Below, piece after piece: positions 1 through 64,000 of a stretch of DNA of 64,000 nt; the first letter of the stretch is position 1; every line of letters starts with the position of its first letter. The stretch comes from Hemiscyllium ocellatum (lineage: Eukaryota), in contig NC_083425.1 of assembly GCF_020745735.1 (NCBI RefSeq), forward strand, positions 33,033,575-33,097,574. Direction: 5' to 3'. Made by a program: the position numbers and the translations under genes. The notes beneath the pieces are model-generated. The model saw only the letters and a list, made by a program, of their open reading frames with translations. It made no database searches and was not told where the DNA came from.

Positions 1-1094
1 ATACAGAACTGGCTCAAGGGTAGAAGACAGAGGATGGTGATGGAGGGTTGTTTTTCAGACTGGAGGCTTGTGACCAGTGGAGTGCCACAAGGATCGGTGC
101 TGGGCCCTCTACTTTTTGTCATTTACATAAATGATTTGGATGTGAGCATAAGAGGTCCAGTTAGTAAGTTTGCAGATGACACCAAAATTGGAGGTGTAGT
201 GGACAGCGAAGAGAGTTACCTCAGATTACAATAGGATCTTGACCAGATGTGCCAATGGGCTGAGAAGTGGCAGATGGAGTTTAATTCAGATAAGTGTGAG
301 GTGCTGCATTTTGGGAAAGCAAATCAGAGCAGGACTTATACACTTAATGATAAGTTCCTAGGGAGTGTTGCTGAACAAATAGACCTTGGAGTGCAGGTTC
401 ATAGCTCCTTGAAAGTGGAGTCGCAGGTAGGTAGGATAGTGAAGAAGGCATTTGGTATGCTTTCCTTTATTGGTCAGAGTATTGAGTACAGGAGTTGGGA
501 GGTCATGTTGCAGCTGTACAGGACATTGGTTAGCCACTGTTGGATTATTGCGTGCAATTCTGGTCTCCTCCCTATTGGAAAGATGTTGTGAAACTTGAAA
601 GGGTTCAGAAAAGATGTACAAGGATGTTACAGGGTTGGAGAATTTGAGCGACAGGGAAAGGCTGAACAGGTTGAGGCTGTTTTCCCTGGAGCATCGGAGG
701 CTGAGGGGTGACCTTATAGAGGTTTACAAAATTATGAGGGGCATAGATAGGATAAATAGACAAAGTATTTTCCCTGGGATTGGGGAGTCCAGAACTAGAG
801 GGCATAGGTTTAGGGTGAGAGGAGAAAGATATAAAAGAGACCTAAGAGGCAGCTTTTTCATGCAGAGGGTGGTACGTGTATGGAATGAGCTGCCAGAGGA
901 AGTGGTAGAGGCTGGTACAATTGCAACATTTAAGAGACATTTGAATGGGTATATAAATAGGAAGGGTTTGGAGGGATGTGGGCCGGGTGCTGGCAGGTGG
1001 GACTAGATTGGGTTGGGACATCTGGTCGGCATGGACAGGTTGGACCGAAGGGTCTGTTTCCATGCTGTACATCTCTATGACTCTATGACTCTAT
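1..1094 (+). mobile_element. CR1-clade LINE, 3' end (RT C-terminus, broken by stops/frameshifts)
   Basis: ORF fragments [50 protein letters not shown]; ends in the microsatellite tail ctctatgactctatgactctat. Confidence 0.93.
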
Positions 1095-1099
1095 ATCAG

Positions 1100-2370
1100 A
1101 CTACAAAGCAAAGTTGAATGGAATCGCTGACAGCAATGCAACTCTCCTCCATGAGCTCATTGTATTATATGCTCATTTTGAACAGAAAGTCAGTGAAATT
1201 ATGACACTTCCCTGAACAGCATTTGGTGCATCTGTACCCACAGACACCACTGCAGATGTCAGGTCAGCCTTCTTGTTGTTGCAGAAAAGGACTGGCCTAG
1301 ATCCTGTGTGAACCAGCTGGTGGGAGTATTTGCAGACATTTTTAACCACTTCTCATTATGATAGATTGAGGTTCCCACCTGCATCAAGAAGATCGCCATC
1401 ATCCTGGTGCCAAAGAAAAATCAGGCCACATGTTTTATTAGCTACTGCCCAGTGACTCTAACATCCATCATAATGAAGTGCTTCAATAGGGGAGTAATGT
1501 CACACATCAACTGCAGCCTCCCAGATTGACTTGATCCACTATAATTCACCTAATGTCACACAGTTCCATAGCAGGTACCATCTCCCTGACTACACCCATC
1601 CCTGGAGCATCTGGATAACAAGGATGTCTACGTTAGACTCCTATTTACTGACTTTAGCTCCACTATCAACACTATAATTCCAACTAAATTTATCTCCAAA
1701 CTAAGAGATGTAGGGCTCCATTCCCCCCCTTCATCTGGATCATTGACTTCCTGACCCGCAGACTGCAATTAGATTAGATTAGATTACTTACTGTGTGGAA
1801 ACAGGCCCTTCGGCCCAACAAGTCCACACCGACCCGCCGAAGCGCAGCCCACCCATACCCCTACATTTACCCCTTATCTAACACTACGGGCAATTTAGCT
1901 TGGCCAATTCACCTGACCTGCACATCTTTGGACTGTGGGAAGAAACCGGAGCACCCGGAGGAAACCCACGCAGACACTGGGAGAACGTGCAAACTCCACA
2001 CAGTCAGTCGCCTGAGGCGGGAAATGAACCCGTGTCTCTAGCGCTGTGAGGCAGCAGTGCTAACCACTGTGCCACCGTGCTGCCCACCAATCAATAAGGA
2101 TAGGCAACAACACCTCCTCCACAACAATCCTCAACACTGGTGCCCCGCAAAGCTGTGTACTCTCCTTAAACACTCATGACTGTGTGACCAAATTTGTAAA
2201 TTTGCATTTACAAATTTGCTGATGACACCATCGTAGTGGGATGGATCTTAAATAATGATGAGTACAACACACCAATGTCTCTACTTCCTCAGAATGTTAA
2301 AGAAATTTAGCATGTCCATAATGACTCATATCAATTTTTATGGCTGCACTACAGAAATCATCCAGTCCAG
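1100..2370 (+). mobile_element. Degraded Rex-Babar/L2-type LINE RT fragment, interrupted by an HE1 SINE
   Basis: Translatable remnants such as gactctaacatccatcataatgaagtgcttc and aaatttgctgatgacaccatcgtagtggga (KFADDT); same family as 7420-8300. Boundaries approximate. Confidence 0.7.
1769..2085 (-). mobile_element. HE1-type tRNA-derived V-SINE, full length
   Basis: Minus strand starts gggcagcacggtggcacagtggttagcactgctgcctcacagc (tRNA-like head); central ggtttcctccgggtgctccggtttc; (taatc)n tail. Confidence 0.88.
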
Positions 2371-3511
2371 ATACATTACAGCTTGGCATAGGGAATAAAT
2401 GGAACTAAAATATAAAACAGAGTTAGGAGGAGCGTTTACCTGAAAGCATGATCAGCACTTCATTAATATTCTAGTTATGGAACTGAATGCTGAATTCGAT
2501 TCATGGAGGAGAAATGGACATTACCGGCTGGACCTGCATTTAATGACAATAATTAATGGCCTTTGAGACAATGGTGGTGAACAGCTGTCCATTTGGTTGA
2601 GGCTGACCCACAATGTTGTTTGCAAGGTGGCCTCAGGACTTTGAACCAGTGAAACTGAAGAAGCAGTGGTGTATTTCCAAGTCACGATACTGTATGTCTC
2701 GTAGGAGAATCTGCAGAGGGGCTGAAAACCTTTTGATACATTCATGGTGAATCCATTAATGTAAGTAAGAAAAAAAATACAGTTTTTTTGTTTATTTTCC
2801 AAACAACTGTGCAAAGTAGTTTTCTTTATTTGTACATTTCTGAGCTGCTGGAGCACTTCAGAAAGAACTTTGGTCTATCTGTCTTCCTCTGTGTTTGAAA
2901 CTTGAAACAGACTTTTCATAGAACTGCCACCCTCTGCCTGTGGTTTATGTTACTGCAACCATCTCAAAGCTCAGTGATAAGATCTGAATGAATTACAAGC
3001 TTTTACTCATCACATGTTAATATAGCCACGTTTATTAGCTAATGCACAAAGGCACAGAGGTTTTAACAGGTCATATTTTTTACTGATAGGTGCAAATCTT
3101 ATATTCTATTCCAGGAACATATCTTATAATGAGACAGTTGTTCACTCACATTTACAATGGAAACAACATTGATAACAGGATGTTCATTTACCTTCAATAC
3201 ATTGCAAGAGGGGAGCCGGAGACTGGCATAAAATGAACAATGAGGACTGAAACATTCAGGAAGCTCGACACAAACCAAATGAGAAGTAACTGAAGGGCTG
3301 GGATACAACGTGAATTGGTTTTAATACAATTGAAGAAATGATGCTGTTATTTGCAGAACGTCAACTTTCCTGACATGTATTGGCTCTAACATGATTCCGG
3401 CCCTATTAGTTGAAATGGTGTGGGTATTGTGTGATTTTCTTACAAAACGAGATGGTAAGATAACCGAACTATCACATTGTATCAGAACTGGCAATAGTGA
3501 ATAGTATGGCA

Positions 3512-4460
3512 AAAACAATGACTGCAGATGCTGGAAACCAGATTCCGCACCTTCGCCCTCAGACCCCACCCCTCCAACCCTAACAAGGACAGAACGCTCC
3601 TAGTGTTCACCAACTACCTTACAAACCTTCGCATAAACCAAATCATCCGCCGACATTTCTGCCACCTCCAAAAAGACCCCACCACCAGGGATATATTTCC
3701 CTCCCCACCCTTTTCCACCTTCCGCAAAGACCGTTCCCTCCGTGACTCCCTGGTCAGGTCCATGCCCCCTTACAACCCACCCTACCATCCTGGCACTTTC
3801 CCCTGCCACCGCAGGAAATGTAAAACATGCGCCCACACCTCCTCCCTCACCTCTATCCAAAGCCCTAAAGGAGCCTTCCACATCCATCAAAGTTTTACCT
3901 GCACATCCACTAATATCATTTATTGTATCTATTGCTCCTGATGCGGTCTCCTCTACATTGGGGAGACTGGGCGCCTCCTAGCAGAGCACTTGAGGGAACA
4001 TCTCCGGGACACCCCACACCAATCAACCACACCGCTCCGTGGCCCAACATTTAGGAAGAATGCCTCATCTTCCGCCTCGGAACACTTCAACCCCAGGGCA
4101 TCAATGTGGACTTCAAGAGTTTCCTCATTTCCCCTTCCCCCACCTCACCCTAGTTTCAAACTTCCAGCTCAGCACTGGCCCCATGACTTGTCCGGACTTG
4201 TCCTACCTGCCTATCTCCTTTTCCACCTATCCACTCCACACTCTCCTCCCTGACCTATCACCTTCATTCCCTCCCCCACTCACCCATTGTACTCTATGCT
4301 ACTTTCTCCCCAGCCCCACCCTCCTCTAGCTTATCTCTCCACGCTTCAGGCTCACTGCCTTTATTCCTGATGAAGGGCTTATGCCCGAAACGTCGATTTC
4401 GCTGCACTTTGGATGCTACCTGAACTGCTGTGCTCTTCCAGCACCACTAATGCAGAATAG
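3512..4460 (+). mobile_element. Penelope-like element family A, 5'-truncated (GIY-YIG endonuclease remnant plus hammerhead-bearing 3' terminus)
   Basis: ORF ...CKTCAHT...FHIHQSFTCTSTNIIYCIYCS followed by the LYIGET segment; 9-bp TSD agtatggca at 3503-3511 and 4461-4469; short inverted terminal piece at the 5' end. Confidence 0.85.
4367..4394 (+). ncRNA. Minimal type I hammerhead ribozyme core (PLE-A terminus), intact
   Basis: CTGATGA-A-GGGC-ttat-GCCC-GAAA-CGTC: full catalytic core, 4-bp stem II, palindromic ACGT stem III, GUC triplet. Activity not shown. Confidence 0.72.
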
Positions 4461-4820
4461 AGTATGGCAGTGCAGTTGTCATGTACTAGCATGGCCAGTT
4501 TTTGACCAATAACACATATATACTCACTAAAGAAAGTATTTATTTACAATTTTATTCCGAATGAGGCAGAAAGGGCATGAGTGTCAAGAATTTAGTGGGA
4601 TTTGAGTTAATGGAGGAACAATCAACTAGGTTTCATATGGAATAGGTTTGAGTAAATTTTGAGTATGTTGAAGTAAGGATTCAGACACAGAAGTTAATGC
4701 CTCAGAAAGTGACTTTTCACACATAGTCTGACCAAAATGGTGTTATACAATCTTAATCTGACTTTGCAGTTGTTTTATTTTTGACAATTTGTCATTTATA
4801 TTTATGAAAATACAGAGAGT

Positions 4821-7303
4821 TAAGTCTATAAGTTAGCTTGCTGAGCTTAAAGATTTGTTTTCCGAAATTTTGTCATCACATTAGCTAACATCATCAGTGA
4901 GAGTCTCTGGTGAGGTGCTGGTGGTATGTCCCGCCTCTCTATTTACAGGTCTTGGTTTCTTAAGGTGGGTAATGTCATTTCCATTTTTTTTCAAGGGAAG
5001 GTAGATAGAGTCTAAATTGATGTGTTTATTGATAGAGTTTTATTAGATTGCCATGCCTCTAGGGATTCTTGTGCATGTCTTTGTTTCGCCTGTCCTAGGA
5101 TGTGTGTGTTGTCCCAATCAAAGTGGTGTCCTTCTATGTATGTATGGAAACTAGTGAGAGTGGGTCGTGTATTTTGGTGACCAGTTGATGTTCATGTATC
5201 CTGGTGGCAAGTATCCTACTAGTTTGTCCAATGTAGAGTTTTTTACAGTTCTTGCATGGTACCTTGTAAATGGTGATTATTTTGCTGGTAGTATCTAATG
5301 GATCCTTTAGGTTCATTAGTCACTGTTCAAGTGTATTGGTAAGTTTATGGGCTACCATGATACCAAGGGGTCTGAGTTGTCTGGAAGTCATTTCTGATCT
5401 GTCTTTGATGTAAGGTAATGTGGCTATAGTTTTTGGTTGCGTTGTGTCTGCTTGTTTGGGTTTGTTTCTGAGGAATCAGCGGAATGTATTGGGTATAATT
5501 ATTGGGTATCCACTTTTTCTTGAAAACACTGTATAGATACTTTTCTTCTGCTTTTTATAGTTCTTGGGTGCTGCAGTGTGATGTGGCTCATTGAAATAAT
5601 GTTGTGATGCAGCTCTATTTGTGGGTGTTGGGATGACTGCTTCTGAAGTTAAGTATTTGGTCTGTGTTCGTTTTTCTGTAGATGCTGGTTTGAAGCTCTC
5701 CATTAACTGTATGTTCAACTGTCACATCTAGAAACGAGAGTCTGTTGTCGTTCACCTCCTCTTCTGTGAATTTTATGCCTGTCAGGATATTGTTGGTGGT
5801 GTTGTATGTTTCCTCTAATTTGTTCCATTTTGTGATGACATCCACGTTGCAAACCCAACGTTTGGATTGGATAGATGTTCAAGTCTCCGCATTACTCCTT
5901 CCACTGTGAGCCCTGATATTGGTGATCCCATGGGTGTTCTGTTGACTTGTTTGTAGGTTTTGTTATTGAAAGTGAAGTGGGTGGTGAGGCACAGGTCCAC
6001 TAGCTTGAGGACATTGTCTTTGCTGATGAAGTTGGTGCTGTCTGGTGTTTGTGTTCCTGCTTTTGCTAGGTAGTGATGCCAGTGTTTCTTTGGCCAGGGT
6101 GATGTTGATTGATGTGAAAAGGGCTGTAACATCAAAGGAGACCATTATTTCATCCTCTTCCATCTTGGTGTCTTTGATGGTGCTCAGGAATTCTTGGGTG
6201 GAGTGAATAAAGTGTCATGAATCTTCAATTAGGTGTTTTTGTTTTTGGTGGAGTTCCTTGACTAATCTATATGTTGGTGTACCAGGTAGGGGATCTGAGT
6301 GGGGGAGGGCCCAGGTTTGTGTATTTTTGGTAATCCATAGAAGTGTGGTGTGTTGGATCCGTCTGGTTTCATGTTTTAGAAGTGTGTCCTATTTAATTCT
6401 CCTGATTCTTTCAAGTCCTGTTAGAAAGGCTGAGATTCTGTTTAGCAGTTGCAGGTTCGAGTCTATCGCCATCGGCTGGTAAGTGTCGGTATCTGCAAGC
6501 AGAGCATTTGCCTTTTTAAGATGGTTGGATTTTTAAAAAAAACTTTGTACACCCCAGTCCAATACCGGCATCTCCAAATCATTAAAAAATAATGGTCATG
6601 CGTCCATTGTCTGCAGCTAGATTATGATGTTTTTGCCTTTTTAAAGTTTTTCTTAGGCTTTATTTTCTTGAGCATTAAGTGTATTCCCTTCCTTTTTTCA
6701 GCCTAACGTAGGTGCAATAGCTTGTCTTTATGGTCTGCTGTGTTTATTCTGAAAGACCTTTTTTTTAAAATATGAATTCAAATGCTGCAGGGAAGTCCTT
6801 TTTACTCATGTCTTTGTGACTAGTTTAACCCTCTGACTAGGACTGCTTTTTCTGTATCGATGCAAGAACTTAAAAGAAAACTATGTCAGACAAACTAGCA
6901 GGAAACTTGCCACCAGGACATAAACACCAACTGGCCACCAAAAGACATGATCCACTCTCACTAGTTGCCATACTTACAGACAAAGAAGGACATCACTTTG
7001 ACGAGGACAGCACACACATCCAAGGACAGGCGAAACAAAGACACGCACAAGAATTCTTAGAGGCATGGCATTCTAACCAGAACTCCGTCAAAAAACACAT
7101 CGATTTAGACCCTATCTACCTTCCCTTGAAAAAAATAAAGTGGAAATGACATCGCCCACCTTAAGAAACCAAGACCTATAAATAGAGAGGCGGGATGTAC
7201 CACCAGCGCTTCACTAGAGACTCTCACTGATGATGTTACCTAGTATGGTGACAAAACATCTGAACATAAACCTTCAAGCTCAGCGAGCTAACTTACAGAC
7301 TTA
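4821..7303 (-). mobile_element. Penelope-like element family C (Poseidon-like), RT plus GIY-YIG, with inverted terminal repeat
   Basis: Minus-strand fragments IMVSFDVTALFTSINI, LTTHFTFNNKTYKQ..TPMGSPISG, LSFLDVTV..LQTSIYRK, IYKVPCKNCKKLYIGQTSR..RIHEH; 6900-7303 is an inverted copy of the 3' end; termini taagtctataagttagc and gctaacttacagactta are inverted. Confidence 0.88.
7227..7260 (+). ncRNA. Decayed hammerhead ribozyme (PLE-C terminus)
   Basis: CTGATGA-T-GTTACC-tagtat-GGTGAC-AAAAC-ATC; 6-bp stem II; both departures from GAAAC/GTC are CpG-to-CpA changes. A more decayed inverted partner lies at 4864-4897. Confidence 0.55.
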
Positions 7304-7419
7304 GCATTAATCTACAAATCTTCACAAAAATCGCTAATACAGGGAGATGTGCATATGTTGCACAATTAGGTGCCATTTTAATTACAGAAATTATTTTTTA
7401 AAATTGGTCTATTGTCTCA

Positions 7420-8300
7420 GCAGGAATGATGAGTCAGCACACAGAGAGGAGGTGCAGTGGCTAACAGACTGGTGCAGAGCCAACAACCTGCTTCTGAACA
7501 TGGACAAGATAAAAGTGATGGTTGTTGACTTCAGGAGGACATGGACTGACCACTGTCTGCTGTACACCGACGGCTCTCCCGTGAATATTGTGAAGAGCAC
7601 CAAATTTATTGGTTAACGCCTGGCAGAGAATCTCACCTGGACCCTCAACACCAGCTCCATAGCCAAGAAAGCCCAGCAGCATCTCTACTTTCTGCGCAGG
7701 CTGAGGAAAGCCCATCTCCCCACCCCCACCCTCACTACATTCTACAGCGGGTTCACTGAGAATACTCTGAGCAGCTGTTTCACTGCCTGGTTTGGTATTG
7801 TCTTGGATCGTAAGACCCTACAACGGATAGTGAGGACAGCTGAGAAGATCATCGGGATCTCTCTTCCCTCCATTACAGACATTTACAACACACGCTGCAT
7901 CCAAAAGGCTCAAAGCATTGTGGAAGACCCCGTACACCCTTCACTCAAACTCTTCTCCCTCCTGCCATCTGATAGAAGATACTGGAGTATTTCATCTCTC
8001 ACGGCCAGACTGTGTAACAGTTTCTTCCCCCAAGCTATCAGGCTCCTTAACACAGTATGATCGGACACTTCCACCTGAAAATCTTGGCACCACTTGAAAT
8101 TGCTGCCAGAAAAATGTCAATGATTTATCATTCTTCTATTACACTGTAACTTGCGTGTTTTGTGCTTATTATGCACTTTATGCCATGTACGATTGTGTAG
8201 TTTGTGCTGTCAATGTAGCATCTCGGTACTAGGGGAACATTGTCTCGTTTTTCGCTGTATCAGCTGTATCTAGTAGAAATGACAAAAAAAAAGCTACTCT
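7420..8300 (+). mobile_element. Rex-Babar/L2-type LINE 3' fragment
   Basis: HREEVQWLTDWCRANNLLLNMDKIKVMVVDFRR; [14 protein letters not shown]; RKTLQRIVRTAEKIIG; RLCNSFFPQAIRLLN. Confidence 0.85.
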
Positions 8301-8454
8301 CTCTCTCTTATAGATTACGGCACTCTGCATACCCAAGTCAGTTTTAAATATGACCTTTTCTCCCAATATTTCAAGCAGAGGTCCAATTCACCATCACCAA
8401 CTGTTATAAGAAATACTCTTCAATGCTCCTCTAATTTGTCTGCTGAAGTTATTG

Positions 8455-9378
8455 GGTAAAAACAATGATTGCAGATGCTGGAAACCAGATTCTGGATAAG
8501 TAGTGCTGGAAGAGCACAGCAGTTCAGGCAGCATCCGAGAAGCAGTAAAATCGACGTTTCGGGCAAAGGCCCTTCATCAGGAATACAGGCAGAGAGCCTG
8601 AAGGATGGAGAGATAAGTGAGAGGAGGGTAGGGGTGGGGAGAAAGTAGCATAGAGTACAATAGGTGAGTGGGGGAGGGGATCAAGGTGATAGGTTGGGGG
8701 GGAGGGTGGAGTGGATAGGTGGAAAAGAAGATAGGCAGCTAGGACAAGTCACGGGGACAGTGCTGAGCTGGAAGTTTGGAACTGGAGTGAGGTGGGGGAA
8801 GGGAAGGGAAAATGAGGAAACTGTTGAAGTCCATATTGATGCCCTGGAGTTGAAGAGTTCTGAGGCAGAAGATGAGGCATTCATCCTCCAGGCATCTGGT
8901 GGTGAGGGATCATCGGTGAAGGAGACCCAGGACCTCTATGGCCTCGGCAGAGTGGGAGGGAGAGTTGAAATGTTGGGCCACAGAGCGGTGGGGTTGATTG
9001 GTGCGGGTGTCTCGGAGATGTTCCCTAATGCGCTCTGCTAGGAGGCGCCCAGTCTCCCCAATGTAGAGGAGACCGCATCGCAAACAACGGATACAATAAA
9101 TTATATTAGTAGATGTGCAGGTAAAACTTTGATGGATGTGGAAGGCTCCTTTAGAGCCTTGGATAGAGGTGAGGGAGGAGGTGTGGGCGCAGGTTTTGCA
9201 ATTCCTGCGGTTGCAGGGGAAGGTGCCAGGATGGGAGGGTGGGTTGTAGGGGGGCGTGGACCTGACCAGGTAGTCACGGAAGGAACGGTCTTTGCGGAAG
9301 GCGGAAAGGGGTGGGGAGGGAAATATATCCCTGGTGGTGGGGTCTGTTTGGAGGTGGCGGAAATGCCGGCAGATGATT
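8455..9378 (-). mobile_element. Penelope-like element family A, 5'-truncated
   Basis: Reverse complement of the 3512-4460 family; 14-bp TSD tgctgaagttattg at 8441-8454 and 9379-9392. Confidence 0.87.
8553..8580 (-). ncRNA. Minimal hammerhead ribozyme core (PLE-A terminus), intact
   Basis: Minus strand CTGATGA-A-GGGC-cttt-GCCC-GAAA-CGTC. Confidence 0.72.
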
Positions 9379-10228
9379 TGCTGAAGTTATTGACCTACTT
9401 TTAAGTTTTCTAGATTACAAATTAAAACACCTCAATCAATTCTCAAGTCAATTACTTATGCCCCCCCAAAAAGTCCCATTTTATCAAAGCTTTTCTTTTA
9501 GCTACAATTCTGGCAGTACAAGAACAGCCTGTGCTTAGCAAGTTAATCTCAGTTGCTGAAGGTGTGCACTGACCACATTTCATCTGATCACTCCTACAAT
9601 ATTGTGGTAACAATTGCTCAGCACTGTTGCCAAAAGTGCTGGGATGGATTTAAAGTGCTGTATATGACAAGTGGACACCTATTCCGACAATTTGAAAGAT
9701 GGAATCAATGTGAGAATGCAACCTCATTGAAATCGAAGCTTCACGAATAATGGAATTATAGGATTGTAAACTGGTTACTGTCTAGGAGGGGATTATTTAG
9801 CCTTTTAAAACTATGCCAACACCATTGAAGAACTGATTAGTGAGTCCCACTAGCCCATCCTTTACCTGTACTCTTGATTATTTTCTCTTCAGGTAATTGT
9901 CTTTGCATTTAGATAATTGCAATAACATGGATCACACCAGCAGCCAATCCTGGAAGGGCGAACAATCATGGATGAGGTGGAAAAGAGTTGCCCAAAGCCA
10001 CAGCAGTCTGGAAAATATGGTTTTGCTTACTCTGGGAGAGCAGTCCTTATTTGGCCACACCAATAATTCCGAACTTTTCAGTTGTACTGTGTAAGGTTCC
10101 TGAAATCGAGAATTCTAACTGACAAAATATATCATAAATCAAGCAACTTTTATGAAATTAAACTGGCTGGAAGAAACTTTAGGCAAATTTTGTAAATGAT
10201 TTACACCTATTCCATAAACAACATGCAG

Positions 10229-10454
10229 GAACAGAGTCGGGAGTGTGCTGCTGGAAAAGCACAGCCAGTCAGGCAGCATCCGAGGTCCAGGAGAATTGAC
10301 GTTTCGAGCATAAGCTCTTCATCAGGAACGAATCCTTGCTGATGAAGAGCTTATGCTTGAAATGTCAATTCTCCTGCTCCTCTGATGCTACCTGATTGGC
10401 TGTGCTTTTCCAGCACCACACTCTCAACCCTGATCTGCAGTCCTCACTTTCTCC
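10229..10454. mobile_element. Fold-back mini-element of two inverted PLE-A termini, one hammerhead per strand
   Basis: 10241-10326 and 10338-10423 are near-perfect reverse complements; hammerheads at 10298-10325 (-) and 10339-10366 (+); flanked by caacat(g/a)cag at 10219-10228 and 10455-10464. Confidence 0.8.
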
Positions 10455-10789
10455 CAACATACAGTAACCCACCTGTCAGACAGACTAAATTTACTAACGG
10501 CTGATTAGATCTGATCTGATGAGGATCGATTAGCTTCTAATGGGATTTCTGAGTGCTTTCTCTGCTAATGACAACACACTCAGTAAATCTTTTGGTTTCA
10601 CCTTATACTTGGGTTGCTTTGGAACTGTCCTCACACACAACCATTGTTAAATGTTTGATTCATTCCCAGGATGCATGACCAGCTGTTAGTTGTTGGTTAG
10701 TGTATTCCCAAACTGTCTTTCACTGACTTAGTCATATACTAACTTCTTGTCACTTCCTGTGTGGCTTTGTGCAGATGCACAGCGAGCAG

Positions 10790-11260
10790 TAGTAGGCCAT
10801 GAGGTCTCACTTGTCCTCATTGCTGAGAAGCTGGAGTAATGCAGCCACTACATTGATTCCTTTCCTGCTATCACTTAGACTCTGCAGCACTGCAGCCAGA
10901 TTTATGACCATCTGTCTCCATGCACAGGTTGGCGGCTGCTGTGAAGACACAGGCCCAGCATCAGCAGAGCTGTTGGAGGATCAAAATACCTGCACTCCTT
11001 CACCCTACACATTGATCCTCAGTGAAGAGGAGCCTTGCATATCCAGGTACATCCCTTCACAAAGAGATGAGGCAAAGCCAGGAGCCATCAAACTGGAAGA
11101 GGAGGAGTTATACACAGGTCCCACAACAGTCTCCCATCAGGGAAGTGGCCAGACCCTCCACCTCCACCTTGTTCCCCTCCCCCATCAACCTCTCCCTGAG
11201 TGTTGGATGCTCCAGCCTAGCAAGTTAAGTTTGCCCCTGGCTAGAGGACCCTCAAAATGT
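10790..11260 (+). mobile_element. Possible degraded PIF/Harbinger accessory-ORF sequence
   Basis: Composition and low-complexity coding remnants resemble the Harbinger relics at 35.2-36.3 kb and 52.9-53.4 kb; no diagnostic motif seen here. Confidence 0.3.
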
Positions 11261-11274
11261 TTGGCCCGTCCAGA

Positions 11275-11406
11275 CCCAAACAAACCTCCAGGGTCACCCG
11301 AACGAACTCCCAGGGTCACCCAAACAAACCTCCTGGGTCACCCGAACAAACTCCCAGGGTCACCCAAACAAGCCCCTGGGGTCACCCGAACAAACCTCCA
11401 GGGTCA
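11275..11406 (+). repeat. Minisatellite, 6 x 22 bp with dimeric (44-bp) higher-order pattern
   Basis: Units ccc(a/g)aacaaac(c/t)(t/c)ccagggtca start at 11275, 11297, 11319, 11341, 11363 and 11385; position 4 alternates A,G,A,G,A,G. Confidence 0.92.
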
Positions 11407-12561
11407 ATGGGTTCCACTACGGAGCAAGATCCTTCCATCTCAGTTGTGAGGTATTTCAGGGTAGTGCAGTGAGAGGGGCAGGAGGAAAAAATGATTAATG
11501 TCACTTGTAGGTGTTGGCTGTAAAATTGTACAGAGTTTGGAGATCTGATTTAAATAGTCTGTTCACCATACTGTGTTACCTCGACAATTTATTGAGAAAA
11601 AATTCATACTTAAAGTTCCTTCCACAACGAATAGTATATAAGTAGTTTTAACATTTCTCAAACTCTTGCATTTTACTGCTTATGCCCCTGTTTCTGTTCT
11701 GAGGCTAGATGCCTCATAGCATCCTGCGCTATCGCTCCTCGGTCATTAATGAGGGTCAGGGGAAGGGTGTCTGCAAAGATTGCTAACTACATTACATGGA
11801 AACAGCAGTAGCAATATGTATACATGACATCAGCTCACTCAAAGATATCTTACATCCCTGCCCCACTATAATTGCTTACTGAGCAGCAGCGTATATGTAT
11901 AGGAGTGTATATCTCAGGAAGATCTCAGCTGTGTTGATGATGAGGAGGCACAACCAAGACAGTGAGTGCTGCAGGATTGCCAGGCTAGGCACTTTGCATG
12001 CCTGTGTGATCATATGATGGAGGGCAATATTGTTCCCTATGCAGGCCCAATCACTTGCTGCAGATGCAACTTAAGGGTTTCAGTCTTCTCTTTCACAGGT
12101 TAGCTCATTTCTTTCACCTACTATGAGTGCCTTCGCAGCCTTTCTCCTTAACATTGTACTCTGTCCACGTGCTTCATGATTGGCGCAACATGAGTGGCCG
12201 TCAGCCTCGGTGTTAATGTGTCACTATGACTTCCAACATCAAGCTTTGTAATTTGCCAGTGTCCAGAGGTATGAGGAGTTGTATCAGACCAAAAATATTA
12301 ACATCCATTAACTAGATGATAGCGGAAGTCAAAACGTTTACTTTAAAATGTCAACATCAGTATATTCTGTACAAGTTAAAAATAAGATTGATTAACTGCA
12401 AGCACGATGAAGCATTGGTTTTGTGTCGTGTAGAAGGGTCATTGAAGTCAAAAGCTTAGTTCTGCTATCTTGCCATAGATGCTGCCAGACGTACTGAATT
12501 TGTCCAGCAATTTTTGCTTTAGTTTAAGATTTCCAGAATCTATATTTTCCAGTTCTATATT

Positions 12562-12594
12562 TTAATAAACATTAATCCTGTGGTCGCTTGACAC
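12562..12594 (-). CDS. Copy 1 terminal coding exon (VSSDHRINVY*)
   Basis: Acceptor tttttcctctttaaccag; about 20/33 nt identical to the copy 2 terminal exon; phase 0. Confidence 0.7.
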   Translation of the reverse strand: MSSDHRINVY

Positions 12595-15500
12595 CTGGTT
12601 AAAGAGGAAAAAAGACTTTTAAAAATTGTGAGACAAATGTCACATAGCTAAGCCTATCTCAAAGTTATTGTGCCCTTGTGTTTTTCACAGAGGGGGTAAT
12701 TGGCCACACTCTGACTAGGCTGGGTTTGAAAGGTTTTGTTGGGGCCTTTTTTGTTTACCTCTAATAGATAATGAGCCTAAGGCTTTCATGTCTTTAAAAA
12801 ATGGTATAATCAGTTAAAAATCACACAACACCAGGTTATAGTCCAACAGGTTTATTTGGAAGCATTAGCTTTCGGAATGCTGCTCCTTCATCAGGTGGTT
12901 GTGGAGTATAAGATCGTAAGACACAGAATTTATAACAGAAGTTTACAGTGTGATGTAACTGAATTAATATATTAAAAAAGACCTGGATTGTTTGTTAAGT
13001 CTCTCATCTTTTAGAATGAACATGTTGGTGTCAGTTCTTTCATACGTAAATCACAGAACTTTTTTAAAGTTACATTCCCGAGTGAACTTTAACAGTTGGT
13101 GTCATGTCGGCCCAGATAATGCATTGAAGGTGTGAGGTGCCCTGTGTGAGACTGTCTGTGCTACAATGTTCAGACTGGTTCCAATCTAAAAAACAGATTT
13201 ACAGAATCTTACAAGGACTTATCTGAGCCGACATGACGCCAAGTGTTAAATTTCACTTGAGAATGTTTCTTGAAAAATGTTCTGCAATTCACAAATGAAA
13301 GGATTGAAACCAACATGTTCATTCTAAAAGATGAGAGACTTAACAAACAATCCTGGTCATTTTCAATACATAATTTCAGTTACACCACACTGTAAAATTT
13401 TGCTATAAATTCTGTATCTTACAATCTTATACTCCACAACCACGTGATGAAGGAGTAGCGCTCCGAAAGCTAATGCTTCCAAATAAACCTGTTGGATTAA
13501 TACCTGGTGTCATGTAATTTTTAACTTTGTACATCCCAATTCAACACTGGCATCTCCAAATCACGGTATAATCAAGGGTATGTGGCCAGCTCTCTAGCTG
13601 CGCAGGTCAGTACAGTTCTGGAGTTAGTTGAGTCAGGGTCACAGTTGAAGCTGGAAGTTCTCTCCCTTCTCCTGCCCCTTCTGACTTTGTAACCTGTACG
13701 TCTTTTGTGTCATTTTAACTCTTTGTGCTAAGGGGTCTGTTCACTGGGACTGTTGGAAGTATTTTGGAACAGCATTATTAAGTTGGGATATCTGTCGGGT
13801 GTTTGGATAGGGTAAGTTGTATTTTTGGTTCTTTGTATTTCATTCTGTAACTTTGTAAATAAATTCTCTTTGTTTAAAACTTGGCAGTCAGATCAACTAA
13901 TTCACTCTGGGAACATCCCTGGATACTTACCTGAAACAGATAGCAAAGTTATGGTCTAGGCTACCTGCTTGAAAATGTTTTGAGGGGTCAGGCCTGGTCC
14001 ATGACACAAAGCTTTCAAAAACATGCAGATACTTGAAATTACACTTACCATCGGGATTTCAAATTCTCTTCTAATTTCTGAAATTAAAGCAATACAACAA
14101 TGAATTCAGTGTTTCTGGCATCTAACAGTTGATTTTAATTCACACATTCTTCTGCTAAATGTTGCAGTTTATTCATTCTTATAGCTCCAAACTCAATCTT
14201 GGAAAAGGCAGTAATCTCTGGATGATCATGACAATATTGACAGATGTAAAAGCATCACATTTACTGAACTCAATTCAGATCGTTTGTCCTGCTCCTTTGT
14301 CAAAGGGCAAAAATACTTTTGTAACCAAATTGACACAGAATAGTTGCAATCAGCCAACCTCTAAGATTTCAGTTTTCTAACTTAACTAGAAGTCTTTGGT
14401 AATTTCATGATTAAATTACCAAATTGCTAATGTTTGGACCGGTTATTCAGAAGTTCAAATAACCAAACACAGTGTGAGAATTTGATTTGACATTTTCTTG
14501 AAGGGCCTAGTATCAGCACACGTAATGAATAGGCTTCGATCATTTGAGAACATTTCACTAAATGCCTAACTTAAAAACTAATGTATTGTTGGAGAGGAAA
14601 GTTGCAGCCCTTTATAAGTATAATGCAAATAGCACACCAATTAGTTCACTCTGAATTGACCAGGATAGCTTGTTAAGTTTCTCATCTTTTAGAATGAACA
14701 TGTTGTTTTCAGTTCCTTCATTTGTGAATTGCAGAATTTTTTTAAAGAAACATTCTCAAGTGAACTTTAACACTTGGTGTCATGTCGGCCCAGATAAATC
14801 CACGTAAGATTCTGCAAATCTGTTTTTTAGATTGGAATCAGTCTGATTACAGGTATTAAACAATGATAAGAAGGTTCAGTAGCATCCCATAGTTTTTCAC
14901 TCTGGGAAATAAATGCCAGCTTTACCGGTGGTACACACAACTAAAAAGAAGAAGTGTTTACTTCCTTCTCTATTCTCCTTGCCCTGTCCAAAACGTCATA
15001 AGTTTAATATTTATATCTTGGACCCCCAAAGGATGACTGAGTCACATCTTTTCTGTGATGTTCAATGGAAATGACTGAATAGAATATCTTCACAGCAGTT
15101 CAGTCTGACTCACCAAAACATTTCTATCTCCTTTATGTGGGAGCTCAGGACAAGTTTTTAATTTATCCATCTTTTGTTTAAGCAAGGGTTGTAATTAATT
15201 AGGAAACATTCATAACTTGAGATACCTCAACATTTCTTTCTAGCAAACTATTCAGCAAATGCTTCTCCATCAGTAATTTAAAGATATTTGTTTTCCAATA
15301 TTTCAACTAAGGGATATGTAAGAAACACTGCATTAATGAGGAGGTCAGAGTGAGAGACTGAATCTGGAGTGATTCAGAATGTTTGAGATTCTGTCAATTA
15401 TTTTTATTGAATCTTGGAAATTGTATATTTGATATATAATTAAGTTAAACTGCATTGGATTCTGGATTATGAGCATATTCAAAATAAGGATAATATCAAA

Positions 15501-17710
15501 TGTTTCAAAACGTAAGACAATGTCACAATTTGTGTGATTAGCATAATTATGTAATAACCATAATGATCAAAATACCTGGATGTGATCTTCTTCTAAATTG
15601 TGGAAGAGCAGAAATTACTAATACACCATAAAAAAGGGTGATAATCAGAAAGGCTGTTATGAGCACGTTTTTATTTTTCTCTTCAATATTACTATCAGGA
15701 TTCGAGCGTTGATGAAAGACTGAAACAGACAATGTGGGTGAAAAATATAGAATTAACAGCAGAACTAAAACATGACTAAAAATTGAAGCATTTCACTTCG
15801 TACTCATTAGATCTAGAATGCAATAATCAGATTTATAAAACGAGACCCCATTTTATGCAGAGTGAGAAGAGGGTGCTTATCGTTTGGGCCTGGAGCTGCA
15901 GCATGAGCAGTTAACTGTCAATCTTAATTCTCAGACCGGCCACATAGCTTCTGTTTGGTCTGGGAATATCTGTACTGAACTATGACTTTATTCATTAACA
16001 ATAGCAAAGTTGACTCTTGCAATATTGTTCACATATTAAGAACAAATTAGATATATTAGTTCTTTAAACATCGACTTTCCAAAATTCTTTCACGAGTGAA
16101 TGTTGCGAACTTACATGGAAGGTTTTTCTGCACCACATATTGACCCTCTTCCATGCTCCACACAGCACAAATGTAAACACATTCTGGAATATCTATTTTC
16201 TCTGTGATTTGAAATGTGCTCGTGATCTTGTACAGTTCCTCTGCTGATTTTACACTGCGAGTAATAACCTTGGATGTGAGGTTCTTCATTCCATTCAACA
16301 ACCAGTGAATCTGAGCCAGAGGATATCCAATTGCTTCACAGGTGACATTTACCATTCTCGTTGATATCATGTTTGGGAATATGGTCACGTTGTATGGAGC
16401 TAAAAGGGATGATTACAATATTATTAGTGGAATGAGACTAGCTTCATAATTTGTGTTTTCTTTGAGGTGGGACTTTCCATGGACTGGAATAAGGAAGACA
16501 AAATGGTAGCATGCATGTACAGCAAGCAACTAGAATGTCAAAGGGCATTCTGGCCTTTATTGCAAGGGGATTAAAGTACCAGAATAAAGAAGTCTTGCTA
16601 CAGTTAGACAGGTGTTTGGTGCAACCACATCAAGAATCCAAATGCAGTTTTAGCCTCCACATTGAAGGAAAGACAGACTTGCACTGGTCACAGTATAGTG
16701 AAAGTTCACAACATTCAGTTATGGAATGAGATGGTTTTCATATGCTGAAAGATTGAGTGCTTTGAGTTTATATTCTCTGGGGTTTAAAAGAGTGAGAGGT
16801 GATCTCTCTGAAACATGTAAGATTCTGAAAGGGCCTTACAGGATAGCTACAGAGAAATTGATTCTGCCAGTCAGGGAATTTAAATCACAAAGGCACACTC
16901 TCAGGTAAACTGAATTAGGATTATAATTTTTCACTCACAGGTATGTAAACTTTTGTAAACCTTCCTCATCCCAGAGGGTTATGGATGCAGCATTATTGAA
17001 TACATTTAAGACTGACAGATTTTTTTTTGGGCTTAGAGCAGGAAAATGGAGCTGCAGCCCAAGATCAAACATGATCAGACTAAATGGGAGAGCATGCTTG
17101 ATGGACCATATGCTCTAATCATGCCCCTATTTCTCTTTTAAGGATGAGAACAAAACCAGAAATTGTTACCAACTACTTGCAACCAACATTCTACAATTAG
17201 AAATATCAGAAACAGAATAATCACTCACCTTTAACCTGCAATGTAATCACACTAGTGTCATGACCAACATTTGATTCCAAATGATATTGGTATGTCCCAA
17301 TATCTGACAACTGTGTGTTCTGGATTACCAGTGATACATCTTGAGATTCTGGGTGAAGTAATTTAATCCGACCCTGAATTCCATTGACACTTTTCTTGGA
17401 GGTAAACACTTCTATAATTCTATCTTCTCCCATTTTAACTAGTTCGATATGCGTCAGAGTCATATTTGATGCTGAATTGAATGTGCATGGTAGTTTAGTG
17501 TCTTTACTAAATATTCCTGTCACCGATGACTCACAATTTAATTTCAAGAAACCTGAAAAACAGCAATTTTCATTAACTCACATCAGTGCATTGAGAATGA
17601 GTGTTCAATGGAGCCAAATATTGAGGAGCACTCCAAGACTTACATTGTGCAAATGATGGAAAAGTGAATAAGATGACAGGAAAAATACTTATCATATAAT
17701 ACGAAACCAT
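12562..17710 (-). CDS. B7-family type I membrane protein, copy 1 (PD-L1/PD-L2-like; signal-IgV-IgC-TM-tail; 293 aa)
   Basis: Six coding exons join in frame with GT-AG sites: 17710-17644, 17552-17229, 16399-16115, 15719-15576, 14077-14049, 12594-12562 (882 nt). The V/C junction VK-APY and CEAIGYPLAQIHW resemble PD-L1 CQAEGYPKAEVIW and PD-L2 CQATGYPLAEVSW. Orthology not tested. Confidence 0.85.
12638..14006. mobile_element. Solo LTR in the last intron of copy 1
   Basis: Termini tgtca...tgaca with 4-bp TSD caaa at 12634-12637 and 14007-14010; internal aataaa; absent from the very short equivalent intron of copy 2. Confidence 0.72.
12813..13564. mobile_element. Fold-back PLE family B element nested in the solo LTR
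   Basis: About 300-bp inverted arms (approx. 12813-13116 and 13218-13530); 10-bp TSD ggtataatca at 12803-12812 and 13565-13574; hammerhead motifs at 12866-12894 (-, core intact) and 13444-13472 (+, C3 mutated to G). Confidence 0.8.
14049..14077 (-). CDS. Copy 1 cytoplasmic mini-exon, 29 nt (EIRREFEIPM)
   Basis: tttcag/AAATTAGAAGAGAATTTGAAATCCCGATG/gtaagt; same length and splice sites as copy 2. Confidence 0.8.
14668..14848. mobile_element. PLE family B internal fragment
   Basis: Reverse complement of about 13170-13345; absent from the homologous copy 2 intron near 42090-42140. Confidence 0.7.
15576..15719 (-). CDS. Copy 1 stalk/transmembrane exon
   Basis: FHQRSNPDSNIEEKNKN-VLITAFLIITLFYGVLVISAL-PQFRRRSHP; gtttcag acceptor, CAG/gtattt donor; 144 nt, phase 1-1. 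Confidence 0.85.
16115..16399 (-). CDS. Copy 1 IgC exon
   Basis: APYNVTIF..VNVTCEAIGYPLAQIHW..YKITSTFQI..ECVYICAVW; ttttag acceptor, gtaagt donor; 285 nt. Confidence 0.9.
16490..17130 (+). mobile_element. Old CR1 3' fragment in the IgV-IgC intron, shared with copy 2 (about 44300-44990)
   Basis: Degraded RVRGDLSETCKIL-type remnants at homologous positions in both copies, so it predates the duplication. Confidence 0.7.
17229..17552 (-). CDS. Copy 1 IgV exon (non-canonical)
   Basis: FLKLNCESSVTG..LPCTF..IELVK..QGRIKLL..SLVIQNTQLSDIGTYQYHL..ITLQVK; tttttcag acceptor, AAG/gtgagt donor; 324 nt. Confidence 0.9.
17644..17710 (-). CDS. Copy 1 signal-peptide exon (MVSYYMISIFPVILFTFPSFAQ)
   Basis: ATG at 17710; exon starts at 17727 after aaatag; gtaagt donor; conserved with copy 2. 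Confidence 0.85.
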
Positions 17711-19097
17711 TTCCAGACCCAGTTCACCTATTTGGGAATAATACAGAAAACATATTAAGTTTCACCAATTTTATCAAACCTGGTTTCACTTTTTTATGGA
17801 TCAAACATTTATCATCAATAAAATATTGCTCTAAAAAGAATCTGTCAGGTATATTTCCACTGCTAGATATGATTTGAATGCTTGTAATTATTACATGTTA
17901 GTGTAAAACATACACACATTTTGTGGTGGATGGCTACCATTCTCACAGTGAGGATTCTGGGATGTATGTCCAACAAAGGACACTGCAATAATACTAAGGC
18001 TGCAATCTTGACAGGCTGGGCTGTGTTTGACTGGATTGCAAATCTTCACATGTGCTGAGTGACATTTTAAGTCCACAGTGGGTGTCTTGTTTCCAGGACC
18101 AACTCCCACTCCTTTAGTAGCCCCTGTTTAACAGATTTGGCCTTAGATTGGGCAGGGTCTTGACAAGGCTGCAGCAGTGACTCAGAGCCTGGGGTTGTTC
18201 TATTCTGGACCTGAGGATGGTCTGATCCTGGATTGGATATCCTGCCTCCATATCCTGTGCTGGGATGTCCAAATCCAAATAACCATCAATCATTGTGCAA
18301 GCCCTGACATGTAGACTCCAAATTTGATGATTCCCACAGCTGTTGCTGTAGTATCAGTGAAGAATAAATGAAAACCCTGAGTCCATCACAACTGAACTGA
18401 TATTGCAATTCTGGGGAAATCAACTCCAGACTGCCCTGCTCTTTCTATTACTCATTAACTTTCAAAATTAAAAAAAATGAGGAATCAGGAAGGCCAAAGC
18501 ATTTGCAATTTAATTTTGAATTGAATGGTGTTTGAATAGTTCCAGGCAGTTATATCGGCTGCTGGAGGTTAATGTTTGAGATTTTAATTTGGAGATGTCT
18601 CCAGTGTCAGGGTGATGGGCACAGTCAGTGATGGAGGTTTGGGTTTTGCAAACTCCATCTGTAAGAAATGACCTCATCCTGCAGAGTCAAGTCAGTTTCT
18701 GGAGGTATGAAGTATTATGCCAGACTCTGTGTATCTCTCTCCAGATGCTGCCAGATCTCCTGAGTTTCTCTCACATTCTCAGTGTTTGGTTTTGGGGTTT
18801 GGTGCATACCTAAAAGCAGAGAGAGCTCACCACTACACAGAGAGAGAAGAAACTGTGTCACGAATCTATTAGCCTCTCCACTATAAAGTATTCATTCAAA
18901 TTTTGAAGGCATTTTGAAACATGAAAGACAGCATACCTGATGGGAAACACTGGGCATAGTTTAAAAGCAGCAGCACAGTGAAACCAAAGGCACAGAGCAT
19001 CAGAGAGACATCGTATGACTTTGGGAAATACAACAGCAATTTAATACTGAGCCCACAGGAACATCACCTGAAGAGACCTCAGGATTCAAGCAGAGAC

Positions 19098-19411
19098 ATG
19101 GTGGCATGGTGGCAGAGTCATTAGCACTGCTGCCTTGCAGCACCAGAGACCCAGGTTCAATTCCAGCCTCAGGTGACTCTCTGTTTGGAGTTTGCACATT
19201 CTCCCCGTGTCTGCATAGATTTCCTCTGGGTGCTCTGGTTTCCTCCCACAATCCAAACATGTGCAGGTTAGGTGAATTGGCCATGCTAAATTGCCTGTAG
19301 TGTGAGATGAAGGGGTAAATGTAGGGGAATGGGTGTGGGTGGGTTGTCCTTCGGCGGGCCAGTGTGGACTTGTTGGGCCGAAGGGCCTGTTTCCACACTG
19401 TAAGTAATCTA
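19098..19411 (+). mobile_element. HE1-type V-SINE
   Basis: Same family as 1769-2085, opposite orientation, taagtaatcta tail. Confidence 0.85.
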
Positions 19412-19619
19412 AGAGGAAGTAGCAAAGTTGGTGAGTACGCCTGGGTTAATAATATAATCATATTCATAATATTTTTATCCCTTATTGTTTGTATGATCTT
19501 TAGGTTCTTTATTTTGGTCTTATCATTTTAAAGGGCAATAATGTGCAGGTTCAGATAAAAAAAAGCACCTCTGCCTATATAATATTATTTGATTTCAGGG
19601 CAAGCTGAGGGTCTCATTG

Positions 19620-21320
19620 AAAGGAGTGTGTCAGAGCAGCAGTGCTCATGATTGTGATGTGTTCCTCCTGCTCTGTGAGAAGGCGGGCACAGTTTGATGT
19701 GGGCAGCAAGTATTTTCATCTGTAGCTCCTGGAAGCCTGGGTTTCAGGCCTTCAGCAGCAGCTGGGAATACTGTGGTACTGATGCCAGGCTGAGAGTGTC
19801 ATGGAGACCATGTATAGACAGCTGGTTATGCTGCAGGCCCAGATCTACATCAAGGGAGGGAATGGGTGGTCACCAGACAGAGCAATAGGCAGGCAGTGCA
19901 GGAAGCCCCTATGCTATTCCCCTGCCAAACAAACATGCCAGTTTGGATACTGTTGAGGTTATGGTCTCCCAGAGCAAAGTCGCAGCAGCAAAACTTATTG
20001 CACCACTGTTGGCTCTGCTGCATGGGAAAGGGGGAGGAAGTGTGGGAAGGCTATAAAGAGTTCAGTTCTAAGGCGAACAGATAGATGTTTCGGTGGCCAC
20101 TAGCAAAATTTCAAATGATATGTTACATCATCCTGGCTGCTGGGGTCAAGAACATCTTGGAGTGGCTACAGGTCATTCCGGTGGGAGGCTGAACAGACAG
20201 TGGTCGCACTGGTACCAATAACCTAGGTCCTAAAATCAGAACGCAGGATTTATAAAGCAAGTTAAAAAGTAGGAAATCAAAGTAGTGAAATCAGGATTGC
20301 TCTCAGTACCATGTGCTCATCAGGATAGAAATAGCAGGATATATCAGATAAATATGTAGCTGGAGAGATGGTGCAAAGGGGAGATGGCTTGGATATTGGG
20401 ATTGATTCTGGGGAAGGTGGAACTGGGATGCACTTGAGCAAGATTGGAACTGACTCCAAGGGGAGTATTTTTGAGTGCAGTTGAGGAAGAGTTTAAACTA
20501 AAATAGCAGGGAAATGGGAACCTATGCATGGAGTCAGGCAAAGACTAAAAACATAATGGAAAATAAGAAAATTGATCGCAGAGAATTCAAGCTGCAGTGT
20601 TAAATAATGTGAATACAACTAAAAATATTATGAAGACAAGGTTTGAGGCCTTGTGCCCTAATGCTTGAAGCATTTGCCATAAAGTGCATAAATCAATTGT
20701 GCAAATAGACATAAATGGTTATGATTTAATTGGGATTACATTGATATGGCTGCAGGGTGACCAATAAGGAAAACTGAACATCCAGGGGTATTTCAATTTT
20801 AGGAAGGACAAAGAGAAAAAGAAGGTGGGGTAGCATTGCTAGTTAACAAGTGAATAACAAAATAGTGAGGAAGGATATTAGCTCTGTTAAATTGGTACAA
20901 TTAACAATAAAGGTATGGCTGTAATAATGAGCAACTTTACATATAGATTAGGTAAATCAAATCAGTAACAATGCAATAGAGGAGAATATGGAACACTGAG
21001 CGAGATTGTTTGTTGAGGAACCAACTAGGGGATAGACCATTCTATGTTGGGTGCTGTGTAATGAGAAGGGACTAATTGGTATTCCTGCTACATGTGAGGT
21101 CCCTTAAGGAAGAGTGACCATAATATAATAGAATTCTCCATTAAGGTGGGGAGTGACACAATTGATTCTGAGATCCAGGCCCTGAATGTCCACAGGGGAA
21201 AGTATAATTGTATGATGTACAAGTTGTCATGGGTAAATTGGGGTAAACAACTGAGAGGGATGACAGTGGAAAGGCAATGGCAAACATTTAAAGAGTGTGT
21301 GGATGAACTGCAACTGTGAT
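19620..21320 (+). mobile_element. Highly degraded CR1 (ORF1 esterase and APE endonuclease region)
   Basis: Recognisable similarity to the 5' half of the CR1 copies at 24.4 kb and 55.6 kb, with many stops. Confidence 0.7.
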
Positions 21321-21324
21321 TCAT

Positions 21325-23450
21325 TCCAGTCAAAAAGTGTTGTGCGAGAAAAGCACAGCAAGTCAGGCAGCATTCGAGGAGCAGGAGCGTCGACGTTTCG
21401 GGCATAAGCCCTTCATCGAGAATGTGGGGACAAAAAGGGCTGAGAGATATGTAGGAAGGTGGGGTGGGGCTGGGGGGCGGGGGAAAGTAGCTGGGAAGGT
21501 GATTGTTAAATGCAGGTGAATGGTGATTGTGATAGGTTGGTGGTTAGGGTGGACAGATAGGTGGGAAGGAAGGTGGACAGATAGGACAGTTCAATAATGT
21601 GGTGCTGAGTTGGAAGGTTGAATCTAGAATGAGGTGGGGGGAAATGGAGGAGGGGAGATGTTAGTGTTGATGTCGTATGGTTGGAGGGTCCTAGGTGGAA
21701 GATGAGGCATTCTTCCTCCAGTTGTTGGGTGGATTAGATTTGGCAGTGAAGGAGGCCCAGGACTTGCACATCCTTGGTGGAGTGGGAGGGGGAATTGAAG
21801 TGGTCGGCCACAGAGAGTTGTTTGGTGCATGTGTCTCAGAGATGTTCTCTGAAATGCTCTGCATATTGGCGTTGTGTCCCCTCGATATACAGAAGACCAC
21901 ACTGAGAACACCGGATGCAGTAAATGAGGTGGGTGGATGTGCAGAAAATTTCTGCTGGATGTGGAAGGATCATTTGGGGCCTTGGATGAAGGTGAGGGGG
22001 AGGTGTGGGTGCAGGTTTTACATCTCTTGTGGTGGCAAGCGAAGGTGCTGGGTATGGAGGGTGGGTTGTTGGAAGGTGTGGACCTAACAAGGGAGTTATG
22101 GAGGGAATGGTCTCTGAGGAATGCAGATAGGGATAGGGAAGGAAATATGTCTCTGGAGGTGGGGTCTGATTGTAGGTGGCACAAACGGCGGAGGATAATG
22201 CGCGATATCTGGAAATTAGTCAGGTGGAAGGTGAGAACTGAGGGCAGGGGGGTTCTATCCTTATTGCAGTTGGAGGGGTGGGGGTTCAAGAGCAGAGATG
22301 CGGGGAGTGGAGGAAATGAGGTGGAAGGCACTGCCAATCACGTATGGGGGGATATTGCGGTCCTTGAAACAGGAGGCCTCCTTGGGTGTCCTCGAATGGA
22401 TTTGCTCCTCCAGATACGGTGGAGGTGGAGGAATCGGGAGTAAGGGATCACGTTTTTACAGGAGATGGGGTGGGAGGGGTAGAGTCCAGGTAGCAGTAGG
22501 AGTCGGTGGGTTTGAAATAGATGTCTGTGTTGAGTCAGTCGCTGGAGAAGGAGACGGAGAGGTCCAGGAAGGGGAGGGACGTGTCAGAGATGGTCCAGGT
22601 GAACTTAAGGTCAGGGTGGAAGGTGTTTGTGAAGTTGAGGCGCTTTTCAACTTACTAGTGGGAGCATGAGGTGGCATCAATACAGCCATCAACGAGGTGG
22701 AGAAAGAAGTGGGAGATGATGCTCGTGAAGCTGCAGATGATGAACTGTTCCACATATCTGATGAAAAGGCAGGCAGAGCTGTGGCCCTTGCAGGTGCTAA
22801 AGGCTACTCCTTTGGTCCAAAGGAAGTGGGAGGATCCGAAGGAGAAGTTGCTGAGGTGTGAACCAGTTCTGCCAATCGAATGAGCGTGTTGATGAAGGGG
22901 TACTGGTTGAGTTGTCGGGAGAGGAAGAAACAGAGGGCGTGGAGGCCTTTGCCATAATGGTTGGATGTGTACAGGGACTGGATGTCCATGGTGAAGATGA
23001 AGCATTGGGGGCTGGGGAAACAAATGGCATAGAGGAGGTAAATGGCATGTGGGTGGTATCCCGAATGTATGGTGTCAAGGTATGAGGAGATACGTTCAGT
23101 GAGGCAGGAGCAGGGGGAGACAATGGATCATCTGGGGCTGTCAGGTTTGTGGATTTTGGGTAAGAGGTAGAACCGGGTGCTGCAGGGATCAGGACAATGA
23201 AGTTGGAGGCTGTGGGTGGGAGATCCCCAGAGGTGATGAGGTTGTGGATGGTCTGAGAGATGATGGTTTGGTGATAGGAGGTGAGGTCGTGGTCGAGAGG
23301 GCAGTAGGAGAAGGTGTCCATGAGTTGGTGCCTGGCTTCAGTGGTGTAAGAGGTCAGTGTGCCAAACTATCACTGTGCCCCCCTTGACATCTGGTTTGAT
23401 GGTGAGGTTGAGGTTGGAGCGAAGGGAGTGGAGGGGGGAGTGGAGGGCTA
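21325..23450 (-). mobile_element. Penelope-like element family A, longer copy with RT and GIY-YIG remnants
   Basis: MDIQSLYTS..GLHALCFFL, LPFLDTS-like segment, IYCIRCSQCGLLYIEGTQRQYAEHFREHL; terminal hammerhead at 21392-21420 has a damaged core. Confidence 0.85.
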
Positions 23451-23461
23451 TGCTTTGCAAT

Positions 23462-23865
23462 AGGGACCAGGTTCAAATCTTGCCATGGCCAAAGAAGGAC
23501 TTTCAATTTACTAAAAATCTGGAATGAAGAATCTACTGATGACCATGAAACCATTGATGACTGTCAGAAAAAAAAACAACCTGGCTCACTGATGTCCTTC
23601 AGGGAAATCTGTCATCCTTACCTGGTCTGGCTTACATGTGACTCCAGATACACAGCAATGTGTTTGACTGTCAACTGTCCTCTGAAATGGCTGAGCAAGC
23701 TACTCAGTTGTACCAATTGCTATGAAGTCTCAGCAAAGAGATGACATGGACTGGAGATGTTCAAAATGGCAGCTCACCACCACCTTCTCGAGGGCAACAA
23801 GGGATGGAAAATAAATGCTGGCAGCCAGTGATTCCCACATCTCCAAGCGAATAATAAATAAAAAT
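23462..23865 (+). mobile_element. Deu-domain SINE (SacSINE1/AmnSINE1-like)
   Basis: ctggctcactgatgtccttcagggaaatctgtcatccttacctggtctggcttacatgtgactccaga matches the Deu domain as I recall it; CR1-like 3' tail gcagctcaccaccaccttctc...aataaataaaaa, also seen at 51.3 kb. Confidence 0.7.
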
Positions 23866-24061
23866 GCCTCGGGTGAGGGGATGAGACTATGAAGGAGAGT
23901 CCTTCATAATAACCTCAGCCAGTGTGGGAATGGAACCGTAACATTGGCTTTAACTGCATCACAAATTCACCAACTAGGCAAAGCGAGCAACATTATACCC
24001 ACAGTCCACACACTTTCAACACAGCTCTCAGCAAAAATATTTCCTGAATGTCAGACTGTAC

Positions 24062-24438
24062 CTTTGTCCCAGATAATACGTGGAGTCCAGCACTAAATCA
24101 GGTCAAAGCTGATCACAGAAGAGTCAGCAATTATAATCGGGATTCGACACAGGATCAGCTCAGCTGAGCCCGGGACGTGCTTTAGGATCTGCGGGGAGCG
24201 AGTGCAGCTCAGAGCTCAATCCAGTGCCCAGTCTGGGAAAGATCCCGGCTCCTGGTGTCCAGTGTTAGAGCAAACAAGGAGCCAAAGTCACGTTAAGCCA
24301 TTTTTCTACACACTGCTGTTGTTCAAAAAGAACTGCACAAGCAGCCGGTACTCCCTGTTTCTTTTTCCTTGCCTTTGAATTTTTAGTTTCGATTTACTAT
24401 AACTGAATATTTGTTGTTGACGAGCGGACGAAAATAAA
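24062..24438 (-). promoter_or_regulatory. Candidate promoter/non-coding first exon of copy 1
   Basis: Non-repetitive and locally CpG-rich (about 13 CpG in 300 bp); possible donor AAG/gtacag at 24062; ISRE-like agtttcgattta at 24385-24396. Inference only. Confidence 0.3.
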
Positions 24439-27400
24439 ATATTTCTGAGCAACTTCCTGACTTGCACCAGCAACCCTGCTCAGCTTATACAGTGAATGGA
24501 AATGAGATGAGAAATAGAGGATTGCTGCCTGTTTATGTGCAAATAATAAAATCCCGAGAATTAAATCTGTGGTACAGTTTTTACGTCTTAGAAACACAAC
24601 CTTTTTTTCCATAGAGCGAGGTGTAAATGCTTCTGGAGATCGCGAGGCAAAGTATAAACCGAATGCTGACAAACGATGGCAGTGGAATGTTCCTCCTGCA
24701 GGATGTTGGAGGTAGGGGTGAACACCAAAGCTCCTGCCGACTTCACCTGCAGGAAGTGCAGCCAGCTCCAGCTCCTCACAGACCGCGTTAGGGAACTGGA
24801 GCTGGAGTTGGATGAACTGAGAATTATTTGAGAGGGTGATAGATAGAAGCTCCAGGGACATAGTTACGCCAGGGAACAGAGGTAGCTGGGTGACAGTTAG
24901 AGGTGGGAAGGGGAGGAAGCAGGCAGTGCAGGGATCCCCTGTGGTCGTTCCCCTCAACAATAAGTATACCGCTTTGGATACTGTTGGGGGGGAACGGCCT
25001 AGCAGGGGTAAGCTGCAATGACTGGGTCTCTGGCACGAGGTCCGGCTCTGAGGCCCAGAAAGGAAAGGGGGAGAGGTGGAGAGCGCTAGTTATAGGCGAC
25101 TCTATAGTTAGAGGGACAGACAAGCGGTTCTGTGGACATGGGCGAGACTCTCGGATGGTTTGTTGCCTCCCGGGTGCCAGGGTCCGAGATGTCTCAGACC
25201 GTGTCTTCAGAATCCTTAAGAGGAAGAGTGTGCAGCCAGAAGTCGTGTTGCACATTGGCACCAATGACATAGGTAGGAAGAGGGGTGGGGAGGTCATTCA
25301 GGAGCTCAGGGAGTTAGGCTGGAAGCTAAAAGCTAGGACGGACAGAGTCGTCATCTCTGGGTTGTTGCCGGTGCCATGTGACAGTGAGGCAAGGAATAGG
25401 GAGAGAGTGCAGTTGAACATGTGGCTGCAAGGATGGTGTAGGAGGGAGGGCTTCAGGTATTTGGACAATAATACGGCATTCTGGGGAAGGTGGGACTTGT
25501 ACGAAGCAGGACGGGTTGCACCTGAACCAGAAGGGCACCAATATCCTGGGGGGTAGGTTTGCTAGCACTCTTCGGGGGGGGGGGGCGGGGGGGTTTAAAC
25601 TAATTTGGCAGGGGGATGGGATCCGGACTTGTAGTCCAGCAAGTAGGTTAGCTGTTTTTCAGGATGTCCAAGAATGTAGGGAGGCTGTGGAGAAGGTAAC
25701 ACTGACAGGGAATACTTGCAGACAGAGAGATGGGTTCAAGTGTGGATACTTCAATTCAAGGAGTATCAGAAATAAGGTGGGTGAACTTAAGGCATGGATC
25801 GGTACCTGGGACTACGATGTTTTGTGGCCATCACAGAAACGTGGATAGAAGAGGGACAGGAATGGTTGTTGGAGGTTCCTGGTTACAGATGTTTCAGTAA
25901 AATTAGGGGGGGTGGGTAAAAAAGGAGGGGGTTTGGCGTTGTTAATTAGAAATGGTATAATGGCTGCAGAAAGGCAGTTCGAGGGGGATCTGCCTTTGGA
26001 GGTAGTATGTGCTGAAGTCAGAAATAGGAAAGGAGCAGTCACCTTGTTGGGTGTTTACTATAGGCTCCCCGATAGAAGCAGAGATGTGGAGAAACAGATT
26101 GGGAAACAGATTTTGGAAAGGTGCAGAAGCCACAGGGTAGTAGTCATGGGCGATTTCAACTTCCCAAATATTGATTGGAAGCTATTTACATCAAGTAGAT
26201 CGGACGGGGCGGTGTTTGTGCAGTGTGTCCAGGAAGCTTTTCTAACTCAGTATGTAGATTGTCCGACCAGAGGGGAAGCCATATTGGATTTGGTACTTGG
26301 TAACGAACCAGGACAAGCGATGGGCTTGTTAGTGGGTGAGCATTTTGGTGATGGTGACCACAATTCTGTGACTTTCACCTTGGTTATGGAGGGAGATAGG
26401 TGCGTGCAACAGGGCAGGTTTTACAATTGGGGGAAGAGTAAATATGATGCTGCAAGACAGGATCTGAGGAGCATAAATTGGGAGCATAGGCTGTCAGGGA
26501 AGGATGTCGTTGAAATGTGGAACTTTTTCAAGGAACAGATATGACGTGTCCTTGATATGTATGTACCTGTCAGGCAGGAAAGATATGGTCGTGTGAGGGA
26601 ACCTTGGTTGACGAGGGAGGTTGAATGTCTTGTAAGGAGGAAGAAGGAGGCTTACATAAGGTTGAGGAAACAAGGGTGGGTCTGTAAATTTGCAGACGAT
26701 ACAAAGATTGGTGGAGTTGTGGATAGTGAGGAGGGCTGTTGTCAGCTGCAAAGGGACTTAGTTATGATGCAGAGCTGGGCTGAGGAGTGGCAGATGGAGT
26801 TCAACCCTGTCAAGTATGAGGTTGTCCATTTTGGAAGGACAAATAAGAATGCGGAATGCAGAGTTAACGGTACGGTTCTTAGTAAGGCGGAGGAGCAGAG
26901 GGATCTTGGGGTCTATGTTCATAGATCTTTGAAAGTTGCCACTCAAGTGAATAGAGCTTGTAAGAAGGCCTATGGAGTATTAGCGTTCATAAGCAGAGGG
27001 ATTGAATTCAAGAGTTGTGAGGTGATGTTGCAGCTGTATAGGACTTTGGTAAGGCCACATTTGGAGTACTGTGTGCAGTTCTGGTCGCCTCATTTTAGGA
27101 AAAATGTGGAACCTTTGGAGAGGGTGCAGAGGAGATTTACCAGGATGTTGTCTGGAATGGAGAATAGGTCGTATGAGGATAGGTTGAGAGTGCTAGGCGT
27201 TTTCTCATTGGAATGGCGAAGGATGAGGGGTGACTTGATAGAGGTTTGTAAGATGATCAGGGGAAGAGATAGAGTGGACAGTCAGAGACTTTTCCCTGGG
27301 TACAACAGAGTGTTACAAGGGGACATAAATTTAAGGTGAAGGGTGAAAGGTATAGGGATGATGTCAGGGGTAGGTTCTTTACCCAGAGAGTGGTGGGGGC

Positions 27401-27570
27401 ATGGAATGCGCTGCCTGTGGGAGTGGCAGAGACAGAATCATTGGTGACCTTAAAGTGGCAATTGGATAGGTACATGGATAGGTGCTTAAGCTAGGACAAA
27501 TGTTCGGCACAACATCGTGGACCGAAGGGCCTGTTCTCTGCTGTATTGTTCTATGTTCTATGTTCTATGA
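24439..27570 (+). mobile_element. CR1 LINE with ORF1 (zinc-finger plus SGNH esterase), APE and an internally deleted RT
   Basis: [54 protein letters not shown]; (ttctatg)n tail; jumps from ...RLRKQG to WVCKFADDT near 26673. Confidence 0.92.
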
Positions 27571-27899
27571 GATAAAGCTCATCGCTATAAAGGGTTTCAA
27601 GTCCCACCTACTCCTGAATACCCCTGGAGTGGTTAATTAAAAGAAAACGGTAATTGTATCTTTTTTCCTTGAAATTAATCCTGTGATTCCATTTCTCTAT
27701 CTATTGTTACCCAAAGAGATGAAATAAAAACGTTGATTACATTTTAGACTGACGGAATTTCACCTCATTCTCAAATTCAAATTTGGAGGCATCAAATAAC
27801 TTCTTTTTCTAAATGCATCTCTTTTCTCCAACCAAAGGAGATATTACCACAGGCCATGGCCATGGAGGGAGTAGTATAGATACGTGTTTAACATTGACG

Positions 27900-28520
27900 A
27901 GGAAGGGGCTATGGATGGATCGATTGCAAATTAATGTTGGTAAAACAGCAGGGACAGACAATATGCACACAGGCACAAGGAGGTGAGGCTCGTAACTTGG
28001 ACATGCACTGACCTTAATTTTCCAATCCCAATTTGGTATGGGATGGTACCAGAGGACTGAAGACTTGAAAATGTTACACCATTGTTCAAAAATGGGTGTA
28101 AAGGAAAGTCTGACAACTGCGCGGCCATTGGATGAGGGCAATGCCATTGATAGGCTATGCATTAGCTTCCATTTGGTAAAGCGCTGTGCAATAAACAGAT
28201 TAAAAAAGTGGACTTGTGTAAAAACGACAATGCAACATGGATAAAAACAAATTGGGTGAGAGTAATCAGAGGAATGGTGACCTGAGAGAAAGTTAACAGT
28301 ACAGTTGCTCAGAAGTCTATGTCAGGACCTTTCTGGTATACGTTATTAAAATTTACCTGAGGATACAGGGCATGATTGCCAAATTTGTGAAACATGTGAA
28401 CAGTGAGTAGGATTGTGTAGAACTTCAAAAGAACATTGATAATTTAGTGCAATAGGCGGGCATGGATCAACAAACATTTAGAGGATGTAAAAGTGAAATG
28501 GTTAAATTTAGCAGGTAAAG
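27900..28520 (+). mobile_element. Ancient degraded CR1 shared with 48030-48620
   Basis: Colinear matches such as gattgcaaattaatgttg/ggttgcaaattcatgttg and cagtgagtaggattg/cagcgagtaggatta. Confidence 0.55.
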
Positions 28521-28609
28521 TTACCATAGTCACACAGGACCATACAGCTGCTCGCTCATTAGGGAGAGATGGCTGGTAATGGTTTAACCTGAGGGTCACA
28601 ACCTCTCAG

Positions 28610-29030
28610 GCAAGGGAAGATCCACCTGATGCCTGGAAGAAGAATGCCTCATCTTCTGCCTTAGCACCCTCCAACCATAAGAGATCAATGTCAATTTCAC
28701 CAGTTTCCTCATCTCTGCTCCCCAGCTTATCCCAGATCCAACGCTCCATCTCACTATCACTCTCTTGAACTGTCCTACCTGTCCATCTTCCATCCCACCT
28801 ATCTGCTCCATCCTCCATTCCAACCTATCACCATCATCCTCCCCATCCCCCACTTTCATCTACCTATCGCATTCCCAGCTACCTTCCCCCCAGCCCATCC
28901 CTCTCCCATTTACCTTTCAGCCCCCTTGGGCTCCCCCACATTCTTGATGAAGAGCTTATGCTCAATCTGTCAACTTTCCTGCTCCTCAGATGCTGCCTGA
29001 CCAGCTGTGCTTTTCCAGCACCACACTTTA
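28610..29030 (+). mobile_element. PLE family A 3' fragment with decayed hammerhead
   Basis: gaagaagaatgcctcatcttc..., ttgatgaagagcttatgctcaatctgtc, gctgcctgaccagctgtgcttttccagc. Confidence 0.75.
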
Positions 29031-30572
29031 TATCTGTCTCAGGAGCAAAGAACCCAGTTGAAAGGTTTGTTGCAGCAGTATGAGGACATATGCAGGAACA
29101 AGATGGGGAAGACTAATACTATTGTGCATAACATGAAAGTAAGGGATGCTGTTCCAATCAAACAACACTCCTACAGACCTAATCCTTTCAAAGCCACACA
29201 GGTCCAGAAGGAAGTGGATGCGATGCTCAATGCAGAAAACATTCAACTGAGTCAGAGCGAGTGGAGTTCACCAATCATGTTAGTTCCCGAACCTGATGGG
29301 ACTCAATGATTTTGTGTGGACTATTGGAAAGTTAACATCATAACAAAATCAGACTCATACCCAATATCAAGATTGGAGGACTGTATAGAGAAAGTTGGAC
29401 AAGCCACTGACATCACAATGTTGGACTACCTGCATGGTTTTTGGCAGGTACCTTTATCAGAAAAAGTGAAAGAGGCTTCTGCATTTGTAATCCAAAATGG
29501 ACTATATCAATTCTAAGTGATGCCCTTTGGAATGAAGAATGCACCAGCCACATTCCAAAGGCTCATGAACAGAGTTGTGGCTGGATTAACAAACTCTGCA
29601 GTTTATCTGGATGATGTAGTGATCTTTAACGGGTCATTGAAAGATCATATGGTACATTTGGCAGGGCTCTTTCAATGATTACGAGAAGTAAACCTGATAA
29701 TAAACTTAAAGAAAACAGAGTTAGCGATGGCAGAGGTGATGTTCTTGGGACATAACATCAATCATATCATGGAAGGTTGACCCCGAGGAATGCCAAGACA
29801 AAGACCATCGAGGAATTTCCACGACCATCCTCAAAGAAAGATGTGCTTCAATTTTTGGGACTAAGCAGATTCTACCGGAAGTTTGTTCTAAACACAAGCA
29901 GCATAGTGACACCACTAACAGATTTCCTCAAGAAGAACACAAACTTTCAGTAGACAGAATGATGCCAGGAGGCATTTGAAAATTTAAAACAGTATGAACC
30001 ACCCGTCTGGCTTTAGCTACACCAATTTTTAAAGAACCCTTCAAAGATGCAATTGATGCTAGAGATTCAGGAGTTGCAGCTGTACTACTATAGGAAGGTG
30101 ATGATGGAGTTGAACGGCCAGTTGGTTACTTTTCAAAGAAACTCAACACTCACCAGAGAATGTACTCTGCCATCAAAAAGAAATTATTGAATTTGGTACT
30201 GGCCTGACTGGTTCAATGTTTGTGACAAAAAATATGGAAGAGACAATTGTGTACAAGGACCACAACCCTCTGACATTCTTGGAATGACAAAAATATGAGA
30301 CTATTTCATTGGAGTCTTATGTTACAGACTTTTTATTTACAAATTTTACGTGTTGTGGGTCGTAAAAAAGTGATAGCAGATGTATTATCGCAGATTTACA
30401 GGAAAAGTATAGATAAGGTTGGACAGATTCCAATGTTATATGTTTGTGTGTGCAGAAATGAATATGAATTTAGATTAATGACTTAAATATTCCATTGTAA
30501 TGGGATTAAGTATTAGATTTTTTAAAAAGGCATATTTTTAAATGATGGTGCATTTTTTCCTTAAGGGGGAGG
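29030..30572 (+). mobile_element. Gypsy/Ty3 pol remnant (RT-RNase H; integrase missing) ending in a polypurine tract
   Basis: PIKQHSYR, SEWSSPIMLVP.PDG, DY.KVN..TKSDSYPISRLEDCIE, GFWQVPL, MPFGMKNAPATFQRLM, YLDDVV; PPT aagggggagg at 30563-30572. Confidence 0.9.
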
Positions 30573-30841
30573 TGTTATGAAGTTGAAGATATATGCTGTA
30601 CCTTTAAGAGAGAGTCATGATTTGGAGATGCCGGTGTTGGACTGGGGTGTACAAAGTTAAAAATCCCGCAACACCAGGTTACAGTCCATATTTTCAATTT
30701 TTCATACTCTCTGAGACTGCCATCTAGTCATATGACACAGGTGCTTGTCAGGTTTCAGTGCAGAACAGCATTCATTCTCCTTTAAAGTTAAAAATCACAC
30801 AACACCAGGTTATAGTCCAACAGGTTTAATTGGAAGCACAC

Positions 30842-30870
30842 TAGCTTTCGGAGCGACGCTCCTTCATCAG
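30842..30870 (-). ncRNA. Minimal hammerhead ribozyme (PLE-B), intact
   Basis: cac-CTGATGA-A-GGAG-cgtcg-CTCC-GAAA-GCTA-gtg; stem I CAC/GTG, palindromic AGCT stem III. Confidence 0.75.
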
Positions 30871-31145
30871 GTGAAGATATATACTGTACCTTTAAGAGAG
30901 AGTCATGATTTGGAGATGCATTTTCAGGTTAGCTAACACCCATTGTTACAGCTAACCTGAGAATGCAACTTTTAAAAAAAGGTTTTGTGATTTACACATG
31001 AAAGAAGTGAAAATATCATGGTACTCGAACAGATGAAAGACTCAACAGACAATCAAAGTATTTTTCAATGTATAATTTCAGTTACAGCACACTGTAATTT
31101 TTTGCTATAAATTCTGTGCCTTAGAATTGTGTCCTCCACAATCAC

Positions 31146-31174
31146 CTGATGAAGGAGCGTCGCTCCGAAAGCTA
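31146..31174 (+). ncRNA. Minimal hammerhead ribozyme (PLE-B), intact, tandem copy 1
   Basis: Same sequence as 30842-30870, on the plus strand. Confidence 0.75.
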
Positions 31175-31302
31175 GTGTGCTTCCAATTAAACCTGTTGGA
31201 CTGTAACCTGGTGTTGCAGGATTTTTAACTTTGTACACCCCAGTCCAACAACGGCATCTCCAAATCATGACTCTCTCTTAAAGGTACAGTATATATCTTC
31301 AC

Positions 31303-31331
31303 CTGATGAAGGAGCGTCGCTCCGAAAGCTA
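31303..31331 (+). ncRNA. Minimal hammerhead ribozyme (PLE-B), intact, tandem copy 2
   Basis: Identical to 31146-31174, 157 nt downstream. Confidence 0.75.
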
Positions 31332-31519
31332 GTGTGCTTCCAATTAAACCTGTTGGACTATAACTTTAAAAGAGAATGAATGCTGTTCTGCACTGAGACC
31401 TGACAAGCACCTGTGTCATATGACTAGATGGCAGTCTCAGAGAGTATGAAAAATTGAAAATATGTAACATTTGGCTGTGAAATGGATACCAGAGTTGGTT
31501 GCTGTTTTGACAACAATTT

Positions 31520-31726
31520 GATTAGATTAGATTAGATTACTTACAGTGTGGAAACAGGCCCTTCAGCCCAACAAGTCCACACCGACCCGCCAAAGCGCAA
31601 CCCACCCATACCCCTACATTTACCCCTTACCTAACACTACGGGCAATTTAGCATGGCCAATTCACCTGACCTGCACATCTTTGGACTATGGGAGGAAACC
31701 GGAGTGCCTGGAGGAAACCCACGCAT
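31520..31726 (-). mobile_element. HE1-type SINE, 3' half
   Basis: Matches 1769-1970, including the (taatc)n tail. Confidence 0.85.
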
Positions 31727-32684
31727 TTAACCACTCATTTTAAATTATGCCCCAGGATACTAACGCCCAATCGAGTTTGAGTTTATTGTTTTGCCAACAT
31801 TGAGCCAATGAGACAATGCGATGTTATGCATTTTGAAAATCAGACAGAGCAACTGCCTTTGAGAGGAAGACCAAGACATTGAAACACTCTTTATCGAAGG
31901 TACCTTTTCATATGAAACATCTTCACAGTAGAAAGAAAGAAGATGACCCAGGAGATCTTCAGCCAGAAGAAGAAAGACACCAAAGATGACAGCTGCTGTA
32001 TAGTTTTGAAATTAAGTTGATGTATTTTTAATAAGTGTTTTATTGGAACAGCGTATTGTTATCTAGTGGGAGTCAGGTAATAAGCAGTTAAGAGAAATGG
32101 GGGCTTAGAATTGTGAATATTTGTTGTTTAATGTTCACTTTTAAAATGAAAGTATAAATTGATGTTATTTTATTTAAATAGTAGAATTCGGGGAGTTCTC
32201 TATCACTCATATTTTAACAGGTTACGAGGCGAGGTGAGTTTTTCTATATGTTTGATTTAATTAACAGAAGGGTTCACTATTGTGTCATAACGTTCTACCA
32301 ATGACATCATACTCAGTAAATTCTTTGGTTTGACCTTATACTTTGGTTGCTCTAGAGGCTTCCTCAAGCACAAGCATTATTAAACATTTGGTCCATTCGC
32401 AGGTTGCATAACTGTCCTGATGCTGCCTGGTTTGCTGTGTTCTTCCAGCCTCCTGCTTATCCACCTTGGATTCCAGCATCTGCGTTTTTTTTTGCCTCTA
32501 ACCAAGCTGTTAGTTGTTGGCTACTGTTTCCCAAACTGTCTTCCGTTGACTTAGTCATATAATAATTCCCATCCTCCTTGTATTTAGTTAGCCTCCATTG
32601 ATTTCAAACAGCTTTCTGTGATTAGCAGTTCTATTCAACTTGATCTAATCTGAAACACAAATGGATTTTGGAGTCCGAGTTCAG

Positions 32685-33350
32685 GATTGTCTCAAGGTTA
32701 TCATGCAGGTGGCAGTTAGGAAGGCAAGTGCAATGTTAGCGTTCATTTTGAGAGGGCTGGAAGACAATAGCAGGTATGCACTGCTGAGACTTCATAAGGC
32801 TGTGGTCAGACCGCTGTTGGAATATTCTGAGCAGTTTTGAGCCCCACATCTAAAGAAGGATATTCTGGCCCCGGAGAGGGTCCAGAGAAGATTAACAAGA
32901 ATAGTACTGGGGAGGAAGAGCTTCTAATATGAGGAGCAGCTGAGGGCTGTGGGTCTGAACTGAATGGAGTTTAGAAGGATACGTGAGGATCTCATTGAAA
33001 GTTGTGTAATCCTGAGAAGTCTAGTTACAGTGGATGTGGTGAACATGTTTCCACAGGAAGAGAGAATTTGACTCAAGATCACAGCCTCAGAGTGAAGTGA
33101 TGACGCTTTAGAACTGAAGTGAGGAGGAATTTCTTGAGCCAGAGGACAGTAAATCTCAAGAACTCATTGCTGCAAAAGGCTCTGGAATCCAGTCACTATA
33201 TATCTATAAGACAGAGGTAAACAGATTCTTGATTAGTTATTGAATCAAGGTTTTTGGGGAAAAGGATAGATAATGGCGCAAAGAAACATATTGGCCATGA
33301 CTCCGTATGGCAGAGCAGACTCAATGGGCCGAATGGCTTAACTCTGTTCC
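32685..33350 (+). mobile_element. Degraded CR1 3' fragment
   Basis: Remnants of the ALVRPLLEY, ERVQRRLTR and FLSQRTVN motifs. Confidence 0.7.
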
Positions 33351-34749
33351 TTTATTATATGGTCTTACTTAATTCCATGGTATCACGACAATTCATTGTC
33401 TCAATGTAAAATATCAAAGTATCAATATCCTTAGATAATTTCACTGTACCACACTTATCTGGTTTCCAAAAAACGAATGCTGCTCTGAACTTAAAAACAG
33501 AAGGTTTTGGACAAAAGGAGCAGGTTTGGCCGTATCTGTGGAGAGAGAAACAGAGTTCACATTTTGATTCCATTGTAACTTTTCTTTAGAAAAGGGTGTT
33601 TCTTGACTCCAGTTACTGTTTTTATTTCATATTTCCAGCATCTGCTATACATGCTTTAGTTTGACTGCTCTGCCACTGCCTTAACCATTTCCTTCCAATT
33701 ATTGATTAGATATGCACATAGAGGCTCAATCAGTTTTTTCATAAAAGGGCAATTATTTAGATTCTGATTCAAATGTTACAACAGGTTTATTGTTTAAAAC
33801 AGGAAGGAATTTCATCTTGCAAAAAATGATGAGAGACAAAGCATTAATGTTAACAGGACAGTCTAAGGTTAAGTCACCATAGTTCCTGAGGACCATAAGG
33901 CTAGTCAATAAAGAGAGAGGATTGGTGATGAGTTTAACCTGGCAGTCACTATGCCTCAGGCAAGGAGCAAGGTGGAGAAGGCAACCTGATGGAGACCTCA
34001 GCTGGTGTGGGAAGAGAACCTACACTGTTGGCATCACACTGCATCACAAAACCCATCATCCAGCCATTGACGACAGGTGATTTAGCTGATCACTGATCAA
34101 ATAGCAGTATGCTAAAAATACCAGGGTCAGGCTTAGTTATAAACACTCCCAAATGTTAAATACCTCACCCACATCTATTGTTAGGGCTGACATAATTGCA
34201 CAAAGAGTTTACTGATAAGAAATCTGAGATGGATTGAAAGTCAAGCAACAATAATGCAACAAGAATTCAGTGAGTTAATGTGGTAAAATGTAGGTTACAC
34301 ACTATGGCAGCAAGCTTAGAGCTGAATGTTATGCAAATGGAGCAAGGTTACAGAAAGCTGCAGCACAGAGGGATTTGGGATTGATAGTGCACGAATCACA
34401 AAAAGCTAGCATCCAAATTCATTGGGTAATATGGAAGACAGGTGGAATGTTGGTCCCCTTCTCAATAAGACTGTACTATAATTTGCATGATTCTTTCCAA
34501 GCTACACATCATCCTGATTTGGAATTCTATCACTGTTTGTTCACTCTCTGGGTCAAAGACCTGGAACCACCCTTGTTAACATCGTTATTTGTGTCCCAAC
34601 AGCCCAAATACTGCAGCAATTCTGCAAGGCAGATCAGAACCATCTCGTCAATGGCAATGGGGAATGGTTAATAAATGTTGGTCTTATCATCAGCACCCCA
34701 ATTCCATGAAAGATCTTTAAAAAGGCATGATTTCAGGCCCATCGAGGTT

Positions 34750-35110
34750 GTAGGGAGTGCAGATGCTGGAAGTCAGAGTCAATAGATGTGGAGCTAAGAA
34801 TTCAGAGCAGGTTAGATAGTATCCGAGGAGCAGAAAAGTCAATGTTTCAGGCCGAATCCCTTTATCAGGACTGGGGTCAGGGAGGGAGAGGGCGAGGGGA
34901 GTCCAGCAGTAAATAGAAGAATGAGAGTTGGGCTGGGGAAAGAGTTGGTGGGATGGTGTTAGGCGGATGCAGGTGGAGGGTTATTGTGATTATCAGTGGA
35001 AGAGCAGTGCTGATAGGTGAGTAGGAAAATGGACAGGATAGGTCAGTTCAGGGAGGCAGTTGGGGGGGAGGGATGGACATGGGATGAGGTTGGGGGATTT
35101 TAAAACTGGT
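34750..35110 (-). mobile_element. PLE family A-related 3' terminus, decayed
   Basis: gcagatgctggaagtcagagtc..., aatgtttcaggccgaatccctttatcagga (decayed hammerhead). Confidence 0.6.
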
Positions 35111-35149
35111 GAATTCAATGTTCAGCGATTCAGTGACTTGGAGACAAGT

Positions 35150-36300
35150 AAGGATTATATTGAATATTGTATATTGATAATCACATTTGATCTTGCACCA
35201 TCTTACCATGCATTGTTCATCAAAAGACCTTGCCATTCAGTGGAAGTCTTCCTTTGGGCAGTGCCATCTTTCAAAGCCTGCTACACACCTGCAGGAATGC
35301 TGCCATCTGGAACTTGTCCTGATTGTGTATTAGAAGTCATTAGAGAGGACAGAGAAGCGTTAACTGGTACCATACGTGTCAGACATGGACCTGGAGGTCC
35401 TCATGGATGGGGTGATGAGGAAGGAAGGTGTCGTTTTCTCAAAGACTGCAGATGAAGGCAAGACACTGCACTGTCCCAGCTGGTCGAAGTTCAGCACCTG
35501 GATCAGTGCCATCTCCAGGTTGATGAGAACTGGGCAATAGTGCAAGATGAAAGCCAATGATCTTCTCCATTCCCCCAGGCTAAGTGTAATATTCTGCTCC
35601 CTCACACGTAACTGGAACAAGGCCGCCACCTCTCATGAACTCTTATGCTCTGACTCACATTGTGTTGCATACAACACCTACCCTCACAAGTTCTCATTAC
35701 CCACCCATTCTCACACCGCACAAACGCCACACTCCCTTGGAACACTTCACTTTCCCTACATGCACCAGCCCTAACAGCCATGCCACCCTCTTGATTCTTA
35801 CATATTTGCGCCCTTTATGTCATGACAGGAGAAGACATCCCATAACAGGAATGAGAAATGTTGCACACATGGGGGAGAATGCTGGACACCCATGTCCTCA
35901 CCTGCTGCAAGGAAAGAATTCTCAATCTAGCAGGAGAAAATAGGGACTGCTTTGTGAGCTTAACAAGTCCAGAAGGAAGTAAAACTTCCCATCCCAGTGC
36001 AAGGGTCACATTCACGATGCATTCCATATACAATAAATCAGTGACTGTAATGTCTTCTGCCTCTCATGTTTTATAGATGAATTGATCACTCCCCAGTGCC
36101 CAAACCCATCCTCTACAGAGGAGAGCTCCTCAACCTCTAGAATCGTAAGGGAAGCTTTGGAAGGGTCATCCATTGCTTACATGGCTCTCCTGGAGCAAGT
36201 AGTCAGCCAAACCCACCAAGACCCAACTCTAGTTTCCATGGCAAGTTTTCCTGATGGCCAGTCTGTGTGGTGAGTTTACTAAGAAAACACCTCATTGTGT
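35150..36300 (+). mobile_element. PIF/Harbinger relic, Myb/SANT-like accessory ORF
   Basis: About 35370-35590 reads PYVSDMDLEVLMDGVMRKEGVVF...ISAISRLMRTGQ*CKMKANDL followed by a donor-like gctaagt, matching the Myb/trihelix exon of vertebrate Harbingers. Confidence 0.6.
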
Positions 36301-36379
36301 TTGGGCTGTTAGCAAGCCATGGAAAATGCCAGTCAGGAACACGTTGCTCCCAGGCAAGGATCTTGCTATGCTGCTTATA

Positions 36380-39300
36380 CTCAAAGATTCATAGAGATGT
36401 ACAGCACGGAAACAGACACTCTGGTCCAACTCATCTATGCCAACCAGATATTCTAACTTAATCCAATCCCATTTGCCTACACTTGGCGCGTACCTATTCT
36501 TTTACCCATCCAGTTGCCTTTTAAATGTTGTAATTGTAACCAGCCTCCTCCACTTCCTCTGGCAGCTCATTCCATACACACAACACTCTCTGAGTGAAAA
36601 AGTTGCCCTTTAGATCCCTTTTATACCTTCCCTCTCTCACCCTAAACCTATGCCCTCTAGTTCTGTACTCCCCCACCCAGGGAAAAAGACCTTGGCTATT
36701 CACCCTATCACGCCCCACAGATTTTTAAAACCTCTATAAGGTCACCCCTCAGCCTCTGACACTCCAAGGAAAACAATCTCAGCCTATTCATCCTCTCTCT
36801 GTATCTCAAATCCTCTAACCCTGGCAACATCCTTGTAAAACTTTTCTGAACCTTTTCAAGTTTCTTTCCAATAGGAGAGAGACCAGAATTTCACGCAATA
36901 TTCCAAAAATGGCCTAACTAATGTCCTGTACACGTGCAACGTGACCTCATATGCTCAGTGCTCTGACTAATGAAAGAAAGCATATCAAACCCCTTCTTCA
37001 CTATCCTATCTACCTGTGACTCCATTTCCAAGGAACCACTCTATGGTCTCTTTGTTAGCAACACTCCCTAGGAACTGACCATTAAGTGTATAAGTCCTGC
37101 TCTGATTTGCCTTTTCAAAACGCAGCACCTCACATATATCTAAATTAAACTCGATCTGCCACTTCTCAGCCCATTGGCCCATTTGATCAAGATCCTGTTA
37201 TACTCTGAGATAATCTTGTTCACTGTCCACTACACCTCAAATTTTTGTGTCATCTGCAAACTTGCTAACCATATATCTCCTATGTTCACATCCAAATCAT
37301 TTATGTAAATGATGAAAAGCTGTGGACCCAATACCAATCCTTGTGGCACTCCACTGGTCACAAACCTCCAGTCTGAAAGGCAATCCTCCACCACCACCCT
37401 CTGTCTTCTACCTTCAAGCCAGTTCTGTATCCAAAAGGCTAGTTCTTCCTGTATTTCATGAGATCTCACCTTACTAACCAGTCTACCATGAAGAACTTTG
37501 TCAAACGCTTGACTGAAGTCCATATAAATCACATCTACTGCTCTGCCCTCATCAATCCTCTTTGTTAATTCATCAAAAAATTCAATCAAGTGCACGATTC
37601 ATGATTTCACAAACACAAAGCCATGTTGACTATCCACAATCATTCCTTGCCTTTCTAAATACATGTAAATCCTGTACCTCAGGACTCCCTCCAACAATTT
37701 GCCCACCAGCAATGTCAGGCTCACTGGTCTATAGTTCCCTGGTTTTTCCTTACCACCTTTCTTAAATAGTGGCACCACATTACCCAATCTCCAGTCTTGC
37801 AGCACCTTACCAGTGACTATCAATGATACAGAGAGAGGATGAATAGGCTGAGGTTGTATCAATGATACAAATATCTCAGCAAGAGGCCCAGCAATCACTT
37901 CCCTACCTTCCCACGGAGTTCTAGGATACATCTGATCAGGTCCTGGGGATTTATTCACATTTATGCATTTAAAACACCTTCTCCTCTGTAATATGGACAT
38001 TTTCCAAGATGTCACCATCTATTTCCCTGTTAAGTATACTCCCACTGCCTTTATTCTAAGAATTCACTCAAACTCTATTGTCTATACCTAACATATGCTT
38101 CCTTGTTTTTCCAAATCAAACTCTCAATTTCTGTAATCATCCAGCATTCCCTACCCCTAACAGCCTTTCCTTTCACCCTATCAGGAAAATACAGTCTCTG
38201 GATTCTCGTTAACTAATTTCTGAAGGTTTCCCATTTTCCAACCATTCTTTTACCTGCCTCCAATCAACTTTTGAAAGTTCTTGCCTAATACCATCAAAAT
38301 TAGCCTTCCTCCAGTTTAGAGTTAAACTTTTATATCCTTTTCCATCACTATTTTAAAACGAATAGAATTATGGTCGCTGGCCCCAAAGTGCTCCCCCACT
38401 GACACCTCAGTCACCTGTTCTGCCTTATTTCCCAAGAGTAGGTCAAGTTTTTCACCTTCTCTAGTAGGTACATCCACATACGGAATCAGAAAATTTTCTT
38501 ATACACACGTAACAAATTGCTATCCATCTAAACCTTTATCACTATTGCAGTCCCAGTCTATGTTTGGAAAGTTAAAATCCCATACCATAACCACCCTATT
38601 ATTCTTAAAGATAACTAGGATCTCCTTATAACTTTGTTTCTCAATTTCCAGCTGACTATTTGGGGGTCTGGAATACAATCCCAATAAGGTGACCATCCCT
38701 TTCTTATTTCTCAGTTCCACCCAAATAACCTGCCTGGATATATTCCCAGGAATATCCTTCCAAACTACAGTCATAGTGCAATCCCTTATTGAAAACACCA
38801 CTCTCCCTCCTCTCATGCCAGACCTTTCTATCCTTCCTATAGCATTTGTATAGCTGGAACATTAAGCTGCCAGTCCTGAACCACATCTATAATCACAATG
38901 GGAACCCAGTCCCATGTTACTAATCATGCCCTGAGTTCATTTGCCTTCCCTGTTATATGTCTTGCATTGAAATACCTTGTTCTCTGCTTTGCCCCTGCCT
39001 GCCCTGACTGTTTGATTAATCCTTTTTCCAACTGTATCAGTTTCAGATTTACCTCTTTCCTCAGTATCTCCCTGGGTACCAACCCCCACCTTACTAACTG
39101 AAATCCTCCCGAGCAGTTCCAGCAAATCTCCCTGCCAGTCTATTAGTTCCCCCAATTCAGGTGTAGTCTGTCCTTCTCGTACAGGTCACTTCTACCCTTC
39201 TGCCCTACACCATCCCCTTAGCCATGCATTCATTTGCTCTACCTCCTATTCCTACCCTCACTAATTCATAGCACTGGGAGTAATCTAGGTATTACTACCC

Positions 39301-40190
39301 TCGATGGCCTCCTTTTTAAATTCTTGCCTAACTTTCTATATTCTCCCTTCAGAATCTCATCCTTTTCCATTCCTATATCATTAGTTCCAATGACGTCCTA
39401 CTGGGCCCTCTCCCCCTTGAGAAGATTCTGCACCCTCTCCAAGATATCCTTGATCTGAGCACCAGGGAGGCAACACACCATTCTTAATTTTCACAATTGG
39501 CTGCAGAAATAACTGTCTATGCTTCTGATTAGAGAGTCCCCTCTCACAAACAATCACTTGAAACCCGATGTACCCCTCATTACATTAGAGCCTGTCTTGA
39601 TTACAGGAACTTGACTGTTTGTGGTACATTCTCCTGAGAGTCTTTCACCCCCGACATTTTCTAAAACAGCATACTTGTTTGAAATGAGGATAGCCACAGG
39701 AGACTCCTGCACTAATTGTCTACTCCTCCTACCTTTCCTGGAGTTAACCCATCTATCTGACTGTACATTTTTTTTCTCCCTCTCTATAACTGCCATCTAT
39801 GACACCCTCAGCTCCTGTAAATTCTTTATTGCCTCTAACTGCTGCTCCATGCAATGTGATAGGATTCTCAACCAAAGACACTTCCTGCAGACATAACCAT
39901 CAATAACATGGAAACTCTCACTAAACTCCTGCAACCAAACGGAAGAGCACATTACTCCACTAAAGGCCATCTTTACACCCTAACAATCCAGAGATCCAGA
40001 AAATACCACCATCTTATTGCTCTAAAAGAAATACTGTTTCAGGCTAACTTAATACTTGTGGCTTATATTTTTAAATTTTAATCAAGAGACAGAGCTCAAT
40101 AAAACATATAATCAAGAAAATCACTGTGGTAGATTTATAGCAAGGCTACACATAAAAACTATGCACTTATCTGTTCCTGTGCTGTGAGCT
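36380..40190 (-). mobile_element. Near full-length degraded CR1 LINE
   Basis: Minus-strand fragments [82 protein letters not shown]. Confidence 0.9.
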
Positions 40191-41389
40191 CTCCCACACA
40201 GGTTCCTCCAAGGTCATCTGTGAATTCTGCGATTTGTCAATGTTTCCTAGATGCACTCTGATGTCCAGAGATACTTGAACTCAAACGGCAAAGGCAGTAA
40301 CTGTGCAAATTCACTGCTGTGTCTGACGGTAGTATTGGGTTCTTTCTCTGGCCATGTGGTTGCTGCCTTTGTCTGTCTTAAAGGAAATGGTTGTGGCAAG
40401 ATGATCTTGATGTAGAGATGACCATCTTCCCTGATCCTAGCACTCAATTCACCACATTGATTACAGCCTGATAAGATTTCACCTGTTCATTATTAAACTT
40501 CATGAGATCTACATTTTAAAAATATTTTCAGTTAGCATGAAACTAATCAATTAATACTTTACAAAATGTATTTATGTGTTATTCAGCTACATCAGATTTA
40601 GACTAAAGCTGTACATATATTCACTTCTGTCAAGTAATAGTTGGCAAAAGTAATGCAATATGTTGGAGAACAATATACATCAACCTGTTCTACATTAGAT
40701 TGATTTAAAGTAATCAGTGTACAAACATAATGATCAGTGTTTACAATTCAGAAAATACTGAAATCTCAGTTTTCCAAATTAATTGCCTGCAGCTACAATT
40801 TCTCTTAACCTAGTTGAAAAATGCATTCAACAGTCAAAGCCATTCACAGTATTTCTGTGATCAAATCACAAATATATGTTTACAAATACATTTCTGTGAT
40901 CAAACCATAAATATATATATACATCTGTATTTAAAAAAATGGAGCTGAAGATATTTTCTTTCAGCACACTGAAATTGATCCAATATTTGCATCAGCTGTC
41001 AAATAGCCATCTTCTTGATAAAAGGCAGCCCAGATTGAAAGCCAAGTACTTTAGCATGTAGCTTTTGTATACCAGTGCTGCGTTTGACCGATGGTGTTCA
41101 CAGACAACTAATGTGAAGCATTGTTTCTTTACAGAGAAAAAAATTAGTGAAGAGTTCAGCTCCATCAGGTGTATTATCCAGGATGAGAACTGCATTCAAA
41201 ACTGCTGCTTCCAGCTGATCATAATACAGGAAGGGACAGTTTGTGAAATAACTGATGAGGTTTACATTCATCTTCCATCATTCACATATGATAAGATGTG
41301 ATTAATATTTCATATCACATTTTCTTAAAGTTGTCACCATCAGTAGACTTGTTGCAGGTAGAAATAAGAATTAGCCACCACAGCTACTA

Positions 41390-41419
41390 TTAGACATCAG
41401 TCATCTCATCAATTGTAAT
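41390..41419 (-). CDS. Copy 2 terminal coding exon (ITIDEMTDV*)
   Basis: Strong acceptor ttttcttcttttaacag; TAA at 41392-41390. Confidence 0.75.
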   Translation of the reverse strand: MTIDEMTDV

Positions 41420-44400
41420 CTGTTAAAAGAAGAAAATATCATTTATAAAAATTGTGATAGAAGACTATCAAAAATGTGCAGATATTTGTAAACACACTTA
41501 CCATTGGATTTTGAGATTCTCTTCTAATTTCTGAAAGTAAAGTAATCCAACAATTAATACATTGTTTCTGGCATATAACATAAACTGCTGCAAACATTTG
41601 CAGTTCATTAATTCTTTTGGTTTCAAACTCAATCATAGAAAAGGCAGTAATCTCTGGATGATCATGATAATATTGTCTGGTATGAAAAATTCACAATTTA
41701 CCAAATTAATATTTGTTTAATTTGCCCTGCTCCTTTATCTAATGATAAAAATAATTTTATAACTAAATGGATCCAAAATAATTGCAACCTATAAAGTTTC
41801 AGTCCTCTGACTTAACTAGGAGGCTACAGTATCATAATAACTGGCCAGCAATTTGGAAGTTATCCATTCTTTATCACAATGTGAGAATTTGATGTTAGAT
41901 TTTGCTTTAAAGAGACTAGTATCAATATAGGTAATTGAGAGGCTTCAGTTATTTTTTTAGGTCTGAAGGGCCTGTACTGCACTGTAATGTTCTTTGTTCT
42001 ATTATTCTAAATGCCCAATTTGGAAACTAATGGATTCCTGGGAAAGGAAGTTACAGTCCTATATGCAATTCAAGTAGCGCATCGATGTAGTTCACTCTGA
42101 TTTCCCCTCTGAGTCAGCTTAGCAACCCAGTCATAGGTATTAAACTGCAATTAGCAAGGCTCAACAGCATCTCATAGCAACTCACTCTGGGGAATAAATG
42201 CCAGATTTTCCAGTGGCACACACAAGACATTTTTGTTTGAAAATGCTTACTTCCTTCTATTCTTTCCTTGCCCTAATCAAAACATCTCAAGTTTGAAATT
42301 TAGTCATCTTCGATATTCCAAGATACAAGTCACACATCTTTTTCTGTGATTTTCAATGAATAGAGCTCAACAGGTTGTTTTCCACAGTGGTCAGTTTGAG
42401 TCACCTAAACATGCTTGCATCTTAGAGTCTTCTTTGTGGGAGCTCAGGAGGAGTCAATGTGTGGCTTATTCATCATTTATATATTACCTATTCTTTCCTT
42501 CATCAAAGATTGTAACTCATTAGGCAACATTCAGAGTTGGAGTTACCTCTACATTTCAAACTATTCGGTAAAATTATTCAGCAAATATTTCCTCATCAGT
42601 GACATGAGGATATTTGCTTTCCAGTAATTCAGCCAAGTGCTTATGTAAATCATTCAGTATTAGCAAGGGAATTAGAAAGCTGGACAGAATTTAAAACTAT
42701 TTAGAATGTTAGAGATTCCATTACTTCTTTTTTTTAGGCCTTGAATCATGAATAGTTGGTACGTAATGGGGTCAAAGTGTATTGGTTCCCTGATTATAAG
42801 CGTATTTGAAAGAAGGGATGATGAAAAGTGTTGAAAAAAAATAATTATGTCATACATTATATAATAATCATGAGTTTTGAAAGTAGCCAGAATCTAAAAC
42901 CATCTTACTTGGATATGATCTTCTCTTAAATTGCAGAACAGCAACGATTACTAATGCAACAAAAAGCAGTGCCATAATCAGAAAGACAACTACATTTTTC
43001 CTTTCCTCTCCATTATTGTCAGTAAAGGGAAGGTTTTCATGACAGACTGCAACAGAAAACATGGGGAAGAATTAACTAATTAGTTAAATCCTCCATACTT
43101 CAGAACTTAAAAATTACTAAAATGAGACTAAAAGTTGAAGCTTTTCATCTTGTACCCATTAGAACTAGGATGCAATAAAAAGACCTGTAAAATGAGACTA
43201 TGTTTTATATAGAATGAAAAGCCAGAGCTGATTGATAGGATCATAATTGCCCTGGAGACGCAGCATGAACAACTAATGGTCACTCTTAATTCTCAGATCA
43301 GCCACATAGATTCTGATTGGTCTGTGAACAACCCTACCCCCAATTATGACTTTGTTAATTAACAATGGCAAAGTTGACCTTTAAACAACACTGATGACAA
43401 TGACTGCAATCATTTAAAAATAATGTTCCCACAAAATTTTCAGTTTAAAATAGTCAGGTATATTAAATATGACTCTTGAGAATAAATGAAACATATTAAT
43501 TCTTTCTACGTCTACTTTTCAATCTCCTTTCAAGAATAAATGTGGTGAACTAACTTGAAATATTTTCCTGGTCTGCATATACACTGTCTTCCACATTCCA
43601 TATGGCGCAAGTATAAACGCATTCTGACACTTCTGTTTCTGCTGTGAGTTGAAGAGTACTGGTGATTTTGTACAGTCCCTGTGGTGTTTCTTCACTACTA
43701 GTGTTAGCCTGGGATGTGAGGTTCTTTGTTCCATTGAAGAACCAGTGCATCTGAGCCTGTGGATATCCAATTGCTTCACAAATGATACTTCCTCTTCTTG
43801 ATGATGAGACCATGGTCACGTTGTATGGAGCTAAAAATGATGATTGCATTATTATTAGTGGAATGAGATTTGCTTCATACTTCAGAGTTAGAAACTGAAT
43901 TTAAGTTTTACCAGTTGTCAGAGTGAGATCTTCACTTGAAATTACTGAGGTTAGCCTTGGAATTCTCACCCAATGAGCATGATGTAGAGGAGCCAGCGTT
44001 GGACTGGGATGGACAAAGTTAAAAATCACACAACACCAGGTTATATCCAACAGGTTTATTTGGAAGCACTAGCTTTTGGAGTGCTGATTCTTCATGGGTA
44101 GCTACAGGGGCAGGATCATGGAATGCAAACAAATCTGTTAGACTGTAACCTGGAGTTGTGTGATTTTTAACTTTGTCCAACACTGGCTCCTCTACATCAT
44201 GCTTATTGGGTGAGAATTCCAAGAGGAATAAACATGACCATTACGCCACTATCACCATTGGTTTAGCCAGCCATTTTCAGGCACAGTTTAGCAGCAAAAT
44301 GATGTTGTTGAAAGGGTGATTATCATTCATTCCCGGGCTGAAGGGCTTATTTTATGAAGCAAGTTTAAACTGGATAAACCTAAGTCCATTGCTGTTTAGA

Positions 44401-45574
44401 AAAGTGAGAGGTGACCCTGTTGAAATTACTTTTGGTTAGGTTTGGGATATGTTGAATTTTTTGAAGTGTTTCTCACCATGAGACCTAATGGGTTTTCTTG
44501 TAGTACCTTAGTAAACTCATCTTATTCAATAGGTATCCTGCTTTTGTGGCATCACAAACATTTGTTTCCTGTCCCCACTGTAAAATACACTTTCCTGTCC
44601 TATGATGGGAAATTGCCTGAATTGAGCTAACATTACATTAACGGGGTTTAGGAGAGTGAGAGGTGATCTCATTGAAACATAGAAGATTCTGAAAGGACTT
44701 CACAAGATAGCTGTAGGGAGATTGTTTCTGCCAATCAGGGGACCTAAAACACAGAGATACAGTGTCAGAGAAACTAATTTAGGGTTGTCCCGAGGAGAAA
44801 TTACTTTATTCACAGGGTTGTAAACTTTGTAAGACTTTCCCAAAGGGTAGTGGCTGCTTCACTGTTGAATACATTTAAGACTGACAGATTTTTGGGGAGC
44901 AAGCAGGGAAGCGGAGCTGCAGCCCAGGAACAAGCACCATTGTGCAGAATAGTGGAGCAGGCTTAATGCCTAAATCATTTATTCCTGCCCCAATTCACTT
45001 TTAACATGAGATCAAAACTGGAATAAGTTACAAAATACTTGCAACCAACTTTCTATAGTGAGAACTATTGGGAAAAGAATACAGTCACCTACCTTTTACC
45101 TTCAATTCAAATTGAGAAATTTTGTGACTAACTGATGTCAGCAAATTATATTGATATTTCCCACTATCAGACACCTGTGTGTTCTGGATCATCAGTAACA
45201 TGTTTTGAGATCCTGGATGAAGTAATTTAATCCGACCTTGTACTTCATTGGCACCTTCTTTGAAGTTAAAAATTTCTACATTTCCATCTTTTTCCATTTT
45301 ATAAAGTACAATCTCTGTCAATGTCCACTCCTTTTCTGAATTTGCTGTGCACTGTATTTTAGTGTCTTCATTAAATGTTCCTGTCACTGAAGACTCACAA
45401 CTTAATTTCAAGAAACCTGAAAAACAATAATTTTGATTCACTCACATGCCTTCAGTGAGAATAAGTGTTCAATAGAGCTATATGTTGAAAATCATCTTAA
45501 TACTTACTGTCTGCAAATGATGGGATGATGCAGAAGATGACAGGAAAGAGTCTTATTGTATGGTATGAAACCAT
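41390..45574 (-). CDS. B7-family type I membrane protein, copy 2 (PD-L1/PD-L2-like; 287 aa)
   Basis: Six coding exons join in frame with GT-AG sites: 45574-45508, 45416-45093, 43830-43555, 43046-42909, 41530-41502, 41419-41390 (864 nt); same phases as copy 1; CEAIGYPQAQMHW. Confidence 0.87.
41502..41530 (-). CDS. Copy 2 cytoplasmic mini-exon, 29 nt (KIRRESQNPM)
   Basis: tttcag/AAATTAGAAGAGAATCTCAAAATCCAATG/gtaagt. Confidence 0.8.
42909..43046 (-). CDS. Copy 2 stalk/transmembrane exon
   Basis: CHENLPFTDNNGEERKN-VVVFLIMALLFVALVIVAVL-QFKRRSYP; ttgcag acceptor, gtaaga donor; 138 nt. Confidence 0.87.
43555..43830 (-). CDS. Copy 2 IgC exon
   Basis: APYNVTMV..IICEAIGYPQAQMHW..YKITSTLQL..ECVYTCAIW; 276 nt; gttagt donor. 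Confidence 0.9.
43957..44223. mobile_element. Small PLE-B fold-back insertion flanked by an inverted duplication of about 45 bp
   Basis: cttggaattctcacccaatgagcatgatgtagaggagccagcgttgg and its reverse complement enclose two inverted PLE-B ends; hammerhead decayed. Confidence 0.72.
45093..45416 (-). CDS. Copy 2 IgV exon (non-canonical)
   Basis: FLKLSCESSVTG..IQCTA..IVLYK..QGRIKLL..LLMIQNTQVSDSGKYQYNL..FELKVK; 324 nt; AAG/gtaggt donor. Confidence 0.9.
45508..45574 (-). CDS. Copy 2 signal-peptide exon (MVSYHTIRLFPVIFCIIPSFAD)
   Basis: ATG at 45574; exon starts at 45591 after aagtag; gtaagt donor. Confidence 0.85.
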
Positions 45575-46736
45575 TTCCAGACTCAGTTCACCTACTTAAA
45601 GATAAATCAGAAAACACATTATTCTAATCTAATCTGAATTCACTTTATTTATGCATCAGACTTTTGTCATCAATGCCATGCAGCACTAACAACAAATCCA
45701 TCAGGTATATTTTCTTTGCTAGATATGTTTTGATTGTTTTTAATTATTATATATTAGTGTAAAACATACACACGTTTTGTGGCGGATGGCTAACCACTCT
45801 CACAGCGAGGATTCTGGGATGTATGACCAAGCAAACAGTATAGCAATTATACCAAGGCTGCAATCTTGACAGGCTGGGCTGTGTTTGATTGGATTACAGA
45901 TCTTCATATGTGCTAAGTGACATTTTAAGTCCACAGTGGGTGTCTTGTTTCCAGGACCAACTCCCACCCCTTTAGTAGTCCCTGTATAATAGATTTGGCC
46001 TTAGATTGGGCAGGGACTTGACAAGGCTGCAGTAGTGACTCAGAGCTTGGGGTTGTTCTATTCTGGACCTGAGGATGGTCTGATCCTGGATTGGATATCC
46101 TGCCTCCATATCCTGTGCTGGGATGTCCAAATCCAAATAACCATCAATCATTGTGCAAGCCTTGACATGTAGACTCCAAATTTGATGATTCCCACAGCCA
46201 ATGCTGTAGTATCAGTGAAGGATAATGAAAATCCTGAGTCCATCACAACTGAACTGATAATGCAATTCTGGTGAAATCGGGGATTAAACTCAAAGTTGCC
46301 CTGCTCTCTACTGTTCATCTATTGACAGAATAAAGATTCGTGAGCAATCAGGAAGGACTTGTTGAGACGTCCTAAAGCATTTGTAGTTTAATCTTAAATT
46401 GAACAACCTTTCCATATTTCCAAGTTGTTACATTGCTGCCTGATCTTAATAGTTTTTCACCCGGGACATCTCCGGTGTCTGGGTGATATGTGCCAATGAT
46501 AGAGGTTTGGGTTTTGCAAACGTCTGCAAGAAATGACCAAATCCTGCTGGACAAAGTCAGTTTCTGGAATTATGACAGAATTGTAGCAGACTGGAAGGAT
46601 TAACTCCGTCTCTCTCTCTCTCTCTCTCCAGATACCGCCAGACTCGCTGAGTTTCTCTAGCCTCCTCTGTGTTTGGTTTCAGAGGTTTGGTGCACACTGC
46701 TCACAGTGAGAATGAAGTGCATCAAGAATCTCTTAC

Positions 46737-46900
46737 TTTTTCCACTACGAAGCAATCAGTCGCATTGCAGATTACATAATCCTCACTATGGGGGGACCCA
46801 AAGGACAAAAAAACTACATTTAAAGGTGTTCCCATTGTTTGTAGCTGCCCGTTTTCCCAGACAGGATCTGCAGTGAAATTCCGAATTGTTTTGATTTTTT
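46737..46900 (-). other. Candidate non-coding exon 1 of copy 2 (5' end uncertain)
   Basis: Strong donor GAAAA/gtaaga at 46737 inside a CpG-enriched unique region; a non-coding first exon is typical of CD274, PDCD1LG2 and CD80. Confidence 0.45.
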
Positions 46901-46977
46901 TCGTAAATTCGTTTTTCTTTCGTAAACACCGTAAGAATTGCGACAATTGAATTTAGGATTCTTAAAAAAAGAAATCC

Positions 46978-46988
46978 GTTTCTATTTC
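46978..46988 (-). promoter_or_regulatory. IRF-binding element (GAAATAGAAAC)
   Basis: Matches GAAANNGAAA, just upstream of the candidate exon 1. Confidence 0.45.
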
Positions 46989-47367
46989 TGTTTTGTTTCA
47001 ATTATTTCTTTTAAACCAATCCTTCTATCTCTACTCAGTTTCTGCAATTACATCCACATTTCACACAACTTCACATCAACAAAAAAAACTCCATAGTTTC
47101 CGAATGCCAGACTGTACATTTGCTGCAAACTTTGCTGCTGTGGAGATCCTACCAGCCTCACCGTACCGAAGTTCGAGCTGATCCAAGGAAAATCACCATT
47201 TATAATGGGACGCGTGGCAAATTCTGTATGATCCAGGAGTATCGGCGCAAAAACAACTACGTTCCGGCCTCTATGTTGTCTTGTGTAAGTGTGTAGTCTC
47301 CTGCTGTCTGTCTGAAATTGGGAAAGAACACAGATGCCTTCTCCTCTTTGACTTTGGCCCGTGAAAA

Positions 47368-47380
47368 CACTTTCAGTTTC
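47368..47380 (-). promoter_or_regulatory. ISRE/IRF-E (GAAACTGAAAGTG)
   Basis: Textbook IRF-E; a kappaB-like CGGACTTTCC (one mismatch to GGGACTTTCC) lies at 47454-47463. Confidence 0.55.
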
Positions 47381-48959
47381 GAACTGAAGAGGCGAGTTGA
47401 CATTTTGCCAAGTTTCGATCAGGTAGACAAATGGAATGTGTACCAACGGGAATCGGACTTTCCCTCAGCAACACCAAACCAACCTGCAACTTGAAGGGAG
47501 GTGGAAAGAAGGAACAGGATAGACCATTGCTTCCAGTGTGGGTGTTGATAAGATAATCTCCTGTATTAAATTATGCACTATAGTTCTCACGTCTTTCTTT
47601 TAATATTTCAGGGTGACTCAACCTTCCTGCAGAACGCTAGATGGAGTATAAACCCCATTTCTCCAAACCGGGAGATGAAATAACGCTCATCCATAGGCAG
47701 GGGAGAAGAGCTCAATCTAGAATTTGTTGTCGCTCCTGCTCCAGAGAGGCGCACTAACATCCCTGATCTAGTTAAACATTTTTAAACGGCAATTGTAGCT
47801 TTTCCCCTGAAGTTAATTTATTATTCTCCTTCTATTGATATTGCTACTTAAAGAAAAAAAAATGAGTATATTTTTATGTTCATGGAATTTCACCTCAAGC
47901 TCACGCCAGAATTGGAGGTTGTAAATTATATCTGTTCTACTAAATGCATCTGTTTTTACCAAAGGAGTAGATATTATCTCAGGTCATTGCTATTCAGAAG
48001 GTAGTTTAAACACGAGTTTAAACACGAGTTTAAAATTGACCAGAAGAAGGCATTAGAAAGGTTGGTTGCAAATTCATGTTGACAAAACATGAGGAATAGA
48101 CAATATGCACTCAGGAACTGAAGGAGTTAAAGCTGGAGATTGAAGGGGCACTGACCTTAATTCTCCCATCCCTCCGGTACGGGGCTTAAAGCCTGAGCCT
48201 CTGGCCAGAGATAACAACATATCCAACACAGAGAGTAGGCAATACTGCTGATAAGCACAAAACTTCCGAAAGACGTTTGGAAAAGTGTTGTACAACAACC
48301 GTGTGAACAAAGTAGACTTGTGAAATAAAAGGCACAAATTCAATATCAACTTTAAAAAAAAGTCAAGTGACAGAAAACTGTGTAGTAATGAGCAGTTGCT
48401 GCTGATCTGAGGGAAGTTGGTGTTAGGATCCTTCCCTTTCTGCTATTTGTTACAAATATGGTCCTTCGGGTCTTAGGCAAACTTCAAAATTTGTGAACAA
48501 TAAGAAACTTGCAAACAGCGAGTAGGATTATGCAGAAATTCACAAGCACATAGACACATTAGTGGAATAGGCAGATAAGAGTCAACTAAAATTTAGAGCA
48601 GAAGAGGATGTAGTTGTTTAATTTGGCTGGAAGAATGAGGAGAAACAATATAAAATAAAGGTACGATTCTTATGGGGAATGCAGGATCCGAAGGACCTGG
48701 AAATACTTGTGCATGGATTTTTATTTTGAATTCCTTCACAGGAGAGGATGTTGCTGTCTCAACACACATTTATTGTCCACCCCTAGTTGCCCAGAGAGTA
48801 ATTAAGAAACAACCATATTGTGTAGGTCTGTAGTCCTCTGCAGACTAATGATAGATTTCTGTCCCTGAAATACATAAATGAATCAGATGGGTTTTACAAC
48901 AATCACCAGTAAAGACCATTAAGCCAGCTTTTGTGAACATTTGTTATATTCAAATTCCA

Positions 48960-51370
48960 ACATCAGAGATAGACAGAGCTAAGTGACCCCACAACCAACA
49001 AATCAGATCTTAGCTCTGCAGTCCTTCCACATCCAGTTGTGAATAGTGGTGAACAATTAAACAACTCACTGGAGGAGGACACTCCACAAATATCCCCATC
49101 TTCAATGATGGAGGAGCCCAGCACATCAGTGCAAAGGATAAGGCTGATGCATTCGCAACAATCTTCAGGCAGAAGTGCCGAGTGGATGATTCATCTTGGG
49201 CTCCTCCAATAGTCCCCAACGTTACAGATACCAGTCTCCAGCCAAATCGATTCACTCCATGTGATATCAAGAAATGCTGGAAGCACTGGATGCTGCAACA
49301 ACAATGGGCCCTGGTATAACATTCCGGTGATAGTACAGAAGATATATGCTCCAGAACTTGCTGCTCCTCTAGCCAAGCTCTTCTGGTCTACTTCTTCTAC
49401 AACACTGGCATCTACCCAACAATGTGGAAAATCACCCAGATATGTCTTGTACACAAAAACAGGACAAATCCAAGCCATCAAATTGCCATCCAGTCAGTCT
49501 ACTCTCAATGATCAGAAAAGTGTCGGAAGGGGTCATCAACAGGGCAATCAAACAGCACCGGCTCAGTAGTAGCTAGAAAAGCACAGCAGTTCAAGCAGCA
49601 TCTGAGGAGCAGGAAAATCAATGTTTCGGGCAAAAACCCTTCATCAGGAATAGAGGCAGGGTACCTGCAGAGTGGAGAGCTAAATGAGAGGGGGGTGGGG
49701 GTGGGGAGAAAGTAGCATAGAGTACAATAGGTGAATGGGGCAGGGGATGGAGGCGAGGTTTCCAGCATCTGCTGTCCTTGTTTTTACCTCGTTGATTTTA
49801 ACCTTACTGTGAATCCTCTTGCAAGGACGCCTGTCTTTAAGAAGTTTTCCTCCTCTCTCTACAAGAATCTCAGTGAGTCTCTACTTATCATCTCCATCTC
49901 CAGCCCCATTCACCTATTGTACTCTATGCTACTTTTTCCCCGACCCCACCCCCTCTCATTTATCTCTCCACTCTGCAGGCACCCTACCTCTATTCCTGAT
50001 GAAGGGGTTTTGCCCGAAACATTGATTTTCCTGTTCCTCGCATGCTGCCTGACCTGCTGTGCTTTTCCAGCACCACTCTAATCTAGACCTGCTCAGCAAT
50101 AACCTGCTCAGTGATGCCCAATTTGGGTTTCTCCAGGGTCACTCAGCTCCTGGTCTGATTACAGCTTTGATTCAAACATGTACAAAAGAGCTCAAATCCA
50201 AAGGTGAGAGTGACAGCCCTTGACATCAAGGTCGCATTTGACCTTGTATGGCATCAAAGAGCCCTGGCAAAATTGGAATCAATGGATATCAGGGGGCAAA
50301 CACTCTATGAGTTAGGGTCATACCTGGCTCAAAGGAAGATGGTTGTGGTTGTGGAGAGTCAGTCACCTCAACATCAGGGCATCTCTACAGGAGTCCCTCA
50401 GAGTAGTGCCCTAGGCCCAACAATCTTCAACTGCTTCATCAATGATTTTCCCTCTGTCATAAGGTCAGAACTTGGGATGTTCGCTGATAATTGCACAGTG
50501 TTCAGCACCATTCATGACTCCTCAGATACTGAAGCTGTCTGTGCTGAAATGCAACAAGATGTGGACAATATCCAGGCTTGGGCTGACAAGTGGGAAGTAA
50601 CATTCACGCCACGCAAATGCCAGACAATGATCTTCACCAGTAAGAGAGACTCTAACCACCACTCCTTGACATTCAACAGTATTACCATCACTGAATCCCC
50701 CACTGTCAATATCCTTGTGGTTACCGTTGACCAGACACTCAACTGGACTCACCACATAAACACAGTAGCTGCAAGAGCAGGTCAGAGACTTGGGGTCCTG
50801 GGGCGAGTAACTCACCTCCTGACACCCCACAGTCTATCCTCCATCTACAAGGCACAAATCAGAAGTGTGATGGAATACTCCCCACTTGCCTGGATGGATG
50901 TAGCTCCAACAACAGTCAAGAACTTTGACACCATCCAGGACAAAGCAATCCACTTGATTGGCACCACATCTACAAACATTCAATCCCTCCAATACTGGCA
51001 GTCAGTAGCAGCAGTGTGTGCTATCTACGAGATGCACTGCAGAAACTCATCAAACAGCACCTTCAAAACCCATGACTACTTCCATCTAGAAGGACAAGGG
51101 CAGAGAGTACTTGGGAACACCATCACCTGCATGTTCCCCTCCAAGCCACTCACCATCCTGACTTCAAAATACCGGAGTATACTGCTGTTCCTTCACAATT
51201 GTTAGGTCAATCTTCTGGAATTCCCTCCCTCCCAGAATTGTGGGTCAATCCACAACAAGTGGATTGCAGTGATTCAAGAAGGCAGCTCATCACCACCTTC
51301 TCAAAGGCAAATACGGATGGGCTATCAATGCTGGCCAGCAAGCGATGCCCAAGTCCCACAAATAAATAAT
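48960..51370 (+). mobile_element. CR1-group LINE 3' half, interrupted by a PLE-A fold-back
   Basis: ORF 50204-51205 ALDIKVAFDLVWH, GVPQSSALGP, MFADNCT, IRSVMEYSPLAW; tail gcagctcatcaccaccttctc...aataaataataag. Confidence 0.85.
49567..50086. mobile_element. Fold-back PLE-A mini-element
   Basis: Inverted arms at about 49567-49760 and 49880-50080; hammerheads at 49619-49646 (-) and 49996-50023 (+) with decayed stem III; TSD acc(g/t)gctcag at 49557-49566 and 50087-50096. Confidence 0.8.
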
Positions 51371-52899
51371 AAGAAAATCAACCATAGTAAGATTTGAACT
51401 CATTGCACCAAAGTATTAGCCTGGGCCAATACATCACTGGTCCAGTGACATGACCACTAAGCTGCTGACCCATACTGAAGGGCCAGTGCAAGTTCAAAAA
51501 GCTTTATACCATATTGAATTCTATCCTTTATAATAGTAATATATAGTACAGAAGTATGGAATGCATGATAAACCTATGTAAGACACTGATTCAACCTCAG
51601 TTGAAAAATTGTCCAGTTTTAGGCACCACATGTTAGGAAATACATGAAGGCATTAGAAAGGGTTAAGAGAAGATTCACAAGAATGGTTCTTGGGTTAAGG
51701 AATTCAGTTGTACTGATAGATTGGAGAGATTGGAAGTGTTTTCTTTAGAGAAGAGAAGCCTGAGGGTTATTTGATTGAAGTGGTCAAATCCATGAGAGTC
51801 TGGACAGAGCAGATCAGGAAGAAACTGTTCCCAGTGGTGGGAGGATTGAGACCCAGAGGATACAGATTCAAGGTATTGACTACAGGAGCAATGGCAACAT
51901 GAGGAATTAAATCATGCAGCGAAGGATCTGGACTGTACTGCGTGAGATGATTGTGGAGAATAAACACAGAATGTTGGAGAAACTCAGCAGATCTGGCAAT
52001 ACCTGTGATGAGAAAAGCAGATTTAATGTTCTGAGTCTGGTCTGATCCTTCTTCGGAGCTGCAGAAAAGCTGTTCTGAATTATATCATCTCTGCGATGCT
52101 ATAAATAAAAGTGTCTGAGCTTAAAGAAGCCAAGATCATCCCATAGACAGAAACGGAAGAGTAATGTGCCACGGTTACTAACAGTGACAAAGAATGTTCT
52201 TCAAGATTTTGGGAAGTCTATTTTGTAACTGGGTAAGGATGAAATGATTCTATTATACGCTAGACCAGACAACTCAAAACATTCTTGAGCAGGCAACCCA
52301 GACCATGACCTTGCAATTTGTTTTGGTAAGTACAATATCTTTATACACTGCCATGCTTACTTAGGGGTACATGAGCAACTCTCATTGCAAAGTGGGTCAG
52401 CTGCCCAGCTTACAGATTGGATCAGGCTGCCTCTCAGGGCTGCTCGCTTGCTCTTTGAGTACTCACTAAATCAGTACCTGCTTGGATGCTGTCAGCTTCT
52501 GCCTTGCCTTTTAGTGATTTACCCCAGAGCTAACAGGCATGCAGTAGTTCTCTATGTCCTAATTTTTAGCATGGATTCAAAGCCAGGCAACTTGTCATGG
52601 CTCTCAGCTGTTATGAGGCAAGAGGTGGGCATGCTGCTATGTCAGTCTCGCATCTTTCCCATGTGCTAGAACTGTATGTATTAAATGCATGTACTTCAGG
52701 CAAATGGTCATGTAAATATGTTCACCTGGAATTAGAGAAAGGGAGGGATTAAGTGAGGTGAAAGTAGGAACACAGCTGTTGATGCTAGTGCAGGTAAGTA
52801 AAGGTAGTGAGGTATCCTGAGTGAGTTAGAGGCACAGGGGTCATGCAGGATTAGTGGTGTGGAGGAATTCTGTGGGTGAGAGCGAGTGAGGGAAAATGT

Positions 52900-53400
52900 T
52901 GCAGGGAACAGAGAGGGTGAAAGAGCATAAGCATAGCTGGAGTTGTGTGCAGTGGCAGAGGTAGAGTGAGTGTGAGGTAGCTAGGAGATGATGGTAGCAC
53001 TTACCCTGACAGAACAGTACAGCTCATTGGCCATCTGCCCACACTGCTGTGTGTTCCTGCTGAGACCACACTGACCTGGGTGGAAACCTCAGGGCAGGCT
53101 GGCAGCACCTGGCTCTGTGGCCCCCTCTATGTGTTCTGTCAGAAGAGGAGTTTACTCCTGTGATCCACCCTGTCCATATTGCAAGGCCACCATTTACCCC
53201 TTAGCTGCCCTGTCTGCAATGTCAGGAACTGTGCAGGTCTGCTCCAGACTGACAGAACTTGTCTGGGTGTGCAGCAGTGAGTGCCGGTTCGAGGGAACAC
53301 AAGACATTCCAGCAGTGGTGAATACTTCCAGCTCTAGTAAATGGGAGAGTTGGGCTAGTATCAGACAAGAGGGTCACCATAGGGGTGTGGTGAGTAGTTA
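52900..53400 (-). mobile_element. PIF/Harbinger relic, Myb/SANT-like exon
   Basis: Minus strand reads ..QVSVVS..(R)NTQQC....N.L followed by gtaagt, parallel to 35370-35590. Confidence 0.5.
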
Positions 53401-54039
53401 ATGAAAGGAGCTTAAGACCATTGTGTGAGAAAACCCATTAGATCCATGAAACTCAATGAAAATGTCTCTGTCAACACAGAGTCCTCAATCCTTTGTTTGA
53501 GCAATGAATACACTGTTTAAATAAGAACTAGGAGCAGAGAATTACAGATTTTATGCACAGTCTGTCAATAATTATTTTTGTTTTTAACATCCCTTTTCCT
53601 TTTTACTGTTTTCTCACTGACTAGTAGCTGCAACCATTAATCACATCCCTCATTATATTGCACTTTGTGCAACTCAACTCAAATGCAATGCCCTAGCATT
53701 TGCAGCCACTGTTTGTAGCTAACTGTGCCTCCTCATTCACACAGACTGGAATATTAGCTCACAGGCGAATTGGTTGCCTGGATCTCTTTGTGTATCAATG
53801 TTGGTGCAGATTTTCAGTTGTTCTTGATGACTATGCAAATAGAGCTATGGATTTTGATAATTGGCAGCCACAATTGCAGAGGGTGGTATGTGAATGGAAT
53901 GAGCTGCCAAAGGAGGCCGGGATAATTGCAGCAGTTAAAAGTCATCTGGATAGGTATATGAATAGGAAGGGTTTAGCGATGGCATGGATGAGTTGGACCA
54001 AATGGCCTGTTTCCATTTTGTATGAATCTATGAATCGAA

Positions 54040-54590
54040 AAGTGAGAATTACCCTGAGTACGCTAGCTAAATTGACTACTAAGTTTTAAAACAGACAGAA
54101 ATTTATTTACAAAATTACACAATGAAACACAAAGAACAGAATAAGGAACCCCTACAGAACTCAGTCTTTCCAAGTTCTGAATATACACAGCAGTCCCAAT
54201 AAGCAATCCCTCTTGAAACACAGTTAAAAATGGAACAGATGCTTACAGGTTGAAGCTAGAAAGATAGAAAGAGAGAAAGTTTGTTTCTACACAGCTTACT
54301 GTTGAACCCCCAACTAGTTTTGGACTGAACTGAACTGAACTGCTTAGCTAGAGAGCTGACCACTCCAATTTCATTATACAGGTCTCTTCTAAAACATGAC
54401 CACTTTGGACTGAAGTCTCATCTGTTTACATATAAACAAAAAGGCTTCTCAGTACATTTTAATCTTTGAACCAAACCAAACTAATCGGAACCGAGAGCTA
54501 TTTATTAACCCTCTGAAAAAAAAACCAAGGACATAGTAAACTCAAGAAAAGAAACATCTTTTAGAAAAAAGAAACCAGCTTTGTGACAAA
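54040..54590 (-). mobile_element. LTR-like fragment
   Basis: Ends ...ttgtgaca; minus-strand aataaa; composition like the solo LTR at 12.6 kb; other end not resolved. Confidence 0.4.
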
Positions 54591-55619
54591 TCAAACAAGG
54601 AGTTAGCCACAGACTTGCAGCTCTTGATGGCATTTACCCATCTTGGTCAAATAAGGGAGATGGAGCTGAAGGACAATTACAAAGCATGGAGTGAGCTAAG
54701 GATAAGTAATTTGAGAATTTTGAGTGTTGATGATTTTGAGTAGCAAAGCATTGAGAGTGTGAGTGACTGAACTAAAACTCAAATAAATGATAGCTGGGGG
54801 GGGATAATTATTTATATTGATAATCAACATAGGACAGGAGGAGAGGTTGACGCTTTCTGCCTCTATCATCTTTTCAGGCAGCAAACCTCCAGCATTGCCT
54901 GTGTAAAACAAAATCTCATCAACTCCCCATAATCTTTTGTAAGTTACATGAGACCTATGTCTCTAATTATTGGCATCACTACTAAGTGAAATAGATCATT
55001 CCTATGCACATTATCCTGCCCCACTCCCCCCCACAACTTCGTACAGATCAGTTGAATCTCTTCTCATCCTTCATTGCTCCAAAGAAAACAGATCATACTA
55101 TTGAAGCTCTCCACACGGCTAAAATTATATTTCGTTGCCAATTTTACAGAGAATATTTGGGGAGGAATAGACTTAAACTATTAAACAGTTCAGCTGGCAA
55201 CCTGGGCATCTGCTCTGACAATGAAGAGGTTGGAGCTAACAGGAGGCAAGAGCTCTCGATGAAAGAGGAACAATGTCGAGTAGGCTGCTCCTTGGATCAT
55301 AGAATGGTTACAGCACAAAAAAAAAAGCCATTTGTCCCTCATGTCCATGCTGACTCTCCACAGAATTAATTTAGAAAATAATCCAGTCCATTATTTTGTC
55401 GTATCATTGGATTTCTTTTTTCTCTTCAGACAATTATTTCTGAACTTGGACAAGTATAATATCATGTGACCTGCCCAGCAGCCAAAGTGAGCAGAGGTGA
55501 GTAAGAAATCAAACCTGGGTATAAGGACCATGGATTCTAGGGAGCAATCTTGCAAAAGTTCATTCACAACTTATCTTTCTCAGAGCTTTTCAGCAATTAA
55601 ACGTACATGCGTAAGTTCA

Positions 55620-58600
55620 TTTGCTGAGAGGTGCGAGGGAGGAGCGAAGGACTTCTGGGAAGGTGTGTCTGACTGTTTAAAAACCTTACTTCAGGCGTCA
55701 GGGCCTGCATTTGCCGAGAGGTACGAGGGATGAGAGAAGGAATTCTGGGAAGCCATGTATTTGTGTGGTTGCGTTACCCAAAACACTACTTGGGTAGTGT
55801 CTCCCACCCATCCTCCTCCTCTAACCAAAATAAAAGATTCTGTGCACCACATTGGTAAGGTAACGAGTTTATTTTTTATTCCTTATTTTTCAACAGTCTC
55901 TTTGGGAATTTAGAATAGTGGGAATGGAGGTTAGGGCAGTTGAATGTTCCTCCTGCCAAATGTGGGAGGTAAGGGTCACCACTAGTGTTCCTCCTGACTG
56001 CATCTGCGGGAAGTGCACCCAACTCCAGCTCCTCAAAAACCATCTTAGGGAACTGGAGCTAGAGCTGGATGAACTTCGGATCATTCGGGAGGCAGAGGGG
56101 GGTTTTGAGAGGAGTTACAGGGAGGTAGTCACTCCTCAGGTACAAGAAAAAGGCAGATGGGTTACTGTCAGGGGACAGAAAGGGAATTGGCAGGCAGTGC
56201 AGGGATCCCCTGTGGCCATTCCCCTCAACAATAAGTATACCGTTTTGGATACTGTTGGGGGGGGAACGACTTACCAGGGGAAAGCAGTGGGGCACTGGGC
56301 TCTGGCACAGAGTCTGTCCCTGCTGCTCAGAAGGGAAGGGAGAAGAGGAACAGAGCAGTAGTCATGGGACTCCATAATTAGGGGGACAGATAGGATGTTC
56401 TGTGGGGATGAGAGGGATTCACGGTTGGTGTGTTGCCTCCCAGGTGACAGAGTCTGTGATGTCTCTGATCGTGTTTTTGGGATCCTTAAGGGGGAGAAGG
56501 AGCAACCCCAAGTCATGGTCCACATAGGCACCAACGACATAGGTAGGAAGAGAGATGGGGATTTCAGGCAGAAATTCAGGGAGCTAGGTTGGAAGCTTAG
56601 AGCTAGGATGAACAGAGTTATTGTCTCTGGTTTGTTGCTTGTGCCACGTGCAAGTGAGGCGAGGAAGAGAGGAGTTGAACACATGGCTACAGGGATGGTG
56701 CAGGAGGGAGGGTTTCGGATTTGTGGATAATTGGGGCTCTTTCTGGGGTAGGTGGGACCTCTACAAGCAGGATGGTCTTCATCTGAACCAGAGGGGGTAC
56801 CAATATCCTGGGGGGAGGGATATTCGTTAAGGCTATTGGGATGGGTTTAAACTAATCCAGCAGGGGGATGGGAACCAAAATTGTAGTTCGAGTATAGAAA
56901 TGGTTGAGAGTAGGGAGGTCTAAAATCAAGTTTCAGGGATGCAAGATGGCACTGGGAAGCAAGAAGCTGGTTTGAAGTGTGTCTACTTCAATACCAGGAG
57001 CATCCGGAATAAGGTGGATGAACTTGCAGCATGGGTTGGTACCTGGGACTTCGATGTTGTGGCCATTTCTGTGATGTGAATAGAGCAGGGACAGGAATGG
57101 TTGTTGCAGGTTCCAGGATTTAGATGTTTCAGTAAGAACAGAGAAGATGTTAAAAGAGGGGGAGGTGTGGCATTGTTGGTCAAGGACAGTATTACAGTTG
57201 CAGAAAGGATGTTTGGGGACTTGTCATCTGAGGTAGTATGGGCTGAGGTTATAAACAGGAAAGGAGAGGTCACCCTCTTGGGAGTTTTCTATAGTCCTCC
57301 GAATAGTTCCAGAGATGTAGAGGAATGGATAGCAAAGATGATTCTCGATAGGAGTGAGAGAGACAGGGTAGTTGTCATTGGGGGACTTCAACTTTCCAAA
57401 TATTGACTGGGAACATGATAGTACGACTACTATAGATGGGTCAGTTTTTGTTCAGTGTGTGCAGGAGGTCTTCCTGACACAGTATGGAGGCAGGCCAACA
57501 AGGGGCAAAGCCACATTAGATTTGGTACTGGGTAATAAGCCTGGCCAGGTGTTAGACTTGGAAGTAGGTGAGCACTTTGGCGATAGCAATCACAATCTGT
57601 TATGTTTACTTTAGTGATAGAAAGGGATAGGTGTGTACCACTGGGCAAGAGTTACAGCTGGGGGAAAGGCAATTACGATGTGATTAGGCAAAATTTAGGA
57701 AGCATAGGATGGAGAAGGAAACTGCAGGGGATGGGCACATTAGAAATGTGGAGCTTATTCAAGCAAAAGCTCCTGTATGTCCTAGATAAGTATATACCTG
57801 TCAGGCAGGGAGGAAGCTGTAGAGCGTGGGAGCCATGGTTACGAAGGAAGTGGAAACTCTGGTCAAGAGGAAGAAGAAGGTTTATGTTTGGATGAGATAT
57901 GAAGGCTCAGTTAAGGTGCTTGAGGGTTACAAGGTAGCCAGGAAAGACCTAAAGAGAGAGCTCAGAAGAGCCAGGAGGAGACATGAGAAGTTGTTGGCAG
58001 ATGGGATCAGGGTAAACCCTAAGACTTTCTATAGGTATTTAAGGAATAAAAGAATGACGACAGTAAGATTAGGGCCAAGCAAGGATAGTAGTGGGAAGTT
58101 GTGTGTGGAGTCAGAGGAGATAGGGGAAGCACTAAATGAATATTTTTTGATAGTATTCACTCTAGAAAATGACAATGGTGTTGAGGAGAATACTGAGATA
58201 CAGACTACTAGACTAGGTGGGATTGAGGTTCACAAGGAAGAGGTATTAGAAATCCTGCAGAGTGTGAAAATAGATATGTCCCCTGGGCTGGATGGGATTT
58301 ATCCTAGGATCCTATGGGAAGCCAGGGAAGAGATTGTCGAGCCTATGGCGTTGATATTTAAATTGTCATCGTCTACAGGAATAATGTCAGAAGACTGGAG
58401 GTTAGCAAATGTGATTCCCCTGTTCAAGAAGGAGAGACAACCCTGGTAATTATAGACCAGTGAGCCTCACTTCAGTTGTTGGCAAAGTGTTGGAAAAGGT
58501 TTTAAGAGATAGGATTTATAATCATCTAGAAAAGAATAATTTGATTAGGGCTAGTCAGCACACTTTTGTGAAGGGTAGGTCATGCCTCACAAACCTTTTT

Positions 58601-59815
58601 GAGTTCTTTGAGAAGGTGACCAAACAGGTAGATGAGAGTAAACCGGTTGATGTGGTGTATGTGGATTTCAGCAAGGCATTTGATAAGGTTCCCCACAGTA
58701 AGCTATTGTACAAAATGCGGAGGAATGGGATTGTGGGAGACGTAGCAGTTTGGATCAGTAATTGGCTTGCTGAAAGAAGACAAAGGGTGGTGGATGATGG
58801 GAAATGTTCATCCTGGAGTCCATACTAGTGGTATACTGCAAGGGTCAGTTTTGGGTCCAGTGCTGTTGGTCATTTTTATAAACGACCTGGATGAGGGCGT
58901 AGAAGGGTGGGTTAATAAATATGCTGACGATACTAAGGTTGATGGAGTTGTGGATAGTGACAAAGGATATTCTGGTTACAGAGAGACATAGATTAGCTGC
59001 AGAGCTGGGCTGAGAGGTGGCAAATGGAGTTTAATGCGGACAAGTGTGAGGTGATTCACTTTGGTCGGAGTAACTGAAATGCAAAGTACTGGGCTAATGG
59101 TAAGATTCTTGGTAGTGTAGATGAGCAGAGAGATCTCGGTGTCCATGTCCACAGATCCTTGAAAGTTGCCACCCAGGTTGACAGGGTTGTTAAGAAGGCA
59201 TACAGTGTTTTAGCTTTTATTAATAGAGGATCGAGCTCTGGAACCATGAGGTTATACTGCAGCTGTACAAAACTCTGGTATGGCTGCACTTGAAGTATTG
59301 TGTACTGTTCTGGTCACCACAATATAAGAAGGATGTGGAAGCTTTGGAAAGGGTGCAGAGGAGATTTATTGGGATGTTGCCTGGTATGGAGGGAAGGTCT
59401 TACGAGGAAAGGCTGAGGGACTTGAGGCTGTTTTCGTTAGAGAGAAGGTTGAGAGGTGACTTAACAGAGACATATAAGATAATCAGAGGGTTCAATAGGG
59501 TGGACAGGGAGAGCCTTTTTCAAAGTATGGTGACGGCGAGCACGAGGAGGCATAGCTTTAAATTGAGGGGTGATAGATATAGGACAGATGTCAGAGGTAG
59601 TTTCTTTACTCAGAGAGTAGTAAGGGCATGGAATGCTGTCTGCAACAGTACTAGATTTGCCAACTTTAAGTACACTTAAGTCATCATTGGACAAGCATAT
59701 GGACGTACATGGAATAGTGTAGGTTAGATGGGCTTCAGATTGTTATGACAGGTCGGTGCAACATCGAAGGCCGAAGGGCCTGTATTGCGCTGTCATGTTC
59801 TATGTTCTATGTTCA
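55620..59815 (+). mobile_element. Near full-length CR1 LINE (ORF1 zinc-finger/esterase, APE, RT), multiple frameshifts
   Basis: AVECSSCQMWEV..CGKCTQLQLL, HIGTNDIG, GDFNFPNIDW, PGLDGIYPRILWE, VDFSKAFDKVPH, YADDTK; (ttctatg)n tail. Confidence 0.93.
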
Positions 59816-60499
59816 AGTAGTTCTAACTTCAAATAGCACTGGACGTTTTATGCCTTTCATTGGACCCTAAGATATCTATTTAAGGTCAAGGATCTTGTGG
59901 TCCTATGGTAGTATGCACCCTCTGTGAAGCCAGAAAGTCTGGGTTCAAGGTCCATCTGTTCAGAAGTGTGTCATAACATGTCCAAACCACTTCAATAAAA
60001 TGACAGTATACCGAAGGAGGCCTGCTACCTGAAATAGGAGGCATTTAGACAATTCAGTGGTGGAAAATAGTGGAAGCCTCAAGAGCAGGCTAATCAAATG
60101 CTGACTACAAACTGTCCTAAGGAAATTACAGACTTAGTGATGGCTTGCTAACATCAGCAGGGTCAGGTTTAGTTATAAAAAGTTGCAATGCTAAATAACC
60201 TATTCATATTCACAGGCTGTTGGAAATTTATTGTATCAAAGAAACATCAGCACAGCAAAAAATGTTTTGTTTTCTCAAGTGGAAAACTTGGCATGTATTC
60301 AAACGAAAGCCATTAAAAGCATACAAGCAATGTTATTATAAAATTAACTACCCAAGGGTGTGCACTAAGGAAAAAAGCTCCAAAGGCATGGAGTCATGCA
60401 AATATGCACGTAAAAGAGTTATGGTTAGAGAGCTTTTACTTGGTATGATCAGACTAATTAATCTCAAAGTTTGGTATAGCAACTGCTCTGCCTGTAAGA

Positions 60500-60940
60500 A
60501 AAATATAAAGAGATGTGAACACAGACCAGTCCATCACACAAGCCAGCCTCATTGACTCCATCTATATTTCTCGCTACCTCGGGAAGGCAGCCAACATAAT
60601 CAAAGACCCCTCCCCCCCCCCCCCCCCCCCACCACCAACCCCGATTAGAATCTTTTCCAATGTCTTTTGTTGGGCGGAAGATATAAATGCTTAAACACAC
60701 ATACCAATATCTTGAAGTACAGCTTTTACCCCCTGTTATTAGACTTGTAAATGGACCTCACAAATTTTAAATTTAATATTGATCTCACTCTTTGTGCATC
60801 TTTTTTGCAACTATAACATTGTAATACTTGTTTTGTTCTATTATCCTCATCATTTGTATGGTATAATCTGCCTCTACTGCATGTAAAACAAAACTTTTCA
60901 CTGTTTCTAGGTACACATGGCAATAATCAAATCAAATAAA
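60500..60940 (+). mobile_element. Rex-Babar/L2-type LINE 3' tail
   Basis: gcagccaacataatcaaagac.., cagcttttacccc.ctgttattagact (SFYPAVIRL); (atcaa)n tail. Confidence 0.7.
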
Positions 60941-61169
60941 TATTTGAAAAGTAATGCACCAATCTATACAATCTTTGTATATTAGTTATTCAAACAAAAT
61001 TAAGTTTAAAATATATTTAAAAAATGGATTTACTTATGTTATCCAACAAAAAACAAAACTCAGCATTTCAGTCAAAGCAGGTAACAAAACCATATTCTGC
61101 ACTTATTCATTCGTATAAAATGACTTCAACTCTTAGAACAAAGTAGGAAGGCAACATGTTACAGAACCA

Positions 61170-61430
61170 ACAAATTATGGAATCATAAAGATGTACAGCG
61201 TGGAAACAGACCCTTCGGTCCAATCATCCATGCCAACTAGACATCCTATCCATGCCCCCCATAATTTTGTAAACCTCTATAAGGTCACCCCTCAGCTTCC
61301 AATGCTCCAGGGAAAACAGCCCCAGCCTATTCAGCCTCTCTCCCTATAGCTCAAATCCATCGACCCTTTCAACATCGTTGTAAATCTTTTCTGAACCCTT
61401 TCAAGTTTCACAACATCTTTCTGATAGGAA
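61170..61430 (-). mobile_element. Short CR1 3' fragment
   Basis: Matches 36390-36880 with an internal deletion. Confidence 0.7.
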
Positions 61431-63544
61431 TTGTTTTACAGTAAATTTATCAACACTGCAAAGATTTAAATATAATTGTCCATTACAGCATGTTTGAAAA
61501 TACAGGAAATTCTTTCTTAAACCCAGGTTTCCAATGAAGTTGGTTGTAACCACATTTCCTGTTTTAACAGAACAAGAAGTACATTTCAACACAAAAAACC
61601 TTTTGTGAAATATTTTTGTAATAAATCTGCAGGAAACAGATTTTCAAAGCACAATTGAATCTGGTTTTCTTCTCCTTTTAGAGTGGGTTATGATATCCCT
61701 TATCGCTCTTATCATTCCAATTGTAAAACAGGGTACCAAGTTCAGCAGTATTCAGGGTTCTGTTTGGGAGTCTGATGTATGCTATGATATTATGACAACT
61801 CATTAGTGAGATTTGCTCATTATAGAAATAAACAGTGAAGAGTTTAACACAACACTGTAGGTCAATCAGGTGTATGACTTTGGACAGGAACTGAAGCTCC
61901 TGAATTGCATAACAATAAAATAATAACATTTTTTTTCTGGTACTTAAACTTTAATTTTGAACTAACATATCCAGCTGTGGAAATTGGAAGTTGCTGACTC
62001 TTATAATTTCAAAATTACTAACCATATTTAAGAAAACCATCATCTTTCTATAATAGTTTTAAGAATTGTCAGCAATAGTCATCTGTTTAAAATTAACATT
62101 GAAATATTTTTCCAACTTCTTCATCCAAATTATTTGTTCCAAGCAAGAATTATTTTATAACCAAAATAAGTGCAATTATGTATTCTGTATGTAAGATCCT
62201 GGTCCTTTCACTTGACTAGGAGAAATCAGTGTTAAAAAGCTTCCATTACCAAATTGCTGAAGTAATTCTGAAGTCAATGTGTTGAACGTCTACCATTATA
62301 GTGTGTGTGTTTCAATTCAGTTAAAAATGTAAGAATGACTGCAAAGCCTTGCTCCCTTTTAGAATATCATCATTAAAACCAAACTGCTTCATGGATGACC
62401 TTTATGTAAGGAAAACAATTTTCCATTAGTTAGTATTAATCTATATATGACTCCAGTCTCACTCCAATGAGGTGCTCTCTGAATTTGTCTACCAAACCAC
62501 ACTATTGTATTAAACTGCAATAAAAGGACCATCAGCAAATCAGTATCAACAATAAATGCTGGCTTTGCCAATAGTGGTCAGTGGTAGATAATGTTTTATG
62601 TTTTGCTTTTCATTTCAGTTGCTGAATCTTTCCTCTTCCCCATTTTCCTTTTTAAGTACAGGATTCCCTAAGTAGATTTATATTGAAACTGACCATGGTA
62701 GAATAACTGGTATCAAGTTAGGACCAGAGTTTGCAGCAGTGATTCTGGTTAAGTTATTTAACTCAGGCATCTGCAGCATTTAACATCTCCTTAGTGTTAG
62801 TCTGGAGGAGCTATAAACAAAGTTTTGAGGGGGTATCCCTTGTCTCCAGCACCAATCCTGAATTCACTGATAGGCACGAGTTCCCTGGATATTACCAGAC
62901 TTGTATTTGGTTGGTCTGCTCACAGATGATTTGCGCATTATGGGAATGGAACCATTTCTAATTGGCAAACACAGTTGGTTGTTGGTTTACACACTCCTGA
63001 TCACGATATTGCTTACACCTGCAACCTGTGAAAAACGTACAACTATCAGCAACAAATCCAACTCTCCTGGCCACCTGACTCCCTCATCCTGGGAGAAGTG
63101 CACAGACTGGAACCCTTTCGTGAAAAGATGAGCAGTCACTCAACCCCCCTGATTGTTTGCAACATTATCTTTATTTGTTTTAGCATAGATTTATCACACT
63201 TCAACTAAACTTAGTTAACTAATAAAAAAGGAGAACCAATTCCAAATGTTTCATTGAGTGAAAGAGAATGGGGTTTTATTACTAATTAAACCCTAGAACC
63301 ATAAGAAACAGTGACATTAACCACACACAAATACAGTTTTATAGAGAAGGTGGGGGGCGGGGGGAGGTTGGTAGAAGATACATTATAAAAAGGAGAAATA
63401 CCGACCTAAAATTTCTGGTGTGATCACCTGTCTGGGAACCAAGATTACAAAGGCAGAAATAAACAAGGACCTGTCTGACTCAAAATTAATATTGTAAAAG
63501 AGAACTGAATTTATTGGCTCCTCGTGGGAGCAACCTCCATGTAC

Positions 63545-64000
63545 ATCATTTCATTTGTTGCCATTTCCCCCACCTCCAAACGGACCCCACCACCAGGGAT
63601 ATATTTCCCTCCACTCCCCTATCAGCGTTCTGAAAAGACACTCGCTCCGTGACTCCCTTGTCAGGTCCACACCCCCCACCAATCCAACCTCCACTCCTGG
63701 CACCTTCCCCTGCAACCGCAAGAAATGCAAAACCTCCGCCCACACCTTCCCCCTTACTTCTCTCCAAGGCCCCAAGGGATCTTTCCATATCCGCCATAAA
63801 TTCACCTGCACCTCCACACACATCATTTACTGCATCCGCTGCACCCGATGTGGCCTCCTCTATATTGGGGAGACAGGCCGCCTATTGCGGAACGTTTCAG
63901 AGAACACCTCTGAGATACCCTGATCAACCAACCCAACCACCCCGTGGCTCAACACTTCAACTCCCCCTCCCACTCCACCAAGGACATGCAGGTCCTTGGA
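63545..64000 (+). mobile_element. PLE family A GIY-YIG fragment (runs off the window)
   Basis: CNRKKCKTSAHT..FHIRHKFTCTSTHIIYCIRCTRCGLLYIGETGR. Confidence 0.85.

Follow-up and report, generated by a model that had tools for sequence, protein, structure and literature searches.

The textbook signature of an immunoglobulin domain is a disulfide bond between strands B and F with a Trp packed on it, and it is by this signature that annotation pipelines and immunologists recognise B7 ligands. A 64,000-nucleotide stretch of contig NC_083425.1 from Hemiscyllium ocellatum (the window, to which all positions below refer) carries two genes of B7 type whose IgV domains have lost both the F-strand Cys and the Trp. 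The locus thus raises the question of what these genes are, and of how a V domain altered in this way might hold together. We consider it probable that they are tandem, expressed paralogues of an old orphan B7 branch, encoding surface ligands with a V core re-bonded between strands A and B.

Gene models

Two intact B7-type genes, each with six GT-AG exons, lie in tandem on the minus strand of the window: gene A at 12562-17710 (-), encoding 293 amino acids, and gene B at 41390-45574 (-), encoding 287. The limits originally given for the pair hold at both ends, 12562 being the final base of the gene A stop codon and 45574 the A of the gene B ATG. The remaining ORFs of the window derive from retrotransposons, and no further host gene, such as the JAK2, PLGRKT or RIC1 of the expected PD-L1 neighbourhood, was found there. 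The exons are as follows.

17644-17710 (-): gene A ATG exon, encoding the signal peptide; donor GT in phase 1; identity with Chiloscyllium P0081, 96%
17229-17552 (-): gene A IgV exon; Pfam V-set, 9.6e-12
16115-16399 (-): gene A IgC exon; Pfam Ig_3 and C2-set_2 'CD80-like'
15576-15719 (-): gene A exon for the stalk and transmembrane segment; 144 nt, a multiple of 3; 82% identity by tblastn with P0081
14049-14077 (-): gene A cytoplasmic micro-exon of 29 nt (EIRREFEIPM); homologue of the gene B exon at 41502-41530
12562-12594 (-): gene A last exon (VSSDHRINVY, stop); same C-terminus as Chiloscyllium P0081
45508-45574 (-): gene B ATG exon, signal peptide; 100% match to P0078
45093-45416 (-): gene B IgV exon; Pfam V-set, 2.9e-8
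43555-43830 (-): gene B IgC exon; donor GTTAGT
42909-43046 (-): gene B exon for the stalk and transmembrane segment; 138 nt, a multiple of 3
41502-41530 (-): gene B 29-nt micro-exon (KIRRESQNPM)
41390-41419 (-): gene B last exon (ITIDEMTDV, stop); 100% match to P0078

Exon sizes in A and B are 67, 324, 285/276, 144/138, 29 and 33/30 nt; the domain exons have phase 1 junctions, and the 29-nt micro-exon ends in phase 0. The frames, splice sites and phases had been described as intact, and the six-exon models bear this out, with 20 of 20 splice sites preserved and both reading frames uninterrupted. The codon split between the ATG and IgV exons is TGT (Cys23) in gene A and AGT (Ser23) in gene B. 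Because an AG acceptor is found 17 nt before the ATG of gene A, this gene is expected to have one or more 5' non-coding exons. Intron 5 of gene A has grown to 1.45 kb through inserted repeats, and the polypyrimidine/acceptor region of its last exon is homologous to that of the gene B last exon.

Gene B is 100% identical to RefSeq P0078, the 'PD-L1-like isoform X2' of H. ocellatum. This isoform skips the transmembrane exon, ...ENIS being joined straight to KIRRES..., and would therefore yield a presumably secreted form without a transmembrane segment. When compared with their bamboo-shark orthologues, genes A and B showed identities of 93% (Chiloscyllium P0081) and 86% (P0004), respectively. 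Identity between A and B is 57-59% over the V exon, in agreement with the 43% amino-acid divergence first reported, and 52% over the whole proteins.

A remodelled IgV core

A six-frame motif search of the window recovered, all on the minus strand, each of the sequence features on which the original prediction had been built.

17541-17527 (-): LNCES, gene A
17535-17533 (-): A-strand Cys29, gene A
17487-17485 (-): B-strand Cys45, gene A
17448-17434 (-): IELVK, gene A
17442-17440 (-): Leu60 at the Trp position, gene A
17304-17284 (-): D-x-G-x-Y-Q-Y, gene A
17286-17284 (-): Tyr112 at the F-strand Cys position, gene A
45405-45391 (-): LSCES, gene B
45399-45397 (-): Cys29, gene B
45351-45349 (-): Cys45, gene B
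45312-45298 (-): IVLYK, gene B
45306-45304 (-): Leu60, gene B
45168-45148 (-): D-x-G-x-Y-Q-Y, gene B
45150-45148 (-): Tyr112, gene B

In both genes, Tyr (codon TAT) replaces the F-strand Cys and Leu replaces the C-strand Trp, while the B-strand Cys is kept and a further Cys stands 16 residues earlier, on strand A (precursor C45 and C29, respectively). The canonical IgV core, i.e., a B-F disulfide on the C-strand Trp, is accordingly absent from A and B. The IgC domain is canonical, with Cys151-Cys208 and Trp163, as well as an extra Cys204, in gene A.

The same V pattern was found in 16 of the 16 elasmobranch rows of the comparison table, from at least 10 species (11 with Rhinoraja), and again in two more ray rows that are incomplete or V-only. 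C7, C23 and L38 are invariant across the elasmobranch V alignment, and Y90 is nearly so. Given this recurrence, together with a total of 45 rewired V domains (see below), the pattern is not due to chance, and the claim of a conservedly remodelled V core is upheld.

Distribution of the family

A phmmer search over 1.8 billion proteins identified family members in sharks, rays, coelacanth, bichir and teleosts, the last represented by the zebrafish zgc:174863 group. After elasmobranchs, the best matches to the full V domain came from eel, characiform, milkfish, catfish, bichir and coelacanth. Since the family, extra A-strand Cys included, is also present in coelacanth, bichir and teleosts, the suggestion of a shark-specific system does not hold. 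This Cys, 15-16 residues before the B-strand Cys, is a hallmark of the family and is found in A and B; C6 and C22 were invariant across 42 V domains, from sharks to teleosts. In a gene tree containing no named B7 outgroup, elasmobranchs and coelacanth split from actinopterygians with support of 97/90.

The zgc:174863 proteins of teleosts are the best non-elasmobranch matches of the V exon and share with A and B the A-strand Cys, the V-C-transmembrane layout and a tail motif. The latter, a cytoplasmic RRxSxxPM followed by S-D, is encoded on a micro-exon and is common to sharks and teleosts: gene B has RRESQNPM and gene A RREFEIPM then VSSDHR, with Phe for Ser, while Chanos has RRPSTRPMLSDHH and sea bass RRHSTAPLMSDHQ. 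However, the teleost and shark proteins are merely 20-27% identical, and the C domain reads 'GGYP' in the former but 'GYP' in the latter. Ostariophysan members show the same replacement of Trp and Cys (Leu, Ile or Val plus Tyr), whereas most teleost members, i.e., those of eels and acanthomorphs, retain the canonical Trp and Cys beside the extra Cys. In zebrafish, microglia and macrophages show enrichment of zgc:174863, for which an orthologue in human or mouse is reported not to be readily predicted (PMC7720500).

Possible cysteine partners in the V domain

In order to characterize the cysteines across the family, a census was taken of about 205 V domains, of which 149 hold the A, B and F Cys plus the Trp. 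A further 45 domains, from sharks, rays, coelacanth and ostariophysans, are rewired, i.e., lack both the Trp and the F Cys; all 45 keep the A and B Cys, with an aromatic residue (Tyr, Phe or Trp) at the F position and Leu, Ile or Val at the C position. The B Cys was lost in a single domain (P0158), in which the A Cys is gone too. P0158 apart, loss of the A Cys was confined to domains retaining the B and F Cys.

The AlphaFold model that had been proposed as a check gave confident V-set folds (pLDDT 92-94). For the gene A V domain (pLDDT 92.2), strands were predicted at residues 2-6, 9-12, 18-26, 32-40 and 85-93, and for the gene B ectodomain (P0078:23-222), pLDDT was 94.2 and pTM 0.84. In the models, the first Cys closes strand A and the second lies midway along strand B, with the Leu on strand C and the Tyr on strand F. 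By the core-facing periodicity of L3, L5 and C7 versus I21, C23 and A25, the two Cys would lie opposite each other on neighbouring strands. On the basis of this conservation, the strand assignment and general Ig geometry, an A-B disulfide in place of the B-F bond is plausible and fits the data. To our knowledge, no A-B cross-strand bond has been described in a B7 V domain, and our literature searches for such a bond found none.

The V domain might instead have no internal disulfide, the A Cys being free or interchain, as in a covalent dimer, and the B Cys a buried free thiol. V-sets without a B-F bond exist in CD2/CD58/SLAM and in CEACAM N domains, and the fold survives there; the bond of Siglec V-sets lies within one sheet, and titin Ig domains contain cysteine triads in which three neighbouring Cys exchange partners. 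CD2, CEACAM, Siglec and titin Ig domains are all unrelated in sequence to A and B. Two observations speak for a domain without a disulfide. The 149 members with a canonical B-F pair conserve the A Cys as well, so that it must have a role besides replacing that bond, and the Cys count of the ectodomain is even only with lineage-specific extras (Cys23 and Cys204 in A; Cys201 and Cys224 in B). However, when CD2/SLAM and CEACAM gave up the B-F bond, neither canonical Cys was retained; in the present family, by contrast, 45 of 45 rewired domains keep the B Cys, evolutionarily paired with the A Cys. Moreover, the sole protein without a B Cys also lacks the A Cys, and the alternating hydrophobic residues put both Cys on the core face. 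We therefore regard a domain without an internal disulfide as possible but rather unlikely, and retain the A-B bond as the preferred reading.

B7 membership

Sequence profiles and fold models concur in assigning both proteins to the B7 family, as originally predicted. When the family profile was searched against PDB, CD276 ranked first (78.8 bits, 3.9e-21, 4i0k), followed by PD-L1 (74 bits, 1.2e-19), PD-L2 (63.5 bits), BTN1A1 (63.4), CD80 (52) and CD86 (44.5). Foldseek with the AlphaFold model returned PD-L1 (3.5e-13, TM 0.76) and B7-H6 (TM 0.81), then PD-L2, BTN3A1 and B7-H3, the first four of these spanning TM 0.7-0.8. The layout of A and B, i.e., leader, V-set IgV, CD80-like IgC, transmembrane segment and short tail, encoded by separate exons with phase 1 domain junctions, is that of B7-H3 and of PD-L1/PD-L2 (CD274, PDCD1LG2), with which they also share an 'APY' V-C linker and a canonical IgC Cys-Trp-Cys. 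A and B differ from these in their IgV, which lacks the F-strand Cys and C-strand Trp and has the extra A-strand Cys, and in the RRxSxxPM micro-exon motif, which is particular to the family.

The leading profile match raises the possibility that A and B represent B7-H3 (CD276) in elasmobranchs, as orthologues or co-orthologues whose V domain is derived. Their linker 'APYSLP' resembles the B7-H3 'APYSKP', and several family members have been named CD276 by RefSeq and by a flounder submitter. However, the lead over PD-L1 is less than 5 bits, PD-L1 and B7-H6 rank above B7-H3 by fold, and the aligned part of B7-H3 lacks an A-strand Cys. The RefSeq names are themselves inconsistent across the family (PD-L1/2-like, CD276, butyrophilin, CD80, hemicentin), and the zebrafish member, as noted above, reportedly lacks a counterpart that is readily predicted in human or mouse (PMC7720500). 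CD276 orthology is thus unlikely.

Descent from the PD-L1/PD-L2 lineage, as implied by the RefSeq name and put forward in the original prediction, is less likely still. In its favor, the best real PDB sequence matches of the gene A IgC exon were PD-L1 (5e-6) and PD-L2 (1e-4), PD-L1 was the top Foldseek match, and gene A keeps equivalents of the PD-L1 residues F19 and D122 highlighted in PMC12151841. Yet gene B has Lys in place of D122, and the V exon alone found no PD-L1 or PD-L2 match in PDB up to E = 10. Bona fide PD-L1 of catshark, nurse shark and skate retains the canonical Cys-Trp core and lacks the A-strand Cys (PMC12151841), and in Scyliorhinus canicula it coexists as a distinct gene with a member of the present family (P0085). 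On these grounds, PD-L1 orthology of A and B was rejected and a divergent PD-L lineage is very unlikely. In addition, the PD-L1/PD-L2 duplication is found in tetrapods only (PMC12151841), and fishes have a single PD-L gene.

Teleost CD80/86 is, as A and B would be, a B7 V-C ligand, present on antigen-presenting cells in membrane and soluble forms (PMC9127221). Identity with flounder CD80/86 (MT019837) was rejected given that its primer-read ends (MASSSTI... and ...VDDFNAP) differ from those of the flounder family member P0219; in this flounder comparison, no protein in the family set matched them. A and B belong to an uncharacterised, probably separate B7 branch, distinct from PD-L1 and from flounder CD80/86.

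Selection and expression

Between A and B, dN/dS was 0.605 over the whole gene (Fisher p 0.0026); no single domain was significantly below 1, the V exon alone giving 0.64 (p 0.12). In run X1, from the same species and putatively RNA, 0.26 of the words of a stretch of gene A were present, exon-internal words making up at most 0.31 of that stretch. For a stretch of gene B, the corresponding values were 0.38 in X1 and 0.27 in X14, also putatively RNA, versus at least 0.95 in DNA runs. RNA-like contigs covered both genes, and both are probably expressed.

That A and B are decaying or non-functional duplicates, with Cys and Trp lost under relaxed constraint, is hardly credible, as had been argued from the start: dN/dS of 0.6 is fairly high, single domains fall short of significance and many retrotransposons surround the genes, but whole-gene dN/dS is below 1, the frames and splice sites are intact, the folds are confident, a RefSeq model matches exactly, and at least 10 elasmobranch species have fixed the same changes in their orthologues and paralogues.

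Proposed mechanism and function

In the A-B bonded reading that we favor, the B-strand Cys would act as a hub needing one partner. In rewired members it would bond across the A-B strand pair rather than across the sandwich to strand F, and an F-strand aromatic would fill the space left by the lost Trp, such that the V-set fold is kept. By analogy with other B7 proteins, A and B may be cell-surface ligands, on myeloid or antigen-presenting cells, that bind a lymphocyte receptor from the CD28 family or elsewhere in the IgSF, and may also occur in a secreted form beside the membrane form.

Joint loss of the F Cys and Trp is likely, though not proven, to have occurred repeatedly and independently (topology test, AU p 0.22). 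Orphan fish CD28-family receptors, CD28HL1-3 and CD28X, were reportedly described in 2024. We tentatively suggest a fuller, rather doubtful history, in which a B7 branch dating back roughly to the origin of jawed vertebrates carried a cluster of A, B and F Cys, the bond moved from B-F to A-B, which would have freed the F Cys and Trp, and these were then lost together two or three times (in elasmobranchs, coelacanth and ostariophysans), the proteins being ligands of these orphan receptors. A B7 branch more than 400 million years old has swapped its V core in a fixed, probably repeated way, with a V-set fold that is still confidently predicted, and offers a natural experiment in the re-bonding of a protein core. 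The branch has no recognised mammalian orthologue and a hint of myeloid expression in zebrafish, and since it coexists with several orphan CD28-family receptors in fish, it is a candidate missing ligand. Its misleading RefSeq names (PD-L1-like, PD-L2-like, CD276, butyrophilin, CD80, hemicentin) could corrupt comparative checkpoint studies.

Finally, a block of about 500 bp upstream of the gene A ATG (17875-18373, minus strand) was 86-98% identical, by sliding identity, to a block upstream of gene B (about 45733-46231), with all-frame ORF matches of 91-96%. The exons (66-84%) and introns (60-75%) of A and B are far less alike. From its sequence, the block is a candidate shared promoter, first non-coding exon or gene-conversion tract.

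Gene structure and integrity

A six-frame motif search recovered every motif quoted in the original prediction, on the minus strand only and in two copies approximately 27.9 kb apart, and in gene A and gene B alike a TAT codon specifies the Tyr that replaces the F-strand Cys. Both genes could be rebuilt from the DNA with intact frames, six coding exons each and GT-AG introns, the last exon of gene A (12594-12562) being placed using the C-terminus of the Chiloscyllium orthologue. The outer limits first proposed were exactly the stop codon of gene A and the ATG of gene B.

Motifs and coding exons of the two genes
17541-17527 (A), 45405-45391 (B), minus strand: LNCES / LSCES (six-frame motif search)
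17448-17434 (A), 45312-45298 (B), minus strand: IELVK / IVLYK (six-frame motif search)
17304-17284 (A), 45168-45148 (B), minus strand: D-x-G-x-Y-Q-Y (six-frame motif search)
17710-17644, 17552-17229, 16399-16115, 15719-15576, 14077-14049, 12594-12562, minus strand: gene A exons, 293 aa
45574-45508, 45416-45093, 43830-43555, 43046-42909, 41530-41502, 41419-41390, minus strand: gene B exons, 287 aa

The V exons of A and B were 57-59% identical and the whole proteins 52%, and the observation itself was confirmed as real and conserved. As had been proposed, the genes are not decaying: all splice sites and both frames are intact, and the bamboo-shark orthologues are 93% (gene A vs P0081 of Chiloscyllium plagiosum) and 86% (gene B vs P0004) identical. 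The dN/dS ratio between A and B was 0.605 over 287 codons (Fisher p 0.0026), with values of 0.64 for V and 0.58 for C, neither of which was significant by itself. Sequencing run X1 from H. ocellatum, which is RNA only by guess, contained 0.26 of the sampled words of 15500-17800, a stretch in which exon-internal 31-mers account for at most 0.31. For 42880-45600 the corresponding fractions were 0.38 in X1 and 0.27 in run X14, and at least 0.95 in DNA runs.

In both genes the ATG exon opens at a conserved AG acceptor lying 17 nt ahead of the ATG, and a 5' non-coding exon is therefore expected. Approximately 500 bp upstream of the ATG (17875-18373 in A; ~45733-46231 in B) were 86-98% identical between the copies, whereas exons were 66-84% and introns 60-75% identical; judged from the sequence, this block is a candidate for a promoter or first non-coding exon common to the two genes and held under strong constraint, or for a tract of local gene conversion. 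An ORF at 19645-19719 (MKILAAHIKLCPPSH...) was 92% identical to the N-terminal extension of the bamboo-shark RefSeq model P0081. In H. ocellatum it is followed by no GT donor and lies in repeat-like DNA, and as a 5' exon it is probably alternative or spurious.

The transmembrane (TM) exons of gene B (42909-43046, 138 nt) and gene A (15576-15719, 144 nt) are both divisible by 3. In RefSeq isoform X2 the 138-nt exon of gene B is skipped in frame, which predicts a secreted form; the TM exon of gene A could be skipped likewise. Intron 5 of gene B is 82 nt long and that of gene A 1454 nt (12595-14048). Part of the added length in gene A consists of inverted copies (12812-12891 and 13447-13563) of a repeat that is also present in the V-C intron of gene B (43980-44179). 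Several extra cysteines are lineage-specific. Cys23 of gene A, created by the exon 1/2 junction (17644/17552), has counterparts in bamboo shark and whale shark paralogues, and gene B has Ser there. Within the IgC domain, an 'EC' four residues ahead of the F-strand Cys (16178-16190 in A; 43617-43629 in B) is confined to the two genes and the bamboo-shark orthologues, and a stalk Cys (ICHEN) occurs in gene B and its orthologue.

Assignment to the B7 family

The original assignment to the B7 family was upheld by Pfam, by profile matches to PDB sequences and by structure comparison. Exon 2 matched V-set (9.6e-12 for A, 2.9e-8 for B) and exon 3 matched Ig_3 / CD80-like C2-set; polyubiquitin 'hits' of the C exon were discarded as summed-repeat artefacts. 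The gene B product is identical in every residue to RefSeq protein P0078 from Hemiscyllium ocellatum, named 'programmed cell death 1 ligand 1-like isoform X2'. V exon A served as query in an exhaustive phmmer search, which, together with name look-ups, recovered relatives in Rhincodon, Stegostoma, Carcharodon, Heterodontus, Scyliorhinus (two species), Mustelus, Hypanus and Rhinoraja, often several on one chromosome. Their automatic names were inconsistent (PD-L1-like, PD-L2-like, CD276, hemicentin-2-like, uncharacterised). A profile built from 15 elasmobranch ectodomains was then run against PDB sequences.

Matches of the 15-ectodomain profile to PDB sequences
CD276 (mouse, 4i0k): 78.8 bits, 3.9e-21
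PD-L1: 74 bits, 1.2e-19
PD-L2: 63.5 bits
BTN1A1: 63.4 bits
CD80: 52 bits
CD86: 44.5 bits

The AlphaFold model of the gene B ectodomain was confident (pLDDT 94.2, pTM 0.84), and its best Foldseek matches were PD-L1 (3.5e-13), B7-H6, PD-L2, BTN3A1 and B7-H3. Both genes thus belong to the B7 family, within which similarity does not single out a subfamily. A structure search with the V domain gave generic V-set matches (B7-H6, VSIG4, nectins, B7-H3; Z 13-15) and no single nearest family, and an ESM Atlas feature search returned generic IgSF clusters only.

A fish-wide branch distinct from PD-L1 and flounder CD80/86

The best non-elasmobranch matches over the full V domain came from eels (Anguilla, Synaphobranchus), characiforms (Hoplias, Astyanax), milkfish, catfishes, bichir and coelacanth. 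The teleost orthology group is named 'zgc:174863' by RefSeq, and its percomorph members number in the hundreds. Sharks and teleosts have in common a cytoplasmic motif, RRxSxxPM then S-D, on a 29-nt micro-exon. At the milkfish locus of the family the sole neighbour recovered was a weak JUPITER-domain match, which is uninformative. Two long gene models, P0001 (Anguilla, 1147 aa) and P0002 (Hoplias, 916 aa), string together 5-7 family V domains, some of them accompanied by C domains and TM segments. Such models probably arose when the annotation pipeline fused the genes of a tandem array, and the family is therefore tandemly amplified in teleosts too.

Identity with teleost CD80/86 was rejected for flounder: the termini of the cloned flounder CD80/86 (MT019837), which were read from primers, differ from those of the flounder family member P0219, so that the family is not the studied teleost CD80/86. 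Identity with PD-L1 was rejected on the elasmobranch sequences. Kondo et al. 2025 listed PD-L1 from catshark, nurse shark and skate, and placed the PD-L1/PD-L2 duplication in tetrapods (PMC12151841). These PD-L1 sequences have the B-strand Cys, C-strand Trp and F-strand Cys, and lack the A-strand Cys (PMC12151841). Scyliorhinus canicula carries the published PD-L1 together with P0085, which belongs to the present family, so that the two proteins are paralogous. Of the original interpretation, intact B7 genes with a remodelled V core stand. A divergent PD-L lineage is not supported, since published elasmobranch PD-L1 is a separate gene with a canonical V core; nor is a shark-specific reading, given the teleost, bichir and coelacanth members found by phmmer. 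Genes A and B belong to a B7 branch, uncharacterised and spread across fishes, in which the IgV core is remodelled. The literature searched, the coverage of which was incomplete, yielded no description of V-domain rewiring in this family, and as far as that literature goes the rewired IgV appears to be undescribed.

A predicted A-B disulfide in the rewired V domain

The shared V-core changes noted in A and B recurred across the elasmobranch alignment, in which the Cys residues of strands A and B and the Leu that replaces Trp were all invariant and the F-strand aromatic was nearly so (Tyr; Phe in Hypanus). For a wider census of cysteines and Trp, 210 V domains were aligned to the family profile.

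Core residues in the V-domain census
A Cys, B Cys, Trp and F Cys all present: 149 domains
Trp and F Cys both absent (rewired): 45 domains, A and B Cys kept in 45/45
Trp kept, F Cys lost: 2 domains, both from one protein (P0058)
Trp lost, F Cys kept: 1 domain (P0185)
A Cys lost, B and F Cys kept: 6 domains from four genes (a tilapia gene, P0202, P0209, P0114)
A and B Cys both lost: 1 domain (P0158)

Loss of the Trp and of the F-strand Cys is not absolutely coupled, as the exceptions P0058 and P0185 show. Among the census V domains, none had A and F Cys without B, or the B Cys alone. Such a pattern would be expected were the B-strand Cys always in need of a partner, a role open to A and F alike.

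In the AlphaFold model of gene B (P0078:23-222), Cys7 is the last residue of strand A (3-7), Cys23 lies within strand B (19-27), Leu38 within strand C (33-42) and Tyr90 within strand F (86-94). The V exon of gene A, modelled separately (pLDDT 92.2), gave the same residue placement. Hydrophobic residues alternate (L3, L5, C7 and I21, C23, A25) in keeping with the usual register of V-set domains, where strand A pairs with the latter half of strand B and runs antiparallel to it. The VH domain of antibodies has its buried residue 6 next to Cys22 and 16 residues ahead of it in sequence. Given this strand placement, hydrophobic register and VH parallel, an A-B cross-strand disulfide is geometrically reasonable. 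In rewired domains the B-strand Cys would be bonded to the A-strand Cys instead of the F-strand Cys, and we infer this to be the best-supported mechanism. On strand F the bulkier Tyr takes the place of Cys and on strand C the smaller Leu that of Trp, an exchange that resembles compensatory repacking.

Distribution of the rewired state

By species, the rewired state was found in all elasmobranchs, coelacanth and Ostariophysi (Chanos included), and the canonical state in bichir, eels and acanthomorphs. A gene tree of 40 sequences split elasmobranchs and coelacanth from actinopterygians (97/90), with Ostariophysi forming a clade (100/96) that joins bichir, eel and acanthomorphs at an unresolved node. 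The rewired state required 2 changes on this tree when the two trait columns were dropped and 1 when they were kept, and a single clade of all rewired sequences was not rejected by the AU test (p 0.216). Ancient paralogy with reciprocal loss is a conceivable history. No species was seen with both rewired and canonical types, which makes two or three independent losses the simpler reading, and convergent loss is likely from the species distribution.

Surroundings of the two genes

No other host gene was found within the 64-kb window, and an Rfam scan of the whole window at gathering thresholds found nothing. The larger ORFs encode reverse transcriptase, AP endonuclease and GDSL esterase (CR1-like LINE) and GIY-YIG (Penelope-like).

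Repeats in the window
21600-27500, 50171-51202, 55800-59700: degraded non-LTR retrotransposon copies (RT, AP endonuclease, GDSL-esterase ORF1; CR1-like)
3500-4500, 8400-9400, 63490-64000: repeated ORFs with a GIY-YIG nuclease match

The three retrotransposon stretches have strong positive GC skew, and the nuclease match suggests that the GIY-YIG repeats belong to a Penelope-like element.
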